Origin: an uncultured Gemmatimonadales bacterium
GTDB lineage: Bacteria > Gemmatimonadota > Gemmatimonadetes > Gemmatimonadales > GWC2-71-9
DNA: 64,000 nucleotides
Direction: 5' to 3'
Assembly: GCA_963748815.1 (NCBI GenBank)
Contig: CAVVKJ010000008.1
Span: forward strand, 1 to 64,000
In this document: positions 1 to 64,000 of the stretch, in pieces
Layout: the number at the start of each line of letters is the position of its first letter
Position numbering within the stretch: position 1 is the first letter of the stretch
Notes under the pieces: generated by a model
The model's input: only the letters and a program-made list of their open reading frames with translations
Databases searched by the model: none
What the model was told of the DNA's origin: nothing
Position numbers and translations under genes: made by a program

Positions 1-627
1 CGGATAGGCCCGATCGAGATAGGCGCGGCCGGAGGCCATGACCGAGTCCCAGTGCTCGAAGACGGTGTTGCCGTACTGTCGATTCAGCGACTCGAGCACG
101 GCCATCCCCTCGACCACCTCGGCGATCGGCGGGAACCCCGTCACGCCCGCGTAGCTGACGGTATCGAGGGTGGTGTTCGGCGTGAGGTTGATGCCGAGTT
201 CGACCGTGCGGGAGTTGGGTCCGGCGCGCGCGAAGTTCACCGTGCCCCGGCCGTTGGGGTGCCGCACCGGTTCGTCGGGAATGCCGGCCGCGTCCCACGC
301 CGTGTTGACCGCAGCGCTGTTCCCGACGCCGAACTGCACCACGTAGCCGCCCTTGAAGCTGGCGGTCGGACCCACCCGGTAGATCACGACGCCGTCGTAG
401 TAGCGGCCCTTGGCGAGGTGATAGAACCGATCGACCCCGAGCGGCGACCAGCCGCGGTGCGCCTTCACGACGACATTGCCCTTGGTGGTGGCGAAGACGA
501 CGAGAAAGCTGTCCGGTGCAGGCTGGTTGAGCGGGAGTTGGGAGGGGAGAGGCTGGGTTTGCGCCGCGAGCTCGGTGCGTCCGGGGCCGATTGCCATCAA
601 CGCGGCCAGGCAGAGCGCCTGGGACAT
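1..627 (-). CDS. cyclophilin-type peptidyl-prolyl isomerase, secreted (runs off window start)
   Basis: Manual translation: FATTKGNVVV..WSPLGVDRFYHL..YYDG..IYRV..VVQFG..GTVNFARAGPNSRT..FPPIAEVVEGM; N-terminal signal peptide. Confidence 0.85.
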   Translation of the reverse strand, partial: MSQALCLAALMAIGPGRTELAAQTQPLPSQLPLNQPAPDSFLVVFATTKGNVVVKAHRGWSPLGVDRFYHLAKGRYYDGVVIYRVGPTASFKGGYVVQFGVGNSAAVNTAWDAAGIPDEPVRHPNGRGTVNFARAGPNSRTVELGINLTPNTTLDTVSYAGVTGFPPIAEVVEGMAVLESLNRQYGNTVFEHWDSVMASGRAYLDRAYP

Positions 628-644
628 CCGAGGCGCCACCCGGG

Positions 645-1274
645 TCACGCGGCGTATCCCAGGACCGCCACGGCGTGGCAGGCCGTGCCCGCCAGGACGA
701 ACAGGTGCCAGACAAAGTGCCGGTAGGGGAGGCGACTGGCCGCGTAGAACCCGACGCCGGCGGTGTAGGCGAGCCCGCCGGCCGCGAGCCAGAGGAGTCC
801 CGAAACCGGCACCGCCTCGAGGAACGGCTTCGCGGCGACGACGATGAGCCAGCCCATCCCCAGGTACAGCGCCGTCGAGAACCTCGGGTGGCGGATGCCG
901 CCCCGGGCCTTGAGGACGATGCCGAAGACGGCGAGGACCCAGATGGCGCCCAGCAGGCTCCAGCCCCACGGGCCGCGGAGCACGCCGAGCATGAACGGGG
1001 TGTAGGTGCCAGCAATCAGCACGTAGATGGCGCCGTGGTCGAGCACCTGGAAGACCTGCTTGGCGCGCACGGGGGTGAGGGCGTGGTATAGCGTGGAGGT
1101 GAGGTAGAGCAGGGCGGCGCTCACCCCGAACACCAGCGCGCCGACCAGGGCCGCGGAGCCATGCTGCAGCGCGTTGACCGCCAGTACCGGCAGGACTGCC
1201 ACGGCGGCGAGGAAGCCGACGCCGTGGCTCACGCTGTTGGCGAGTTCCTCCCCGCGGGATTGCGCGCGTTGCAC
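645..1274 (-). CDS. hemolysin III / PAQR family membrane protein (TrhA-like)
   Basis: EELANSVSHG, STLYH, LDHGAIYVLIAGTYTPF and HFVWHLFVLAG motifs. Confidence 0.92.
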   Translation of the reverse strand: MQRAQSRGEELANSVSHGVGFLAAVAVLPVLAVNALQHGSAALVGALVFGVSAALLYLTSTLYHALTPVRAKQVFQVLDHGAIYVLIAGTYTPFMLGVLRGPWGWSLLGAIWVLAVFGIVLKARGGIRHPRFSTALYLGMGWLIVVAAKPFLEAVPVSGLLWLAAGGLAYTAGVGFYAASRLPYRHFVWHLFVLAGTACHAVAVLGYAA

Positions 1275-1796
1275 TCAGCCCTCCCCGGCTGCCGCGTGCG
1301 GCCGGACGGGACCCAGCAGCACGGCCCACGCGCCGGCCCGCCCCATGATGCGCACGGCCTCCGACGCCAGGGAGTAAACCAGGAGCATGACGTACAGCCA
1401 CATGTGCACGATGGCGAATCGCGCGGTGGGAATGTCTTCGAGGACCTTCCGGATCGCGGCGCCGACATCGCCGTGCTTCAGGAGCACCGGGATCAGCTCC
1501 TCGACCTGCCGGAGCATGACCGCCACCGTCCCGAACAGCACCGTCTTCCAGACCAGGTTGTACAGGAGACGGTTGGAGAAGAGACGGGCCAGCGCGGTGT
1601 GATCGAGCAGCAGGATCGTCTTGGCCACGATGATGGCGGAGACGGTCGCGATGGTGGTGCCGGTGGTGGTGATGTGATAGTCCGTCAGGATCACCGCCTT
1701 GGTGATCGACATCATGTGGAACGCCACCAGGAAGAAGAGCATGGCCGGGAGCAATTCCCGCAGCTCGTTCTTGACGACCGTCATCGCCTTGCTCAT
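1275..1796 (-). CDS. hypothetical membrane protein
   Basis: ORF from MSKAMTVV with 4 hydrophobic segments, abutting the downstream gene. Confidence 0.7.
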   Translation of the reverse strand: MSKAMTVVKNELRELLPAMLFFLVAFHMMSITKAVILTDYHITTTGTTIATVSAIIVAKTILLLDHTALARLFSNRLLYNLVWKTVLFGTVAVMLRQVEELIPVLLKHGDVGAAIRKVLEDIPTARFAIVHMWLYVMLLVYSLASEAVRIMGRAGAWAVLLGPVRPHAAAGEG

Positions 1797-1809
1797 CGGG
1801 CGCCTCGGA

Positions 1810-2298
1810 TCATGGTGGAGGGGGGCCGTCGGGGTGTTTCCGGCAGGCCGGCGGTTGTTCGATGCTCCAGGCGAGCGTGGCGATCCGCCATCCCTCCGGT
1901 GCCTTGAGCATCGTGAAGATGTCCACACCGCAATGCGACCAGGCGCCGTCCCGGTAGAAGTCGTAGGGGAGCCAGACCATGGCGACCGGACCGGACAGCA
2001 TCACCTCGGGGTCGAATCCTCGTTCGGTGAAGCGGCGGTCCGACTGCATGGCGCGCTGCTCCGCCCGCGACCGGAACGAGACCCAGGGGTGTCCCTCGCG
2101 CTCCCCCGCGGAAAAGGTAGCCGCTGAGTCGAGCATCAGGTCGGTGAACGCGACGAAGTCGTTCCGGCTGATGGCCGCGAGCGCCGAGTCGGCGAGGGCG
2201 AGCACCAGTGCGCGGTCGTCGGCGGGTGCCTGCGCCGCGGCCGGGGCGACTCGCCCCGCGGCGGTGGCCAGGAGGACAGCGACCATCAGGTGGCGCAT
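1810..2298 (-). CDS. NTF2/SnoaL-like (lumazine-binding/DUF4440) secreted protein
   Basis: Signal peptide; AMVWLPYDFYRDG..SHCGVDIFTMLK..GWRI motif. Confidence 0.8.
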   Translation of the reverse strand: MRHLMVAVLLATAAGRVAPAAAQAPADDRALVLALADSALAAISRNDFVAFTDLMLDSAATFSAGEREGHPWVSFRSRAEQRAMQSDRRFTERGFDPEVMLSGPVAMVWLPYDFYRDGAWSHCGVDIFTMLKAPEGWRIATLAWSIEQPPACRKHPDGPPPP

Positions 2299-2786
2299 CA
2301 GGGCGCCGCGGGCGCGGGCGGCATCGGGACCGAGGCGTGGTCCATGATGTAGACCCACTTTCCGTCGCGCATCGCCTTCACGTCGGAATAGCGGCCGGTG
2401 AGGACGATCGCGGTGCCGTCGCCGGCTGGAACGGTCATCGTCCACGCGCCCCAGCCGAGGACCACGTCGCCGGCGGCGATATTCACCGGGGCGTCGAACG
2501 CCAGCTGCACACCGGGCATCGAGGCGAAGACGATTTCCCATCCCGCCTTGGCGCCGTCCCAGCCGAGGCCGCCCATGCCGTCCAGTCCGATGCTCACCAG
2601 TTCGGGGCTGTTCCAGTAGGTGGCCATGAGCGCGTTCACGTCGCCCGCGTTGAAGGCGTCGAGGAAGGCTTGGTCGACGGCATTGGCCGCGGCGACCATG
2701 GCGTCGGGCGTCGGGCCCTTGGGGGCGCAGGCGCCGAGCATCGCGACGGCGGCGAGGAGGCAGGTCGTGCGGGAGAGGAATCGCAT
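2298..2786 (-). CDS. DUF4440/SnoaL-like lipoprotein
   Basis: LGAC lipobox; FLDAFNAGDVNALMATY ... DGKWVYIMDHAS. Confidence 0.82.
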   Translation of the reverse strand: MRFLSRTTCLLAAVAMLGACAPKGPTPDAMVAAANAVDQAFLDAFNAGDVNALMATYWNSPELVSIGLDGMGGLGWDGAKAGWEIVFASMPGVQLAFDAPVNIAAGDVVLGWGAWTMTVPAGDGTAIVLTGRYSDVKAMRDGKWVYIMDHASVPMPPAPAAP

Positions 2787-2930
2787 ACGCGGGCGCTCCG
2801 GAGTGTGGAGGGTCGAATGGGGGGGCAGGGGTCAAAAGTTAACCCGGGGGGCGCCCGGCTCGTCACGCGATCGGCCTGAGGACGCAAGCAACCCACGCTC
2901 CTCGACCGGCCAGCGCTCGCGCTCGTCGTC

Positions 2931-3446
2931 CTAGCGCGGCATCGCGTTCCACGCGGACTCGTCGGCGGGCGCCAACTGGCGCTCCATGAGGATCAGCCAC
3001 CGGTCGTCCTGCCGCACGAGCAGCGCCTCGAACGGGACGATGTAGCGCGTCGTGCTCCCGGCGCTGTCGGTCGCGGCGTAGTTGAACATCCCCGACTCGA
3101 AGGCGGTTTCGGCGCCGTCCTGCCGCCGCGAGAAGCGGAAGGCCACCGAGGCACGGCTCCCGTCTCGCTTCATCGCCTCCATGGACTGCCCCCACCCCGC
3201 CAGCGCCCGCGCGATCGGCATGGTTCCCTGGGACGTGACCAGGACCGCATCGGGGTGGTAGGTGGCCGCCATCCCGGCGATGTCATGCTCCAGCACCGTG
3301 GTGGAGATGGCCGTCCAGACCTGGGCGTCGATCGCCCCGCTGGACGACTCGGTGCTCTGCGCCGAGAGCGGTGTCGCCCAGGCGACGAGCGTGGCGGCGG
3401 CGACGAGAGGCAGGATCCGGGAGGACAGGCAACGGGGTGCGCGCAT
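2931..3446 (-). CDS. NTF2-like (DUF4440) secreted protein
   Basis: Signal peptide; YHPDAVLV ... FEALLVRQDDRWLILME. Confidence 0.75.
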   Translation of the reverse strand: MRAPRCLSSRILPLVAAATLVAWATPLSAQSTESSSGAIDAQVWTAISTTVLEHDIAGMAATYHPDAVLVTSQGTMPIARALAGWGQSMEAMKRDGSRASVAFRFSRRQDGAETAFESGMFNYAATDSAGSTTRYIVPFEALLVRQDDRWLILMERQLAPADESAWNAMPR

Positions 3447-3585
3447 GCAGGCTCCCGGGAAACGTGATGGAGCGGCCGTCAACGGCCGGAGGACGCGAGG
3501 AGCAAAAGATGCCTCCCGCGCCGTGGTCCGGCAAGCGGGACGCCGGCCGCCGCGCCTGCGCGGTCTCGTCAGCGACATGCGATGG

Positions 3586-4257
3586 TCAGGTGACCTCGTC
3601 AATCGGGATCAGGCGGGGTCTGGCTACCACGAAGCGTTCGACGAGGAGCAGGTTGGGCACCCAGCACAGCCACGCGATCACCTGATACGACGGTCCGAAC
3701 GGCAGGCCCAACACCTGGCTGAGCGGGAGGTAGATGCGCAGGGTGACCGCGGCGAGCGTCAGGGCGTAGCTCCGGAGCATCCAGCGCCGGTGGGAGGCGA
3801 GGTCGCGACGGCGAATCGCGCGATAGGCCTCGACCGTGGTCCCCAGCCACGCAACCGCCAGCAGCCCAAAGCCCCAGTGCGTCACGATGCCTTCCTGTGA
3901 CCCTGGTGCCAGCATGACCGCGCCGAGACCACCCACGAGCACGGCGATGACATACACGCGGCCGAGCCATCGATGCATCGAGGGGTGGCGGGTGCGCAAC
4001 TGGGTGTGGAGCTGCCAGGCGCCCACCGCCAGTGCCAGCGAGCCGCCGGCCAGGTGCATTGCGAGCGGCAAGGCGAAGCGCGTGCGCAGTTCGGCGACAA
4101 ATGGGGGCCCGAAATGGGGAAGGATGAGCACGGCGGCCGCATAGGCGGCGACGGCGGAGCTCAGGACAACCACGGTGACCCACCACGATCGTCGCACGCG
4201 TGTACCTCCAGCGGTTTGCCGCCCAACCCAGGACGCCTCACCTGCGAGGGCGCTCAC
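3586..4257 (-). CDS. DUF2306 family membrane protein
   Basis: HRWLGRVYV, HRRWMLRSYALTLAAVTLR and WLCWVPNLL motifs; start uncertain. Confidence 0.85.
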   Translation of the reverse strand: MSALAGEASWVGRQTAGGTRVRRSWWVTVVVLSSAVAAYAAAVLILPHFGPPFVAELRTRFALPLAMHLAGGSLALAVGAWQLHTQLRTRHPSMHRWLGRVYVIAVLVGGLGAVMLAPGSQEGIVTHWGFGLLAVAWLGTTVEAYRAIRRRDLASHRRWMLRSYALTLAAVTLRIYLPLSQVLGLPFGPSYQVIAWLCWVPNLLLVERFVVARPRLIPIDEVT

Positions 4258-4429
4258 GGCGGCTGCTGGGCCTGGGGTGAGACGTCGTCAGCCTCCAGTA
4301 CGGCGTCGACGGTCTGGTACAAGGCGTTTGACGCCGCCCGTCCAGTCCCGTCCCATCCATGGGGGTCGAGACCGCTTCGCGCCATGAGGGCAAATCTCCC
4401 ACATCGCGACGAGTGGGACAGCGGCTCAG

Positions 4430-4735
4430 TCACCGGACAGGCGGTCGGCCACCTTCATTGGTCTCTGTCGGGCCGCCGGCGGTCAGCAGGCGCTCTGCGA
4501 AGTCGACGCGTTCCTGTAGTTCAGCCACTTGCGCGCGCAATACATTGAGATCGTCACTGAGCGCGCCGACCGCGGGTCCCAAGGCCGCGTCGCTGCCTCC
4601 CATCGCAAGCTCCTGGTGCCGAATCTCCAGTTCTTTCATCTTGCGGGTGTGACCTGCAATCAGCGCTACGAAGCCGACAAACCCGGGGACGCCAACCACG
4701 ACGGCGGCGATGGGAATCAAAGTGGACAAATCCAT
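4430..4735 (-). CDS. small membrane-anchored coiled-coil protein
   Basis: GGAGG RBS; N-terminal TM; C-terminal ELQERVDFAERLL. Confidence 0.75.
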   Translation of the reverse strand: MDLSTLIPIAAVVVGVPGFVGFVALIAGHTRKMKELEIRHQELAMGGSDAALGPAVGALSDDLNVLRAQVAELQERVDFAERLLTAGGPTETNEGGRPPVR

Positions 4736-4924
4736 CTCTTCTCTCCTCCGTGCTCAACGACATATCGGCGGGACGTACATCCCTTCATCATACACCCGGG
4801 AGGCCAAGCGCGGTCCGCTGTGCCTCGGTCGCTTCCACGAACGGACGCGCCAGGTCGAGAATGCCCTCGGGCGGCAACGCCGCCGCCCCTACCAAAGTGT
4901 CACCTGTGTCCCTGGACCGTCTGG

Positions 4925-5420
4925 TTACCTGTGTCCTTGACTGCTCACATGTGCTCGGACCAGCGCCAGTGCTGCCCTCACGAGGTCGGCGTTGTCCTGG
5001 GCGGGCGAGCCGTCCGGAAGTACCGTGACGTCCTCCAGCCCGGTCCGGATCCCGTGTCCTCGATCGAGGGCGCGGCGACACCGGCCGGCCAATCCAGAAG
5101 CCACAAAGGCATTCGCATCGTCGAGCGTGAGCAAGCCAGCCTCGATCGCCACGCCGCGGGAAAGCAGGAGCTCACACAACTCAAGGATGCCTGGCTCTCC
5201 CTGATTGGCGGTGACCAGGTCGGGCAGGTCCTCTCACGCCTCAACGATGCGCCACCGCTCCTCGGGATCCGGGCACATTGTCGCTGACGTGGTCAACGAG
5301 ACGGGCATGTCGGGACAGAGACGACGGATACCTCGTAGAACCTCCGCACAGGCGGTGCCATCCAGGGTCTCCCGGCCGGCGTGGTCGAAGGCATGGACGT
5401 GCACCGAGTGAGCACCGGCT
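4925..5420 (-). pseudogene. 3-keto-5-aminohexanoate cleavage enzyme family (BKACE/DUF849) remnant
   Basis: SVHVHA..ETL, PVSLTTS, IEAGL and GHGIRTGLED motifs; in-frame stop near 5235, internal deletion, N-terminus missing. Confidence 0.75.
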
Positions 5421-5468
5421 CTTCCGCAAGAGTCGTCTTACCTGACGCAGCCGATCGCGGGTGGACCG

Positions 5469-6086
5469 CTAATGTGTCTGGCTCACGCTCGTCACATGCG
5501 CCCAGATTACGAAGGTGGTGTCCCGAACAGCGTTGGCGCCTTGAATGACCATCCCCCAGGGTGACTGCCAATCGGCCAACACGGGAGGGGTGCTAGTCAA
5601 AGCGACATCGTCTAAGGCTGCCTCAGTCGAGTCGTTCAACTGCCAACTAATGTACTCCACGTTCACGGAGCCCTGGAGTGGCAAATTGGCGAAACTGTTT
5701 ATGAAGTACTCGTCTTCGCCGAATACGTCGTTCACAAGTAACATGTAGAACTCGACCTTACTTGGATCCGTCTGGAAGACGAGGCCGCCTACCGACAGCT
5801 TGATCCCGTACGGTGCCGCTCTCATCAGGTACTCACCCTGGTCCAAGGTGCCCCTGTTCACGGCGTCGAGGTCGTACGTATAGGCACCCGTTACGGTGTT
5901 GCCAACCGTAGCTGCGCCTGCCAACAGATTGGTGAGGTCGTCGACGGAATCCACGGTGGCAACAAATGTCATGGTGATTTGATTCGCTGTCGACTTCGGC
6001 CCAGCCGATTCGCTGGCGCAGGCAGCAAAGGCCCATACACCAGCACTACCCAGCATGAAGGCGACTGCGGCTTCGTGGCGGTTCAT
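5469..6086 (-). CDS. hypothetical lipoprotein (possibly the most distal cassette)
   Basis: GGAGG RBS; FAAC lipobox; follows a truncated attC. Confidence 0.65.
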   Translation of the reverse strand: MNRHEAAVAFMLGSAGVWAFAACASESAGPKSTANQITMTFVATVDSVDDLTNLLAGAATVGNTVTGAYTYDLDAVNRGTLDQGEYLMRAAPYGIKLSVGGLVFQTDPSKVEFYMLLVNDVFGEDEYFINSFANLPLQGSVNVEYISWQLNDSTEAALDDVALTSTPPVLADWQSPWGMVIQGANAVRDTTFVIWAHVTSVSQTH

Positions 6087-6123
6087 CGGCATCCCTCCGC
6101 TACTGGACGAGCCTCGCGCGCCA

Positions 6124-6157
6124 GCGCGCCCTCGACAGCTGCATGCGCTGGTTAGGC
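6124..6157 (-). repeat. attC, truncated (only R''/L'' arm remains)
   Basis: gcgcgccctcgacagctgcatgcgctggttaggc with no partner arm. Confidence 0.85.
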
Positions 6158-6171
6158 TGCGCGGTCCACCA

Positions 6172-6480
6172 TTACCCGGCCTTCTCGTAGACCGGTACCT
6201 CACGCTCCAGTCGTGAGCCCAGACGATCCCGCTCGACATCCAGGTCATAGGCCGCCTGCAGGTTCAGCCAAAACCGGTCAGACGTACCAAAGAAGCGAGC
6301 GAGGCGCAGGGCGGTATCCGCGCTCACCCCACGCGTTCCGTGCACGATCTCATTGATCCGCCGCGCCGGCACCGAGAGGCTCTTCGCCAAGCGATACTGC
6401 GTCAGCTCCAGCGGCGCCAGAAACTCCTCGGCGAGCACCTCGCCGGGGTGGACCGGGGCCAGTCGCTTGCGAGTTGTCAT
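6172..6480 (-). CDS. higA: HigA family antitoxin (XRE HTH)
   Basis: PVHPGEVLAEEFL..LTQYRLA..RINEIVHG..TALRLARFFG..FWLNLQ. Confidence 0.95.
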   Translation of the reverse strand: MTTRKRLAPVHPGEVLAEEFLAPLELTQYRLAKSLSVPARRINEIVHGTRGVSADTALRLARFFGTSDRFWLNLQAAYDLDVERDRLGSRLEREVPVYEKAG

Positions 6481-6489
6481 CAGACCCTC

Positions 6490-6771
6490 CTAGTGATAAT
6501 CGACCATCTCGACCTGGCGCGCTTCCCCGTCTTTCCAGGTGAAGCATAGCCGCCATTGGTCATTGACCCGAATGCTCCATTGGCCGGCGCGATTCCCGCT
6601 GAGCTTCTCGAGCCGGTTGCCGGGGGGTACCCGCAGGTCGTCGATCCGAGTGGCGGCATCCAGCATTCGGAGCTTCCGTAACCCGGCGCGCTGGACATCC
6701 GGACCCCATCGCTTGACGGGCTCCCGGGCAAATAGCCGCTCGGTGTCTTTGTCACGGAAGCTGCGGATCAC
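6490..6771 (-). CDS. higB: HigB family toxin (RelE-like killer protein)
   Basis: MIRSFRDKDTE..PPGNRLEKLSG..WSIRVNDQWRLCF..VDYH. Confidence 0.95.
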   Translation of the reverse strand: MIRSFRDKDTERLFAREPVKRWGPDVQRAGLRKLRMLDAATRIDDLRVPPGNRLEKLSGNRAGQWSIRVNDQWRLCFTWKDGEARQVEMVDYH

Positions 6772-6777
6772 GGAGCT

Positions 6778-6806
6778 ATAGTAACGCGGCGCGTTACTAT
6801 TGTCAA
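6778..6806 (-). promoter_or_regulatory. higBA sigma70 promoter with palindromic operator
   Basis: TTGACA-17-TACTAT, 6 nt before GTG; ATAGTAACGCG-N-CGCGTTACTAT palindrome at 6778-6800. Confidence 0.85.
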
Positions 6807-6825
6807 GCGGGAGGAATTGCGCAGC

Positions 6826-7122
6826 CTAACGACGGGCTTGCCACCGGCGCGGATCGCGGCGACCGTGCATCACCGCCAGGACTGAGATACTTCCGGGCAA
6901 CACAACGAAGAAGATGAGATAGGGAAAGCGCCGAAGTCGTGCTCGGCGGATGTCGTCCACGGCGATGGGAAACTGTTCGGGAGCCCGTTCGATCGCCGCG
7001 AGGCCGATTCGGACAGCCCGGACGAATTCATGCCCCAATCCGGTGCTGCGCTCCTCATACCACCGAAATGCCTCAGCGAGCTCGGCCCGAGCCTCAGGCC
7101 GAAGAAACAAGCGCGGCGTCAT
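6826..7122 (-). CDS. RelE/ParE family toxin
   Basis: PEARAELAEAFRWYE..GLG..RRFPYLIFF..VLAVMHGRRDP. Confidence 0.9.
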   Translation of the reverse strand: MTPRLFLRPEARAELAEAFRWYEERSTGLGHEFVRAVRIGLAAIERAPEQFPIAVDDIRRARLRRFPYLIFFVVLPGSISVLAVMHGRRDPRRWQARR

Positions 7123-7334
7123 GCGCCGCGCTCTTCGATCTCGTCCAAGGCCTCCCCCCATGGCTGGCCAGGAGCCCCGTCTTTTGCGAGAGCGGCTCGG
7201 CGTCGCCTGAGCTCGGCCACCTGGTCCGGCGGCAGCTCCACGCTCTGTGGCTCAAGGCTATCCCAAAGCTGCTCAGCGAGTTCGATCCGCTCAGCCGGCG
7301 TCAGGTGGGAGAAGTCGAAGATTGGTGCGGTCAT
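7119..7334 (-). CDS. addiction-module antitoxin (unstable antitoxin family)
   Basis: LTPAERIELAEQLWDSL..ELRRR..GQPW; ATGA overlap with the toxin. Confidence 0.88.
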   Translation of the reverse strand: MTAPIFDFSHLTPAERIELAEQLWDSLEPQSVELPPDQVAELRRRRAALAKDGAPGQPWGEALDEIEERGA

Positions 7335-7340
7335 AAGTCT

Positions 7341-7369
7341 AATGTGGCAAGGAGCTTAGGTTCCCGCAA
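7341..7369 (-). promoter_or_regulatory. TA operon promoter
   Basis: TTGCGG-17-CACATT, 6 nt before ATG. Confidence 0.55.
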
Positions 7370-7391
7370 GATGGGTGGGGATGACGCTGAG

Positions 7392-7521
7392 GCCCAACGA
7401 ACGACAGGCGCATCAGCGGCGAGGGCGCTCGCGGCAGCCGCCGCGCTCCTTCGAGCAGTATCAGGCGCGGCGGCTGCCGCAGCGGGAGCGCGCCATCGAC
7501 AGCTGCATGCGCTGGTTAGGC
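7392..7521 (-). repeat. attC (aberrant R' region, GTTcGTTGGGC)
   Basis: Family repeat with extra bases at the R' end. Confidence 0.85.
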
Positions 7522-8022
7522 AGCACGGACACTGGATGCTGACTCGAAGGGATGCTGACGTGAAAGGACCGCGTCACAGACCCAAGGCCGACGCACGGCT
7601 CACGGGACAGCCCTTGGCCGACGCTTGCAATCACTCCAAGATGCCCGGGATCGGGGAAGACCACTGCCCGTAGTTCTTGCCAGTCGTATGGCCCGTGACC
7701 CAAAAGTATACGGACTGGCCACCGGCAGCCGTTCGCGCGACCGTAGACCGCAGGTGACTGGCAGGAGACGGCCCGTCTACAGAGGCTGTCGCTGTAGAAT
7801 GATCGGTCGTCAAACTGATGTAGATGCGGTAGCTCTGAGCAGACTCAACGGCGATAAACGCGAAACGTATAGTGCCAGTAGGTGGGGTCACAGACAGCGG
7901 AGCAAGAGCAAGTTGGTCGACGACCGGCAGAGACGCGCCATCGAGCGCCCCGCCAAGATTCCTCCGGGGGCGATGGCTGGGCACTTCTCCGGGACGGCGA
8001 TTCGTCTGGAAGGAATGTAGCT
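7522..8022 (-). pseudogene. degraded cassette with no clean ORF
   Basis: Bounded by attC sites; 5' end similar to the triplicated lipoprotein cassette; no intact start-to-stop ORF. Confidence 0.45.
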
Positions 8023-8150
8023 GCCTAACGAATGGCGCATCAACGGCGAGGGCGCTGCGCGGGAGCCGCCGCGCCGTCCTCGGATAGAACCTACGGCGTG
8101 GCGGCTGCCCGCACCAGCGCGCCCTCGCCAGCTGCATGCGCTGGTTAGGC
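8023..8150 (-). repeat. attC (divergent variant)
   Basis: gcctaac...gttaggc with diverged inner stem and loop. Confidence 0.88.
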
Positions 8151-8157
8151 GGCGCGG

Positions 8158-8562
8158 TCACTCGGAACGGCGCACGAGCTCCCAAAACCCCCTCGGCGAC
8201 AGGACAGGCAGCGGCACCGTGCCGTGGAGGACCAGCAGGTCTTGGTCGCCTGTGACGAGGACTTCTGCCCCACCCGCGAGGGCCGATGCCAGCACCCAGA
8301 GGTCGTCCGAGTCACGCACGGTCACATCGGGTGGGGTCTTGGGGCGGGGAATGATCGTTTGATCTCGGAGCAACTGCAGCACCAGCCCCACCTGCGCGGT
8401 CGGCACTCCCATTCGCTTCTGGAGCACGCGCTCAAGCTCGGCGAGATTGACCTCGCCGGTGAGGAGCTCATGTTCGGTGAGGATGAGGCGGACGACATCG
8501 GCACTGAGGCCGCGCGTTGTGAAGGCCGAAACGAGGACATTGGTGTCGAGGAAGACCTTCAT
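8158..8562 (-). CDS. PIN-domain toxin (PIN_3/VapC-like)
   Basis: VFLDTNVLVSA..ELERVL..RDSDDLWVLASA..LVTGDQDLL. Confidence 0.92.
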   Translation of the reverse strand: MKVFLDTNVLVSAFTTRGLSADVVRLILTEHELLTGEVNLAELERVLQKRMGVPTAQVGLVLQLLRDQTIIPRPKTPPDVTVRDSDDLWVLASALAGGAEVLVTGDQDLLVLHGTVPLPVLSPRGFWELVRRSE

Positions 8563-8774
8563 GACACGTCGCGGAACACATCCTCGTCGGTCAGCAGCCC
8601 GCGGGCCTCGGCGAAGGGCATGAGTTGCCGCCGAGCCTCGTCAAACCGGAGGATCGCCAGCTGGCGGCGCAAGGCGTCCCGGACCAGGTCCGAGCGGGTG
8701 CGGCCCAGGCGCTTGCTGAGGCGGTCGAGCTGGCGCTGGAGGGCGGGGTCGAGGCGAATCGTAACGGCTGCCAT
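8559..8774 (-). CDS. CopG/ribbon-helix-helix antitoxin
   Basis: VTIRLD..LDRLSKRLGRTRSDLVRDALRR..GLLTDEDVF; overlaps the PIN start. Confidence 0.88.
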   Translation of the reverse strand: MAAVTIRLDPALQRQLDRLSKRLGRTRSDLVRDALRRQLAILRFDEARRQLMPFAEARGLLTDEDVFRDVS

Positions 8775-8781
8775 GTAAGAC

Positions 8782-8810
8782 AATGTAATACGGGGTGGCA
8801 CATCGGTCAA
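8782..8810 (-). promoter_or_regulatory. TA operon promoter
   Basis: TTGACC-17-TACATT, 7 nt before ATG. Confidence 0.75.
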
Positions 8811-8820
8811 GCGAGGGGTT

Positions 8821-8902
8821 CCGCGCTGCCTCGCATTTAGCATAAAGCGCGGCGGCTGCCGCATATAGAGCGCGCCCTTCCAGCTGCATGCGCTGGTTAG
8901 GC
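8821..8902 (-). repeat. attC, truncated (L'/R' arm deleted)
   Basis: Loop plus R''-side arm only. Confidence 0.85.
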
Positions 8903-8918
8903 CGCCTCGGAAAGGGGT

Positions 8919-9353
8919 CTAACCGGAATAAACGGTTTCTTCGGGTTCGTCCGTGGAGCTCTCGAACTCCAGGCGATACCCATCGGGATCGGTGACTGAG
9001 GTAACCCACAGGCGGTTGCCGACGAATGGCCGCGTGGCGGACACCCCGCGGGACGTGAGGCCGTGGTAGACCGTCAAGGCGTCCGCGCACATGAAGCAGA
9101 TGGAGACTCCCTGGCCCAGTGCCCCCTCAGGGGCCTCCGCGCGGCGCCCATCGCGCCAGTATTCCTGGAGCATGAGGGCGGCATCGCCGAGCTGAAGCGA
9201 GCACCACCGGATGCGTCCCTCCGGGATCCACTGATTGGTCAGCACGAACCCGAGGCCCTCGACATAGAAACGAAGGGAAGCCTCAATGTCGGTGACGTTG
9301 AAAAAGGGCACCGCCTGCTTGACGTTGGGGCCGACCGTGGTCTCGGTGGACAT
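8919..9353 (-). CDS. VOC/glyoxalase (bleomycin-resistance-like) protein
   Basis: VPFFNVTDIEASLRFYVEGLGF..VTDPDGYRLEFES. Confidence 0.9.
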   Translation of the reverse strand: MSTETTVGPNVKQAVPFFNVTDIEASLRFYVEGLGFVLTNQWIPEGRIRWCSLQLGDAALMLQEYWRDGRRAEAPEGALGQGVSICFMCADALTVYHGLTSRGVSATRPFVGNRLWVTSVTDPDGYRLEFESSTDEPEETVYSG

Positions 9354-9383
9354 AAAGGAGTCCTCAGGACAAATCCGGATGCG

Positions 9384-9511
9384 GCCTAACGACTGGCGCA
9401 TCAGCGGCGAGGGCGCTCGCGGCAGCCGCCGCGCGACCTCGCAGTCAGTATAAAGCGCGGCGGCTGCCGCACATAGGGCGCGCCCTCGACAGCTGCATGC
9501 GCTGGCTAGGC
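9384..9511 (-). repeat. attC (R'' mutated AAC>AGC)
   Basis: gcctaac...gctaggc. Confidence 0.9.
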
Positions 9512-9539
9512 AGCGGCGCTCTCACCTGCGTGTCCGCCC

Positions 9540-9974
9540 TTAGTCCACTGTGCTGTGAGGCCAGACGATGACGAGAAGTGCCAAGAGCCCAGCACCAATC
9601 AGCACGGTTCGATACACGCCCTTCTCTGAGTCCCCGAGGCGAATGGAGTCCACCGCAGCCTGCGGTACCGCAATGCGGCAGGGCGTGCAATCGAGCCCTT
9701 TGTGATAAGGAATCCCCGACACGCTATCCGAGGTAATGTAAACGCCGTGCCATTGATCCACCTGAGTGGACTGCCAAACTTGAACCTGCTGCTTGGCTGG
9801 GAGCGTGCGGGGTGCTAGATCGTCCGAAGGTCGATGCCAACCAGCTCCGCAGGCCTCAGCGAGGAATAGTGACGCAGTGGTAAGGCTGACGATCCGCCAG
9901 CGCCTGTTCCTATGTGGAGAACTTGTCAGGGGCGACTCGGTGTTGATGGGAGCCCAACGGCCGCAGTCGGTCAC
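9540..9974 (-). CDS. hypothetical exported protein with CxxC and C-terminal TM
   Basis: Cassette ORF; paralog of 31648-32040. Confidence 0.7.
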   Translation of the reverse strand: MTDCGRWAPINTESPLTSSPHRNRRWRIVSLTTASLFLAEACGAGWHRPSDDLAPRTLPAKQQVQVWQSTQVDQWHGVYITSDSVSGIPYHKGLDCTPCRIAVPQAAVDSIRLGDSEKGVYRTVLIGAGLLALLVIVWPHSTVD

Positions 9975-9981
9975 CGACGCT

Positions 9982-10109
9982 GCCTAACGAATGGCGCATC
10001 AGCTGCGAGGGCGCTCGCGGCAGCCGCCGCGCGACCTCGCATCTAGTATAAAGCGCGGCGGCTGCCGCAGATAGAGCGCGCCCTCGTCAGCTGCATGCGC
10101 TGGTTAGCC
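9982..10109 (-). repeat. attC
   Basis: Full-length family repeat. Confidence 0.93.
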
Positions 10110-10116
10110 AGCCGGC

Positions 10117-10707
10117 TTAGGCACATAGGCGCAACGAGGTGATTGTCTGGACTACAACCCAGCCCTGAGGCTCTCGACGAAGGTACATGGTGCGAGGCAT
10201 CGGGACCGTGCAGCCACCCACCATATACGGAGCCATGTTCAAGAACAGCTCGCTCTCTGCTGCCATTTCCCACTGCGGCCATGTCCAACCCACCCCCGGG
10301 GAACCGACCCAGCCCCGGAAAGGCCGGATCGGCATCTTAATCGACACCTTCACATCCCCGTACCATTTCTGCAGGGAGTCGAGACCGACCACCCGGTCCT
10401 GGCCCCTAGGGCAATGAACAAGGTCCGCGCATTGCAATAGGAAGGGCGTGCGACCCAGCGCGCCCGCGAGGCTACCCTGAAGACCGGCATGCTTCGGAAA
10501 TTGCGGAATATCAAGCTGGAAAGACTTGCCCCGATACCAACTCGGTAGGGAGTCAGCGAGGTACGTGGCAACGGCAATGAAAATGAACGCAGTGTCGCGT
10601 TGGCTGAGAACTGGCTCGACCTTCGAACTGCCGTCCTTCTCCTGCGCGGCGAGGCTGGAGGTCAGGAGGCCAAGGGCAAGCAGCTTCGAGAAGTGGGTCA
10701 TGGTCAC
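10117..10707 (-). CDS. hypothetical secreted protein
   Basis: Signal peptide (SLAA-Q); fills the cassette. Confidence 0.7.
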   Translation of the reverse strand: MTMTHFSKLLALGLLTSSLAAQEKDGSSKVEPVLSQRDTAFIFIAVATYLADSLPSWYRGKSFQLDIPQFPKHAGLQGSLAGALGRTPFLLQCADLVHCPRGQDRVVGLDSLQKWYGDVKVSIKMPIRPFRGWVGSPGVGWTWPQWEMAAESELFLNMAPYMVGGCTVPMPRTMYLRREPQGWVVVQTITSLRLCA

Positions 10708-10720
10708 CAGAGGGAGGTCT

Positions 10721-10848
10721 GGCTAACGAATGGCGCATCAGCTGCGAGGGCGCTCGCGACAGCCGACGCGCGACCTCGCATTTAGCATAAGGCGCGGCGG
10801 CTGCCGCAGATAACGCGCGCCCCCGTCAGCTGCATATGCTGGTTGGAC
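10721..10848 (-). repeat. attC
   Basis: ggctaac...gttggac, slightly diverged. Confidence 0.9.
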
Positions 10849-10864
10849 GCCAACGCATGAGTTC

Positions 10865-11341
10865 TCAATGCTTGCGTTCCATGGGGTTCTCTCGGGAGGG
10901 CTGCTGCCCGAGGTCTTGGGCGAGCCCGATGAGAATGTCTTCGGGACCCCGGATGTAGCAGAGCCTGTAGATGTCTTCGTAGTCGACAACTTCATCCACC
11001 ACCGTTGCACCGAGCTTGCTGAGCCGGGCGAGGGTGTCGTCAATGTCCTCGACCGTGAACATCACGCGCAGGTATCCCAACGCGTTCACGGGGGCTGCGC
11101 GGTGGTCGGACGCGATGGCGGGGGCGTCGAAGCGTGAGAGCTCGAGGCGGCTGTGGCCGTCGGGTGTGCGCATCATGGCGATCTCGACCCGCTGCCCGCG
11201 CACTCCGGTGACGCGACTGGCCCATTCGCCTTCGATGGGCATGCGGCCTTCGAGGGCAAGGCCGAGCTCAGTGAAGAACTCTATGGCGGCATCGAGGTCT
11301 TCCACCACGATGCCGACGTTGTCCATACGCTTGACTGTCAT
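10865..11341 (-). CDS. VOC/glyoxalase family protein
   Basis: RMDNVGIVVEDLDAAIEFF..MMRTPDGHSRLEL..RLCYIRGPE. Confidence 0.92.
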   Translation of the reverse strand: MTVKRMDNVGIVVEDLDAAIEFFTELGLALEGRMPIEGEWASRVTGVRGQRVEIAMMRTPDGHSRLELSRFDAPAIASDHRAAPVNALGYLRVMFTVEDIDDTLARLSKLGATVVDEVVDYEDIYRLCYIRGPEDILIGLAQDLGQQPSRENPMERKH

Positions 11342-11355
11342 GATGCCTCGTTGGC

Positions 11356-11423
11356 GTCCAACGTAGTTACGCATCGGCTGCCGCCGCAAAAGCGCGCCCT
11401 CGACCGCTGGTGCAAGGTTGCTT
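11356..11423 (-). repeat. attC remnant (internal deletion, decayed R'')
   Basis: gtccaac..gcatcggctg joined directly to ccgccgcaaaagcgcgccctcgacc. Confidence 0.65.
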
Positions 11424-11452
11424 CTCCTAGTGGAGGGAGCAGGGCCCAAACG

Positions 11453-11848
11453 TCATTCCGTGGTCCGGCCGTCAAAGTGCTCGTGCGAGGCGTTGGCGTC
11501 GGCGCATGTCCTATGCACCGTCCCGTCGACGTGCTCGGGCGGCCCGTAGATCGTGTAGAGCCTGAGTGGTTTGTCGCCTTTCGCGATGACGTTGTGCTTC
11601 GCGCCCTGTGGCACGATGACACCGTCGTCGCCCTTCACCTTGTGGCAGACATCGTCGATCCAGATTTCCCCTTCGCCGCCCTCGATACGGAAGAACTGGT
11701 CGCGGTCGTCGTGGACCTCCTCACCGATCTCCTCCCCAGGCTGGATCGCCATAAGCACCAGTTGGAGGTTGTGGCCGGTGTACAGTACCTTGCGGAAGAG
11801 ATCATTCTCCTCCGTCAGCCGTTCGATATTGTCGACAAACCCGTTCAT
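11453..11848 (-). CDS. cupin domain protein
   Basis: FRKVLYTG..QLVLM..GEEIGEEVH..DQFFRIE..VPQGAKHNV..LYTIYGPPEH. Confidence 0.92.
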   Translation of the reverse strand: MNGFVDNIERLTEENDLFRKVLYTGHNLQLVLMAIQPGEEIGEEVHDDRDQFFRIEGGEGEIWIDDVCHKVKGDDGVIVPQGAKHNVIAKGDKPLRLYTIYGPPEHVDGTVHRTCADANASHEHFDGRTTE

Positions 11849-12129
11849 CGTGCGTCCTTTCGCGCAGGGTTGTTGTGACGAGCACATGCAGGTCTGGAAC
11901 GCATCACGAGTTCAAACCGACTACAATTGCTCGGCACCACGCTGCCCGCTGCCCAGTGTCTCGGAGGCCCCCTGTGGACGGCTGGCGCTTCTGCCGCGGG
12001 GCCAGACAAGGCCCCCGCAGCCCTGAGAAAACGCCTACACTGCGGCGGCCGAACCGCTTGGCCTCGTCGCCCGCAAGCGCGGGGGGGGCCAGGCTGCCCC
12101 GCTCGTGGCGACGGTTACAAGCGACATCT

Positions 12130-12624
12130 CTAGGCATTCTCAGAACGTGCTAGTTCAGAGACGAGACCACGATGCTCCCTGAGTAAATAGAGGATCATAG
12201 TGACCGCGGCTGCCGTGGTGGCTCCGAACACGTGGTACAGCGAGAAACAGCCGCTGACGGGGGCAAGAATGGACGCGACCGCGCCGAAGAGGTGGAACGC
12301 CACAAAGAGGAACATGAAGAGCGCGGCTAGGTAGAGTTGGGGCCGACGGGCAGTTAGAGAAAACAACCAGGCCGTGAGACACCCGAGGGCCAGGAATGTT
12401 ACGAGATGGAGCGCGCTATAAGCCAGCATGGGTTCGATTGCGGGCTGGACGTCGCAGACGTTCGTGACGCCGTGGAACAACGAAGCCGCGAGCAGGGAAG
12501 GCGTGAAGCCGAGCGCCTGACCGGTGGCCAAGTCCAGGACCACGAACCCGAGCGCGGTAACTCCGAACCCGATCGCGCCTGCGATGAGGCCTTTGGCAAG
12601 CACGTTAGCTGTGGAAGGGCGCAT
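12130..12624 (-). CDS. hypothetical membrane protein
   Basis: 4 TM segments; GAGGT RBS. Confidence 0.75.
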   Translation of the reverse strand: MRPSTANVLAKGLIAGAIGFGVTALGFVVLDLATGQALGFTPSLLAASLFHGVTNVCDVQPAIEPMLAYSALHLVTFLALGCLTAWLFSLTARRPQLYLAALFMFLFVAFHLFGAVASILAPVSGCFSLYHVFGATTAAAVTMILYLLREHRGLVSELARSENA

Positions 12625-12762
12625 GGATCAAACCTCGCTGAAGGAATGGATGCTGAACAATTCCGTGGGGTAGCATCGCGACAGATCCGCGAGCTTGGGG
12701 TTCGACCATCTCACTGGTGGTGAAGCAGTCCCAATGCCGTTCAGAAAAACGAAGGGTGAGCC

Positions 12763-12883
12763 ACCCAACGAATTGCTGCGAGGGCGCTCGCGCCAGCCGC
12801 CGCGCGACCTCAAGATCAGTATAAAGCGCGGCGGCTGCCGCAGATCGCAGCGCGCCCTTGCCAGCTGCATGCGCTGGTTAGGC
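12763..12883 (-). repeat. attC with L' box deleted
   Basis: acccaacgaatt-gctgcgaggg; gcgcatca is missing. Confidence 0.85.
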
Positions 12884-13108
12884 AGCCCCTACTTTCGAGC
12901 CTTTCCAGGTCATCGACAGCCGCCGACCGCTGGCCGCGCAATCGCGCAGGTAAAGATTGATCAGGCTCTGATAGGGCAGTGCAGTCTCTTCGGCCAACTG
13001 CTTGAAGTAGTCAATCGTGCCCTCATCCAGGCGAATGGTGATGGGCTTTTTGAGTTGCTTGGCGTAGGGGTTTCGCCGCGCCTTCGAAAAATCGTATTCC
13101 TTCCGCAT
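12878..13108 (-). CDS. brnA: BrnA family antitoxin
   Basis: MRKEYDFSKARRNPYA..KKPITIRLD..YFK..PYQSLINLYL. Confidence 0.88.
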   Translation of the reverse strand: MRKEYDFSKARRNPYAKQLKKPITIRLDEGTIDYFKQLAEETALPYQSLINLYLRDCAASGRRLSMTWKGSKVGAA

Positions 13109-13400
13109 CAGCTGTTCCTTTCCGTGTACTGCGCTCGTTCTCGTCGACTTGCCGGCCGTGCTGAGATGAGCCGAATCACCTGCCCGCGCTCACGCAGACA
13201 ATGCACGACCACCAGCAACCGAAGGTGGCGCTGAGCCCGAGCAGGATGAATCGCTCCTCCGCCGCCGAGTGGGCGGGGTCTTCAAGCACGAAGCCGAGTT
13301 CGTCGCTGAAGGCGGTCTTGGCCTCCGAGAAGGGGACGCCGTGCTTGGCCAGATTCGCGGCGGCCTTCTTGGAGTCCCACTCGAAGCGCAGCTCGGGCAT
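13108..13400 (-). pseudogene. brnT: BrnT family toxin, frameshifted near 13222
   Basis: FEWDSKKAAANLAKHGV..EERFILLGLS, then in another frame LLVVVHC..IRLISARPA; TGATG overlap with brnA. Confidence 0.82.
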
Positions 13401-13405
13401 GAGGC

Positions 13406-13434
13406 AATGTACATATCATGTATGTACGTGTCAA
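13406..13434 (-). promoter_or_regulatory. brnTA promoter/operator
   Basis: TTGACA-17-TACATT, 5 nt before ATG; GTACATA-N5-TATGTAC palindrome. Confidence 0.82.
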
Positions 13435-13462
13435 TAGTGGGTGGGGCGGGGGTTCTGGGGCT

Positions 13463-13590
13463 GCCTAACGAATGGCGCATCAGCTGCGAGGGCGCTCGCG
13501 GCAGCCGCCGCGCGACCTCGCCAGTAGTATAAAGCGCGGCGGCTGCCGCAGATAGAGCGCGCCCTCGACAGGTGCATGCGCTGGTTAGGT
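13463..13590 (-). repeat. attC
   Basis: Full-length family repeat. Confidence 0.93.
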
Positions 13591-13740
13591 GGCAGTCATT
13601 GCGTCGCACTCGTTCCGGTAGGTGCGAGATGGCGAAGGCCGTCGATCGATCGCCTTGTCGGGTTTGCGGGACGAGTATTCTCTCATCAACTCATCGGTTT
13701 TCGCAAGCCATGGCAAGAGTGGCCGACGAGGGGGTGCACA

Positions 13741-15576
13741 TCACGGGCTAACTACCATGACGGGAGTGGCGCTGAAGCTATTGTACGCTAGTGATGGATC
13801 TCCGAGCTCCCCTCCTACACTCTGACCCCAGCAGTATGCCCGTCCTGCCGAGATTCCGCACACATGGTCGCTTCCCACACTGATCACATTAAATGTGAGG
13901 GGAGACTCAATTGGACGGGGCGTCTGATTACAAGGATAGAAGCCACTAGTGGCTTCACCACACTGATCGGGAGGGGACAATCGGCCGAGTTGCCCAAGCC
14001 AGTTACTTCCCCAGCAATACACCGTGTCGGATGCGGTAAGTCCGCAAGCGAAATATTGTCCGCTCTCGATGGAGGTAAAGGCCAGTCCTCCAGCGACAGC
14101 GACCGGCTGTGTATTGCACGCGTAAGTCATGATTGCATCGCAATACTCGTATGGTGCCGTGGTACCCAACTTCGGTCCAGTGGCCAGGAACCCGCGGTCT
14201 CCCCAGCAATACCCTTCGGAGCTCGTCGTAACCGCGCACGTAAAGTTGTTTCCAACCGAAATACTTCTAAAGTGGAGTCCGCCCATGACCGGAACCGGGT
14301 AAGCGGACGGCAAGGTATCTCCAGTCCCAAGCTCTCCGTAGCGATTGGTTCCCCAGCAATACGCCAGCCCTGTCGTTGAGACTCCGCAAGAGTGCCCGGC
14401 GATGGCAGTCGAGATCGATTGCCAGCTGATGTTCCCTGGGAGAAGTGCCGGTGCGACCGCAAAGGTATCCCCATTGCCGATGCCACCATCCGGATGGGCG
14501 CCCCAGCAGTAGCCCGCCTGCTGGATCGTGACGCCGCAGGTCAACCTAAGCCTCACGCTTAACTGGGAAAAGTCGTGCTGTCCGGCCACTGCCGTAGGCA
14601 CCAGCACTTCGTGGCCATCGGGGTGGAATTGCCCAGACCCAAAACTGTTGGAGTACTCGGTACCCCAACAGAAGGCCGTGCCAGCAGCTAGTGCGCACGC
14701 GCCGTAGAAGCTCGGGTAGACGGACGAGAATACCTGTGAGGCCTGCGTAGGCACGGGAACGGCGCTCGACATGCCCAATCCCAATGGAATGGCCCCCCAG
14801 CAGTACGCCACCCCGGCATTCCCAATGATTCCGCAGGACTCCCCGCCAGGGCCGATTCCTACCTGGTTGAAGACACCGGCTTCGATCGGAATCGCGCGCC
14901 ACGCTTCCAACCCTTCGGCTTCCGCGATTACCGTAACGGTGCCTGACCTCAAAGTCGTGAGGAGCCCCGTGGGCGAGACGGTGATATTGGGATCAGCAGT
15001 AGACCACTGAACGCTGCGGCCCAGCAGCGGGTTGCCACTCGAATCCTCGACAGTCGCGACCAGCTGAAGGGTATCGCCCGCGCGGGTGGAACTCGAAACA
15101 ATGGTGATGGCGCGAATCGGAACCAGGCTCACAGTGGCTTGCGCGCTGTCAGCGTAGCCGTCTGCGGAGGCGCGTACCCTCGCTTGCCCCACCGCAAGGG
15201 CTGTCACCATTCCATCGGCCGACACGGCCAAGATAGCTGAATCAGAGGTCGACCAGGTCACAGTCACGCCTGTCAGCTCCCCGCCCGCCGATCCCTGCAC
15301 GGTGGCGGCAAACTGGCGCTGACTGCCGAGGTAGATGAGTGCCTGATGGGGGTCGACGGTCAGGCCGACCACCCGGGCACCGGCGTTCGGTGCGACTGCG
15401 TCGGAGCAGCCGCAGATCACGACCAACACCAGGATGCTGCATCTTGGTATCGACAATCTCAGGTGGGCATTCACAAGGGTGCTCCAGATCGCGCGAGAGG
15501 GGGTCTGGCGTCTGCTCTCGGACAGGAGACGCATTCTCAACCCAACTTTGTGGCAAACACGGATCACACGGACCAA
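13741..15576 (-). CDS. Ig-like (Big_2) + RCC1-repeat lipoprotein (start uncertain)
   Basis: CGC lipobox; two WSTS/ADP..VS..G Big_2 units; repeated AYCWG..GELG RCC1 blades. Confidence 0.88.
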   Translation of the reverse strand: MVRVIRVCHKVGLRMRLLSESRRQTPSRAIWSTLVNAHLRLSIPRCSILVLVVICGCSDAVAPNAGARVVGLTVDPHQALIYLGSQRQFAATVQGSAGGELTGVTVTWSTSDSAILAVSADGMVTALAVGQARVRASADGYADSAQATVSLVPIRAITIVSSSTRAGDTLQLVATVEDSSGNPLLGRSVQWSTADPNITVSPTGLLTTLRSGTVTVIAEAEGLEAWRAIPIEAGVFNQVGIGPGGESCGIIGNAGVAYCWGAIPLGLGMSSAVPVPTQASQVFSSVYPSFYGACALAAGTAFCWGTEYSNSFGSGQFHPDGHEVLVPTAVAGQHDFSQLSVRLRLTCGVTIQQAGYCWGAHPDGGIGNGDTFAVAPALLPGNISWQSISTAIAGHSCGVSTTGLAYCWGTNRYGELGTGDTLPSAYPVPVMGGLHFRSISVGNNFTCAVTTSSEGYCWGDRGFLATGPKLGTTAPYEYCDAIMTYACNTQPVAVAGGLAFTSIESGQYFACGLTASDTVYCWGSNWLGQLGRLSPPDQCGEATSGFYPCNQTPRPIESPLTFNVISVGSDHVCGISAGRAYCWGQSVGGELGDPSLAYNSFSATPVMVVSP

Positions 15577-15630
15577 CCTCAGGGGGATTGCACGCCAGAA
15601 GTCCTACCGCAGGCCCGCATCCGAGCTGCC

Positions 15631-15757
15631 ACCTAACGAACTGCGCATCAGCGGCGAGGGCGCTCGCGGCAGCCGCCGCGCGACCTCCCAACAGTATTAG
15701 GCGCGGCGGCTGCCGCCGCAAGAGCGCGCCCTCGCCAGCTGCATGCGCGGGTTAGGC
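15631..15757 (-). repeat. attC
   Basis: Full-length family repeat. Confidence 0.93.
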
Positions 15758-15769
15758 CGCTTGCTCGCG

Positions 15770-16111
15770 CTACAGGTGAAGGACAAGACGGAGGCCCGCC
15801 TCGACCTGCCGCAAGGTCGGCGCATCCAGCCGCCCAGCATGTTCCTGCAAATCGCTACGGTCCAGGGTGACCACCTGCGATACGTTGGCGACCGAGTCCT
15901 TCGGCAGCCCAGACAGCTTGGCTGGCACCAAGACATTTCCCGGTGCATCCAACAGGCGAAGATTGGAGCTGAGCACCACCGCTACAAGGGTCTGAATGCG
16001 GCTCCGATTGAAGGCATCCGCCTGGACGATCAACACCGGACGCCGGAAACCGGGTTCCGAACCGCGTGGCTCACCGAGGTCAGCCCACCAGATCGTGCCG
16101 CGCTCGATCAC
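15770..16111 (-). CDS. mazF: PemK/MazF family toxin
   Basis: RGTIWWADLGEPRGSEPGFRRPVLIVQAD..GLPKDSVANVSQ. Confidence 0.93.
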   Translation of the reverse strand: MIERGTIWWADLGEPRGSEPGFRRPVLIVQADAFNRSRIQTLVAVVLSSNLRLLDAPGNVLVPAKLSGLPKDSVANVSQVVTLDRSDLQEHAGRLDAPTLRQVEAGLRLVLHL

Positions 16112-16344
16112 CAGGCGTCCGTGGCAACGGCGCGGGTCTGCGCCCGGCGGAGGTCGGGTTCGAGGGTGCTCGACTCGGTCGCGTAGAGGGCGTCCAGCCG
16201 GGCTGTGATCTTTCGGCTCTGGTGCTTTGCCACGAACTCGGCGAGCGCGGTGGCCACGAGATGGCTGCGGGAAACCCCTAGGCGCTCCGCGAGGGCTTCA
16301 GCGGACGCAAAGAGGTCGTCGGGGAGGGAGATGGCTGTTTTCAT
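16108..16344 (-). CDS. MazE-like (ChpI/RHH) antitoxin
   Basis: MKTAISLPDDLF..LGVSRS; overlaps the toxin start. Confidence 0.88.
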   Translation of the reverse strand: MKTAISLPDDLFASAEALAERLGVSRSHLVATALAEFVAKHQSRKITARLDALYATESSTLEPDLRRAQTRAVATDAW

Positions 16345-16349
16345 ACCGC

Positions 16350-16378
16350 AGTATAACTAAGGTATAACGATAGCGCAA
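16350..16378 (-). promoter_or_regulatory. TA operon promoter
   Basis: TTGCGC-17-TATACT, 5 nt before ATG; GTTATAC direct repeats. Confidence 0.75.
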
Positions 16379-16381
16379 GCG

Positions 16382-16509
16382 GTCTAACGAATGGCGCATC
16401 AGCTGCGAGGGCGCTCGCGGCAGCCGCCGCGCGACCTCAATATCAGTATAAAGCGCGGCGGCTGCCGCAACTAGAGCGCGCCCTCGACAGCTGCATGCGC
16501 TGGTTAGGT
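16382..16509 (-). repeat. attC
   Basis: Full-length family repeat. Confidence 0.93.
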
Positions 16510-16515
16510 TGCACC

Positions 16516-16544
16516 TTGACAATATGCCAGATATGACATATTCT
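16516..16544 (+). promoter_or_regulatory. TA operon promoter (antisense to the array)
   Basis: TTGACA-17-TATTCT, 5 nt before ATG; imperfect AATATG..CATATT palindrome. Confidence 0.8.
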
Positions 16545-16549
16545 GTTGT

Positions 16550-16894
16550 ATGGCCCCCAGCGACAAGCCCCTGGTCTGGCTCCGAGGAGAGGTGAAGTCC
16601 CCGCCGTTCTCCCCGCCAGCGCGCCTAGAGGCGGGGTTCCTCCTCCGGCAGCTCCAAGGTGGGGCAAAGTTACGCCTTCCGCACTCCCGCCCCATGCCCG
16701 CCATCGGGCCCCGGTGCCACGAGTTGCGGATCCCGGATGAGAAAGTCACTTGGCGGATCGTCTACCGCCTGGATGCGGATGCCATCGTGTTGGCCGATGT
16801 GTTCGCCAAGAAGACGCAGGCCACTCCAAAACACGTAATTGCGGCCTGCCAGCGTCGCCTACGGATGTACGACGAAACGGTCTCGGAGGAATGA
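16550..16894 (+). CDS. RelE-like (Gp49-like) toxin
   Basis: KPLVWL..SPPFS..PHSRPMPAIGPRCHELRI..WRIVYR..FAKKTQATP. Confidence 0.9.
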   Translation: MAPSDKPLVWLRGEVKSPPFSPPARLEAGFLLRQLQGGAKLRLPHSRPMPAIGPRCHELRIPDEKVTWRIVYRLDADAIVLADVFAKKTQATPKHVIAACQRRLRMYDETVSEE

Positions 16895-17229
16895 TGAAGA
16901 CAACGAAGCGCGCCAAACTGCAGGCAGCGGGTTGGGCCGTTGGGGATGCGGCCGACTTCCTCGATCTCAGCCCCGCCGAAGCGGCGTATGTGGAGCTGAA
17001 GCTCTCGCTGAGCCAGGCGTTGCGTCGCTGGCGCTCCACCCGCAAGCTCACCCAGACGGAACTCGCCAAGCGGCTGGGGTCCAGCCAATCACGGGTGGCC
17101 AAGATGGAGGCTGGCGATCCGACGGTATCGGCGGACTTGCTCCTGCGCTCGCTGTTGGCGCTCGGGGCGACCTCGAAGGATATCGCGTCCAGCTTGACGA
17201 CACAGCGGCGCAAGGCTGGTGCAACCTAA
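16891..17229 (+). CDS. XRE HTH antitoxin
   Basis: GWAVGDAADFLDL..LTQTELAKRLGSSQSRVAKMEAGD. Confidence 0.9.
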   Translation: MMKTTKRAKLQAAGWAVGDAADFLDLSPAEAAYVELKLSLSQALRRWRSTRKLTQTELAKRLGSSQSRVAKMEAGDPTVSADLLLRSLLALGATSKDIASSLTTQRRKAGAT

Positions 17230-17351
17230 CGAAACGCGCATCAGCTGCGAGGGCGCTCGCGGCAGCCGCCGCGCGACCTCGCTAGCAGTATAAAGCGCGG
17301 CGGCTGCCGCAGATAGAGCGCGCCCTCGACAGCTGCATGCGCTGGTTAGGC
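17224..17351 (-). repeat. attC
   Basis: Full-length family repeat. Confidence 0.93.
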
Positions 17352-17498
17352 GGCGCGGAGAGTCATGAGCCAGATCGTGAGATGGGTCGAGCAGCCGCGT
17401 TGCCGGAACTTGATGGGCCTCGGCGCCTACCGATCAGGTCTGATGTGGTCGCCAACATATTGCCTGATTGAACGGTGAGGTCCTTAGCAACGTCATCA

Positions 17499-18764
17499 CT
17501 ACGGCCTCGTGAAAACCCAGGCGGCCCCGGCCTCCACGTTGTCGACGAATCCTCCGACAAGCGCGGTGCTGCCGCCGGCGGAGAGCGAGACGGAACCGCC
17601 CTGGTACGCGCTCCCAGCGGAACCAGTGCCGACCAGCTTGGCCCCCTGCTGCGTCCAGACCCCCCCACTCCGGGTCCAAGCCCAGACAGCCCCATCGCCC
17701 ACGTTGTCCGCGTACCCTCCGACGAGTGCCATGTTTCCATCGGCGGAGAGGGAGACGGACACGCCCCGATAGGCGTTCCCCACGGCACCGGTGCCGACCA
17801 ACTTGGGCCCCTGCTGCGTCCAAGTCTCCCCGCTTCGTGTCCAGACCCAGGCGGCCCCAGCGCTCCCATTGTCTTCCGTCCCGCCAACGAGGGCGGTGTT
17901 GCCGTCGGCGGAGAGGGACACGGACTCCCCCTGGTTGGCGGCCCCGGCAGCGTCGCCGCCGGCGAGTTTGGCCCCCTGCTGGGTCCAGACGCCCCCGCTC
18001 CGGGTCCAGATCCACGCGGCCCCGGCACCCCCGTTGTCCAGGCTCCCTCCGACGAGGGCAGTGCTCCCATCGGCGGAGAGGGAAACGGACTGACCCTGAT
18101 GGGCGGCCCCGACCGCGTCGTCGCCGGCCAGCTTGCCTCCCTGCTGGGTCCAGACACCCCCGCTCCGGGTCCAGACCCACGCGGCGCCGGTAAAGCCGTT
18201 GTCTTGCGCGCCCCCAACAAGGGCGGTGTTGCCGTCGGCGGAGAGGGATACGGATCGTCCCTGCCAGGCGGCCCCGACGGCGCCGGTGCCGGTCAGCTTG
18301 GCCCCCTGTTGCGTCCAGGTCTCTCCGCTCCGTGTCCAAACCCAGACGGCCCCAACACCGCTATTGTCTTCCGGCCCACCGACGAGCGCGGTGTTGCCAT
18401 CGGCGGAGAGGGACACGGACTTACCCTGTCCGGCGCTTTCCACGGCACCGGCGCCGACCAGCTTGACCCCCTGCTGGGTCCAGACGCCCCCGCTCCGGGT
18501 CCAGACCCACGCGGCCCCGGCATACGTGTTGTCGTAGCTCCCGCCGACGAGGGCGGTGCTTCCATCGGCGGAGAGAGATACGGACTGACCTTGTGCGGCG
18601 TTCCCCACGGCACCCGTGCCGACCAGTTTGGGTCCCTGTTGCGTGAACATAGGCTGGTCTGCCGGTGGCGCCGTGCTCTCGCTGCATGCGGCGACCGCGA
18701 ACAAAGTGGTAAGGCGGAAAGTGCTTGAACGCAGCCGGATTCGTGCTGGCGAGGAGGCGCGCAT
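17499..18764 (-). CDS. FG-GAP-like seven-bladed beta-propeller lipoprotein
   Basis: VAAC lipobox; 7 repeats of QG.SVSLSADGNTALVGG..D..GAAWVWTRSGGVWTQQG.KL. Confidence 0.9.
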   Translation of the reverse strand: MRASSPARIRLRSSTFRLTTLFAVAACSESTAPPADQPMFTQQGPKLVGTGAVGNAAQGQSVSLSADGSTALVGGSYDNTYAGAAWVWTRSGGVWTQQGVKLVGAGAVESAGQGKSVSLSADGNTALVGGPEDNSGVGAVWVWTRSGETWTQQGAKLTGTGAVGAAWQGRSVSLSADGNTALVGGAQDNGFTGAAWVWTRSGGVWTQQGGKLAGDDAVGAAHQGQSVSLSADGSTALVGGSLDNGGAGAAWIWTRSGGVWTQQGAKLAGGDAAGAANQGESVSLSADGNTALVGGTEDNGSAGAAWVWTRSGETWTQQGPKLVGTGAVGNAYRGVSVSLSADGNMALVGGYADNVGDGAVWAWTRSGGVWTQQGAKLVGTGSAGSAYQGGSVSLSAGGSTALVGGFVDNVEAGAAWVFTRP

Positions 18765-18859
18765 CTCAGACTCCGCTTCAGGGAGAGAGCACAAGCGCAG
18801 ACACGGCGGCGGAGTTGAAGGCAGTCGGCCGTACACTCGCACTTGGCCGAACCGTGTCC

Positions 18860-18928
18860 GCCTAACGTAATGCGCGTCAGCTGCCGCAGATAGAGCGCGC
18901 CCTTGCCAGCTGCATGCGCTGGTTAGGC
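18860..18928 (-). repeat. attC with internal deletion (69 bp)
   Basis: cagctg joined to ccgcagatag; inner arm and loop lost. Confidence 0.88.
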
Positions 18929-18939
18929 GGCAGGAGCCT

Positions 18940-19647
18940 TCATTGCCGGAGCTGAGAAATGATCTCGCGCGCTCGCTCCGGCGACAGCTCCCCTGCGAGT
19001 TCGCGCCGCGCCCCCTCAAGAAGCGCAACCCGGAGTTCTTCTTCCGGGCTCGCAAAGAGCGCTCGCGTCGGCTGCTCCAGCCACTTGGTCAGTTTGTACC
19101 CATTTGAGTCGCCCGAGAGGACGGCCTCGATCATACCAGCGACTTGGTAAGCGGTGTAGTGTGATTCGAATTGCTCAATAGTGAGGTCTGGGACGTTCCG
19201 GCACAATGTCTCAATCCATACGGCGAGCGCGAGCGCTGCAGCCTCACCTGCGGAGTCGCCGGTTGCGGAAAACCTGATGGAACGCTGGCGAGCCTGGCCT
19301 GCATATCGCGTCAAGACCGGAGTCACCGGCCCGCTTACCCGGCCATGGCCCCAGCCAATGAACGCGGCCAATCCGAGTACCCCCAGCGCGAGATATGCAA
19401 GGCCCTTGGCATGCCCTTCTCGAGCCCCGGCTAGAACCACCAGCGAGACGCCAATGGCACTGGGGAGGTATCCCTCAAAGAGGTGGGAGCGGGCGTTCGG
19501 CAGGACCCAGTCGGCCGCGTCGTTTGGGAGCGCCAGCGGTGCCCTTTGAAGGAGTATTCGAACCAGTTCGGTACGGCGAGTAACGAGGCCGGCGCGGAGC
19601 GCGACGGCGAGCCCAAAGGTGGCAAGCGCCAAGCCGGTGAACCACAA
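18940..19647 (-). CDS. hypothetical membrane protein
   Basis: 3 N-terminal hydrophobic segments plus a soluble domain; fills the cassette. Confidence 0.65.
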   Translation of the reverse strand: MWFTGLALATFGLAVALRAGLVTRRTELVRILLQRAPLALPNDAADWVLPNARSHLFEGYLPSAIGVSLVVLAGAREGHAKGLAYLALGVLGLAAFIGWGHGRVSGPVTPVLTRYAGQARQRSIRFSATGDSAGEAAALALAVWIETLCRNVPDLTIEQFESHYTAYQVAGMIEAVLSGDSNGYKLTKWLEQPTRALFASPEEELRVALLEGARRELAGELSPERAREIISQLRQ

Positions 19648-19666
19648 GTGAGCGATGTCTCCTGCC

Positions 19667-19794
19667 GCCTAACGAATGGCGCATCAGCTGCGAGGGCGCT
19701 CGCGGCAGCCGCCGCGCAGCCTCGCATTTAGTATAAAGCGCGGCGGCTGCCGCAACTAGAGCGCGCCCTCGACTGCTGCATGCGCTGGTTAGGC
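19667..19794 (-). repeat. attC
   Basis: Full-length family repeat. Confidence 0.93.
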
Positions 19795-19954
19795 GGCGCG
19801 TTGAATCATCTGCCTAGGTGAGAAGCCGGCAAAACCCTGACTTCAGATCTCTCGCGAGGGTAGACCCCGGTCGATCGAGTCTGATCCCGTACTCAGGGGG
19901 GCCCAGGCCCGGGGGATTCCGCGCAGATCACGAGCAAGCACCGGGTGCTTGACT

Positions 19955-21220
19955 TCATTGCACCGTGAAGACCCACGCAGCCCCGGCGTACGAATCGTCC
20001 GCAACCCCTCCGAGGATAGTGGTACCGCCATCGGCGGAGATAGAAGTGGAAAAGCCTTGGAATGTGCTCCCCACGCCACCACTGCCGACCAGCTTGGTGC
20101 CGAGTGGGGTCCAGATGCCCCCGCTTCGGGTCCAGACCCACGCAGCCCCAGCGAGGCTATTGTCATGGGGCCCGCCGACTGCGGCGGTGTTTCCATCGCC
20201 GGAGAGGGAGACTGAGGTTCCTTGCTCGGCGCTTCCCACGGCTCCGGCGCCAACCAGCTTGGCACCCTGCTGGGTCCAGACACCACCGCTTCTGGCCCAG
20301 ACCCACGCGGCCCCGGTATTCGCGTTGTCTCGAAACCCTCCTACGATGGCAGTGTTGCCGTCGGCGGAGAGGGACACGGCGTTACCCTGGAAGGCAATTC
20401 CCGCAGCATCATTCCCGACGAGCTTGGCACCCTGCTGGGTCCAGACCCCACCGCTTCTGGTCCAGACCCACGCGGCCCCGGCCGAGGCGTTATCTGTCTG
20501 GCCGCCGACAATTGCGGTGTTGCCATCGGCGGAGAGGGACGAGGCGCCCCCTTGGTAGGCCTGCCCCACGGCGCCGCTGCCAACCAGTTTGGGGCCCTGC
20601 TGGGTCCAAACTCCCCCGCTTCGGGTCCAGACCCAAGTGGCCCCCGTGTGGCTATCGTCAAAGGGCCCACTGATCAGCGCGGTGTTGCCGTCTGCGGAGA
20701 GGGAAACGGAACCCCCCTGCAATGACTGCCCCACGCTGGCGGTGCCGACCAGCCTAACCCCCTGTTGGGTCCAAGTGTCACCAGTCCTGATCCAGACCCA
20801 TGCGGCCCCAACGTAGCCACTATCGGCAGCGCCACCGATGAGCGCGGTATTGCCGTCGGCGGAGAGGGACACGGCCGCCCCCTGTTCTGCGCTCCCCACG
20901 GCGCCGCTGCCGACCAATTTGGGACCCCGCTGCGACCAGACGCCCCCGCTTCTGGTCCAGATCCACGCTGCCCCGGCGTGGCCATCGTCCTCGGGCGCCC
21001 CGACGAGGGCCGTGTTGCCATCGGCGGAGAGGGAGACGGCATGGCCCTGGAGGGCGCTTCCCACAGCACCCGTGCCGACCAGCTTCAGCCCCTGTTGCGT
21101 GAATACAGGCGGGTCCGCCATTGGCGCCGTGCTATCGCTACAAGCGGAGATCAAGACTAGGGCGGTGTAGTGAATGGCACCGGAAAGCAGCGGGGTCCGA
21201 GAGCGGAATGAAACTTCCAT
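19955..21220 (-). CDS. FG-GAP-like beta-propeller lipoprotein
   Basis: ISAC lipobox; 7 repeats; near-identical to 33672-34937. Confidence 0.9.
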   Translation of the reverse strand: MEVSFRSRTPLLSGAIHYTALVLISACSDSTAPMADPPVFTQQGLKLVGTGAVGSALQGHAVSLSADGNTALVGAPEDDGHAGAAWIWTRSGGVWSQRGPKLVGSGAVGSAEQGAAVSLSADGNTALIGGAADSGYVGAAWVWIRTGDTWTQQGVRLVGTASVGQSLQGGSVSLSADGNTALISGPFDDSHTGATWVWTRSGGVWTQQGPKLVGSGAVGQAYQGGASSLSADGNTAIVGGQTDNASAGAAWVWTRSGGVWTQQGAKLVGNDAAGIAFQGNAVSLSADGNTAIVGGFRDNANTGAAWVWARSGGVWTQQGAKLVGAGAVGSAEQGTSVSLSGDGNTAAVGGPHDNSLAGAAWVWTRSGGIWTPLGTKLVGSGGVGSTFQGFSTSISADGGTTILGGVADDSYAGAAWVFTVQ

Positions 21221-21306
21221 TGCATCCCCCTAGGCATTAAGGAGCAAGTCTACTGACGCGACAGCGAATCGGAGTCAGCAGAGTCCCGTTTGGGTGAACC
21301 GCGTCC

Positions 21307-21434
21307 GCCTAACGACTGGCGCATCAGCTGCGAGGGCGCTCGCGGCAGCCGCCGCGCGACCTCGCTCGCAGTATAAGGCGCGGCGGCTGCCGCAACTAGA
21401 GCGCGCCCTTGCCAGCTGCATGCGCTGGTTAGAC
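21307..21434 (-). repeat. attC
   Basis: Full-length family repeat. Confidence 0.93.
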
Positions 21435-21447
21435 CGCGGCGGCGCAC

Positions 21448-21927
21448 CTAGTGCGGCGGATCGGGGCCGCGGTGGACAGCACCAATTACCTCACGTGGTG
21501 CCGAGATCTGATATTCCACCCACACAAGCCGCGGCCTCCCAGTGATGCCGAGCTCCACACGACCAACAGTGTCGGGAGCGCCGATGACTGAGCCCGTGGA
21601 ATCGACGGGGGTCGTTATCCGGACAAATGCCGTGGCCTCGACGACCTTGGCGGTGTCGGCCGGCGCGAAGATGGGCTCGACTGCGGAATCCCGCCCAATC
21701 CTTCGGAGGGCCGCTGCGACCAAGGCACATTTATCCGTTTCGCTAAGTGTGATGGTCTCCCATTCCATCGGAGGTGCGATGTGGGGGAGATTCTCCCGAG
21801 GGCAGCCGCCGACGACCGCTAGCGAATCCAGGAGGGCGCGAAAGGTTGTCACCGCGGCCGCCGGCGGGTTCTCCGAGGAAGCCCCGCAGGCCAGCAGTCC
21901 CGCTGCCAAGAGCAACTCGTATCTCAT
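21448..21927 (-). CDS. hypothetical lipoprotein
   Basis: LLAC lipobox; fills the cassette. Confidence 0.75.
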   Translation of the reverse strand: MRYELLLAAGLLACGASSENPPAAAVTTFRALLDSLAVVGGCPRENLPHIAPPMEWETITLSETDKCALVAAALRRIGRDSAVEPIFAPADTAKVVEATAFVRITTPVDSTGSVIGAPDTVGRVELGITGRPRLVWVEYQISAPREVIGAVHRGPDPPH

Positions 21928-21968
21928 AAGCCCAAGGGGTACGGGTCACAGAGCAACGGAGAGCCGCG

Positions 21969-22096
21969 GTCTAACGAATGGCGCATCAGCTGCGAGGGCG
22001 CTCGCGGCAGCCGCCGCGCGACCTCGCTAGCAGTATAAAGCGCGGCGGCTGCCGCAGATAGCGCGCGCCCTCGTCTGCTGCATGCGCTGGTTAGGC
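21969..22096 (-). repeat. attC
   Basis: Full-length family repeat. Confidence 0.93.
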
Positions 22097-22125
22097 CGCC
22101 GCGGGGGAGCAGAATCGAACGCCGA

Positions 22126-22929
22126 CTAGTATGGCCACGGTCCGCTCGCAGTGTCTCGAGTGAGCATGACGGGGTGATAGGCCCACATGCAGGGGCCATT
22201 GCCAGCAATCACCGGCGTGAATTGACCCCAGTGGCCGGCCGAATCGACCGAGGCGCTCCATTGAACCGTCGGGCAAGCTGGCCCCAGGCTTTGCTCTTCA
22301 AATGAAAGAACGACGGTGGTGTCGGTTAGTAACCCAACCACGGTGCCGTTGTTGTCCACGTAGGACGGCTCCCAATTGATGTTCCACTCCCCAGTCACAA
22401 CGACGTCTCCGGTAGGGCCAACCGGGGCGGCACCCTGGATCACCAATCGTAGGAAACCAGAATAGCCGAAGACGGTATCCGACACGATGCCGCAAAGTCG
22501 ACCGACCACGCCTGTCGCGGGGGGCAAGGTGGTGGCTAAAACCAGCATTTGCGTGACGGTGATGGGCCCGGCGTCAGGAGTTGCCGGTGTGGGGGCCGCA
22601 GAATACTCGCGGTACGCGACCTTGCAACCTGGCGGCCCCGCGAGCCACGTCACGCTGTCAAGCGGTTCCGGGAAGGAGTCGAACTGGAATCGATAATGAC
22701 CAGTCGAGTCGGTCATGGCTACCGCCCCCACGCTCTGGTCTGGCAGGTGCCGATTCAATCGCATACGTACCTCGGCAAGAGGGAGCGCCTGTCCAGTGGT
22801 ATCAACAACCACACCTGCCAGGGTAAGCGTCCGGGGAAGTGCAGGCGGGGCGGCCGCGTCCTGGCATGCCACCACCACGACAACCAGGGAAATCAACGCG
22901 ACCTGAAGGTGGAGGTGAGTGCAGGGCAT
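22126..22929 (-). CDS. lipoprotein with carboxypeptidase-regulatory-like domain
   Basis: VVAC lipobox; LAGVVVDTTGQALPLAEV..TDSTGHY; paralog of 28683-29480. Confidence 0.72.
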   Translation of the reverse strand: MPCTHLHLQVALISLVVVVVACQDAAAPPALPRTLTLAGVVVDTTGQALPLAEVRMRLNRHLPDQSVGAVAMTDSTGHYRFQFDSFPEPLDSVTWLAGPPGCKVAYREYSAAPTPATPDAGPITVTQMLVLATTLPPATGVVGRLCGIVSDTVFGYSGFLRLVIQGAAPVGPTGDVVVTGEWNINWEPSYVDNNGTVVGLLTDTTVVLSFEEQSLGPACPTVQWSASVDSAGHWGQFTPVIAGNGPCMWAYHPVMLTRDTASGPWPY

Positions 22930-22978
22930 AGTGTGAGACCCGTTGCTTGAGTGAGCCTGGCAATGCAAGACGCGGTCG

Positions 22979-23106
22979 GCCTAACGAATGGCGCATCAGC
23001 TGCGAGGGCGCTCGCGGCAGCCGCCGCGCAGCCTCGTATTTAGTATAAAGCGCGGCGGCTGCCGCAGATAGCGCGCGCCCTCGACAGCTGCATGCGCTGG
23101 TTAGGC
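22979..23106 (-). repeat. attC
   Basis: Full-length family repeat. Confidence 0.93.
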
Positions 23107-23130
23107 GCCCCCTGATCGACGACGGTCGTG

Positions 23131-23796
23131 CTAGATGGGCTTTCCGGTCCAGTGCTCGTATTCACCCCGAATCTCGCCACAGCTCACTGCCCCGAACCGA
23201 ACTGTATCGCCCCAAACGGCCTTCTCCACTTGCGCGGTGTCCATTGCCGTCGTGGCCGCCTTGTACGCTTTGCTACACTTGGCGAATACGGAATCGTAAT
23301 TCACCTGGAATTCCGCCATAGACCTCCCGTAGGCTACAGAGGCAGAATCGAATTGGGCTCGTGTCCAGAGCTTAACCGCCCAATCTGCGTCAATCCAGAA
23401 GTAGACCTCGGCCTCTTCGTAGGTCGATGCGCTCACTGAGGCCACATAGCAGCCTGGGCTAAGTGGCTGCGCCGGCACGGATTCCATGAAGCCCGGAGGC
23501 ACATGGCCATACGCGATGGAGTGAATCAGTCGGCTGGAGTCCGGGAGATCCCAGCCCCTCACCGCCCAGATCCTTTTCCGCTCGTGAAACCCCAAGTTCG
23601 AATCGACAGCCTGGCACGTCGACACGCCAAACCAATTGAGTGCTTCGGGGTGAGACCCGTGTGGCTTCGAAGCGAGCCCGAAGGCCAGCGTAGACACCGT
23701 CGCATCCGGGCCGATCCAGATTGCGTACGTGTGGCCGCAACCGAGGAAAAGCGCAGCAAGTGCGATGCTGAGTAGGGAGGTGGATCGAGGCGTCAT
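23131..23796 (-). CDS. hypothetical lipoprotein
   Basis: FLGC lipobox; fills the cassette. Confidence 0.72.
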   Translation of the reverse strand: MTPRSTSLLSIALAALFLGCGHTYAIWIGPDATVSTLAFGLASKPHGSHPEALNWFGVSTCQAVDSNLGFHERKRIWAVRGWDLPDSSRLIHSIAYGHVPPGFMESVPAQPLSPGCYVASVSASTYEEAEVYFWIDADWAVKLWTRAQFDSASVAYGRSMAEFQVNYDSVFAKCSKAYKAATTAMDTAQVEKAVWGDTVRFGAVSCGEIRGEYEHWTGKPI

Positions 23797-23819
23797 CCGG
23801 TTTTGGGCGATGGGGGTGC

Positions 23820-23947
23820 GCCTAACGAATGGCGCATCAGCTGCGAGGGCGCTCGCGGCAGCCGCCGCGCGTCCTCGCAGTCAAGATAAAGCGCGGCGGC
23901 TGCCGCAGATAGAGCGCGCCCTCGTCAGCTGCATGCGCTGGTTAGGC
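23820..23947 (-). repeat. attC
   Basis: Full-length family repeat. Confidence 0.93.
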
Positions 23948-23957
23948 GGTGCCCTCA

Positions 23958-24569
23958 CTACCGTCCGCTCAGCGCAATGACAAGCGCCGCAATCGCCACC
24001 AGCAGAGCAATGACAGATATGAGCAGCCCCAATTGGCCACCCGATCTCGCCACGGGTGTTGCAGTGCCTGATTGCAGCCCTCTCGGGGAGTGGTCGGTCG
24101 CCGCGTGATCGGTCTGCGCAGGCTGGTCGTCGACCCCAAGCAATCGTCGCACCTCGGCGCGAACGCGATCAATCGAGAGCCCGTGCTGAACCAACACCTC
24201 GGCCGCCACGGTCTTCTCCTCGCGCAGGACGCCAAGGAGTAGATGCTCGGTCCCGACGTACTGATGGTTGAGCTCGCGCGCCTCAACCATGGCCGCCTCG
24301 AGGACCTTCTTCGCGCGCGATGTGTATGGAATGTCCAGGCCGGAGCCAGTGACTTCGCCACGGACCACCCGGGCCTCGATGGCAGCTTGGAGTGCTGGCA
24401 GCTGCACTCCGAGCCCGACGATGGCGGTTGACGCCACTCCCTCGCCATCACTGATGATTCCAAGCAGAATGTGGTCGGGCGAGACGTACTCGTTGCCCAG
24501 GCGCCCCGCGTGCTCCCGAGCGCGGATAAGGACATTTCGAGTGTGGTCCGTGAAGTTGTATCCGTGCAC
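23958..24569 (-). CDS. stand-alone double Clp-N (ClpC N-terminal) domain protein with C-terminal TM
   Basis: FTDHTRNVL..A..LG..YV..HILLG and IPYTSRAKKVLE..EARELNHQYVGTEHLLLG; no AAA+ domain; terminal LLISVIALLVAIAALVIAL. Confidence 0.9.
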   Translation of the reverse strand: MHGYNFTDHTRNVLIRAREHAGRLGNEYVSPDHILLGIISDGEGVASTAIVGLGVQLPALQAAIEARVVRGEVTGSGLDIPYTSRAKKVLEAAMVEARELNHQYVGTEHLLLGVLREEKTVAAEVLVQHGLSIDRVRAEVRRLLGVDDQPAQTDHAATDHSPRGLQSGTATPVARSGGQLGLLISVIALLVAIAALVIALSGR

Positions 24570-24588
24570 CGAGACCCTCCGGGCATCC

Positions 24589-24717
24589 GCCTAACGAATG
24601 GCGCATCAGCTGCGAGGGCGCTCGCGGCAGCCGCCGCGCAGCCTCGCAGTCAGTATACAGGCGCGGCGGCTGCCGCAGATAGAGCGCGCCCTCGCCAGCT
24701 GCATGCGCTGGTTAGGC
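24589..24717 (-). repeat. attC
   Basis: Full-length family repeat. Confidence 0.93.
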
Positions 24718-25122
24718 GGCGCGGCGGAAGTAGTCTCGAACGACGCTCCCTGTCCAGGTGCCAGGAATCGTGAGCAGGGTCGCGATCCAGTCGTACCGGC
24801 TCGTCAGCATGTACCTCTGCCCCAGCGGGATGAAGACAAGTTCCGCGAGGATTTGACCGAGCGTAGTTCCAATCACGACTGCGGCGTACCGTCGTGGCAG
24901 AAAAAGAGCGACGACGGCACTGGCTGCAACTAGTACCGTCGAGTAGTACGGCCAGCTGCCATCCCATGGTACACGCTGGCCAATTGCGGCCGGAGCGGCG
25001 GCCCAAACACCGAATCCAATCGCGGTACCGAGTCCGGCGGCCAATGCTGTGTGCGCCGAAATGATGGGGTCGTTCGAAGGTCCGTCAACTTCGAGAGAGT
25101 GCTTCAGGTGGCCTCCTACCAT
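24712..25122 (-). CDS. hypothetical membrane protein
   Basis: Hydrophobic ORF whose stop is the TAA of R''. Confidence 0.65.
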   Translation of the reverse strand: MVGGHLKHSLEVDGPSNDPIISAHTALAAGLGTAIGFGVWAAAPAAIGQRVPWDGSWPYYSTVLVAASAVVALFLPRRYAAVVIGTTLGQILAELVFIPLGQRYMLTSRYDWIATLLTIPGTWTGSVVRDYFRRAA

Positions 25123-25163
25123 ACGGTCGTTAGGTCTTAGCCCCTCGGACCGCGGTCGCGTCC

Positions 25164-25291
25164 GCCTAACGAAACGCGCATCAGCTGCGAGGGCGCTTGC
25201 GGCAGCCGCCGCGCAGCCTCGCAGTCAAGATAAAGCGCGGCGGCTGCCGCAGATAGAGCGCGCCCTCGACAGCTGCATGCGCTGGTTAGAC
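25164..25291 (-). repeat. attC
   Basis: Full-length family repeat. Confidence 0.93.
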
Positions 25292-25313
25292 CTCACGCCC
25301 CACTGGACCCCGA

Positions 25314-26486
25314 CTACGGGCGCGTCCACTCCGGATTCACCACGATCTGCCCCGTGGTACGCCGCGTGGGTGCGCCCCCGGCTGCCGCCACTTGGTAGAG
25401 GTCATAGCTGGTGCCCAAGAACCGGACGAATGAGATCTGGCTTCCATCCGGGGACCATGTAGGAGTCTGATCGATGTTGCCGAAGGCTGGGGTCACCTCG
25501 GTCACAGTGTTGCCATCGGCAGTGATTGTCAGGATTTGCCGCGTACTTCCGTTCCACCGCGCAAAAGCGATGGTGGCCCCGACCGGTGACCATGCCGCGT
25601 ACTCGTCCGTGCTGACCGTGGTGAGTTGCGTCCGATTTGATCCATCAGCATTACTGATGAACAATCCGCCGCCAGTATTGTTCGCCTCGAACACAATCTT
25701 GCTGCCATCGGGCGACCACGAGGGATGTTCCTCGAATTCGCCGGGAGTGTTGGTAACATTCACTGCTCCCGTACCATCTGCATTGACTATGTAGATGTCG
25801 CTTGTGCCGCCCTCCGCGCATGAGTAGGCGATCGCATTGCCATCGGGGCGCCAGGCCGGCTCCGTGCCACAGGTGAGGCTCACGTCGCGGTTGTTCTTGC
25901 CGTCCGGGTCCATGATTGCTATACGGGTGGTGGCATTTCCGTACGCATATGCCATGTGCAGGCCGTTCGGGGATGCGCGGGGAAAGTCGATGTAGTTGGA
26001 TGTAGCTGCGCCGATACCCCACCCGGCACCACCTGCCGTCAGAGTGAAGAATTGCACCGAGCCAGTGGTTTGTCGCACATAGAGGATTTGGTTTGAGAAC
26101 GGAACAAAGCAGTCCACGGAATACGATTCCGTGCGAGTCTGCCCTGCAACGATCGTTGGAGTTCGCGTCAATGAGGCCGAAGGGCGACAATTGGTAGACA
26201 ATCCCGAGAGAGTCAGGGAGTACGATCCTGCCGGAAGGTCGTTGTACAGGACCGTGTCGACCGCTTGCACGACTTGGCTCCCAGAGCCTGCCAAGGTGAG
26301 AAGGTATCCGTCCGCATCGGACCCCTGGCCGGGATTGAGGACTATTACTCGGAGAGTCCCCGTGGTCACTGGTGGCGGAGGGTCTGGTGGACCACTGGAG
26401 CCGCCTCCGTCGCTCGAGCCAGAACAGGATAGGATGCCGAACACAAGGACAGCGGAGCAGAGGCGCACGGTAGGAAGCATACGCAT
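25314..26486 (-). CDS. TolB-like (PD40/WD40-like repeat) lipoprotein
   Basis: ILSC lipobox; repeated P.WSPDG..I.F motifs. Confidence 0.88.
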   Translation of the reverse strand: MRMLPTVRLCSAVLVFGILSCSGSSDGGGSSGPPDPPPPVTTGTLRVIVLNPGQGSDADGYLLTLAGSGSQVVQAVDTVLYNDLPAGSYSLTLSGLSTNCRPSASLTRTPTIVAGQTRTESYSVDCFVPFSNQILYVRQTTGSVQFFTLTAGGAGWGIGAATSNYIDFPRASPNGLHMAYAYGNATTRIAIMDPDGKNNRDVSLTCGTEPAWRPDGNAIAYSCAEGGTSDIYIVNADGTGAVNVTNTPGEFEEHPSWSPDGSKIVFEANNTGGGLFISNADGSNRTQLTTVSTDEYAAWSPVGATIAFARWNGSTRQILTITADGNTVTEVTPAFGNIDQTPTWSPDGSQISFVRFLGTSYDLYQVAAAGGAPTRRTTGQIVVNPEWTRP

Positions 26487-26525
26487 GGGGCGCTCGCGAA
26501 ACAGGGTTTTGGGGGACCGCGTGAG

Positions 26526-26654
26526 GTCTAACGAATGGCGCATCAGCGGCGAGGGCGCTCGCGGCAGCCGCCGCGCGTCCTCGCTGTTCAGTATAAAGCG
26601 CGGCGGCTGCCCAGAGCAGAGCGCGCCCTCGTCCGCTGCATGCGCTGGTTAGGT
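26526..26654 (-). repeat. attC
   Basis: Full-length family repeat. Confidence 0.93.
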
Positions 26655-27062
26655 AGCAGCAGAGCTTGGACTAGTGCGACGAGCCTTGAAGGCAATCACG
26701 CTACGCCAGATCAATCCCAGGCCAACGGCGCTCGCGGGCGCGACAATGAACCCATATCCAAAGGTGAGGGCTGCAAAGGTGAGCCCGGCTGCAGGAATCA
26801 CCCCGTCAGAAACGCAGACGATACCGAATGTGATCGCCACGCTGCCAAGCAGACATGCCATGGCAAGCTGCGGAAGCGATAGGGTGCGACTATTACGGCG
26901 GGACCACACAAAAGCCGCGGCAAAGGCGACCGTCGAGCCAGCCAGCGATTAGCAGGCCGAGCAGCGTGCCGTGCCGCCCGCCGGTCGCGGCGACCGCAAG
27001 GAAGCAAGCGAGGAGCCAACAGGGCACAGCCGCCCAATCCGTGTGAAATGAAGTGGTCGCAT
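26649..27062 (-). pseudogene. membrane protein, frameshifted
   Basis: Hydrophobic segments split across frames between the ATG at ~27062 and the TAA in R''. Confidence 0.5.
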
Positions 27063-27084
27063 GGCACCGGAGCCGTGGGCTGCT

Positions 27085-27212
27085 ACCTAACGAATGGCGC
27101 ATCAGCTGCGAGGGCGCTCGCGGCAGCCGCCGCGCGACCTCGCTAGCAGTATAAAGCGCGGCGGCTGCCGCAGATAGAGCGCGCCCTCGACTGCTGCATG
27201 CGCTGGTTAGGC
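27085..27212 (-). repeat. attC
   Basis: Full-length family repeat. Confidence 0.93.
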
Positions 27213-27884
27213 GGCATCGTCCTTGGAATCTAGATATTTCACCCAAGTATCAATGAAGTCGATGGTGTTCGGGATTAGGCCAGCATCAAGCCCATTCTCG
27301 ATCAGCGCCATGAATCGGGCGGATTACGGGGCCATTCGTGGAATATCCGAACGAGTAATGGCCACCGGGCGTTGGGTGTTCAATCAACTTGTTTCGAACC
27401 ATGGTGATTGGCGACGATCCCGACCGGGACTTGCCCAGCAGGTTGCCTAGTAGTTTCTGGATGCGATGGGCGCTCTGATAGTACCCCTCAAGGAGTTGCT
27501 CCATACGGTTTCTTAGGTCGAGAACACGCATCTGCTCGGCCGGTCCTGCGCCAGGCGAATAAATGCCAATCACCGTTTGAGTATCCTCTTTGATTGGCAC
27601 ATCTGGGTGCGCCCGATTCAGTTTGATGCGAACGGCATGCGGGGCCGTTGCCAAACACAATGGTTTCAGTGACCGGATCAAATGTGGAGATGGGTACCAG
27701 GGGGTCTGCCTTCAACAACTCGGCGTTGAGCTCCATTAGGCTCTGGTACACCTCTGCCAGCCGGACGGTGCGGGCCTCGACCTCGACGCAGCGTCTCCAG
27801 CGCGTGCGCATCTACCGTGGAGGCATTTGTGTTGCGGTAGTGGACCAGCGCGGTCAAAAGCCGAGTATGCGGAGTCTCTCCCAT
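27207..27884 (-). pseudogene. putative HEPN-motif protein, several frameshifts
   Basis: Fragments 27678-27884, 27488-27811 and 27286-27681 join into one protein with VRNKLIEH. Confidence 0.55.
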
Positions 27885-27906
27885 ATCACTCTCACGTCTG
27901 TATGCC

Positions 27907-28033
27907 ACCTAACGAATGGCGCATCAGCTGCGAGGGCGCTCGCGGCAGCCGCCGCGCGACCTCGCAGCAGTATAAAGCGCGGCGGCTGCCGCAGATAGAG
28001 CGCGCCCTCGTCAGCTGCATGCGCTGGTTAGAC
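27907..28033 (-). repeat. attC
   Basis: Full-length family repeat. Confidence 0.93.
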
Positions 28034-28519
28034 CGCAGTGCCATCGTGATCTCTACCCGAGCGCCAGAGCCACAGACTCCCCGCCAACCAGACGATCCCC
28101 AAGGTGACAAGCATGCCCACGCGATTTGGGCTGGGAAGGTCAAACCTCTGGAGAAAGATCGGGGCCACGGCACCGGCGAGCGTGGTCCAAGTAAGGAGGC
28201 GAGACACCTTGGAGCGCCACGCGGAAAACCCTGCGGCGAGAGCCAGCCCTAGGACAAATGGGCTCGCAACGTGCCACGCCCGGAGTACGACATTGCCCGG
28301 AATCGGCCCGCCATGATTTAGACTGTATTGGACACCAGCGGCAGCGAGGGCGAGGACGGCGGACGCACCGAATCCTATCGCTGCGCGTCGCAGCGCCCGG
28401 CCGGTCGATTGATCTGCCTCGGGGGCGAGCCGCGCCGACTCTGCTTGAGCCTGCGCGATTTCGTGATACGATGGAGGAGCCCAGGCGGGGACGCGCACTG
28501 GCGCTTCTGGTGTATTCAT
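28028..28519 (-). CDS. hypothetical membrane protein
   Basis: MNTPEAP start; 4 TM; stop in R''. Confidence 0.7.
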   Translation of the reverse strand: MNTPEAPVRVPAWAPPSYHEIAQAQAESARLAPEADQSTGRALRRAAIGFGASAVLALAAAGVQYSLNHGGPIPGNVVLRAWHVASPFVLGLALAAGFSAWRSKVSRLLTWTTLAGAVAPIFLQRFDLPSPNRVGMLVTLGIVWLAGSLWLWRSGRDHDGTAV

Positions 28520-28546
28520 GGTGGCCCCGGTATTGGGAGCACTGCG

Positions 28547-28674
28547 GTCTAACGAATGGCGCATCAGCTGCGAGGGCGCTCGCGGCAGCCGCCGCGCGAC
28601 CTCGTTACCAGTATCAGGCGCGGCGGCTGCCGCAGATAGCGCGCGCCCTCGACTGCTGCATGCGCTGGTTAGGC
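28547..28674 (-). repeat. attC
   Basis: Full-length family repeat. Confidence 0.93.
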
Positions 28675-28682
28675 CGCCCCTG

Positions 28683-29480
28683 TCATGGAAACATGCCGAC
28701 GATTGTGTCTGCAACAAACCTGAAGGGAGCCGGCTCTGGGACGCATTCCTGAGCTCCAACGATCGTAGCCGGGCCCCAGGTTCCGCCGGGTAGGACCGCA
28801 ATCTGAAGCTCCATGGATAGGCAGGCATTCCACGGAATGTCTTGGGTGAGTTGAAGTACAACCAACGAGGAGGAGGCGCTTCCCACGAAGCTACCCACAT
28901 CATCTGCACTCCCGAAACGGTAGTTCAGGTCCCAACGACCCCAGACCGTGTCAGCGCTTGTCGAATCGATTGCCAACGCGAAAATGTACGAGCCCGGCCC
29001 CCAGGTGGGGTGGACGCCGTGAGCGCAGTATTGCCCCGGTGCCGTTCGCGCCGGTGGGTGGACGTCGGCCTGGGTGATTGTGATGTTGAGTACGGGAGCT
29101 TCGCCGGGCGGGACCTCCGTCGCGGGAATGATTGTCGCTTGGCCCGGATCGTTGCAGCCCGGCGCAACACTTTCAATCAGTACGCTGTCGATGATTGGAC
29201 TGCCCAGGGAATCCGACTCCACCGCGAATGAGCCAAGGGTATTCGTTACGGCGAAGGGGGGTGGAGAGGCCCAATATGGAACCGAATCTGGCGTGAATAC
29301 GTGGAGCATCGTCAGGACACCCTGGACGGGATCACCGATGCTGTCCAAAACAGTGCCCTGAACCGTAAGAGACTGTGGCGTTAGTGGTGGGGCCGCACTG
29401 TCTGAGCAAGCCGCGAGGGCAGATGCGGCGAAGAAGCCAACACAAGCCCAGCTGCGTAGCTGGCAATCCATGCTCGGCAT
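28683..29480 (-). CDS. hypothetical lipoprotein (carboxypeptidase-regulatory-like N-domain)
   Basis: LAAC lipobox; VQGTVLDSIGDPVQG; paralog of 22126-22929. Confidence 0.75.
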   Translation of the reverse strand: MPSMDCQLRSWACVGFFAASALAACSDSAAPPLTPQSLTVQGTVLDSIGDPVQGVLTMLHVFTPDSVPYWASPPPFAVTNTLGSFAVESDSLGSPIIDSVLIESVAPGCNDPGQATIIPATEVPPGEAPVLNITITQADVHPPARTAPGQYCAHGVHPTWGPGSYIFALAIDSTSADTVWGRWDLNYRFGSADDVGSFVGSASSSLVVLQLTQDIPWNACLSMELQIAVLPGGTWGPATIVGAQECVPEPAPFRFVADTIVGMFP

Positions 29481-29497
29481 AAAGTCTCCGTGGGTCG

Positions 29498-29625
29498 GCC
29501 TAACGAATGGCGCATCAGCTGCGAGGGCGCTCGCGGCAGCCGCCGCGCGACCTCGTAGTCAGTATAAAGCGCGGCGGCTGCCGCAGATAGAGCGCGCCCT
29601 CGACAGCTGCATGCGCTGGTTAGAC
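29498..29625 (-). repeat. attC
   Basis: Full-length family repeat. Confidence 0.93.
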
Positions 29626-29634
29626 GGCATTGAT

Positions 29635-30189
29635 TCAGTGATCGTGTGAACAGCCGTCGTAGTCAGGGCCCGGGATAAAGTTCATCGTCCCATCGGTTGC
29701 GATGAATGCTAGGAATATGGCGCCCTCATTGCGGACGAGGGTGGAACCGACCGTGAACAGCGTTACTGAGTTCACCCAGTCGCGCACATCGGACCATGAA
29801 AGAGTGAGGCGGTCTTGGCCTCGCGGCACGATGATGGGGTCGCTCGGTTGCAGTTGGAACTGGACGGCGCGATCGTCGAACCACTGGATGAAGTTCTGAC
29901 GCTGCTGTTCGCACCGACGCCGTGCGTCAGCGGGTAAGGCGTCAATTTCCCAGAGCCGGAGGAATCCTTCCCCAGGAAGAATGCCAGCCACGATGGGTGG
30001 GGACGCCAAAGCAAGGGCAGAAGTCGCGTCCTCGAGCTTCGCTTGCCTGGGAACCGGAAAGTTAGTGACCACCTCCATGATAGATGCAGCACGGGGGCCA
30101 AGAAACCGCTCGGCACCATGCGTAGCACCCGCCAATGTCAGAACTGCACTGGTTGGAGAAAGCAGCGCTGCCTCCCAAGTCCCAATCAA
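29635..30189 (-). CDS. hypothetical protein (start uncertain)
   Basis: ORF fills the cassette. Confidence 0.6.
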   Translation of the reverse strand: MIGTWEAALLSPTSAVLTLAGATHGAERFLGPRAASIMEVVTNFPVPRQAKLEDATSALALASPPIVAGILPGEGFLRLWEIDALPADARRRCEQQRQNFIQWFDDRAVQFQLQPSDPIIVPRGQDRLTLSWSDVRDWVNSVTLFTVGSTLVRNEGAIFLAFIATDGTMNFIPGPDYDGCSHDH

Positions 30190-30193
30190 TGCC

Positions 30194-30321
30194 GTCTAAC
30201 GAATGGCGCATCAGCTGCGAGGGCGCTCGCGGCAGCCGCCGCGCGACCTCGCTAGCAGTATAAAGCGCGGCGGCTGCCGCAGATAGAGCGCGCCCTCGAC
30301 AGCTGCATGCGCTGGTTAGGC
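30194..30321 (-). repeat. attC
   Basis: Full-length family repeat. Confidence 0.93.
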
Positions 30322-30379
30322 AGCGCCCCGGATTGACCTAGCGAAGTGACGACCGCGTAAGCTCGAGATGTGTGCCTCG

Positions 30380-30858
30380 TCATTGTGTTGGCGTCATGAC
30401 CGCCCCGACCACCGCCACCGTATCCACACCCCAGTTTCCTCGATTGAGACTAGCGCCAGGCCAGTCGCACTCCCATAAGAACAGGGTGGGCATTTCAGGA
30501 ACCGGCAGTGAGTGTACTGTCAGAAGTCCAAGGTCCGCCCTACCCGTCGGAGTCATGGGAAAGGTCCGAAGCGTTCGAGCATACCCGATCGCAATCGTGG
30601 CGAGGCGTAGCATCCGGACTGTAGTCGACCTCGCAACACGAACTTCCCACGCGAATCGACCAGTTGGTCGTCCACAATGGATGAGTCATACGAGCCATTG
30701 CCTGGGAGGATGAGGATCACCCGCGCAAAGGTCACGGGACTGCCTTGGGCATCAACCACTTGACCCGTTACGCGCGTCTGGAGAATCTGCGCTTCGGCGG
30801 GACCCATCAGTCCTGGAAGGGCTACCACACTCACCAGCAGCAACCAGCTATGCCTCAT
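30380..30858 (-). pseudogene. secreted carboxypeptidase-regulatory-like protein, frameshift near 30610
   Basis: Signal peptide; VTGQVVDAQGSPV..DSRGKF, continued in another frame by AIGYA. Confidence 0.6.
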
Positions 30859-30882
30859 CAGAGGTCCCTTCCACGGGCGTCT

Positions 30883-31010
30883 GCCTAACGAATGGCGCAT
30901 CAGCTGCGAGGGCGCTCGCGGCAGCCGCCGCGCGACCTCGCAGTCAGTATAAAGCGCGGCGGCTGCCGCAGATAGAGCGCGCCCTCGACAGCTGCATGCG
31001 CTGGTTAGGC
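30883..31010 (-). repeat. attC
   Basis: Full-length family repeat. Confidence 0.93.
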
Positions 31011-31041
31011 CTCAGCTGGCGACGGAGCTGTGACGCACGAC

Positions 31042-31455
31042 CTACCAGGGAAGAATCGCCCAGCCCGCCTTCGTTGTGTCACGGGGGATGAACATTAGGT
31101 ACCCCCCGTCGAGACCAACGTTTTGCGCCTGCACGCTGATGTACTTCCCCTGCTTCGTCCTTGAAAACCACTTGATGCACGACTGACCGGGCATCTTTGT
31201 CTCTTGCTCCCAGTCTCGGATCATGACCTCGAAGTTTGCGATCTCGGCGCTGTCAGCCGTCGGAACCTGCTGCGGGGCGACGCACGGAGAGGCATCGACG
31301 GACCCGGAGATGAGGTTGATTCCGATATTCACGGTATCCGAATGATCGGCATCAACATATCGCGAAACACGCATGCCAGGACGTGCACAGCCTGCCAAGA
31401 CAAGGACAGCCAAGACGCGCCATCGAGCGCCCCGCCAAGATTCCTCCAGGGCCAT
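31042..31455 (-). CDS. hypothetical lipoprotein (copy 1 of 3)
   Basis: LAGC lipobox; near-identical to the copies at 37485 and 41711. Confidence 0.78.
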   Translation of the reverse strand: MALEESWRGARWRVLAVLVLAGCARPGMRVSRYVDADHSDTVNIGINLISGSVDASPCVAPQQVPTADSAEIANFEVMIRDWEQETKMPGQSCIKWFSRTKQGKYISVQAQNVGLDGGYLMFIPRDTTKAGWAILPW

Positions 31456-31498
31456 GCTGGCACTCTCCCGGCCCGCGCTCCGACTGCGAAGGCTGTAG

Positions 31499-31626
31499 GC
31501 CTAACGAATGGCGCATCAGCTGCGAGGGCGCTCGCGGCAGCCGCCGCGCGACCTCGCTAGCAGTATAAAGCGCGGCGGCTGCCGCAGATAGAGCGCGCCC
31601 TCGTCAGCTGCATGCGCTGGTTAGGC
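31499..31626 (-). repeat. attC
   Basis: Full-length family repeat. Confidence 0.93.
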
Positions 31627-31647
31627 CGCAGTGCCAATCGTGCCTAG

Positions 31648-32040
31648 TCACCGCCCGATCGCGGAGCCCACGGCGTAGAGAAAGAGGAGGCCCAAAGCGA
31701 CAGGCACCACGATTATGATGATCGACACCGCCTCGGAGCGACCTGTCTTGATGGAATCCACCGCGGCGAGCGGCAGCGCCACGCGACAGCTATCACACCC
31801 GAGGGGTTGCATGAAATGAATGCCGCTGAGCGAATCAGCCGTGATTTGAACGCCATGGAGGCGTAGCGATTCATCGGCTGACCAAACGCGGACTTGCTTG
31901 CCGGCCGAGAACTGCTGCGGTACCGGTGGCTTAGCGCCTGACCAGGTCATACACGCGGACATCCACACAGCCAGGAACGGTGGTAGGAGTCGAAGGTGCC
32001 GACTGCTTCTGCGGTGCCCCGAGGCGTCGGCTCTCGTCAT
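31648..32040 (-). CDS. hypothetical lipoprotein with CxxC and C-terminal TM
   Basis: MSAC lipobox-like; LGCDSCRVALPLAAVDSI; paralog of 9540-9974. Confidence 0.72.
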   Translation of the reverse strand: MTRADASGHRRSSRHLRLLPPFLAVWMSACMTWSGAKPPVPQQFSAGKQVRVWSADESLRLHGVQITADSLSGIHFMQPLGCDSCRVALPLAAVDSIKTGRSEAVSIIIIVVPVALGLLFLYAVGSAIGR

Positions 32041-32077
32041 CCGAAGCTCGCTTTCAGAATGGGCCGGTGCTCTGTCG

Positions 32078-32205
32078 GCCTAACGAATGGCGCATCAGCT
32101 GCGAGGGCGCTCGCGGCAGCCGCCGCGCGACCTCGCAGTCAGTATAAAGCGCGGCGGCTGCCGCCGATAGAGCGCGCCCTCGACAGCTGCATGCGCTGGT
32201 TAGGC
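32078..32205 (-). repeat. attC
   Basis: Full-length family repeat. Confidence 0.93.
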
Positions 32206-32240
32206 CGCGGTGCGAGCCCAATCCCTTTGGCTCAGGGTTT

Positions 32241-32669
32241 TCACTCAGCAACCACCGAATACACTCCAGGCGCTCCCAGCCTCAGACACCACCGCACTGT
32301 CACTGGTGGCTGGGTATGGGAATTGAGACCATCGATTGTGGCCTCCCATTCGCCATGCCGGAGTTGGAAAGCAGGTGAGTCAAAACGCCACACACCCGTA
32401 TTGAGTTCAGTGATCGGCACTGACGCAACGATGACAACCGAATCGGTTGCAGGGTGTGGTTCAGCGAGCCACTGGAGAAATGCCTGGGACACAACGTGCT
32501 CGAATCCGCCGGTGTCGATAATCAGTCGATATTGGCCTTCGACGCCCTCAGCGACCCAATGGCCACCGGCCTGAAGCGCGGTGACGGTTGCGGGCACGAC
32601 TGGCGCGCCCTGGGCGGCTAGGGAAGGCGCCAGTGCGCCGGCGAGGAGTAGCGATACCAGATAGCGCAT
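32241..32669 (-). CDS. hypothetical secreted protein
   Basis: Signal peptide; GGHW..GQYRLII..GFEHV. Confidence 0.72.
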   Translation of the reverse strand: MRYLVSLLLAGALAPSLAAQGAPVVPATVTALQAGGHWVAEGVEGQYRLIIDTGGFEHVVSQAFLQWLAEPHPATDSVVIVASVPITELNTGVWRFDSPAFQLRHGEWEATIDGLNSHTQPPVTVRWCLRLGAPGVYSVVAE

Positions 32670-32701
32670 TGGCACTCGGCATCGAGCATGGGTGACCGTC
32701 G

Positions 32702-32830
32702 GCCTAACGAATGGCGCATCAGCTGCGAGGGCGCTCGCGGCAGCCGCCGCGCGACCTCAAGATCAGTATAAAGCGCGGCGGCTGCCGCAGACTAGAGCGC
32801 GCCCTCGTCTGCTGCATGCGCTGGTTAGGC
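32702..32830 (-). repeat. attC
   Basis: Full-length family repeat. Confidence 0.93.
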
Positions 32831-32836
32831 AGCGGC

Positions 32837-33358
32837 CTATCGGAGCACGAACGACAACGACCAATCCAGCATCCCGGCCAAGATGAGCCCGGCTCCAATC
32901 GCTCCATAAAGCAGCCTTACCCCCGTACCCCCGATCGCTGCCCGTGCAGCCACAAGAATGGCATGCGCTTCAAACCACTTGGGTGAAGCAATCGCTAGGT
33001 AGAGGGCGAAGGCCCCAATCAGGATGGTTGCGGATCGGGCGAAGGGCCAACCCCCGCCTATCTCAATCAGTTTGGCGCCCATTCCGAGGACACTCAAAAG
33101 GGCAATCGCCTTGAACTGGCCTCGAGACCATACCGGGGGGACCGTTCGGTCCTTGCTAGTGATCGCGGCGATGGCGTCGATTCCACCGATGATGGCGTAG
33201 GCCATTCCGAGAAGCATCGCAAGCACGTACAAGGTACGCGCGATGGCGGGCCATCCATGAGTCAGCCCGGCATCCACGCCGAAGGCCATGGCGAACGTCG
33301 CAGCAATGAGGGCGATGCAAAGCACCAGGCGCGGGATGGGGCGGGAAATTGCCGTCAA
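32837..33358 (-). CDS. hypothetical membrane protein
   Basis: About 5 TM segments; fills the cassette. Confidence 0.72.
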   Translation of the reverse strand: MTAISRPIPRLVLCIALIAATFAMAFGVDAGLTHGWPAIARTLYVLAMLLGMAYAIIGGIDAIAAITSKDRTVPPVWSRGQFKAIALLSVLGMGAKLIEIGGGWPFARSATILIGAFALYLAIASPKWFEAHAILVAARAAIGGTGVRLLYGAIGAGLILAGMLDWSLSFVLR

Positions 33359-33382
33359 GCCTCAGTGATGTGAAAAGTCGCT

Positions 33383-33511
33383 GCCTAACGAATTGGCGCA
33401 TCAGCTGCGAGGGCGCTCGCGGCAGCCGCCGCGCGACCTCAAGATCAGTATAAAGCGCGGCGGCTGCCGCTGATAGAGCGCGCCCTCGCCAGCTGCATGC
33501 GCTGGTTAGGC
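33383..33511 (-). repeat. attC
   Basis: Full-length family repeat. Confidence 0.93.
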
Positions 33512-33671
33512 GGCGCGTTGAATCATCTGCCTAGGTGAGAAGCCGGCAAGACCCTGACTTCAGATCTCTCACGAGTGTAGACCCCGGTCGATCGAGTCTG
33601 GTCCCGTACGCAGGGTGGCCCAGGCCCGGGGGATTCCGCGCAGATCACGAGCAAGCATCGGGTGCTTGACT

Positions 33672-34937
33672 TCATTGCACCGTAAAGACCCACGCAGCCC
33701 CGGCGTACGAATCGTCCGCAACCCCTCCGAGGATAGTGGTACCGCCATCGGCGGAGATAGAAGTGGAAAAGCCTTGGAATGTGCTCCCCACGCCACCACT
33801 GCCGACCAGCTTGGTGCCGAGTGGGGTCCAGATGCCCCCGCTTCGGGTCCAGACCCACGCAGCCCCAGCGAGGCTATTGTCATGGGGCCCGCCGACTGCG
33901 GCGGTGTTTCCATCGCCGGAGAGGGAGACTGAGGTTCCTTGCTCGGCGCTTCCCACGGCTCCGGCGCCAACCAGCTTGGCACCCTGCTGGGTCCAGACAC
34001 CACCGCTTCTGGCCCAGACCCACGCGGCCCCGGTATTCGCGTTGTCTCGAAACCCTCCTACGATGGCAGTGTTGCCGTCGGCGGAGAGGGACACGGCGTT
34101 ACCCTGGAAGGCAATTCCCGCAGCATCATTCCCGACGAGCTTGGGACCCTGCTGGGTCCAGACCCCACCGCTTCTGGTCCAGACCCACGCGGCCCCGGCC
34201 GAGGCGTTATCTGCATGGCCGCCGACAATTGCGGTGTTGCCATCGGCGGAGAGGGACGAGGCGCCCCCTTGGTAGGCCTGCCCCACGGCGCCGCTGCCAA
34301 CCAGTTTGGGGCCCTGCTGGGTCCAAACTCCCCCGTTTCGGGTCCAGACCCAGGTGGCCCCCGTGTGGCTATCGTCAAAGGGTCCACTGATCAGCGCGGT
34401 GTTGCCGTCTGCGGATAGGGAAACGGAACCCCCCTGCAATGACTGCCCCACGCTGGCGGTGCCGACCAGCCTAGCCCCCTGTTGGGTCCAAGTGTCACCG
34501 CTCCTGATCCAGACCCATGCGGCCCCAACGTAGCCACTATCGGCAGCGCCACCGATGAGCGCGGTATTGCCGTCGGCGGAGAGGGACACGGCCGCCCCCT
34601 GTTCTGCGCTCCCCACGGCGCCGCTGCCGACCAATTTGGGACCCCGCTGCGACCAGACGCCCCCGCTTCTGGTCCAGATCCACGCTGCCCCGGCGTGGCC
34701 ATCGTCCTCGGGCGCCCCGACGAGGGCCGTGTTGCCATCGGCGGAGAGGGAGACGGCATGGCCCTGGAGGGCGCTTCCCACAGCACCCGTGCCGACCAGC
34801 TTCAGCCCCTGTTGCGTGAATACAGGCGGGTCCGCCATTGGCGCCGTGCTATCGCTACAAGCGGAGATCAAGACTAGGGCGGTGTAGTGAATGGCACCGG
34901 AAAGCAGCGGGGTCCGAGAGCGGAATGAAACTTCCAT
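33672..34937 (-). CDS. FG-GAP-like beta-propeller lipoprotein (duplicate)
   Basis: 421 aa, a handful of substitutions versus 19955-21220. Confidence 0.9.
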   Translation of the reverse strand: MEVSFRSRTPLLSGAIHYTALVLISACSDSTAPMADPPVFTQQGLKLVGTGAVGSALQGHAVSLSADGNTALVGAPEDDGHAGAAWIWTRSGGVWSQRGPKLVGSGAVGSAEQGAAVSLSADGNTALIGGAADSGYVGAAWVWIRSGDTWTQQGARLVGTASVGQSLQGGSVSLSADGNTALISGPFDDSHTGATWVWTRNGGVWTQQGPKLVGSGAVGQAYQGGASSLSADGNTAIVGGHADNASAGAAWVWTRSGGVWTQQGPKLVGNDAAGIAFQGNAVSLSADGNTAIVGGFRDNANTGAAWVWARSGGVWTQQGAKLVGAGAVGSAEQGTSVSLSGDGNTAAVGGPHDNSLAGAAWVWTRSGGIWTPLGTKLVGSGGVGSTFQGFSTSISADGGTTILGGVADDSYAGAAWVFTVQ

Positions 34938-35023
34938 TGCATCCCCCTAGGCATCAAGGAGCAAGTCTACTGACGCGACAGCGAATCGGAGTCAGCAGAG
35001 TCCCGTTTGGGTAAACCGCGTCC

Positions 35024-35152
35024 GCCTAACGAATTGGCGCATCAGCTGCGAGGGCGCTCGCGGCAGCCGCCGCGCGACCTCGCTCGCAGTATAAAGCGCG
35101 GCGGCTGCCGCAGCTAGAGCGCGCCCTCGTCAGCTGCATGCGCTGGTTAGGC
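35024..35152 (-). repeat. attC
   Basis: Full-length family repeat. Confidence 0.93.
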
Positions 35153-35158
35153 AGCACG

Positions 35159-35776
35159 TCACAACTTTGGGAGCAAAGCGACCAGAAGAGCAACGTGTTT
35201 TGTGGAGACATCTCGAGCGCGCTCGACAAGCTCTCGAACGCCGATCCGTTTGCTCTTAAGCTCTAAAGTGAGGCGCTGAGGAGGGCCATTCGCCTTGAGG
35301 GTAAAATGCCTAGTTAACCGTGAATGTGTTAGCCAATTCCTGGCATTCCGGACTAGCTGGTAGTCAGCGTCAGAAAACACGCTTTCACACCATTGCAAGC
35401 CCGCTGGCGGAAGGGCCGCGCGCAATCTCACGTTCTTGGGGCACTCCTCTTTGCGCTTGAAATCGCCTAGGTCGAGTTCTTGGCCACTATTGTGACCGCA
35501 AAGGGCCCGTCCGAGGCCCGCACCACACAGATCTAAAGCAGTAACGCAGGTACCTGTTGCCCAACGAGCATGAGCGACGTCGACCACGTCGGGGACGTGG
35601 CCGCCAGCAACAGCGTTTGAAACATCGTATGCGCGATCAAGGTCATCGAGGTAGTGAAGGCTTCTGACGCAAGACATGGCCCACATCAAGAGCGCGCCGG
35701 CATCTGGGTGCGCATGACGGGTCTCGAAGGAACTAACAGCTTCGTGGGCCTTATCGGGCCAGGTCCATTGGGGCAT
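35159..35776 (-). CDS. putative HEPN-domain protein
   Basis: Predicted helical; TALDL N-motif and Y..VRNARNWLTH (RxxxxH). Confidence 0.6.
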   Translation of the reverse strand: MPQWTWPDKAHEAVSSFETRHAHPDAGALLMWAMSCVRSLHYLDDLDRAYDVSNAVAGGHVPDVVDVAHARWATGTCVTALDLCGAGLGRALCGHNSGQELDLGDFKRKEECPKNVRLRAALPPAGLQWCESVFSDADYQLVRNARNWLTHSRLTRHFTLKANGPPQRLTLELKSKRIGVRELVERARDVSTKHVALLVALLPKL

Positions 35777-35818
35777 TGGGTCCTAGTCGGACGTCTGTAA
35801 GCACCCGCTCGTCGTGCT

Positions 35819-35947
35819 GCCTAACGAATTGGCGCATCAGCTGCGAGGGCGCTCGCGGCAGCCGCCGCGCAGCCTCGCAGTCAGTATAAAGCGCGGCGGC
35901 TGCCGCAGATAGAGCGCGCCCTCGACAGCTGCATGCGCTGGTTAGAC
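35819..35947 (-). repeat. attC
   Basis: Full-length family repeat. Confidence 0.93.
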
Positions 35948-36429
35948 GCGGCAGCTGTAAATCTTCAGGCGGTAGGCCAGACGTCCACCAGAACCAGCCA
36001 GCACATCCCGAACGTGACAACATCGCTGCACGCTCGATGGCGGCAGGTCGCTCAGGGAACGATCGAACGCAGTAGCGACCGATTGCCAAGGAGGAGCGCG
36101 CACGATGCCGAGTATAGGAGAGCACGCATAAAACGCAGGACCAGACCAGCCCCATGCCAACGGCAGTAGCAGTCGCCCGCCAAGTCGATCACTCCATCGG
36201 CCCTCCGGGTTGCACCGATTGGCTGCCCGCAACCCGACGACGAGTGATCGGCATTGAGGCCCCGGCCATCGTTGCGACACCGCTCAAGTGCGAGCGGATC
36301 GACCTGTCGCGGGACGACCAGCGCTAAGGTCCACGAGACAGGGAGATGTCGATAGCATACGCGGGACGCTCGCGCAGGACGGTGCGTCGCGCATTGGCGC
36401 TTGAGGTTATCGATATGCCAGACATACAT
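35948..36429 (-). pseudogene. membrane protein (MYVWHIDNLK..), multiple frameshifts
   Basis: GGAG RBS + ATG at 36429; hydrophobic fragments in different frames. Confidence 0.5.
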
Positions 36430-36450
36430 CGGAACTCCGGAGCGCTGTCC

Positions 36451-36578
36451 GTCTAACGAATGGCGCATCAGCTGCGAGGGCGCTCGCGGCAGCCGCCGCG
36501 CATCCTCGCAGTCAGTATAAAGCGCGGCGGCTGCCGCAGATAGAGCGCGCCCTTGTCAGCTGCATGCGCTGGTTAGAC
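36451..36578 (-). repeat. attC
   Basis: Full-length family repeat. Confidence 0.93.
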
Positions 36579-36595
36579 CGCTCCTACCAATAGAT

Positions 36596-37231
36596 CTAGA
36601 CAGTATGGCAGTGAATCTGGCCAAAACTATAGTCCACGTGGAGATAGCGGTTCCCGGAAAGATAGACGCCAACATTAAAGTCCTGGAGTTGCCAACGGAC
36701 ATTGTCCGTGATGGTCAGGTCGTCGCTCTGCGGGCACAATAGACCTTCTCCATACTTCTGCTCCATTCCGTGCGCCACCGCGTCGTATTCACTTCTTGGG
36801 TCTGCAGGTGTCCACGCTCGGTCCACGCTCGCCACAAAACCCTGCCAATCCAGCAGCATTGATACCGAGCCGTCCTCGGTGGACGAATAGCACATGAGGA
36901 AGGGGCGCTCCTCTCCCGGAAGTAGGAGTCCAGCCGTCACATTGGAACTCCACTGCCGGCAACGCAGCTTCGCCACGGCTGCCAGCATCGAATCTGCGAT
37001 GCGTGCGAGAGGTCCTGCTGACGCAGGCAGTTCGTTGCACAGCGCGAGCCTTCTCCAGCCGCACGAAAGATAAAGCGTCCGCTCTCGGGTGCCCCAGTCC
37101 GAGCGGAGGTCGCTTGTCCAGTCCGTGAGGGCGTGCCACGGACCAGCATCCGAGTAGGGACCCGGGGCGAGAACGATCACAGCTAGGAGGAGGACTCCGA
37201 GGAGGAGGATGCGACGAATGCGTCGAGACAT
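36596..37231 (-). CDS. hypothetical exported protein
   Basis: N-terminal signal/TM; several Cys. Confidence 0.72.
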   Translation of the reverse strand: MSRRIRRILLLGVLLLAVIVLAPGPYSDAGPWHALTDWTSDLRSDWGTRERTLYLSCGWRRLALCNELPASAGPLARIADSMLAAVAKLRCRQWSSNVTAGLLLPGEERPFLMCYSSTEDGSVSMLLDWQGFVASVDRAWTPADPRSEYDAVAHGMEQKYGEGLLCPQSDDLTITDNVRWQLQDFNVGVYLSGNRYLHVDYSFGQIHCHTV

Positions 37232-37325
37232 GCAGGCCCCTCGGATCGGCTGGCGATGGGAAGCGTCTCAGGGTCATGTTCGCGCGGAGACGATCTCGGG
37301 CGACTTCCCGTCCGGAAGCGGAGCG

Positions 37326-37453
37326 GTCTAACGAATGGCGCATCAGCTGCGAGGGCGCTCGCGGCAGCCGCCGCGCGACCTCGCTAACAGTATGAAGCGC
37401 GGCGGCTGCCGCAGATAGAGCGCGCCCTCGACTGCTGCATGCGCTGGTTAGGC
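37326..37453 (-). repeat. attC
   Basis: Full-length family repeat. Confidence 0.93.
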
Positions 37454-37484
37454 CTCAGCTGGCGACGGAGCTGTGACGCACGAC

Positions 37485-37899
37485 CTACCAGGGAAGAATC
37501 GCCCAGCCCGCCTTCGTTGTGTCACGGGGGATGAACATTAGGTACCCCCCGTCGAGACCAACGTTTTGCGCCTGCACGCTGATGTACTTCCCCTGCTTCG
37601 TCCTTGAAAACCACTTGATGCACGACTGACCGGGCATCTTTGTCTCTTGCTCCCAGTCTCGGATCATGACCTCGAAGTTTGCGATCTCGGCGCTGTCAGC
37701 CGTCGGAACCTGCTGCGGGGCGACGCACGGAGAGGCATCGACGGACCCGGAGATGAGGTTGATTCCGATATTCACGGTATCCGAATGATCGGCATCAACA
37801 TATCGCGAAACACGCATGCCAGGATGTGCACAGCCTGCCAAGACAAGGACAGCCAAGACGCGCCATCGAGCGCCCCGCCAAGATTCCTCACAGGGCCAT
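37485..37899 (-). CDS. hypothetical lipoprotein (copy 2 of 3; 1-nt insertion near the start)
   Basis: cctcacaggg here versus cctccaggg in the other copies. Confidence 0.7.
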
Positions 37900-37942
37900 G
37901 CTGGCACTCTCCCGGCCCGCGCTCCGACTGCGAAGGCTGTAG

Positions 37943-38071
37943 GCCTAACGAATTGGCGCATCAGCTGCGAGGGCGCTCGCGGCAGCCGCCGCGGAGCCTC
38001 GCAGTCAGTATAAGGCGCGGCGGCTGCCGCAGATAGCGCGCGCCCTCGTCAGCTGCATGCGCTGGTTAGGC
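37943..38071 (-). repeat. attC
   Basis: Full-length family repeat. Confidence 0.93.
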
Positions 38072-38114
38072 GGCCGGTGACCACAGTGCCCCGATTTCGA
38101 CGAGGTTCTACCAC

Positions 38115-38543
38115 CTACTTGATCTCCATGGGCCTACCAGATCTGTAGAGAATGGCGCCTGCCACTCCCCCGGTGACCAAAGCCAACAGCATGGACCCGG
38201 CTACAAGATTGAAAGCGGTCAGCTTCCCCGCTGAGCCCAATTTTGGCGCCAATATGGCGGCGCAAAACGGAAGTGCAGCTGCCACGCCTGTCAGGCAACT
38301 CGCCAGTCTGGATGCCACCCATCTGTTCAGGAGACCAGCGGCGGTGCCGGCGAGAACACCCCCGGCGAGGGACGTGAGAACGACGACCTGAAGCGGGAGG
38401 CCATACTCCTGGCGGATCGCCTCCTCGCCGCCGAGTTTGGCCATCAACAAGGCCAAGAGTGCCTGCAGGAGACCCCAACCCGACAGGACTACGAACCAGA
38501 AGCGAAAGCCGCGGCGCTGAGGATTCCACGCAAAGTGGGGCAC
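38115..38543 (-). CDS. hypothetical membrane protein
   Basis: 4 TM segments. Confidence 0.7.
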   Translation of the reverse strand: MPHFAWNPQRRGFRFWFVVLSGWGLLQALLALLMAKLGGEEAIRQEYGLPLQVVVLTSLAGGVLAGTAAGLLNRWVASRLASCLTGVAAALPFCAAILAPKLGSAGKLTAFNLVAGSMLLALVTGGVAGAILYRSGRPMEIK

Positions 38544-38640
38544 GGCGCTCGCTTTCTTTCGGGCCTAGGCTCTCTCCTCGGCATCATTGCCGCGCTCTAG
38601 GCGATCACACCGCATCCGGAATACGGGAAAGAACCGGTCC

Positions 38641-38768
38641 GCCTAACGAATGGCGCATCAGCTGCGAGGGCGCTCGCGGCAGCCGCCGCGCGACCTCGCC
38701 AACAGTATAAGGCGCGGCGGCTGCCGCAGATAGAGCGCGCCCTCGTCTGCTGCATGCGCTGGTTAGGC
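38641..38768 (-). repeat. attC
   Basis: Full-length family repeat. Confidence 0.93.
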
Positions 38769-38787
38769 GGCTGTGAGAGGCCATGTC

Positions 38788-39441
38788 CTATTCGTAGGGG
38801 CCCAATTCCAATCCGCCCAGCTTCAGCATGAGGAGCCCGAACTGTCGATAGGCGGCGTTCTTCCCACTATCACTCGGCTCCCAGACCTCTAAGATCTTGC
38901 GTTGTGCGCCTCGGCGTCCTTCCATGACCCACTCCGTACCGTCCACGCCACCGACCTTGGTATCCAGTGGGCGGGTCCAAAACTGTGCACCCTCGGCCAT
39001 GCGCTCGACTTCGACCCACGCTTCCCTCCCCACCATCGTATCACGTGAGGTGGCCAAGCCCTCCGGTGAGTATCCTCCTGGCCCCACTGACACTTTCACG
39101 ACGATGTGGACGCTATCGCGCTGCAAATCAAGACGCACCGCTTTGGCCGGCCGAAAAGTCGGGAGTATCAGGAACCGGTAGGCAGTATCGGCCACAGAAG
39201 AGTCCCCTATCCGAGGCTCTTGCATCGCCCGAAGGAACTCTGAGTACCAACACTCGGTAAATCTGCCCAACCCATAGCCCGCCAACCTCGACGAGTCGGG
39301 ACGCCAGGCTGAAGAGCTGTCCCAGCCTTCGCAATAAGTGCTGAGGGAAGCGATGTGAACGACCGGGGCGGCCGCCACTGACCGAGACTCTGGCGAGTGG
39401 CATGCGGCACAAAGGAGGAGTGCGGATGCGATGGATCTCAG
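38788..39441 (-). CDS. hypothetical lipoprotein (start codon unclear)
   Basis: GGAGG then RSIASALLLCAAC; WYSEFLRAMQEP..YRFLILPTF..GVDGTEWVMEG. Confidence 0.7.
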   Translation of the reverse strand: MRSIASALLLCAACHSPESRSVAAAPVVHIASLSTYCEGWDSSSAWRPDSSRLAGYGLGRFTECWYSEFLRAMQEPRIGDSSVADTAYRFLILPTFRPAKAVRLDLQRDSVHIVVKVSVGPGGYSPEGLATSRDTMVGREAWVEVERMAEGAQFWTRPLDTKVGGVDGTEWVMEGRRGAQRKILEVWEPSDSGKNAAYRQFGLLMLKLGGLELGPYE

Positions 39442-39462
39442 ATGGTACCTCCCATCACAGCC

Positions 39463-39590
39463 GCCTAACGAATGGCGCATCAGCTGCGAGGGCGCTCGCG
39501 GCAGCCGCCGCGCGACCTCCCAGTCAGTATAAAGCGCGGCGGCTGCCGCAGATAGAGCGCGCCCTCGACTGCTGCATGCGCTGGTTAGGC
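39463..39590 (-). repeat. attC
   Basis: Full-length family repeat. Confidence 0.93.
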
Positions 39591-39597
39591 GGCTGGT

Positions 39598-40063
39598 TCA
39601 CTGAGGAAGCGGCTTCCCATGACCTAACAGGGCTCGAACCGCCTCGCCCTGACCTGACTCAAATATCGCGGAGCACCAACCGATTGGAATGCTGTCGGCG
39701 TCGTCGGGCACCAGGAGCAAATAGGTCTTGCCTGTAAGGAGGGTTCGATCGCAGGAATCGCCCGGCGTGTGATTGGCGTCATACACAACAATTGTGGCTC
39801 GCGGCGCCCCCTTCCAGACTCGGCTGACGAGCATGACGGCATGGTCGAAGCCTGAAAACGTATGGACCCTGCCCAAACACGATTGCCTCGCCAGAGAGTA
39901 GGTAATGCGCGACGATGGTGCCTTCCACGATCAACCCGGCCGAGTCAATAAGCGCCTGAGGCGGTAGGCGGCGGTCACAAACACAGCGCCCGCCATCGGC
40001 GCATTCGGCGGACGGCGAAGCGCCGGCGAGCAAGAGTGGGATGAGCAGGAGTGTGTGCTTCAT
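39598..40063 (-). pseudogene. secreted TIMP/NTR-like protein, frameshift near 39875
   Basis: Signal peptide; CVC..IVEGTIV..VSRVWKG..SCD..GKTYLL..IGWCS. Confidence 0.6.
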
Positions 40064-40077
40064 GTTGTGCCAGTGCC

Positions 40078-40205
40078 GCCTAACGTACTGCGCATCAGCT
40101 GCGAGGGCGCTCGCGGCAGCCGCCGCGCGACCTCGCCAGTAGTATCAGGCGCGGCGGCTGCCGCCGCAAGAGCGCGCCCTCGACAGCTGCATGCGCTGGT
40201 TAGGC
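40078..40205 (-). repeat. attC
   Basis: Full-length family repeat. Confidence 0.93.
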
Positions 40206-40544
40206 GGTACCTGTTGGCAACCCCTTGGGTCGGAGCCGCCGTTCATTCACCAGAAATGCGATATTGACGAGCGACATCACGGTGATCCCGGTGGATACAC
40301 TAACGGGGATCAGATTGAGCATGGCGAGACCGCAGAAGATGTCGGCCAGTGTCGGAAAAAGCATCCTCGTGGCGGGTACCGAGCCGCGGAGGAGAAACAT
40401 GGCAATGCCACAGAGCAATACGACCGCGCCCAAGAACATCGTGGCCTCCGTGGCACGCCCGCTCGTATAGAGGTATCGCGCCAGCAGCAACGGCACGGCC
40501 AGTAGAACGACAAGAAGCGCGAGTCGACCGGCAGTGGATCTCAT
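40200..40544 (-). CDS. hypothetical membrane protein
   Basis: GGAG RBS; 4 TM; stop in R''. Confidence 0.68.
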   Translation of the reverse strand: MRSTAGRLALLVVLLAVPLLLARYLYTSGRATEATMFLGAVVLLCGIAMFLLRGSVPATRMLFPTLADIFCGLAMLNLIPVSVSTGITVMSLVNIAFLVNERRLRPKGLPTGTA

Positions 40545-40600
40545 GGACGTCTCCCCATACGAGGGTAGGCCTGCGCGAGCAACCCTTTGCGCGGCCCCGA

Positions 40601-40819
40601 CTACAGCACTTCCCTAGCCCCTGAGCCCTTCTTCGTACGAGCAGTGAGCCATCCCGCAATTGCGAGCGCCAACAATCCTTGTCCGATAACCGCGTAGATC
40701 CGCGTTGCGCTGGCCTCAGGATGGCTATCGGGTGTGATCAGCCAGTAGACCGCCTGGGCCGCCATCATCAACAGCATGCCGACCAGTACTCCAGACTTGA
40801 AACCATTCCGAGTCTGCAT
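40601..40819 (-). CDS. small 2-TM membrane protein
   Basis: AAGGAG RBS; two hydrophobic helices. Confidence 0.68.
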   Translation of the reverse strand: MQTRNGFKSGVLVGMLLMMAAQAVYWLITPDSHPEASATRIYAVIGQGLLALAIAGWLTARTKKGSGAREVL

Positions 40820-40838
40820 GACGCTCTCCTTGGTATCC

Positions 40839-40966
40839 GCCTAACGAATGGCGCATCAGCTGCGAGGGCGCTCGCGGCAGCCGCCGCGCGACCTCGCAGT
40901 CAGTATAAAGCGCGGCGGCTGCCGCAGATAGAGCGCGCCCTCGACAGCTGCATGCGCTGGTTAGGC
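40839..40966 (-). repeat. attC
   Basis: Full-length family repeat. Confidence 0.93.
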
Positions 40967-40974
40967 TGGCACCC

Positions 40975-41529
40975 TCAGCGGAGGTCGAAAGTGGGGCCGT
41001 TCACTTCGACTCCATCGGCAAGCACAATGAGCTGAAGTTGTCCATCCGGTTTCCTGAGAAGACGACCTCCCATGCTGTGGTACTCCCAGTACTGCTTCCG
41101 AACAACGCGGATACCTGGCAGTACTTGCCACTCTTGACGGACAAGTGTGCCGTAGTCTGTGGTGGCTCCCCCATTTGTCCGATAGACCCGGAGCACGCTC
41201 GAGGCGAGCGCGATGGAGTCAGTTGGGAGCAATCCCTCGTCGCGCTCATTGGGGAACAGGCCTATTCCTGTTGGAATCGCGATCGATGACATAAACAGCC
41301 CATAGAGGGCCAGTGGCAGTATCACAACCAGTGTGCCCCAGCGCAGGAGCGGAGGCCGAAGTCGCCAAGCTAGTAGCCAAGCACAGGCCGGCAACAGGAA
41401 CGCCAATCCGAGCGTGAGGTGATTCGCCCACGGAGCGCTCAGGCGGAGAAATGGGTTCCGCCAATTCAGGTAGAAAGCTGCATACACGAGCAGAACAGCG
41501 ATGAGTGCTCGGAGTCTTGGCACTTCCAC
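40975..41529 (-). CDS. hypothetical membrane protein
   Basis: 3 TM plus a YRTNGGATTDYG..VRQE domain. Confidence 0.72.
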   Translation of the reverse strand: MEVPRLRALIAVLLVYAAFYLNWRNPFLRLSAPWANHLTLGLAFLLPACAWLLAWRLRPPLLRWGTLVVILPLALYGLFMSSIAIPTGIGLFPNERDEGLLPTDSIALASSVLRVYRTNGGATTDYGTLVRQEWQVLPGIRVVRKQYWEYHSMGGRLLRKPDGQLQLIVLADGVEVNGPTFDLR

Positions 41530-41551
41530 AAGGACCTTGGTGAGGGTGTCC

Positions 41552-41679
41552 AGCTAACGAATGGCGCATCAGCTGCGAGGGCGCTCGCGGCAGCCGCCGC
41601 GCAGCCTCGTATTTAGTATAAAGCGCGGCGGCTGCCGCAGATAGAGCGCGCCCTCGACTGCTGCATGCGCTGGTTAGGC
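41552..41679 (-). repeat. attC
   Basis: Full-length family repeat. Confidence 0.93.
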
Positions 41680-41710
41680 CTCAGCTGGCGACGGAGCTGT
41701 GACGCACGAC

Positions 41711-42124
41711 CTACCAGGGAAGAATCGCCCAGCCCGCCTTCGTTGTGTCACGGGGGATGAACATTAGGTACCCCCCGTCGAGACCAACGTTTTGCGCCTG
41801 CACGCTGATGTACTTCCCCTGCTTCGTCCTTGAAAACCACTTGATGCACGACTGACCGGGCATCTTTGTCTCTTGCTCCCAGTCTCGGATCATGACCTCG
41901 AAGTTTGCGATCTCGGCGCTGTCAGCCGTCGGAACCTGCTGCGGGGCGACGCACGGAGAGGCATCGACGGACCCGGAGATGAGGTTGATTCCGATATTCA
42001 CGGTATCCGAATGATCGGCATCAACATATCGCGAAACACGCATGCCAGGATGTGCACAGCCTGCCAAGACAAGGACAGCCAAGACGCGCCATCGAGCGCC
42101 CCGCCAAGATTCCTCCAGGGCCAT
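41711..42124 (-). CDS. hypothetical lipoprotein (copy 3 of 3)
   Basis: One aa difference from the 31042 copy. Confidence 0.78.
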   Translation of the reverse strand: MALEESWRGARWRVLAVLVLAGCAHPGMRVSRYVDADHSDTVNIGINLISGSVDASPCVAPQQVPTADSAEIANFEVMIRDWEQETKMPGQSCIKWFSRTKQGKYISVQAQNVGLDGGYLMFIPRDTTKAGWAILPW

Positions 42125-42167
42125 GCTGGCACTCTCCCGGCCCGCGCTCCGACTGCGAAGGCTGTAG

Positions 42168-42295
42168 GCCTAACGAATGGCGCATCAGCTGCGAGGGCGC
42201 TCGCGGCAGCCGCCGCGCGACCTCGCTACCAGTATCAGGCGCGGCGGCTGCCGCCGCAAGAGAGCGCCCTCGTCTGCTGCATGCGCTGGTTAGGT
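42168..42295 (-). repeat. attC
   Basis: Full-length family repeat. Confidence 0.93.
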
Positions 42296-42308
42296 GGCAA
42301 CAATCCAA

Positions 42309-43223
42309 TCATCCAGGAATCTTGTTGTCGGGCCCTCTGTGGAGGCTGATCTTTATCTGCCTAGGGGCTGTTGGATCCTGCAGGCCCACAATCGCCACAG
42401 TTGAACCATCGCTGTCTTGAACCCGGCCTACGGACACAGCCGTCTGCCGGTAGGAGTAGTGCTTCGCGTTTGCATCGACCAGCACAATGCTAATCTCGCT
42501 ATCGAGATGGACAGTCTTGATTCTCGCGGAGCCACCTTCGGGGAGTTCGCACAAATCTCCGGCGCCGTCAATCGTGGTGGTGAGTGCAACGGTCTGGGTA
42601 TTGTCACCAGACAGAAGGGCCACCAGGTTCGTTGAGATGAAGCCATCGACCGCCTTCTGGAGCACTTCGCCCATCAACTGGTTTGCAAGATCTTGTAGGG
42701 TTAGGCGTGGCCCGCCGCTCGGGTCTCGAATCAGCGCGCTGCCTGGTAGAGCTGGCGCAGTCTCGCTACGCGGCGGATCAAGCTCCAGGCGCACTCGAAG
42801 AGGGCGATAGGACCGCTGAAGAAACTTAAAGCGGGGCGTAATTGCACCGATGGATGGTGGGACGCTAACGAGTTCTTCAAAGGAGTAGGTCCGGATGTTG
42901 TGGAGGAGGGCTTTGTCCCTTGCGGGCTTCCCAAATCCGGAGCGTGACACTGCCATCACAATGTCTGGCCTGAGGTCGCTGTACTTCCCGATCAGTTGGT
43001 CGATCCACGTGATGTCTTGAACCGCTGCATGATCGCGGCACTCAATGGCGATACAAACAGGCTCTCCATTAATCAGCCCTTCGACGACAACATCCGCCTC
43101 ACGATTCGAGGACGCCGTCGGTTCTGGGAATTCGATGGAACCTCGAACTGTGACGCCGCTGTTGGCCAGCAACCGTTCGATTGACGCGACCAGTTCTTGA
43201 AACGGATTGGTTTGTTTGGACAC
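42309..43223 (-). CDS. Mrr-like (PD-(D/E)xK) restriction endonuclease with C-terminal extension
   Basis: FQELV..READVVV..IAIECRD..WIDQLIGK..VSRSGF..A. Confidence 0.8.
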   Translation of the reverse strand: MSKQTNPFQELVASIERLLANSGVTVRGSIEFPEPTASSNREADVVVEGLINGEPVCIAIECRDHAAVQDITWIDQLIGKYSDLRPDIVMAVSRSGFGKPARDKALLHNIRTYSFEELVSVPPSIGAITPRFKFLQRSYRPLRVRLELDPPRSETAPALPGSALIRDPSGGPRLTLQDLANQLMGEVLQKAVDGFISTNLVALLSGDNTQTVALTTTIDGAGDLCELPEGGSARIKTVHLDSEISIVLVDANAKHYSYRQTAVSVGRVQDSDGSTVAIVGLQDPTAPRQIKISLHRGPDNKIPG

Positions 43224-43250
43224 TAGGGCGCCTTCCGCGACATAGTTGCC

Positions 43251-43378
43251 ACCTAACGTCCTGCGCATCAGCTGCGAGGGCGCTCGCGGCAGCCGCCGCG
43301 CCTCCTCGCAGTCAGTATAAAGCGCGGCGGCTGCCGCAGAAAGAGCGCGCCCTCGTCTGCTGCATGCGCTGGTTAGAC
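43251..43378 (-). repeat. attC
   Basis: Full-length family repeat. Confidence 0.93.
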
Positions 43379-43972
43379 CGCTCCGCGCTGTTGGCGGTAA
43401 CGCTCGCGCATCATGCAGGACCGCCCGGAAAATTCGCGATCATCAGCTCTCACGAGCATTAGGCAGGCTTCTGCACGATCCTCATTCTCCAGTGGGGCAA
43501 TGTTCCAGCCGACGTTCACGGCGAGCTTTCCGGCCCACTCCCGGACCGCATCAAGGCTGAAGACGTGGGACTCCTCGTCAAATTCCACCAATACTCTGGC
43601 TGTGGGAGGGAGGCCGGACTGAGACACCATACTGTCCAGATTGCCGACCAAGTTGCTGAGCGTTTTCTCAGCCCAGCGACGCCTCTCGCCGGCAAGCTCG
43701 TCGACGAGCGTGAGCACGACTTCGCCGTGAGTCAGAGTGGGGTTCAGTAGTGCTGGTGACGAAAGGCCAGAGAGGAACGCAATGACCCCGTCACTTGGGA
43801 CCAATTGCCACGATGGCCCAAACACCCAGGCCTCGGTACCCATCTTCAGGACGCCAGGCGGCGTGGTGCCGAGCCTGGGATGGCCGGCGGCACTGGCGAA
43901 GCGAAGCAGGGTGAACGCGAGGCGCGCGGCCTCCTCTCTGACCTCACGGTTGCTGGCTTCGTGGCTAGTCAT
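43373..43972 (-). CDS. hypothetical protein
   Basis: GGAGG RBS; stop in R''. Confidence 0.72.
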   Translation of the reverse strand: MTSHEASNREVREEAARLAFTLLRFASAAGHPRLGTTPPGVLKMGTEAWVFGPSWQLVPSDGVIAFLSGLSSPALLNPTLTHGEVVLTLVDELAGERRRWAEKTLSNLVGNLDSMVSQSGLPPTARVLVEFDEESHVFSLDAVREWAGKLAVNVGWNIAPLENEDRAEACLMLVRADDREFSGRSCMMRERYRQQRGAV

Positions 43973-43991
43973 AGCGCCTCCGATCGGAGCG

Positions 43992-44119
43992 GTCTAACGA
44001 ATGGCGCATCAGCTGCGAGGGCGCTCGCGGCAGCCGCCGCGCGACCTCGCTAGCAGTATAAAGCGCGGCGGCTGCCGCAGAAAGAGCGCGCCCTCGTCAG
44101 CTGCATGCGCTGGTTAGGC
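43992..44119 (-). repeat. attC
   Basis: Full-length family repeat. Confidence 0.93.
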
Positions 44120-44151
44120 CGCTCAGGCTAACGAGAGGTTGTGGTTCCGGA

Positions 44152-44649
44152 CTATCTCTCGTGGGTCGTCAAAATGTCATGTAGACGAACGGAATATGGA
44201 TCTTCGGAACTGCCGTGGTCCCATACGGCCCGGAATACTCGCGGTAGCACCAAGAGAAGCGCGACGAGCACCGCGACCTGCACCAGCGGACGATTCAGTG
44301 CAGGCCCCATCGTGACCAACGCGAGGAACACCAGCGGGAGCGTAAACAGGGAGCCGAAGCAGAGCTGTGGGATTGAGGCACCCATCCGGCCGTAAACGCT
44401 CGTGCGCCCTGCCTCCTCCACAATGCGGCCGTAGAATGCGCCCCCTCGCCAGAACCTCCGCGCGTGCGAACGAAGTAGAAGCTTTACCCTCGGCGGGGTG
44501 CCGCCGCTCAACAGAGGGTCGAGGTAGTTGTTATCGTCCGCGCGTAGGGGCTCAAGCCAACCGATGAGTGGCCAGGGATAGCTATGCTTGGTGATGCGTG
44601 AAAAGCACTCCTCGGGCGAAAGGTCGGTCTGAAGAACTAGCCGAGCCAT
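44152..44649 (-). CDS. hypothetical membrane protein
   Basis: AGGAGG RBS; 2 C-terminal TM. Confidence 0.72.
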   Translation of the reverse strand: MARLVLQTDLSPEECFSRITKHSYPWPLIGWLEPLRADDNNYLDPLLSGGTPPRVKLLLRSHARRFWRGGAFYGRIVEEAGRTSVYGRMGASIPQLCFGSLFTLPLVFLALVTMGPALNRPLVQVAVLVALLLVLPRVFRAVWDHGSSEDPYSVRLHDILTTHER

Positions 44650-44668
44650 TCTGCTCCCTCCTGAGTCG

Positions 44669-44796
44669 GCCTAACGAATGGCGCATCAGCTGCGAGGGCG
44701 CTCGCGGCAGCCGCCGCGCGACCTCAGGATCAGTATAAAGCGCGGCGGCTGCCGCAGATAGCGCGCGCCCTCGTCTGCTGCATGCGCTGGTTAGGC
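44669..44796 (-). repeat. attC
   Basis: Full-length family repeat. Confidence 0.93.
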
Positions 44797-45093
44797 CCCG
44801 CCTGTCCCTGGATACATCCGCTCGGCACGGAACACCAAGAGGATGTGAGCTTCCCTCGATTCAGGGAAGTAGCGGTAGACGATCCGATAGCTTCGCCACA
44901 GTACCTCGCGGAGCATCGGATCCTGGCGTTCCGGAACGTGACGACCGGACTCGGGGAACGCCTTCAGCCGACCGACCGCCGCAACGAGTTCAGCCGCAAC
45001 GAAGTCCGCATAGCGGACCGAGTCGCGGCTGACATATTCGTGGATCCCTGCCAGGTCTGATTGGGCCTGGAGGGTCCACTGCACTCTTGTCAT
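44791..45093 (-). CDS. ParE/RelE family toxin
   Basis: VQWTLQAQSDL..I..YVSRDS..FPESGRHVPE..YRIVYR. Confidence 0.9.
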   Translation of the reverse strand: MTRVQWTLQAQSDLAGIHEYVSRDSVRYADFVAAELVAAVGRLKAFPESGRHVPERQDPMLREVLWRSYRIVYRYFPESREAHILLVFRAERMYPGTGGA

Positions 45094-45266
45094 TTCGTGT
45101 ACCGGCGAACGATGTCATCATGGGGGGTCAACTGGCCGGCACTGGATTCGGCCAGCCCACGATTAATCTTGGCGAGAAACACAAGGCGCTCAATGGCGTC
45201 CTCAAGGGTTGCAGAGGGCGGCAGCTGATCGGCGACCTGGTGGACCTGATCTTTGGTGGTCGGCAT
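45090..45266 (-). CDS. cognate antitoxin (ParD-like)
   Basis: LPPSATLEDAIERLVFLAKINRGLAE..G..PHDD; ATGA overlap. Confidence 0.8.
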   Translation of the reverse strand: MPTTKDQVHQVADQLPPSATLEDAIERLVFLAKINRGLAESSAGQLTPHDDIVRRYTK

Positions 45267-45333
45267 AGTGCGCTCAGTGGGTCGGGGTCTTCCAAATGTC
45301 GATAGGGTGCCCGCTGGGGGCAAGGTGGCGTGG

Positions 45334-45461
45334 GCCTAACGAATGGCGCATCAGCTGCGAGGGCGCTCGCGGCAGCCGCCGCGCATCCTCGCTAGCAGTA
45401 TAAAGCGCGGCGGCTGCCGCAGATAGAGCGCGCCCTCGACAGCTGCATGCGCTGGTTAGGC
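45334..45461 (-). repeat. attC
   Basis: Full-length family repeat. Confidence 0.93.
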
Positions 45462-45468
45462 AGACCCA

Positions 45469-46005
45469 TCAATGGAACCCCAACGCGCTCCAGGTGCTGC
45501 GATCGTCGAACCCGTAACGAAGCCCCGTGCACTCCATAATCAGGACTCGCACCTTCAATGCGACCTCATCCGAAGTCCACCGGGTACTCTCCGCCTCAGC
45601 CCGGGTCCCGAGTTGTATTGCAAGACCCCACACCAATTCGCGGAGGGTCGCAATGCCTGATAAGAATGAGGCTGGGCGAGGTATGTCGGCAGGCCAGTCC
45701 GGCCGGTCGGCCGCCCGACGAACAGCCACCCAAATGTTAGGCCACGAGTCGGGCGGAATCAGGCTGACGAGGTCATCATCAAGGCGGGGGGCGGGTCGCG
45801 TCGGCAGTGCCGCACGAAACCCACGCCGAAGATCGAAATAGATCGATTGGATGTGGCGAGAATCGCCAGGTTGTGCCGCCACCTTTTCAGCGACGAGGCC
45901 GATCAAGTCACGAGGCGTCCGGAGGGTGGCGACCTCGGCGTCTGATAGGTCGATGCCGAATGCATCTTCGGCCGCCAGCACGAGCTCCACGCCTTGAAGT
46001 CCCAT
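45469..46005 (-). CDS. acyl-carrier-protein-like protein (apparently circularly permuted)
   Basis: N-terminal MGLQGVELVLAAEDAFGIDLSDAEVATLRT..DL; C-terminal EVALKVRVLIMECTG..WSALG. Confidence 0.7.
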   Translation of the reverse strand: MGLQGVELVLAAEDAFGIDLSDAEVATLRTPRDLIGLVAEKVAAQPGDSRHIQSIYFDLRRGFRAALPTRPAPRLDDDLVSLIPPDSWPNIWVAVRRAADRPDWPADIPRPASFLSGIATLRELVWGLAIQLGTRAEAESTRWTSDEVALKVRVLIMECTGLRYGFDDRSTWSALGFH

Positions 46006-46033
46006 TGTGTGCGAGCCCATGGTTGTGGGTTCT

Positions 46034-46161
46034 GCCTAACGAATGGCGCATCAGCTGCGAGGGCGTTCGCGGCAGCCGCCGCGCGACCTCGTAGTCAGTA
46101 TAAAGCGCGGCGGCTGCCGCAGATAGAGCGCGCCCTCGCCAGCTGCATGCGCTGGTTAGGT
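46034..46161 (-). repeat. attC
   Basis: Full-length family repeat. Confidence 0.93.
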
Positions 46162-46173
46162 GGCCCCATCCGC

Positions 46174-47097
46174 CTACGGCTCGCCTTTCCAGTTTGGGTC
46201 GCACATCACCGTGCCTTGAAGTTCCAGACCGCCGGGCGATCGCTGAGCAGACCAGTGGGCACCTGATCTGATGAGAATCAACAATTCTTCCGACATATGC
46301 CCCATCGACTGGTCCTTCTCACAGTCAACCACGCTGAGGACACTCACCCACGGCGTGACGTATGCGGTATCCGGTGCCGTGCGCCGAGGAAGTGTTGGGA
46401 GGCGGAGAAAGCTCGTTAGACCAAGGCCTCGGCATGCCGGCGTCCTCCAACTGGAACACATCGCCGCGATGCTCGAATCAGCGAGCCACTCGGCGAGCCA
46501 TTCCGTGGGGATCTGATTCCAGCCTGACTTTCCAGCGGAATCGAGGACGACGGTCGGGCCGGCCGGGCTGCGTGACGGTGCAGGGCTCCCGGTCATAGCC
46601 GCGACCTGCTCCAACTCGTCGCCGGCAACTGCCGTCCGAGGCCCATAGAAAGCGATCACCGCCTCCAGCATGCCATGAAGTTCTGCTTCCGGAATCGGGC
46701 CTGGCAGGTAGGAGTCCGGTTCTCCAGCGCGGCCAAGGCTGATCAGGATCCCGCTCGAGTCATTCTTCGAGGCCGACAGTGACATTTGAGTTCTTCGGTA
46801 CCCGATGAACGAAGATTGGAGGATCAAGCTGTCCACCGGCGCGCCGGCAAGGACCCAGCGGCCAAGGGAATCCGTCAAAGCCCCGCACCACGTGTTGACC
46901 ACGATGACCACCGCGTTGGGGATGGCCTCGCCACCAACATCGCGGACAACGCCGGACATCTCTCGCGAGTTCTGGACTGCTGGGCAGACGAGACCAGATC
47001 GTGAAGCGGCTGAAGGCTGGGCTGACGGAGCCTGTGGCGCGCAACCATGGGCGACTGTGGGGAGCACGAGAAGCAGGCCGATCCAGCCGGTCTTCAT
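46174..47097 (-). CDS. lipoprotein with carboxypeptidase-D-regulatory-like domain
   Basis: SGVVRD..GEAIPNAVV..TDSLGRW..SFIGY. Confidence 0.78.
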   Translation of the reverse strand: MKTGWIGLLLVLPTVAHGCAPQAPSAQPSAASRSGLVCPAVQNSREMSGVVRDVGGEAIPNAVVIVVNTWCGALTDSLGRWVLAGAPVDSLILQSSFIGYRRTQMSLSASKNDSSGILISLGRAGEPDSYLPGPIPEAELHGMLEAVIAFYGPRTAVAGDELEQVAAMTGSPAPSRSPAGPTVVLDSAGKSGWNQIPTEWLAEWLADSSIAAMCSSWRTPACRGLGLTSFLRLPTLPRRTAPDTAYVTPWVSVLSVVDCEKDQSMGHMSEELLILIRSGAHWSAQRSPGGLELQGTVMCDPNWKGEP

Positions 47098-47104
47098 GGG
47101 GTCC

Positions 47105-47233
47105 ACCTAACGAATTGGCGCATCAGCTGCGAGGGCGCTCGCGGCAGCCGCCGCGGAGCCTCGCAGTCAGTATAAGGCGCGGCGGCTGCCGCAGATAGAG
47201 CGCGCCCTCGTCAGCTGCATGCGCTGGTTAGGC
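47105..47233 (-). repeat. attC
   Basis: Full-length family repeat. Confidence 0.93.
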
Positions 47234-47251
47234 GGGCCGCCACATCCAGCG

Positions 47252-48034
47252 CTATTGCTGACTCCAGTAACAGTCGCCAGGAAAGATGGGGCGTACGATG
47301 CCGAACCACTTTCCGCCGGAAAGCTCGAATGCTCTCGTATGAGCTTCCGGGGCGTACCTGTCTAGGTACTCGCGGACTTGGTTTGTGGTGAAAGGTAGGT
47401 GGTAGCGCCCAGTGGCATCGCGATATGACCCGCGTGTGGCTAGAGTGGGCCAATCGACTGGCCATGGGGTAGTGGTCCCCGCGGACGAGAAGGCATCGAG
47501 TACAATCTCGAATTGGGTCGGGTGCCATGGGACCGCACCGGGATGCCGAAAGTCGAGAAGCCTCCGAGCCGCGTTGACGAAGGCCCTCGGCGTGCGTGGC
47601 TGAACACCGGCACTATTGGGCTTGAAGAGCCGGGCAGTCGAGTCGAGCAAGCCTTCGAGTGAAACACTTTTGCCTTGCTTCCCATTCCACGCCCAGACGG
47701 CATAACTTGGCGGTTCATAGTTGGCGGGCAGGTTGCTGTACCAATCACTGAGCTCGAAGAAGCTTGGTGACAGGGCCAAGGAGTCGAGGAGGTTGGAATA
47801 TTCCGATGATGACAGCGCGATCGTTGCATAGACTGGTGCCTCATCACGGTCCTGAATGCTATAGATGACGGTCCCATCCTCGTAGAGCACGGTCTGGGGC
47901 GCCGATGCCCACCAGATCGGGCTGGTATCGAAGGCCGGATAGACGAACAAGGCCACCACCGGCTGGATGACGGCAGTATCGGTCTGGGGCGCGGCTCCTA
48001 GGCCAGCGAGAGTGATTGTCATCAGTAGGGACAT
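47252..48034 (-). CDS. hypothetical secreted protein
   Basis: Signal peptide; P..VLYEDGTVIY motif. Confidence 0.72.
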   Translation of the reverse strand: MSLLMTITLAGLGAAPQTDTAVIQPVVALFVYPAFDTSPIWWASAPQTVLYEDGTVIYSIQDRDEAPVYATIALSSSEYSNLLDSLALSPSFFELSDWYSNLPANYEPPSYAVWAWNGKQGKSVSLEGLLDSTARLFKPNSAGVQPRTPRAFVNAARRLLDFRHPGAVPWHPTQFEIVLDAFSSAGTTTPWPVDWPTLATRGSYRDATGRYHLPFTTNQVREYLDRYAPEAHTRAFELSGGKWFGIVRPIFPGDCYWSQQ

Positions 48035-48045
48035 TGAGCGGCTCT

Positions 48046-48173
48046 GCCTAACGAATGGCGCATCAGCTGCGAGGGCGCGTGCGGCAGCCGCCGCGCGACC
48101 TCGGATTTAGTATAAAGCGGGGCGGCTGCCGCAGATAGAGCGCGCCCTCGACAGCTGCATGCGCTGGTTAGAT
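48046..48173 (-). repeat. attC
   Basis: Full-length family repeat. Confidence 0.93.
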
Positions 48174-48195
48174 GGCGCTGGACCAACATCCGTAC

Positions 48196-48648
48196 CTAGG
48201 TGGGTTCGGTTCGAAGGATGACTTCTAGAGTGCCGAGCGATGTGGCGAGCAGCACTTCTTGGGAAGATGGGCTCACCTTGGCATTCTCTGACCGGCTCCA
48301 GAGGTCGCGGGCTTCCGGACTTATGAGAGGCGATGCTAGCGAAGCTTCCGCGCGAGCGCCAAAGTCGGGACCCGCCTCCAATCGAACCACACCTACGGCA
48401 TCACATCGGCTCAACGGCACCTTGTAGTCCATCGGGAACATCTCTTGACCCTCGGCGAAGCTTCGCTCGATCGCAGCGCGGTTTGTCCTAGCGACGCCAT
48501 GCTGGTCGGTGAGACCGACTAGGGTGCCGAAATAGTATCGGCCGCTGCAGTGAACGTCGAGGGCGACCAGCAGGTCGCTAATCAGGCCTGGGGAACCGGC
48601 AGGGCACTCGACTCTCACGATGAGGGCGTCGGGCAGAGCGAGTGCCAA
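48196..48648 (-). CDS. hypothetical protein
   Basis: GGAG RBS + TTG start; fills the cassette. Confidence 0.65.
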   Translation of the reverse strand: MALALPDALIVRVECPAGSPGLISDLLVALDVHCSGRYYFGTLVGLTDQHGVARTNRAAIERSFAEGQEMFPMDYKVPLSRCDAVGVVRLEAGPDFGARAEASLASPLISPEARDLWSRSENAKVSPSSQEVLLATSLGTLEVILRTEPT

Positions 48649-48671
48649 AATATCTCCGAGGTTTGTGCGCC

Positions 48672-48799
48672 ATCTAACGAATGGCGCATCAGCTGCGAGG
48701 GCGCTCGCGGCAGCCGCCGCGCGACCTCGTCAACAGTATTAGGCGCGGCGGCTGCCGCCGCAAGAGGGCGCCCTCGACAGCTGCATGCGCTGGTTAGGC
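48672..48799 (-). repeat. attC
   Basis: Full-length family repeat. Confidence 0.93.
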
Positions 48800-49096
48800 G
48801 CCTTCCGGCGCCTCGGGCTCAGTGGCCAATTGGGCACTGTGCCATACGCCCACAACCCAAACGGTGGTGCCCTGGACTCGGTAGAAAAACCGATAGGGTC
48901 GGACGATTACCTCGCGGTAGGGCAGGCCACGAAACTCGGGAATGCGCCGTCCTGACTCGGGGAACTTCTCCAGCCGACCCAGCGCCTTGAGTGCCCGAGT
49001 GTGAAAGCGACGCGCGGCCGTGGGGCGATCGGCGAGAATGTAGGCGATGACGTCGAGGAACTGCCGGTCGCCCGACGGGGTGAAGCGCACCTTCAC
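48794..49096 (-). CDS. RelE/ParE family toxin
   Basis: VRFTPS..LEKFPESGRRIPEF..PYRFFYRV..VWH. Confidence 0.9.
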   Translation of the reverse strand: MKVRFTPSGDRQFLDVIAYILADRPTAARRFHTRALKALGRLEKFPESGRRIPEFRGLPYREVIVRPYRFFYRVQGTTVWVVGVWHSAQLATEPEAPEGA

Positions 49097-49374
49097 GCGT
49101 TGGCGTCCCGCAGCATCTGCTCGGCCTCGGCAAAGACGGCCGCGAGCTCACGGCCCTTACCCTTTGCGATCTCACGCTCTCCAGTTGCGAGGATACGAAG
49201 AATCTCGCGCTCCCGCTCACCCAACTCGTAGGCTTCCATGCTGAGCATGACAGCGGCGGCCCGGCCACGCTGGGTGATAACCACGGGCTCACGGGACCGG
49301 CGGACGCGATCGAGCGCACCGGCCGCATCCTGGCGGAGGTCGGTAATCGGAATGATGTCGGGCATCTTGGGCAT
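49093..49374 (-). CDS. Phd/YefM family antitoxin
   Basis: IIPITDLRQDA..PVVITQRGRAAAVMLS..YE. Confidence 0.92.
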   Translation of the reverse strand: MPKMPDIIPITDLRQDAAGALDRVRRSREPVVITQRGRAAAVMLSMEAYELGEREREILRILATGEREIAKGKGRELAAVFAEAEQMLRDANA

Positions 49375-49385
49375 GGCGGAGGCAC

Positions 49386-49432
49386 CTGTTAGATGTACGT
49401 CTAACAGTACTATGCGACGATCGGGAGCGCAA
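49386..49432 (-). promoter_or_regulatory. phd operon promoter and operator
   Basis: TTGCGC-17-TACTGT; CTGTTAGA-N6-TCTAACAG palindrome at 49386-49407. Confidence 0.7.
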
Positions 49433-49480
49433 GAAGGAAGGTGGGGAAGCCCGGACGGGTTGGGGACTGGACGGAAGTGC

Positions 49481-49608
49481 GCCTAACGAATGGCGCATCA
49501 GCTGCGAGGGCGCTCGCGGCAGCCGCCGCGCATCCTCGCAGTCAGTATACAGCGCGGCGGCTGCCGCAGATAGAGCGCGCCCTCGTCAGCTGCATGCGCT
49601 GGTTAGGC
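49481..49608 (-). repeat. attC (first cassette)
   Basis: Full-length family repeat. Confidence 0.93.
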
Positions 49609-49627
49609 AGCGACATGCGTCAATTCT

Positions 49628-50176
49628 TTATCGTTCAGCAATCATGGTTTCCATCAAGCGCGCGCCGGCCGGCCGGGACAACTCATGGCTCACCGAGTAT
49701 CCCTGCCATCGCAGGCGCCCCCGCCTGTCGATCAAATATCCGGTGGGCAAGCCTGTTACGACATAGTTCGTCCGAAAGATCTCATTCTGGTCCATCGCGA
49801 CAATTCCACCTGGGCCGCCAAACTTTTCGACAAATGCTCTCACCGCCGTGCTATCGGCGAGCTCTTCCAACGCAACATGAACAACCTTGACCCCGCGGCC
49901 TCGCAATGTGTTTGCGACACTGTCCAACGCGGGCATCGAGTACTTGCAGTTCTCGCACGACCGAGCCCAAGCCTCCAATACTAGCACCTGGCCAGCGAAG
50001 CTCTGGAGGGTAAGAGTGTCGTGAGGAGAAGCCAGGTCAACAAGGGTGAACGATGGTGCTGCCATCTCGATATCCAACGGGTTCGCATCCTGGTGACGCC
50101 GAAACTCGAGATAGGTAACGGTTGCCCCAACGAGGAGGACCGTGAATAGGAGGGGCGAGGGACGACGGATAAGCAC
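49628..50176 (-). CDS. TlpA-family thioredoxin-like disulfide reductase (first cassette)
   Basis: N-terminal TM; APSFTL..WARSCENC..MP..GLPTGYLIDRRG. Confidence 0.88.
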   Translation of the reverse strand: MLIRRPSPLLFTVLLVGATVTYLEFRRHQDANPLDIEMAAPSFTLVDLASPHDTLTLQSFAGQVLVLEAWARSCENCKYSMPALDSVANTLRGRGVKVVHVALEELADSTAVRAFVEKFGGPGGIVAMDQNEIFRTNYVVTGLPTGYLIDRRGRLRWQGYSVSHELSRPAGARLMETMIAER

Positions 50177-50189
50177 CTCCGTGGCGTCT

Positions 50190-50252
50190 GCCTAACGTGA
50201 ATTCGGCGGCGGAGGGGTACCTCCGCCTCATCTCCAGTCTATATCCCGCAGC
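50190..50252 (-). other. putative attI site (crossover G/TTAGGC at 50196/50195)
   Basis: Only cassette junction with GTTRRRY but no attC arm; lies between the intI stop and the first cassette. Confidence 0.75.
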
Positions 50253-50264
50253 CTAATCCGGAAA
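50236..50264 (-). promoter_or_regulatory. candidate cassette promoter Pc
   Basis: TTTCCG-17-TAGACT straddling the intI stop codon, pointing into the array. Confidence 0.4.
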
Positions 50265-51281
50265 GACCGCGGGGCGGGGCAGGGCCCCCGCGAGCCGGTC
50301 CGCTGGGCTCCTCACGCCACGGCCCCCCTTCAACAGCACATGGGTGTAGATCATCGTCGTACTGACGTCCCGGTGGCCCAACAACTCTTGGACTGTCCGG
50401 ATGTCCGAACCCGATTCCAGGAGGTGAGTGGCGAACGAGTGCCGAAAGGTATGGCAACTCGCCTTCTTCCCCACCCCCGACGCCCGGACCGCCTCGGCCA
50501 CGGCCCGCTGCACCGCGGAGGGATGGAGGTGGTGCCGGCGCAGCTCCCCGGTGGATGGATCGGCGTACTGCTGCCGAGCCGGGAAGATCCACTGCCAGGG
50601 CCAGCTTCGGTCCGCCCTCGGGTACTTCTGCGCCAGCGCCCCCGGCAGAACGACCGAGCCGGTCCCCATTCGCAACGCGTTGTCATGCAATGTTTTGACT
50701 CGGGTCAGATGGTCGGCGAGCAGACCCGCCGCCGATTCCGGTAACACCGTCAGCCGGTCCTTCTGCCCTTTCCCCCTCCGGATCCTGATCTCGTATCGCA
50801 CCAGATCCACGTCCTTCACCCGCAACTCCAGGCACTCCATCAGCCGCATGCCGCTCCCATACAACAGCAGCCCGATGAGATGATAGACCCCCCGTAGTTC
50901 CGCCAGGACCCGCACCACCTCCGACACATCCAGCACCACCGGGATTCGCGTCGGCCCCCTCGCCCTCGGCACCAGGTTCCCCAGCCGGAGCGGCCGCCCC
51001 AGCACCTCCCGGTACAGAAAGACCAGCGCGGCCTGCGCCTGCACCTGTGTCGAAATCGCAACCCGCCGCTCCTCGGCGAGCCAGGTCAGGAACGCCGCCA
51101 CCTCCCGCTCCCCCATCTCCGCAGGGTTCCGCAGCCGATGGAATCGCACGAATCGAATCACCCATCCCCGATATGCCTGCGCCGTCCGCAGGCTATACCG
51201 GCCCAGGCGCAGCTTAGACTGCAGTCTCTGCAGTAGTCCCGTATTCGACTGCGACTCTCGGCCCGGATTGGAAACAGTCAT
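50253..51281 (-). CDS. intI: integron integrase
   Basis: Tyrosine recombinase residues (GMR..E, GKG.KDR, HTFRHSFATH, LLGH, TTMIY) plus integron-specific patch LPGALAQKYP..W.WQWIFP..DP..RRHHL. Confidence 0.98.
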   Translation of the reverse strand: MTVSNPGRESQSNTGLLQRLQSKLRLGRYSLRTAQAYRGWVIRFVRFHRLRNPAEMGEREVAAFLTWLAEERRVAISTQVQAQAALVFLYREVLGRPLRLGNLVPRARGPTRIPVVLDVSEVVRVLAELRGVYHLIGLLLYGSGMRLMECLELRVKDVDLVRYEIRIRRGKGQKDRLTVLPESAAGLLADHLTRVKTLHDNALRMGTGSVVLPGALAQKYPRADRSWPWQWIFPARQQYADPSTGELRRHHLHPSAVQRAVAEAVRASGVGKKASCHTFRHSFATHLLESGSDIRTVQELLGHRDVSTTMIYTHVLLKGGRGVRSPADRLAGALPRPAVFPD

Positions 51282-51348
51282 CCCCCACCCTAATGGCTGG
51301 GGGATACATGCCCGTCACCGAAAAAGCGCGCGACACCCTCCAGACGTT

Positions 51349-51388
51349 CCCCCTCTCCACATGGTGGAGAGGGGGACAGGGGGTGAGG
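51349..51388. repeat. REP-like palindrome type A
   Basis: CCCCCTCTCCAC-atg-GTGGAGAGGGGG-acagggggtgagg; second copy at 52010. Confidence 0.75.
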
Positions 51389-51421
51389 CGGATGAAGGGT
51401 GGGGAAGCAGGACTACAAACA

Positions 51422-51450
51422 TGGACCCCGGCTTTCGCCGGGGTGACGGC
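51422..51450. repeat. REP-like palindrome type B
   Basis: tggaCCCCGGCtttcGCCGGGGtgacggc; copies at 52163 and 58790. Confidence 0.75.
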
Positions 51451-51675
51451 CAAGGCGTCGCTTCAGCGACATCAGCCGAGCCGCGGCTTGAGCCACGACT
51501 CCGGGCCCCAGCGCCCCCGTCCGCAACGCACTCAATCATCCGATTGTCAATCTTGCGAGCGATTGTCCGGGTCGTGCGGCGGGATACGTTTCCGCTGTAA
51601 AGCAAGCACGCTCCGTGCGCTCGTTTCGGCTGTGCCGTTCTTTGTCAGGGCCCCCCAGGGCCCGAGGAGTTCCGT

Positions 51676-51993
51676 ATGTCGTTCCGGTCTGTTGTCTCCC
51701 TCGCCGCCATGCTGAGCATCGTCCCGCTCGCCCTGGCCGCCCAACAGTCCGTCGCCCCGGTCGGTGCGCCCGCAGCCGTGGAAGCTCCAGTATCCACTCC
51801 CGCCGTCGTCACCCCGGGCCCGTCGGTGCCGCAGCCGCAGTACTCGCCCCTCTTCCAGGTCGGCGACACCACATCCATGCAGACGTCGCTCGACAACGCG
51901 AGCATGGCGTCGGGCGGCTCCAATCATACCATCGTGATCTCGACCCTGGTCCTGGTGCTCGCCGTCGTGATCCTGGTACTGCTGATCTCTTGA
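51676..51993 (+). CDS. small exported protein with C-terminal TM
   Basis: GAGGAG RBS; signal peptide; Pro/Ala-rich; terminal hydrophobic helix. Confidence 0.78.
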   Translation: MSFRSVVSLAAMLSIVPLALAAQQSVAPVGAPAAVEAPVSTPAVVTPGPSVPQPQYSPLFQVGDTTSMQTSLDNASMASGGSNHTIVISTLVLVLAVVILVLLIS

Positions 51994-52009
51994 TCGGAGG
52001 CGTGGCGTC

Positions 52010-52049
52010 CCCCCTCTCCATATCATGGAGAGGGGGACAGGGGGTGAGG
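52010..52049. repeat. REP-like palindrome type A
   Basis: CCCCCTCTCCAT-atc-ATGGAGAGGGGG-acagggggtgagg. Confidence 0.75.
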
Positions 52050-52072
52050 TGAGACAGCGGGGAAGGAAGAGA

Positions 52073-52148
52073 AACACGGAAGCACGGAATGAAAAAGAAG
52101 CGCGGAGGTCCCTCCGCGCTTCCTTCATTTCCGCGTTTCCCGCGTGTC
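52073..52148. other. long imperfect hairpin between convergent genes (possible terminator)
   Basis: gaagcgcggagg-tc-cctccgcgcttc core with extended pairing. Confidence 0.5.
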
Positions 52149-52162
52149 GTGCGCCAATCCAC

Positions 52163-52191
52163 TGGACCCCCGCTTTCGCGGGGGTGACGGC
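52163..52191. repeat. REP-like palindrome type B
   Basis: tggaCCCCCGCtttcGCGGGGGtgacggc. Confidence 0.75.
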
Positions 52192-52204
52192 CAATTCAAC
52201 TTCG

Positions 52205-52243
52205 GCCCCGCTGCCCCGCTGCCCCGCTGCCCCGCTGCCCCGC
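52205..52243. repeat. 8-bp tandem repeat (GCCCCGCT)n
   Basis: About 5 units; reverse-complement arrays at ~55506-55538 and ~58731-58763. Confidence 0.75.
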
Positions 52244-52249
52244 CGACGC

Positions 52250-54289
52250 CTACGGAGTCACCGGCCTCGGCTCCAGCTGCGCCGCCCAGAGCCCGCTGTT
52301 GAAGTCGGTAAAGAGGATGTACCCCTTCCACGGCATCGCGTTCATCACGAACGCCGCGTTCGCCGTGTAGCCGTCCGGATCAAACGGCTTGTACACCGCG
52401 ATCTCCCGGCGCTGGTCCGCCAGGTTCCCCACCAGCTCGCCGCTCACGTCCACCACCCGGAGCCCGCCGTCATAGTACGCCTGGTACATGACGTCGTCCT
52501 CGACGATGATGTCGTGCGAGCCGAACTCCTCCTGGTGGTACTTGGCGATGTTCTGCGGATGCCTGGGGTCGGTGAAGTCGACGATGTGCGTGTAGCCCGC
52601 CGCCGTCTGCGGCGGCCCCCCCTTGGCGTTGAGGTTGTTGAGGTAGCTGGTCCCCTCCCACGCCTTCCCCTGGCGCGACATCACCTCGTCCCCCAGGAAG
52701 AGGTACACCTTGCCGGTCGATGCCTGCACATACGGATAGATCTCGTGCGTCGCCCCGCTGGTGGTCTTGTAGGTGCCGATCAGCACCGGCTTCTCGATCG
52801 TGCCGCCGTACGCGCCGTTCCCCACATCCACCGCCACCACGCCCGTCCCCCACTCGGAGGAGTAGGCGATCCCGTTCCGCACCCAGACGTCGTGGACCCG
52901 GCTGTCGGGATGGTCGTATTCGCTGACGTACTTCGGGTGGTAGATGTCGCGCACGTCCACGATGACGTACTTGTCACCCCCCGAAATCGCGAAGAGATAG
53001 TCGTTCATCGCGTAGATGTTGTGCACCCCGCCGGTCAGCTGCTCCGAGAACGTCGCCGACACCGTCGGGTGCGCCGGCGTCGCGAGGTCGAGGAGCACGA
53101 TGCCGTTCACCCGGTTCGACGCCCCCTCCCGCGAGAGCACCCCGTAGCGCCCGTCGGGCGACACCGTCACGTCGTTGATGGTCCGGGCGTTCACCTGGAT
53201 CGAGTCGGTCTTGACCGGGTTCGCCATGTCGGTGATGTCCATGACGTACGCCCAGCCGTCGCCGCCCCAGGTGCCGACCAGCGCATAGTCCCGCCCGTCC
53301 GCCCCCGTCCACGGCCAGAAGTCCGAGGTGTGGACATGCGTGATCGATCCCCGGCCCGCCACGTTGATGCGCCGCCGCACCTGCCTCGGCTGGACCTCCA
53401 CCACCTGCCGTGCGGACGCCGTCCCCGCCGACGCCAGCAGCGTGTACCGCCCCGGCACCTCCGCGGCGAAGAGCCCGCGATCGATGACGCCCGTCGCGCC
53501 CGGCGCCGCCACCGTGTCGTCCGGCGTGTACAGGTAGCTCCAGGTGATCGGCACGTCCGGCACGACGCTGCCGTTGGCGCGCGTCGCCCTGGCCGTCAGG
53601 TGCAGCACGTCCCCGGTCCGCACCGTCGTCTGCGCCAGCTGAATCGCCAGGTGGGTGACGGGGTTCGGCACGACCGTGTAGGTGAGCAGCTCGGTGACGC
53701 CATCGGCGGTCGCCGAGATCGTCGCCTTCCCCTTGGCCTGGCCGGTGACGTTGCCGAAGCGGTCCACGCTCGCCACCGCCTCGTTGGAGCTGCTCCACCG
53801 CCAGGCGACCGCGCCCGAGGGACGCGTCGATCCGTCGGCGTGCAACGCCTCCGCCTGGTGCGCCAGCGTGACGCCGACATACAGCGTGCCCGTTTCGGGG
53901 AGGATCACGACCTGGGAGACCGCCGGCCAGGTCACCGTGACGGGTACGGTGATCGTGATCGACCGCACGCTGGTGTCCGCGGGCACGGTCGAGAGGACGA
54001 TCTCATACTTCCCCGCCTGGATTCCCTTCACGCCGTCCCGGGTCATCTGGATCCCACCCCGCGCGCCGCTGGCCCGGATCGAGGGATTCTCCACCACCAG
54101 CCCCTGCGCGTCGTAGGCGGTGAGCTTCACCGCGACCGTCTGGCCGGCCTGCATCGACAGGCTCGAGGGCTCCGCCACCAGCCGGGTGACGGGATGCGCC
54201 GCATCCTGCGCCGCCAGCACGGGAACGCCGCACAGGAGCGCCAGCACGCCGGCGACCCTGACGGTGCGCCCGATCGAGATTACGTTCAT
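52250..54289 (-). CDS. secreted Ig-like (Big_2) + LVIVD-repeat protein
   Basis: Signal peptide; WSSSNEAVASVD..G; repeated Y..D.TD..P / GLRVVDV motifs. Confidence 0.88.
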   Translation of the reverse strand: MNVISIGRTVRVAGVLALLCGVPVLAAQDAAHPVTRLVAEPSSLSMQAGQTVAVKLTAYDAQGLVVENPSIRASGARGGIQMTRDGVKGIQAGKYEIVLSTVPADTSVRSITITVPVTVTWPAVSQVVILPETGTLYVGVTLAHQAEALHADGSTRPSGAVAWRWSSSNEAVASVDRFGNVTGQAKGKATISATADGVTELLTYTVVPNPVTHLAIQLAQTTVRTGDVLHLTARATRANGSVVPDVPITWSYLYTPDDTVAAPGATGVIDRGLFAAEVPGRYTLLASAGTASARQVVEVQPRQVRRRINVAGRGSITHVHTSDFWPWTGADGRDYALVGTWGGDGWAYVMDITDMANPVKTDSIQVNARTINDVTVSPDGRYGVLSREGASNRVNGIVLLDLATPAHPTVSATFSEQLTGGVHNIYAMNDYLFAISGGDKYVIVDVRDIYHPKYVSEYDHPDSRVHDVWVRNGIAYSSEWGTGVVAVDVGNGAYGGTIEKPVLIGTYKTTSGATHEIYPYVQASTGKVYLFLGDEVMSRQGKAWEGTSYLNNLNAKGGPPQTAAGYTHIVDFTDPRHPQNIAKYHQEEFGSHDIIVEDDVMYQAYYDGGLRVVDVSGELVGNLADQRREIAVYKPFDPDGYTANAAFVMNAMPWKGYILFTDFNSGLWAAQLEPRPVTP

Positions 54290-54335
54290 TGAAGAGTCCC
54301 TCGGCATTGGTCTGATGAGACAAGGCGTCCTATAT

Positions 54336-55541
54336 ATGGTCCGACTCCCAGATGCCCGCAAGTCGCGCGCGCGCCTCCTCGGCGGATGCCTCGCGTGCGT
54401 CACCCTGGCCGCCCCGCTCGTCGCGCAGAAACCCGCGCCCAAGGCGCCCCCGCCCCCGGCAAACACCTACTGGGTGTACGTCGGCGCGGAGTCGGCCGAC
54501 ATCATCCAGCGGATCCGCTTCAACGCCGACGGCGCCGTCGTGGAGAAGACCACCGCCGTCGGGGAGACGCCGGTCGAGATGGAGGGTCCCCACGGCCTGG
54601 CCATTTCTCGCGACGGGAAGTGGCTCCACATGACCACCGGCCACGGCTCCCCCGACGGCAAGTACTGGCGCTACGCCCTCGGCCCCGACACCCTGGCCGG
54701 CCCCGGGCTCTTCCTCGGCTACTTCCCCGCCACCCTCGACGTCACCCCCGACGGGCTCTACGCCTTCGTCGTCAACTTCAACCTCCACGGCGCCATGATC
54801 CCCTCGTCGGTGTCGGTCGTGTACACCCCGACCAGCACCGAGGTGGCCCGGGTCACCACCTGCACCATGCCGCACGGGAGCCGGATCGACGTGACCGGCA
54901 AGTGGCAGTACTCCGCGTGCATGATGGATGACCAGGTCGTCGAGATCGACACCCGCACCTTCGCGATTGCGCGCCGGTTCAGCGTCGCGAAGAATTCCGA
55001 GGGGCCGATCGACACTGCGGCGGCGAGTGGTCATCAGCACGCGCACGCCGCCGGCCAGCCGATGCCGGCCCCCGACTGCTCGCCGACCTGGGCCCAGCCC
55101 TCCGCCAGCGGCGAGAAGATCTACGTCGCCTGCAACAAGCGGGACGAGATCGTGGAGATCGACCGGGACACGTGGGCCGTCACCCGCCGCTTTCCGACCG
55201 GTCGCGGTCCCTACAACCTGGCGGTGACGCCGGATGGCAGGCTGCTGGTGTCGTCGCTCAAGCAGGGCGGGGCGGTGCAGGTGTTCGACCTCGCCAGCGG
55301 CAGCAGCGTCATGCAGATGAAGAGCTCCACCACGGTGACCCACGGCGTCGCCGTCTCGTCCGACTCGCGCTACGCCTTCGTCAGCAGCGAAGGGGTCGGT
55401 GCCGAGCCGGGGAAGGTGGATGTGTACGACCTGGTGGCGCGCACCCGTGTGGCGTCGGTCGATGTGGGGCAGCAGGCAGGGGGGATTGCATTCTGGCGAA
55501 TGCAGGCGGGGCAGGCGGGCAGCGGGGCAGCGGGGCAGTAG
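54336..55541 (+). CDS. YVTN/YncE-family beta-propeller protein, secreted
   Basis: PHGLAIS.DG, TPDG..AFV, GPYNLAVTPDG and HGVAVS.DS repeats. Confidence 0.88.
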   Translation: MVRLPDARKSRARLLGGCLACVTLAAPLVAQKPAPKAPPPPANTYWVYVGAESADIIQRIRFNADGAVVEKTTAVGETPVEMEGPHGLAISRDGKWLHMTTGHGSPDGKYWRYALGPDTLAGPGLFLGYFPATLDVTPDGLYAFVVNFNLHGAMIPSSVSVVYTPTSTEVARVTTCTMPHGSRIDVTGKWQYSACMMDDQVVEIDTRTFAIARRFSVAKNSEGPIDTAAASGHQHAHAAGQPMPAPDCSPTWAQPSASGEKIYVACNKRDEIVEIDRDTWAVTRRFPTGRGPYNLAVTPDGRLLVSSLKQGGAVQVFDLASGSSVMQMKSSTTVTHGVAVSSDSRYAFVSSEGVGAEPGKVDVYDLVARTRVASVDVGQQAGGIAFWRMQAGQAGSGAAGQ

Positions 55542-55554
55542 CAGACCGAAAAAG

Positions 55555-57514
55555 ACGGCATCGCGTTCATCACGAACGCCGCGTTCGCCGTGTAGCCGTC
55601 CGGATCGAACGGCTTGTACACCGCGATCTCCCGGCGCTGGTCCGCCAGGTTCCCCACCAGCTCGCCGCTCACGTCCACCACCCGGAGCCCGCCGTCATAG
55701 TACGCCTGGTACATGACGTCGTCCTCGACGATGATGTCGTGCGTGCCGAACTCCTCCTGGTGGTACTTGGCGATGTTCTGCGGATGCCTGCGGGTCGGTG
55801 AAGTCGACGATGTGCGTGTAGCCCGCCGCCGTCTGCGGCGGGCCCCCCTTGGCGTTGAGGTTGTTGAGGTAGCTGGTCCCCTCCCACGCCTTCCCCTGGC
55901 GCGACATCACCTCGTCGCCCAGGAAGAGGTACACCTTGCCGGTCGACGCCTGCACATACGGATAGATCTCGTGCGTCGCCCCGCTGGTGGTCTTGTAGGT
56001 GCCGATCAGCACCGGCTTCTCGATCGTGCCGCCGTACGCGCCGTTCCCCACGTCCACCGCCACCACGCCCGTCCCCCACTCGGAGGAGTAGGCGATCCCG
56101 TTCCGCACCCAGACGTCGTGGACCCGGCTGTCGGGATGGTCGTATTCGCTGACGTACTTCGGGTGGTAGATGTCGCGGACGTCCACGATGACGTACTTGT
56201 CACCCCCCGAAATCGCGAAGAGATAGTCGTTCATCGCGTAGATGTTGTGCACCCCGCCGGTCAGCTGCTCCGAGAACGTCGCCGACACCGTCGGGTGCGC
56301 CGGCGTCGCGAGGTCGAGGAGCACGATGCCGTTCACCCGGTTCGACGCCCCCTCCCGCGAGAGCACCCCGTACGCCCGTCGGGCGACACCGTCACGTCGT
56401 TGATGGTCCGGGCGTTCACCTGGATCGAGTCGGTCTTGACCGGGTTCGCCATGTCGGTGATGTCCATGACGTACGCCCAGCCGTCGCCGCCCCAGGTGCC
56501 GACCAGCGCATAGTCCCGCCCGTCCGCCCCCGTCCACGGCCAGAAGTCCGAGGTGTGGACATGCGTGATCGATCCCCGGCCCGCCACGTTGATGCGCCGC
56601 CGCACCTGCCTCGGCTGGACCTCCACCACCTGCCGTGCGGACGCCGTCCCCGCCGACGCCAGCAGCGTGTACCGCCCCGGCACCTCCGCGGCAAAGAGCC
56701 CGCGATCGATGACGCCCGTCGCGCCCGGCGCCGCCACCGTGTCGTCCGGCGTGTACAGATAGCTCCAGGTGATCGGCACGTCCGGCACGACGCTGCCGTT
56801 GGCGCGCGTCGCCCTGGCCGTCAGGTGCAGCACGTCCCCGGTCCGCACCGTCGTCTGCGCCAGCTGAATCGCCAGGTGGGTGACGGGGTTCGGCACGACC
56901 GTGTAGGTGAGCAGCTCGGTGACGCCATCGGCGGTCGCCGAGATCGTCGCCTTCCCCTTGGCCTGGCCGGTGACGTTGCCGAAGCGGTCCACGCTCGCCA
57001 CCGCCTCGTTGGAGCTGCTCCACCGCCAGGCGACCGCGCCCGAGGGACGCGTCGATCCGTCGGCGTGCAACGCCTCCGCCTGGTGCGCCAGTGTGACGCC
57101 GACATACAGCGTGCCCGTTTCGGGGAGGATCACGACCTGGGAGACCGCCGGCCAGGTCACCGTGACGGGCACGGTGATCGTGATCGACCGCACGCTGGTG
57201 TCCGCGGGCACGGTCGAGAGGACGATCTCATACTTCCCCGCCTGGATTCCCTTCACGCCGTCCCGGGTCATCTGGATCCCACCCCGCGCGCCGCTGGCCC
57301 GGATCGAGGGATTCTCCACCACCAGCCCCTGCGCGTCGTAGGCGGTGAGCTTCACCGCGACCGTCTGGCCAGCCTGCATCGACAGGCTCGAGGGCTCCGC
57401 CACCAGCCGGGTGACGGGATGCGCCGCATCCTGCGCCGCCAGCACGGGAACGCCGTACAGGAGCGCCAGCACGCCGGCGACCCTGACGGTGCGCCCAATC
57501 GAGATTACGTTCAT
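55555..57514 (-). pseudogene. second copy of the LVIVD protein, 3'-truncated and frameshifted
   Basis: Indels near 55790 and 56372; C-terminus cut at the duplication junction. Confidence 0.8.
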
Positions 57515-57560
57515 TGAAGAGTCCCTCGGCATTGGTCTGATGAGACAAGGCGTCCTATAT

Positions 57561-58766
57561 ATGGTCCGACTCCCAGATGCCCGCAAGTCGCGCGCGCGCC
57601 TCCTCGGCGGATGCCTCGCGTGCGTCACCCTGGCCGCCCCGCTCGTCGCGCAGAAACCCGCGCCCAAGGCGCCCCCGCCCCCGGCAAACACCTACTGGGT
57701 GTACGTCGGCGCGGAGTCGGCCGACATCATCCAGCGGATCCGCTTCAACGCCGACGGCGCCGTCGTGGAGAAGACCACCGCCGTCGGCGAGACGCCGGTC
57801 GAGATGGAGGGTCCCCACGGCCTGGCCATTTCTCGCGACGGGAAGTGGCTCCACATGACCACCGGCCACGGCTCCCCCGACGGCAAGTACTGGCGCTACG
57901 CCCTCGGCCCCGACACCCTGGCCAGCCCCGGGCTTTTCCTCGGCTACTTCCCCGCCACCCTCGACGTCACCCCCGACGGGCTCTACGCCTTCGTCGTCAA
58001 CTTCAACCTCCACGGCGCCATGATCCCCTCGTCGGTGTCGGTCGTGTACACCCCGACCAGCACCGAGGTGGCCCGGGTCACCACCTGCACCATGCCGCAC
58101 GGGAGCCGGATCGACGTGACCGGCAAGTGGCAGTACTCCGCGTGCATGATGGACGACCAGGTCGTCGAGATCGACACCCGCACCTTCGCGATTGCGCGCC
58201 GGTTCAGCGTCGCGAAGAATTCCGAGGGGCCGATCGACACCGCGGCGGCGAGTGGTCATCAGCACGCGCACGCCGCCGGCCAGCCGATGCCGGCCCCCGA
58301 CTGCTCGCCGACCTGGGCCCAGCCCTCCGCCAGCGGCGAGAAGATCTACGTCGCCTGCAACAAGCGGGACGAGATCGTGGAGATCGACCGGGACACGTGG
58401 GCCGTCACCCGCCGCTTTCCGACCGGTCGCGGTCCCTACAACCTGGCGGTGACGCCGGATGGCAGGCTGCTGGTGTCGTCGCTCAAGCAGGGTGGGGGGG
58501 TGCAGGTGTTCGACCTGGCCAGCGGCAGCAGCGTCATGCAGATGAAGAGCTCCACCACGGTGACCCACGGCGTCGCCGTCTCGCCCGACTCCCGCTACGC
58601 CTTCGTCAGCAGCGAGGGGGTCGGCGCCGAGCCGGGGAAGGTGGATGTGTACGACCTGGTGGCGCGCACCCGCGTGGCGTCGGTCGATGTGGGGCAGCAG
58701 GCGGGGGGGATTGCATTTTGGCGAATGCAGGCGGGGCAGGTGGGTAGCGGGGCAGCGGGGCAGTAA
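57561..58766 (+). CDS. YVTN/YncE-family beta-propeller protein (second copy)
   Basis: Few aa differences from the 54336 copy. Confidence 0.85.
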   Translation: MVRLPDARKSRARLLGGCLACVTLAAPLVAQKPAPKAPPPPANTYWVYVGAESADIIQRIRFNADGAVVEKTTAVGETPVEMEGPHGLAISRDGKWLHMTTGHGSPDGKYWRYALGPDTLASPGLFLGYFPATLDVTPDGLYAFVVNFNLHGAMIPSSVSVVYTPTSTEVARVTTCTMPHGSRIDVTGKWQYSACMMDDQVVEIDTRTFAIARRFSVAKNSEGPIDTAAASGHQHAHAAGQPMPAPDCSPTWAQPSASGEKIYVACNKRDEIVEIDRDTWAVTRRFPTGRGPYNLAVTPDGRLLVSSLKQGGGVQVFDLASGSSVMQMKSSTTVTHGVAVSPDSRYAFVSSEGVGAEPGKVDVYDLVARTRVASVDVGQQAGGIAFWRMQAGQVGSGAAGQ

Positions 58767-58789
58767 CTGACACGAGGGAAGGCCGGGGC

Positions 58790-58818
58790 TGGACCCCGGC
58801 ATTCGCCGGGGTGACGGC
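58790..58818. repeat. REP-like palindrome type B
   Basis: tggaCCCCGGCattcGCCGGGGtgacggc between convergent genes. Confidence 0.72.
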
Positions 58819-58857
58819 TTCCTCGGTGTGTCGTTTTCTACGTTCCCCCGGTCGTCG

Positions 58858-59382
58858 CTAGAACGACCAGTTGGCGATTGGGAAGAACGGGAACTGGCCG
58901 CCCTCCTTGATGATGTTGATCAAGCCGATCTGCAGGCCCTCCAGGCGCTTCGTGTAGTTGACGAAGCCCAGCTGCAGACCGTTCCAGTCCCCCGCCGTGT
59001 TCACCAGGCCGATCTGTACCCCCTGCCCCGACTTGGAGGAGGTGTACCAGCCCGTCTGCAGCCCCTCGAAGCGACCCTCCGTCACGGCACCGGCCGCGCT
59101 CTGCCATCCGCTGAAGCTGCCCTTGTTGAGCGCCACGAGCGCCCATTGGACTCCCGCCGACGGCCCGCCCGACGTGATGTTCACCAGCCCGAGATCCACG
59201 TACCGCACGGACGTGTTCACGGAATAGATGAGGTTGAGCCGCACCGCCGAGACGCCCTTGGTCTCCGGGACAATTTGCACAGGAGTGAAAAGCGATAGTT
59301 GAATCGGGCTGTCCTGGGCGGCGAGCGGCGCCGCCACGGCGGAAAGGAGTACTGCGATTGAGGCTCCGGTCACGACTCGCAT
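58858..59382 (-). CDS. LA_2272/VC2662-like surface repeat protein
   Basis: Signal peptide; G(L/V)QxG(L/F)(V/I)N repeats; C-terminal FFPIANWSF. Confidence 0.8.
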   Translation of the reverse strand: MRVVTGASIAVLLSAVAAPLAAQDSPIQLSLFTPVQIVPETKGVSAVRLNLIYSVNTSVRYVDLGLVNITSGGPSAGVQWALVALNKGSFSGWQSAAGAVTEGRFEGLQTGWYTSSKSGQGVQIGLVNTAGDWNGLQLGFVNYTKRLEGLQIGLINIIKEGGQFPFFPIANWSF

Positions 59383-59489
59383 TCTGCCCCCGTTGGAGAG
59401 AGAGTCTGCGTACTCCCATTCCCAATTCCTGCCGAGAGCACGTCCAAATCTATCTTCCTCAGCCCCGCTGCCCTCCGCTGCCCAGTCCG

Positions 59490-61805
59490 TCATATCCTCG
59501 CATTGTAATTATTCAGCGACTCGTACTGATCCGGCCACGTGAGCGGATGCCCCAGCGCATACGCCGCGTGCCGGGTCCAGTACGGGTCCCAGAGATGCGC
59601 CCGCGCCATCAGCACCAGGTCGGCGCGGCCCGCCGCCAGGATCGCGTTCACGTCCTCGTGACTCTGGATGTTCCCCACCGCCATCGTCGCCACCCCCGCC
59701 TCGTGCCGGATCCGGTCGGCAAAGGGCGTCTGGAACGCCCGCCCATATATAGGACGCTGGTCGGGGATGGTCTGCCCCGCCGACACATCCACCGCGTCCA
59801 CCCCCGCCAGCCCGATGAGCCGCGCCACCTCGACCGATTCCTCTCCGGTGAGCCCGTCGGGATGCCAGTCGGTCGCCGAGACCCGCGCGGTGAGGGGCTT
59901 GGCGTCGGGCCACGCCGCGCGCACGGCGCGAATGACCTCGAGCGGGAAGCGCATCCGGCTCTCGAGCGACCCGCCGTACTCATCGGTGCGGCGGTTGGTG
60001 AGCGGACTGATGAAGCTCGCCAGCAGGTACCCATGCGCCAGGTGAATCTCGATCAGGTCGAATCCCGCCGTATCGGCCCGCCTGGCGGCCTCCACGAACT
60101 CGTCGCGTACCCGGTCCATCTCGGCGCGGGTCATGGCGCGGGGCACCTGGTTCTCTGGCTTCCACGGAATGGCGCTCGCCGACATGATCGGCCAGGCACC
60201 TTCCTCAAGGGGGACGTTGTCCCGGCTTCCACGGAATGGCGCTCGCCGACATGATCGGCCAGGCCCCCGCAGGCAGCGGCTCGTTGTCGCCCTCCCACAT
60301 CAGTTTCGTCGCCGCCTTCCGCCCCGCGTGCCCCAGCTGCATCCCCATGCGCGTGTCCGGCGCATGCTCGCGCACGAAGTCCACGATCCGCTTCCACGCC
60401 GTCAGCTGCGCGTCGTTGTACATCCCGGTGCACCCCGGCGTGATCCTTCCCTCCGCGCTGACATCGGTCATCTCGGTCATGACCAGCCCCGCGCCGCCGA
60501 TGGCTCTGCTGGCGAGATGCTGCAGGTGCCAGTCGTTCGGCACGCCGTCCACCGCGGAGTACTGGCACATCGGCGACACCACGATGCGGTTGCTCAGGCG
60601 CATCCCGCGCAGGTGATACGGCGTCAGGAAGGGCGGGGGACTGGTCTTCCCCTGGCACCGGCTGCGACTCCCGCCTTGTCGGCGTACCACCGCTCCACCC
60701 GCTCCACGAACGCCGGATCGCGCGTGCGGAGGTTCTCGTGGGTAATGCGGAGGCTCCGCGTGAGAAGGCTGTAGGCAAACTGCAGCGGCTCGAGGTCGTC
60801 GTACCGCTCCGTCGCCTCGAACCACTCGAGGCTGGCCTGCGCCGCGCGCTGCACGCTCTCCACCCCTGGCCGCCGCTCTGTCTCGTACGTCTTGAGCGCC
60901 GCCGCCACATCCTTGGCTCCCTGCAGCACACGGCTCAACTCGATGGCATCCTCCATTGCCAGCTTCGTCCCGCTCCCCACCGAGAAATGCGCCGTGTGCG
61001 CCGAGTCGCCCAGCAGCACCAGTCGTCCGTCGGCCCAGCTCCGGCACTTCACCGTGGGGAACTGCCGCCAGATGCTCCGGTTGGCGATGAGCCGGTGCCC
61101 CTCGAGTTCCTCCCTGAAGAGCGCCTCGCAGTACGCGATCGTCGCCGCCTCGTCGCCCTCTTCCAGTCCCGCCGCCCGCCATGCCGCATCCGTTGTTTCC
61201 ACGATGAACGTGGACTCCCCCTCGGCGTACTGGTACGCGTGCGCCCGCCAGAGGCCGTGCGCGTTCTGCCGGAAGGAGAAGAAGAAGCTGGGGAAGGGAC
61301 GGGTGGTGCCGAGCCAGACGAACCGGTTCGGGCGCATGTCGACGGTGGCGCCGAAGGACGCTGCGCGCGCCTCGCGGATGGCGCTGTTGACGCCGTCCGC
61401 CGCCACGACCAGGTCGTGCGTCTCCAGCAGCTCCTCGACCGGCGGCGCCTCGGTGAGCTCCCGCACCTCGGCACCCAGCGCCTTCGCGCGCTCGAACAGG
61501 ATCTCGAGCAGCACCTTCCGGGAGACGCCGCTGAAGCCGTGGCCGCCCGAGGTGATGCACTCGCCGTTGATGTGGACGTCGATGTCGCCCCACCGGTGCA
61601 TCACCGCCGACATCGCCGCATGCGTCACGTCGTCCGCCTCGGCGAGGATCCCCTCGGTCGCGTCGGAGAGCACCACGCCGAACCCGAAGGTGTCCTCGAT
61701 CCGGTTCCGCTCGTAGACGGTCACGTGGGTGGATGGATCGGCCCGACGGAGCAGGATGGCCAGGTAGAGCCCCCCCGGCCCGCCGCCGATGATGGCGACC
61801 TTCAT
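59490..61805 (-). CDS. abmA: bifunctional salicylyl-/2-aminobenzoyl-CoA monooxygenase / NADH:flavin oxidoreductase (frameshifted in this assembly)
   Basis: [37 protein letters not shown], then old-yellow-enzyme domain [21 protein letters not shown]; breaks near 60650 and 60200. Confidence 0.85.
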
Positions 61806-62948
61806 GCGCCGCCCAGCACTTCCCGCGCAATCAGGAGCCGCTGGATTTCGGTGGTTCCCTCGTAGATTCGCAGCGACCGCACCGCCCGGTACAGCTTGTC
61901 CACCGGGTGCGAGGCCAGCACGCCGCGGCCGCCGAGCAGCTGCACGGCGCCGTCGACGATGCGCTGGGCCGCCTCGGTGGCGTAGCTCTTGGCCATCGCG
62001 GACTCCAGGGTGACGCGCTCCGCGCCCCGATCCTTGGCCCACACCGCGCGGTACACAAGCAAGCGCGCCGCGTGGAGCTCGGTGGCCATCTGCGCAATCC
62101 GGTCCTGCGTCAGCTGGAACTCGGCCAGCGGCTTCCCGAACTGTTGCCGTTCGTTGACGTGCGCCACCGCCTCGTCGAGCGCGCGCGCCGCCATGCCGCA
62201 GGCCGCGGCACCGACCGTGGCGCGGAGCCGGTCCAGCGTGGCGAGCCCGAGCCCCAGCCCCCGCCCCGGTTCGCCGAGGATGTTGTCGGCGGGAATGCGG
62301 CAGCGCTCGAAGGAGAGCTCGCCCAAGGGATGCGGCGCGCTCATCACCTGTGCGCCGGCAAACACCAGCCCCGGCGCGCCGGCCGGCACCACGAAGGCCG
62401 AGATCCCCTTGGCGCCCTTCGACCGGTCGGTCGAGGCGAAGACGGTGTACACGTCGGCGATGCCGGCGTTCGAGATGAACGCCTTCCGCCCCTCGAGCAC
62501 CCATTCCTTGCCGTCTCGCGTGGCGGTGGTGGTCATCGAGCCGACGTCGGAGCCGGCCTCGGGTTCCGTCATGGCGAAGCCGCACATGACCTCGCCGCCG
62601 TCGATGCGCGGGAGCCAGCGCTTCTGCATCTCCTCGTTCGCCGCTCAGGCGGATCGGCATCGAACCCAGCGCCTGCAGGGCGTACACCTCGTCGGCGAGC
62701 GGCGAGTGGTACGCCAGCCCCTCGCGGATCAGCGCCACCGCGCGGAGGTCGAGGGTGACCAGTGCCTCGCCCAGCCCCGCCTCGGCCAGCAGCGGCACGA
62801 GCGCACGGGCGCGGGTGCGCGCCGCCTTGTCGGTGTCAGGATCGGGGTGATCGGCCAGCGCTTCCTGGCCGAACGCAGCCACCGTCGCTGCCACATCGGC
62901 GTGGTGCGGCTCCAGGAACGCGGCGACCGCCTCGGAGTCGGGTCTCAT
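61802..62948 (-). CDS. acyl-CoA dehydrogenase (frameshift near 62640)
   Basis: [29 protein letters not shown] and [11 protein letters not shown] motifs. Confidence 0.9.
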
Positions 62949-63743
62949 GGGAACTTCGGGTCCCGCTTCTGGGTGAACGCCTGGTACCCCTCCATGTAGT
63001 CGGGGCCGAGCATCAGCTGCGCCTGCGCCTCCGCCTCGTGGTCGAGTCCCGACTCGAGGTCGAGCTCCGCCTCGAGGTCGATCGCCTCCTTGGTGGCGGC
63101 GAGCGCCTCGCGCGGCCCACGCGCCAGCTTCTCGGCCAGGGCGATGGCGGCCGGCATCACGTCCCCCTCCACCACCTGGTGGTAGAGGCCAATCTCCTTC
63201 GCGCGGGCGGGGGAGGTGAACTCGCCGAGCATCAGCATCTCGGTGGCCATGCTGTGCCCCACCAGCCGGGGCAGGAGCCAGGCCGCGCCCATGTCGGCAC
63301 CGGAGAGCCCCACGCGCACGAAGAGGATAGGCGATCTTCGCCTTCTCGTTGGCCACCCGGAAGTCGCAGGCGCTGGCAATGACGGCGCCCGCCCCGGCCA
63401 CCGTCCCGTTGAGCCCGGCCACCACCGGCCGCGGGCAGCGGCGGATCGAGAGGATCAGGTCGCAGGTCAACCGGGTGAAGGCGCGGAGCTCGTCGATGTC
63501 CATCTCGAGCAGCGGCCCGATGATGTCCTCGACGTCGCCGCCGGAGCAGAACGCCCGCCCCGCCCCGGTGATGATCACCGACCGGACGTCCGGCTCTTCG
63601 CCGAGGGCGTTGAAGGTGTCGGTCAGCTCGCGGTACACCTCGAAGGTGAGCGCATTGAGCTTGTCAGGGCGGTTGAGGGTGATGGTCGCGACGCCGGTCG
63701 CCGCGTCGAGCGCGTAGAGGAATGATGTCGGGCTGATCGTCAT
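62945..63743 (-). CDS. enoyl-CoA hydratase family protein (frameshift near 63335)
   Basis: ITLNRPDKLNAL, RAFCSGGD, GLSGADMGA..LPRLVG. Confidence 0.9.
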
Positions 63744-64000
63744 GCGGGCCTCCCGGCCTGCGCGGGAATCACCGCGGTGGTCTCCATCTCGAGGAGCGCG
63801 TGCTCGTCGAGCAGCGCCGACACCTCCACCAGCGCCATGGCCGGGTAGTGCCGCCCCATCAGTTCCTTCCAGATGCCGCCCAGCGCCCGGCGCGCGTCGC
63901 GGTACTCCTCCATGTCGAGCACGTACACCGTCATCCGCCCGATATCGGTGGGCTGCCCGCCGGCCGCGCGCACCACCGCGAGCGAGTTGGTCAGCGCCCG
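63740..64000 (-). CDS. RidA/YjgF family protein (5' end outside the window)
   Basis: YPAMALVEVSAL..LLEMETTAV. Confidence 0.85.
   Translation of the reverse strand, partial: RALTNSLAVVRAAGGQPTDIGRMTVYVLDMEEYRDARRALGGIWKELMGRHYPAMALVEVSALLDEHALLEMETTAVIPAQAGRPA

What the first reader, a model, noticed from the sequence alone, without database searches (positions are those of the whole stretch)
6151..50196. Cassette-specific extended terminal inverted repeats with a fixed-position bulged A
Seen: the two ends of each cassette (its R'' side and the R' side inherited at its 5' end) are complementary well beyond the 7-bp core, with sequence private to that cassette. One class pairs perfectly for 12-17 bp and has C at position 10, e.g. 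GTTAGACGGCATTGATT (29619/30200), GTTAGGCGGCAGGAG (18922/19673), GTTAGACCGCAGTGC (28027/28553). A second class of about two dozen cassettes pairs only if a single A at position 10 of the R' side is bulged out. Examples are GTTAGGCGG[A]TGCCC (24595 vs 23941), GTTAGGCAG[A]CGCCC (30889 vs 30315), GTTAGGCCT[A]CAGC (31505 vs 31004), GTTAGGTGG[A]CCCCAT (47111 vs 46155), GTTAGGCGC[A]CTTCCG (49487 vs 48793) and the attI junction (50196 vs 49602). Established: R''/R' complementarity in circular cassettes and extrahelical bases inside attC. Inference: this stem exists only in the excised circle or as a loop around the gene. A bulge at a constant position across unrelated cassettes suggests either an extra structural signal outside the R box or a footprint of the unknown cassette-genesis mechanism. 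I do not know of a description of this bulge.
Basis: partly seen in the sequence, partly recalled or inferred. Interest (0 to 1): 0.85.

Follow-up and report, generated by a model that had tools for sequence, protein, structure and literature searches.

The report
Mirror-image flipped base on integron cassettes
In one branch of bacterial gene-shuffling systems (integrons), many mobile gene cassettes carry an extra unpaired DNA base at a fixed spot that mirrors a known docking point of the shuffling enzyme, an apparently undescribed feature that may tune how often a cassette moves.

Summary
Confirmed. The window holds a 51-site sedentary integron whose intI points into the array. Each cassette's two ends pair privately to about 13-14 bp. 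Position 10 of the R' end is only A (26 of 51) or C (25 of 51): A ends pair only with that A looped out, C ends only flush. Extension to 9-11 nt is published; I found no description of the bulge. On the recombining bottom strand it is a T after 9 bp, the mirror position of the T23/T24 extrahelical base on L'', in the same context GCNG[A]C. It recurs in 45 of 230 cassettes of other co-directional-intI arrays and 0 of 178 in divergent-intI arrays. Mismatches favour bottom-strand G-T wobbles and ends are mostly inherited along cassette lineages, so the stem looks selected, not freshly stamped. Best reading (0.55): the extension is the R-side integrase arm and the T an optional fourth unpaired attC feature read by IntI. 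Binding is inferred, not shown. The scan noted extended or bulged cassette ends on other DNA before (two notes, unchecked). New variant of a known kind; interest 0.62.

The parts
50253..51281 (-). intI, integron integrase, 342 aa, transcribed towards attI and the array (co-directional)
   Evidence: TIGR02249 421.5 bits, cut-off 265; Pfam PF00589+PF13495; best solved relative 2a3v E 1.9e-79, with the pocket residues equivalent to P232, H240, H241 and K209, Y210, W219 present
50236..50264 (-). candidate Pc promoter (two hexamers 17 nt apart) at the intI stop codon, with an R'-like half-site in its spacer
   Evidence: read by eye as conserved in four same-genus genomes, coordinates; not found by the consensus promoter scan; inference
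50187..50203 (-). attI crossover G|TT at 50196; the first cassette is A-class (bulged A at 50187)
6151..50196 (-). cassette array, 51 R'' ends, attC mostly 127-130 bp; 40 of 50 inner attC at 0.9 or more of the reference copy
29498..29625 (-). typical attC: L'' with an extra G on top (C on bottom) at position 4, second extrahelical base T/A/G on top 6 bp further, L'-R' spacer 8 nt instead of 5-6
49472..49487 (-). A-class R' arm, 9 bp + bulged A (49478) + 6 bp; partner 48793-48807
47096..47111 (-). A-class R' arm, bulged A at 47102; partner 46155-46169
31492..31505 (-). A-class R' arm, bulged A at 31496; partner 31004-31016; this cassette has further copies starting at 37949 and 42174 behind different neighbours
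30875..30889 (-). A-class R' arm, bulged A at 30880; partner 30315-30328
24581..24595 (-). A-class R' arm, bulged A at 24586; partner 23941-23954
10718..48052 (-). the other A-class R' arms (coordinate of the G; bulge 9 lower): 48052, 46040, 45340, 44675, 42174, 41558, 40845, 38647, 37949, 36457, 35030, 32708, 32084, 29504, 25170, 23826, 22985, 21313, 18866, 10727
   Evidence: 25 of all 26 A ends fold with position 10 unpaired between paired 9 and 11, the exception is 36457
30184..30200 (-). C-class R' arm, 17 bp flush; partner 29619-29635
28539..28553 (-). C-class R' arm, 15 bp flush; partner 28027-28041
19659..19673 (-). C-class R' arm, 15 bp flush; partner 18922-18936 (its attC is shortened to about 69 bp)

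Best explanation
The extension is the outer part of the R-side integrase-binding arm of the folded bottom-strand attC, and the bulge is an optional fourth unpaired feature of attC. Shown: in the circular cassette the R'/R'' stem runs to about 13-14 bp; in half of the cassettes one base is extruded after 9 bp; on the bottom strand it is a T; position, strand and sequence context are those of the second L''-side extrahelical base. Inferred: the IntI monomer on the R box covers this arm as its partner covers the L arm, and takes the T into the same beta4-5 pocket that holds T23/T24 in cis. This would tune binding or synapse stability of the incoming circle, more probably helping or leaving mobility unchanged than blocking it. 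The two halves lie at opposite ends of the cassette, so they evolve with that cassette by compensatory change while the inner attC is homogenised across the array; hence private but complementary ends.
For: Geometry: G16 and T23/T24 numbering puts 9 bp between the inner edge of L'' and the T (passages; my count from that numbering); the R' bulge follows 9 bp. Context: R' arms with the bulge read G6 0.72, C7 0.88, G9 0.82, A10, C11 0.83 (n=90); L'' arms without the first extra base read G6 0.68, C7 0.69, G9 0.91, A10 0.51, C11 0.69 (n=412). Fold: 25 of 26 A ends extrude position 10, 22 of 22 C ends pair it. Length fits the 9-13 bp arms of tyrosine recombinases (passage). Selection on the bottom strand: 52 bottom-strand against 22 top-strand G-T wobbles among 158 isolated mismatches in 374 cassettes, ratio 0.70 against 0.54 in within-array shuffles (maximum 0.62 in 2000). 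Inheritance: among 32 homologous ORF pairs, 5 are A/A, 16 flush/flush, 2 A/flush. Clade: co-directional integrases group together (support 90/86); bulged A with at least 2 following pairs in 21 of 50 own cassettes, 45 of 230 others (16 of 29 loci), 0 of 178 divergent-intI cassettes. Multi-copy cassette families are bulged in 10 of 13 cases against 78 of 175 singletons (p 0.04, post hoc).
Against: No binding or recombination data. In print, T24 binding in cis disorganises the active site (passage), so the same contact on the cleaving monomer should hinder recombination, which the duplicate excess does not fit without an extra assumption. Half of the cassettes here, and 8 of 23 co-directional arrays including a same-genus one (0 of 10), lack the bulge, so it is dispensable. 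No covariation with the identity of the L-side base in the same cassette (A class T14/A9/G3, C class T10/A9/G5). The pocket proline is kept in only 7 of 23 co-directional integrases against 17 of 20 divergent ones (read by eye), and not in several bulge-rich arrays. In other genomes the pairing after the bulge is shorter (private three-base match 11 of 220, shuffled 1.5, maximum 7). One gene family has both classes with unrelated ends. Many positive loci are kin, so the counts overstate independence.
Confidence: 0.55

Rival explanations
1. Genesis scar: a new cassette gets its second end by copying from the first (fold-back fill-in or template switch), and an untemplated or slipped A marks the joint after 9 bp; selection only tolerates it.
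For: Private yet complementary sequence is most easily made by copying; two discrete classes at about 1:1; the share differs strongly between arrays with nearly the same attC (0 of 10 against 19 of 46); cassette formation is described as largely unknown (passage); most long ORFs stop outside the arm.
Against: A scar has no reason to fall on the mirror position and in the context of the L'' base; wobble bias to the bottom strand; ends and class persist at 28-67% protein identity with compensatory changes; G bulges also occur at the same position (5 of 34 strict bulges outside this genome).
Confidence: 0.2
2. Brake: the R-arm T enters the pocket of the cleaving monomer and switches it towards the non-attacking state, lowering excision so that a long array is stable.
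For: Direct extrapolation of the published role of T24 (passage); long sedentary array with toxin-antitoxin cassettes at its distal end.
Against: Bulged cassettes are the multi-copy ones (10 of 13) and lie nearer attI in this array (p 0.01), though not in 9 of 9 other arrays tested.
Confidence: 0.12
3. Neutral relic: an ancestral symmetric half-site, or an old founder set of cassette ends, is passed on in this clade; the stem is selected but the bulge is not read by IntI.
For: Patchy distribution inside the clade (15 of 23 arrays); class is inherited with the cassette; pocket proline often lost.
Against: Position 10 takes only two states in 51 ends here; an unread bulge should drift in position and base, yet 47 of 53 strict position-10 bulges in co-directional arrays are A.
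Confidence: 0.13

Closest known systems
attC sites of integrons with three unpaired features (extrahelical bases G16 and T23/T24, unpaired central spacer, variable terminal structure; PMC2727003, PMC5027507, passages seen)
   Same: R''-L''-L'-R' order, bottom-strand hairpin, two extra bases on the L'' arm 6 bp apart, crossover at G|TT, pairing extended past the 7-bp R box.
   Different: A further extra base on the R' arm, outside the usual attC boundary; extension of 13-14 bp instead of 9-11; first extra base C and second variable on the bottom strand; L'-R' spacer of 8 nt; predicted central spacer reduced to a 3-nt bulge beside two G-T pairs (one fold shown).
VchIntIA-VCR synaptic complex (PDB 2A3V; known here only through passages of PMC3053210 and PMC2727003 and the sequence match)
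   Same: Residues that hold the two extra bases are present in the window's IntI, except W157, which is R as in IntI1.
   Different: In that complex only the non-attacking monomers hold a T; here a T is offered at the equivalent place to the monomer on the R box.
Treponema-type integrons with intI transcribed towards attI (PMC3607928, passages seen)
   Same: Same atypical layout of intI and array.
   Different: I did not examine Treponema cassettes, so whether they carry the bulge is open; the passages seen do not discuss end pairing.

Membership tests
sedentary chromosomal integron | integron integrase with the IntI-specific insertion | tested here: met
   TIGR02249 above cut-off; alignment to 2a3v and IntI1
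sedentary chromosomal integron | array of cassettes separated by closely related attC sites, starting at an attI beside intI | tested here: met
   51 sites, first junction 57 bp from the intI stop
sedentary chromosomal integron | integrase-catalysed excision and integration | not testable with these tools
   indirect only: identical cassettes behind different neighbours and on a second contig
canonical attC | R boxes with GTT/AAC and an L box with an extra base at position 4 of L'' | tested here: met
canonical attC | extra bases G and T on the bottom strand, 6 bp apart | tested here: not met
   spacing met; identity is C, then A/T/C (top strand T 24, A 18, G 8 of 50)
canonical attC | central spacer of 5-6 nt on each arm | tested here: not met
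   5 nt on the R'' side, 8 nt (some 9) on the R' side
canonical attC | extra bases confined to the R''-L'' arm | tested here: not met
   26 of 51 ends carry one on the R' arm; the definition is from the passage
IntI-read extrahelical base (T23/T24 type) | T on the bottom strand after 9 bp, on the strand that the adjacent monomer would cleave | tested here: met
IntI-read extrahelical base (T23/T24 type) | bound in the beta4-5 pocket, with an effect on recombination | not testable with these tools
   pocket residues present in this IntI but the proline is variable in the clade

The most novel reading that the evidence does not exclude
Integrases of the co-directional clade read a symmetric half-site, with a flipped T possible on both arms, and each cassette carries a heritable two-state switch (T or no T), split between its two ends and complete only in the circle, that sets its own recombination rate. 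The attC as now modelled would be missing its outer 6-7 bp and a fourth control feature, and the inner attC would be a replaceable module between cassette-owned arms.
Probability: 0.25. Interest if true: 0.8.

Novelty: new variant of a known kind. Interest (0 to 1): 0.62.

Why it matters
attC recognition is described by three unpaired features, and analyses commonly cut the site at the 7-bp R boxes (passage), where this feature cannot be seen because its halves lie at opposite ends of a cassette. A fourth feature at the mirror position of the base that silences the non-cleaving monomer gives a one-base test of how IntI chooses which monomer cuts, would explain why cassette ends pair beyond the R box, and bears on whether that pairing is selected or left by cassette genesis, an open question.

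Tried and rejected
Chance pairing: rejected by shuffles. Compensation for a missing L-side T within the same cassette: no association. Dependence on the long L'-R' spacer: arrays with spacer 7-9 have 0 to over 60% bulged ends and arrays with spacer 6 also have them. Derivation of the ends by recombination at this family's own L'' box: rejected, since L'' here begins CATG and carries an extra base that no R' end shows. Enrichment near attI: seen in this window (p 0.01), not significant in 9 of 9 other arrays. Stop-codon position as a test of copying direction: uninformative, the consensus leaves little room for stops. Position-11 and -12 gap counts are largely the position-10 bulges re-counted through my tolerance and were not used. 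Sequencing runs: no RNA holder listed; four contig sets of relatives were laid and gave only attC-driven joints, no circle junction that could be trusted. Pseudomonadaceae sampling was thin (6 regions, 5 cassettes kept). The consensus promoter scan did not find the candidate Pc.
Full report
Setting. The window is G000:C8:1-64000. An integron integrase lies at 50253-51281 on the minus strand and is followed on the same strand by attI (crossover at 50196) and 51 attC sites down to 6151. The integrase thus points into its array, the layout described for Treponema (PMC3607928, passages). The best named relative of the integrase among plasmid records is from Gemmatirosa (57%); that the host is a Gemmatimonadota bacterium is my inference from this and from the tree.

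Observation. I wrote each cassette's 5' end from the G of GTT (X) against the reverse complement of its own R'' flank (Y). All quoted examples are right. X10 is A in 26 and C in 25 of 51 ends. After dropping one unidentified junction and three duplicate copies (47 left), the private positions 11-14 match at 0.79 for A ends only with a one-base offset and at 0.71 for C ends only without it; shuffled partners give 0.34 and 0.30. Pairing decays to background at 14-15 in both classes. Folding the circular bottom strands with DNA parameters (48 of 51 sites; three lacked a full attC or junction) extrudes position 10 in 25 of 26 A ends and pairs it in 22 of 22 C ends.

What is known. Bouvier 2009 (PMC2727003; passages) states that self-pairing extends to 9-11 consecutive nucleotides in most cassettes, defines extrahelical bases as lying on the R''-L'' arm, and says that binding of T24 in cis disorganises the catalytic site. 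Nivina 2016 (PMC5027507; passages) places them at 16 and 23 or 24. Larouche and Roy 2011 (PMC3053210; passages) name the pocket residues. Nivina 2020 (PMC7439510; passages) found the stem around the second extra base to matter although it lies outside the L box. Nine full-text searches and passages of ten papers showed no bulge on the R' arm. This is limited: most subscription papers are not held, I saw nothing of MacDonald 2006, Stokes 1997, Rowe-Magnus 2003 or Johansson 2004, and I read no supplement or figure; older cassette alignments could show the feature.

The mirror. L'' and R' are the right halves of the two simple sites of attC. From the inner edge of L'' there are 3 bp, the first extra base, 6 bp and the second extra base: 9 bp (my count from the published numbering; the same register appears in the fold). 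The R' bulge also follows 9 bp, and on the bottom strand it is a T lying 5' of the AAC, as T23/T24 does. The context agrees as well: G6 C7 N8 G9 [A10] C11 at 0.72, 0.88, -, 0.82, 1, 0.83 in 90 bulged R' arms (A10 by definition), and 0.68, 0.69, -, 0.91, 0.51, 0.69 in 412 L'' arms with the first extra base removed. Class 1 sites in my own data read GTTCAAGC then CGAC on L'', against GTTAGGCCGAC on six R' ends of the window.

Spread. I fetched regions beside integron integrases of relatives, of genomes drawn around named Planctomycetota, Acidobacteriota, Citrobacter and Pseudomonas loci, and 160 loci found by profile. My own attC heuristic recovered 44-45 window cassettes. Of 633 candidate cassettes, 509 were kept (at least 5 of 6 matches at positions 4-9, or from the window) and reduced to 458 non-redundant ones. 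An A bulge at 10 followed by at least two pairs occurs in 21 of 50 cassettes of this genome, 45 of 230 in other co-directional arrays (16 of 29 loci) and 0 of 178 in divergent arrays (46 loci); with three pairs, 19, 28 and 0. The private three-base test gives 16 of 50 (shuffled 0.7), 11 of 220 (1.5, maximum 7) and 0 of 140. In a tree of 43 integrases the 23 co-directional ones group with support 90/86 (below the starred level); 15 of those arrays have the bulge by the loosest test and 8 have none, among them a same-genus array. It is present in Gemmatirosa, a Planctomycetota and Acidobacteriota genomes and metagenome contigs, often with only 1-2 pairs behind it. Caveats: most positive loci are kin; for them I mostly fetched the downstream side; AT-rich gammaproteobacterial attC sites were recovered poorly.

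Selected or stamped? Among 158 isolated mismatches at positions 4-13 (374 cassettes, 32 loci), 52 form G-T pairs on the bottom strand and 22 on the top; within-array shuffles give a ratio of 0.54 against 0.70 observed. Of 32 homologous ORF pairs below 92% identity, 5 are bulged-A on both sides (down to 28%), 16 flush on both, 2 discordant (one family, unrelated ends), 9 other. In 12 of 12 hand-picked pairs the arms are more alike than the flanks behind them, but the shared consensus and ungapped comparison inflate this. Compensatory changes are visible. So the ends are old, travel with the cassette and are kept paired on the strand that recombines. This does not say how they first arose.

Direction of the effect. 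By the published role of T24, the mirror T should damp cleavage. The genomes hint otherwise: multi-copy families in arrays with both classes are bulged in 10 of 13 cases against 78 of 175 singletons (p 0.04; arrays and test chosen after the fact), and bulged cassettes lie nearer attI here (p 0.01) but not in 9 other arrays. The pocket proline is missing in 16 of 23 co-directional integrases (by eye), so the pocket may behave differently in this clade. The bulge does not covary with the L-side base in the same cassette.

Earlier scan notes. Two AI notes on other genomes report extended or bulged cassette ends in integron-like systems; I did not check them and they do not give the mirror reading. 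A look for look-alike stretches found nothing.

Verdict. Real and reproducible. The integron is ordinary in kind and the extension is known in outline; the fixed R-arm extrahelical T, its symmetry with T23/T24 and its restriction to co-directional-integrase arrays are, as far as my searches reach, undescribed. New variant of a known kind. IntI-read feature 0.55, genesis scar 0.20, neutral relic 0.13, brake 0.12. Interest 0.62.

Noticed in passing
L287 and L288 (genomes drawn from the phylum of an Acidobacteriota locus; divergent intI): In 7 of 23 cassettes positions 9-10 (once 10-11) read TC on the R' arm against GA on the partner, which on the bottom strand alone would be a tandem G-A pair: a different strand-specific feature at the same place. 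That such pairs are stable in DNA is recalled, not tested. Two such cases and four reverse cases occur elsewhere.
   Followed up: partly
L268 cassette at 4359 and L270 cassette at 14685 (script coordinates): Homologous cassettes (73% DNA identity) share their outer arms to position 11 and much of the flanks, but have unrelated inner attC sites of 143 and 100 bp: one example suggesting that the inner attC can be replaced by the host type.
   Followed up: partly
window 50236-50264 (-): Candidate Pc at the intI stop, 17-nt spacer holding a copy of the R' consensus, conserved by eye in four same-genus genomes; possibly an accessory IntI site overlapping the promoter.
   Followed up: partly
window 50208-50227: Perfect 8-bp hairpin just upstream of the attI crossover; not conserved in the relatives printed.
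   Followed up: no
G000:C10:176082-188109: Second cluster of 9 attC sites of the same family without an integron integrase, sharing three cassettes with the window; one more site on C2.
   Followed up: partly
window 40084 and its copy on C10: The same cassette has a one-base bulge on C10 and a two-base bulge in the window.
   Followed up: no
window 6172-8864: Toxin-antitoxin modules at the distal end: ParE with an addiction-module antitoxin, PIN with RHH, and an HTH gene.
   Followed up: no
window 18866-18928, 12763-12883, 11362-11450, 8765-8902, 6030-6157: Shortened or truncated attC sites, concentrated at the distal end of the array.
   Followed up: no
L277 (array) and its IntI: This array has no bulged end in 22 cassettes and no L-side T, and its integrase has Q for the first pocket histidine; a single case, and L204 has the same Q with L-side T present.
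   Followed up: no
window 52250-58802: Repeated Big_2 and beta-propeller ORFs on opposite strands upstream of intI; two 473-aa frames 3225 bp apart look duplicated.
   Followed up: no
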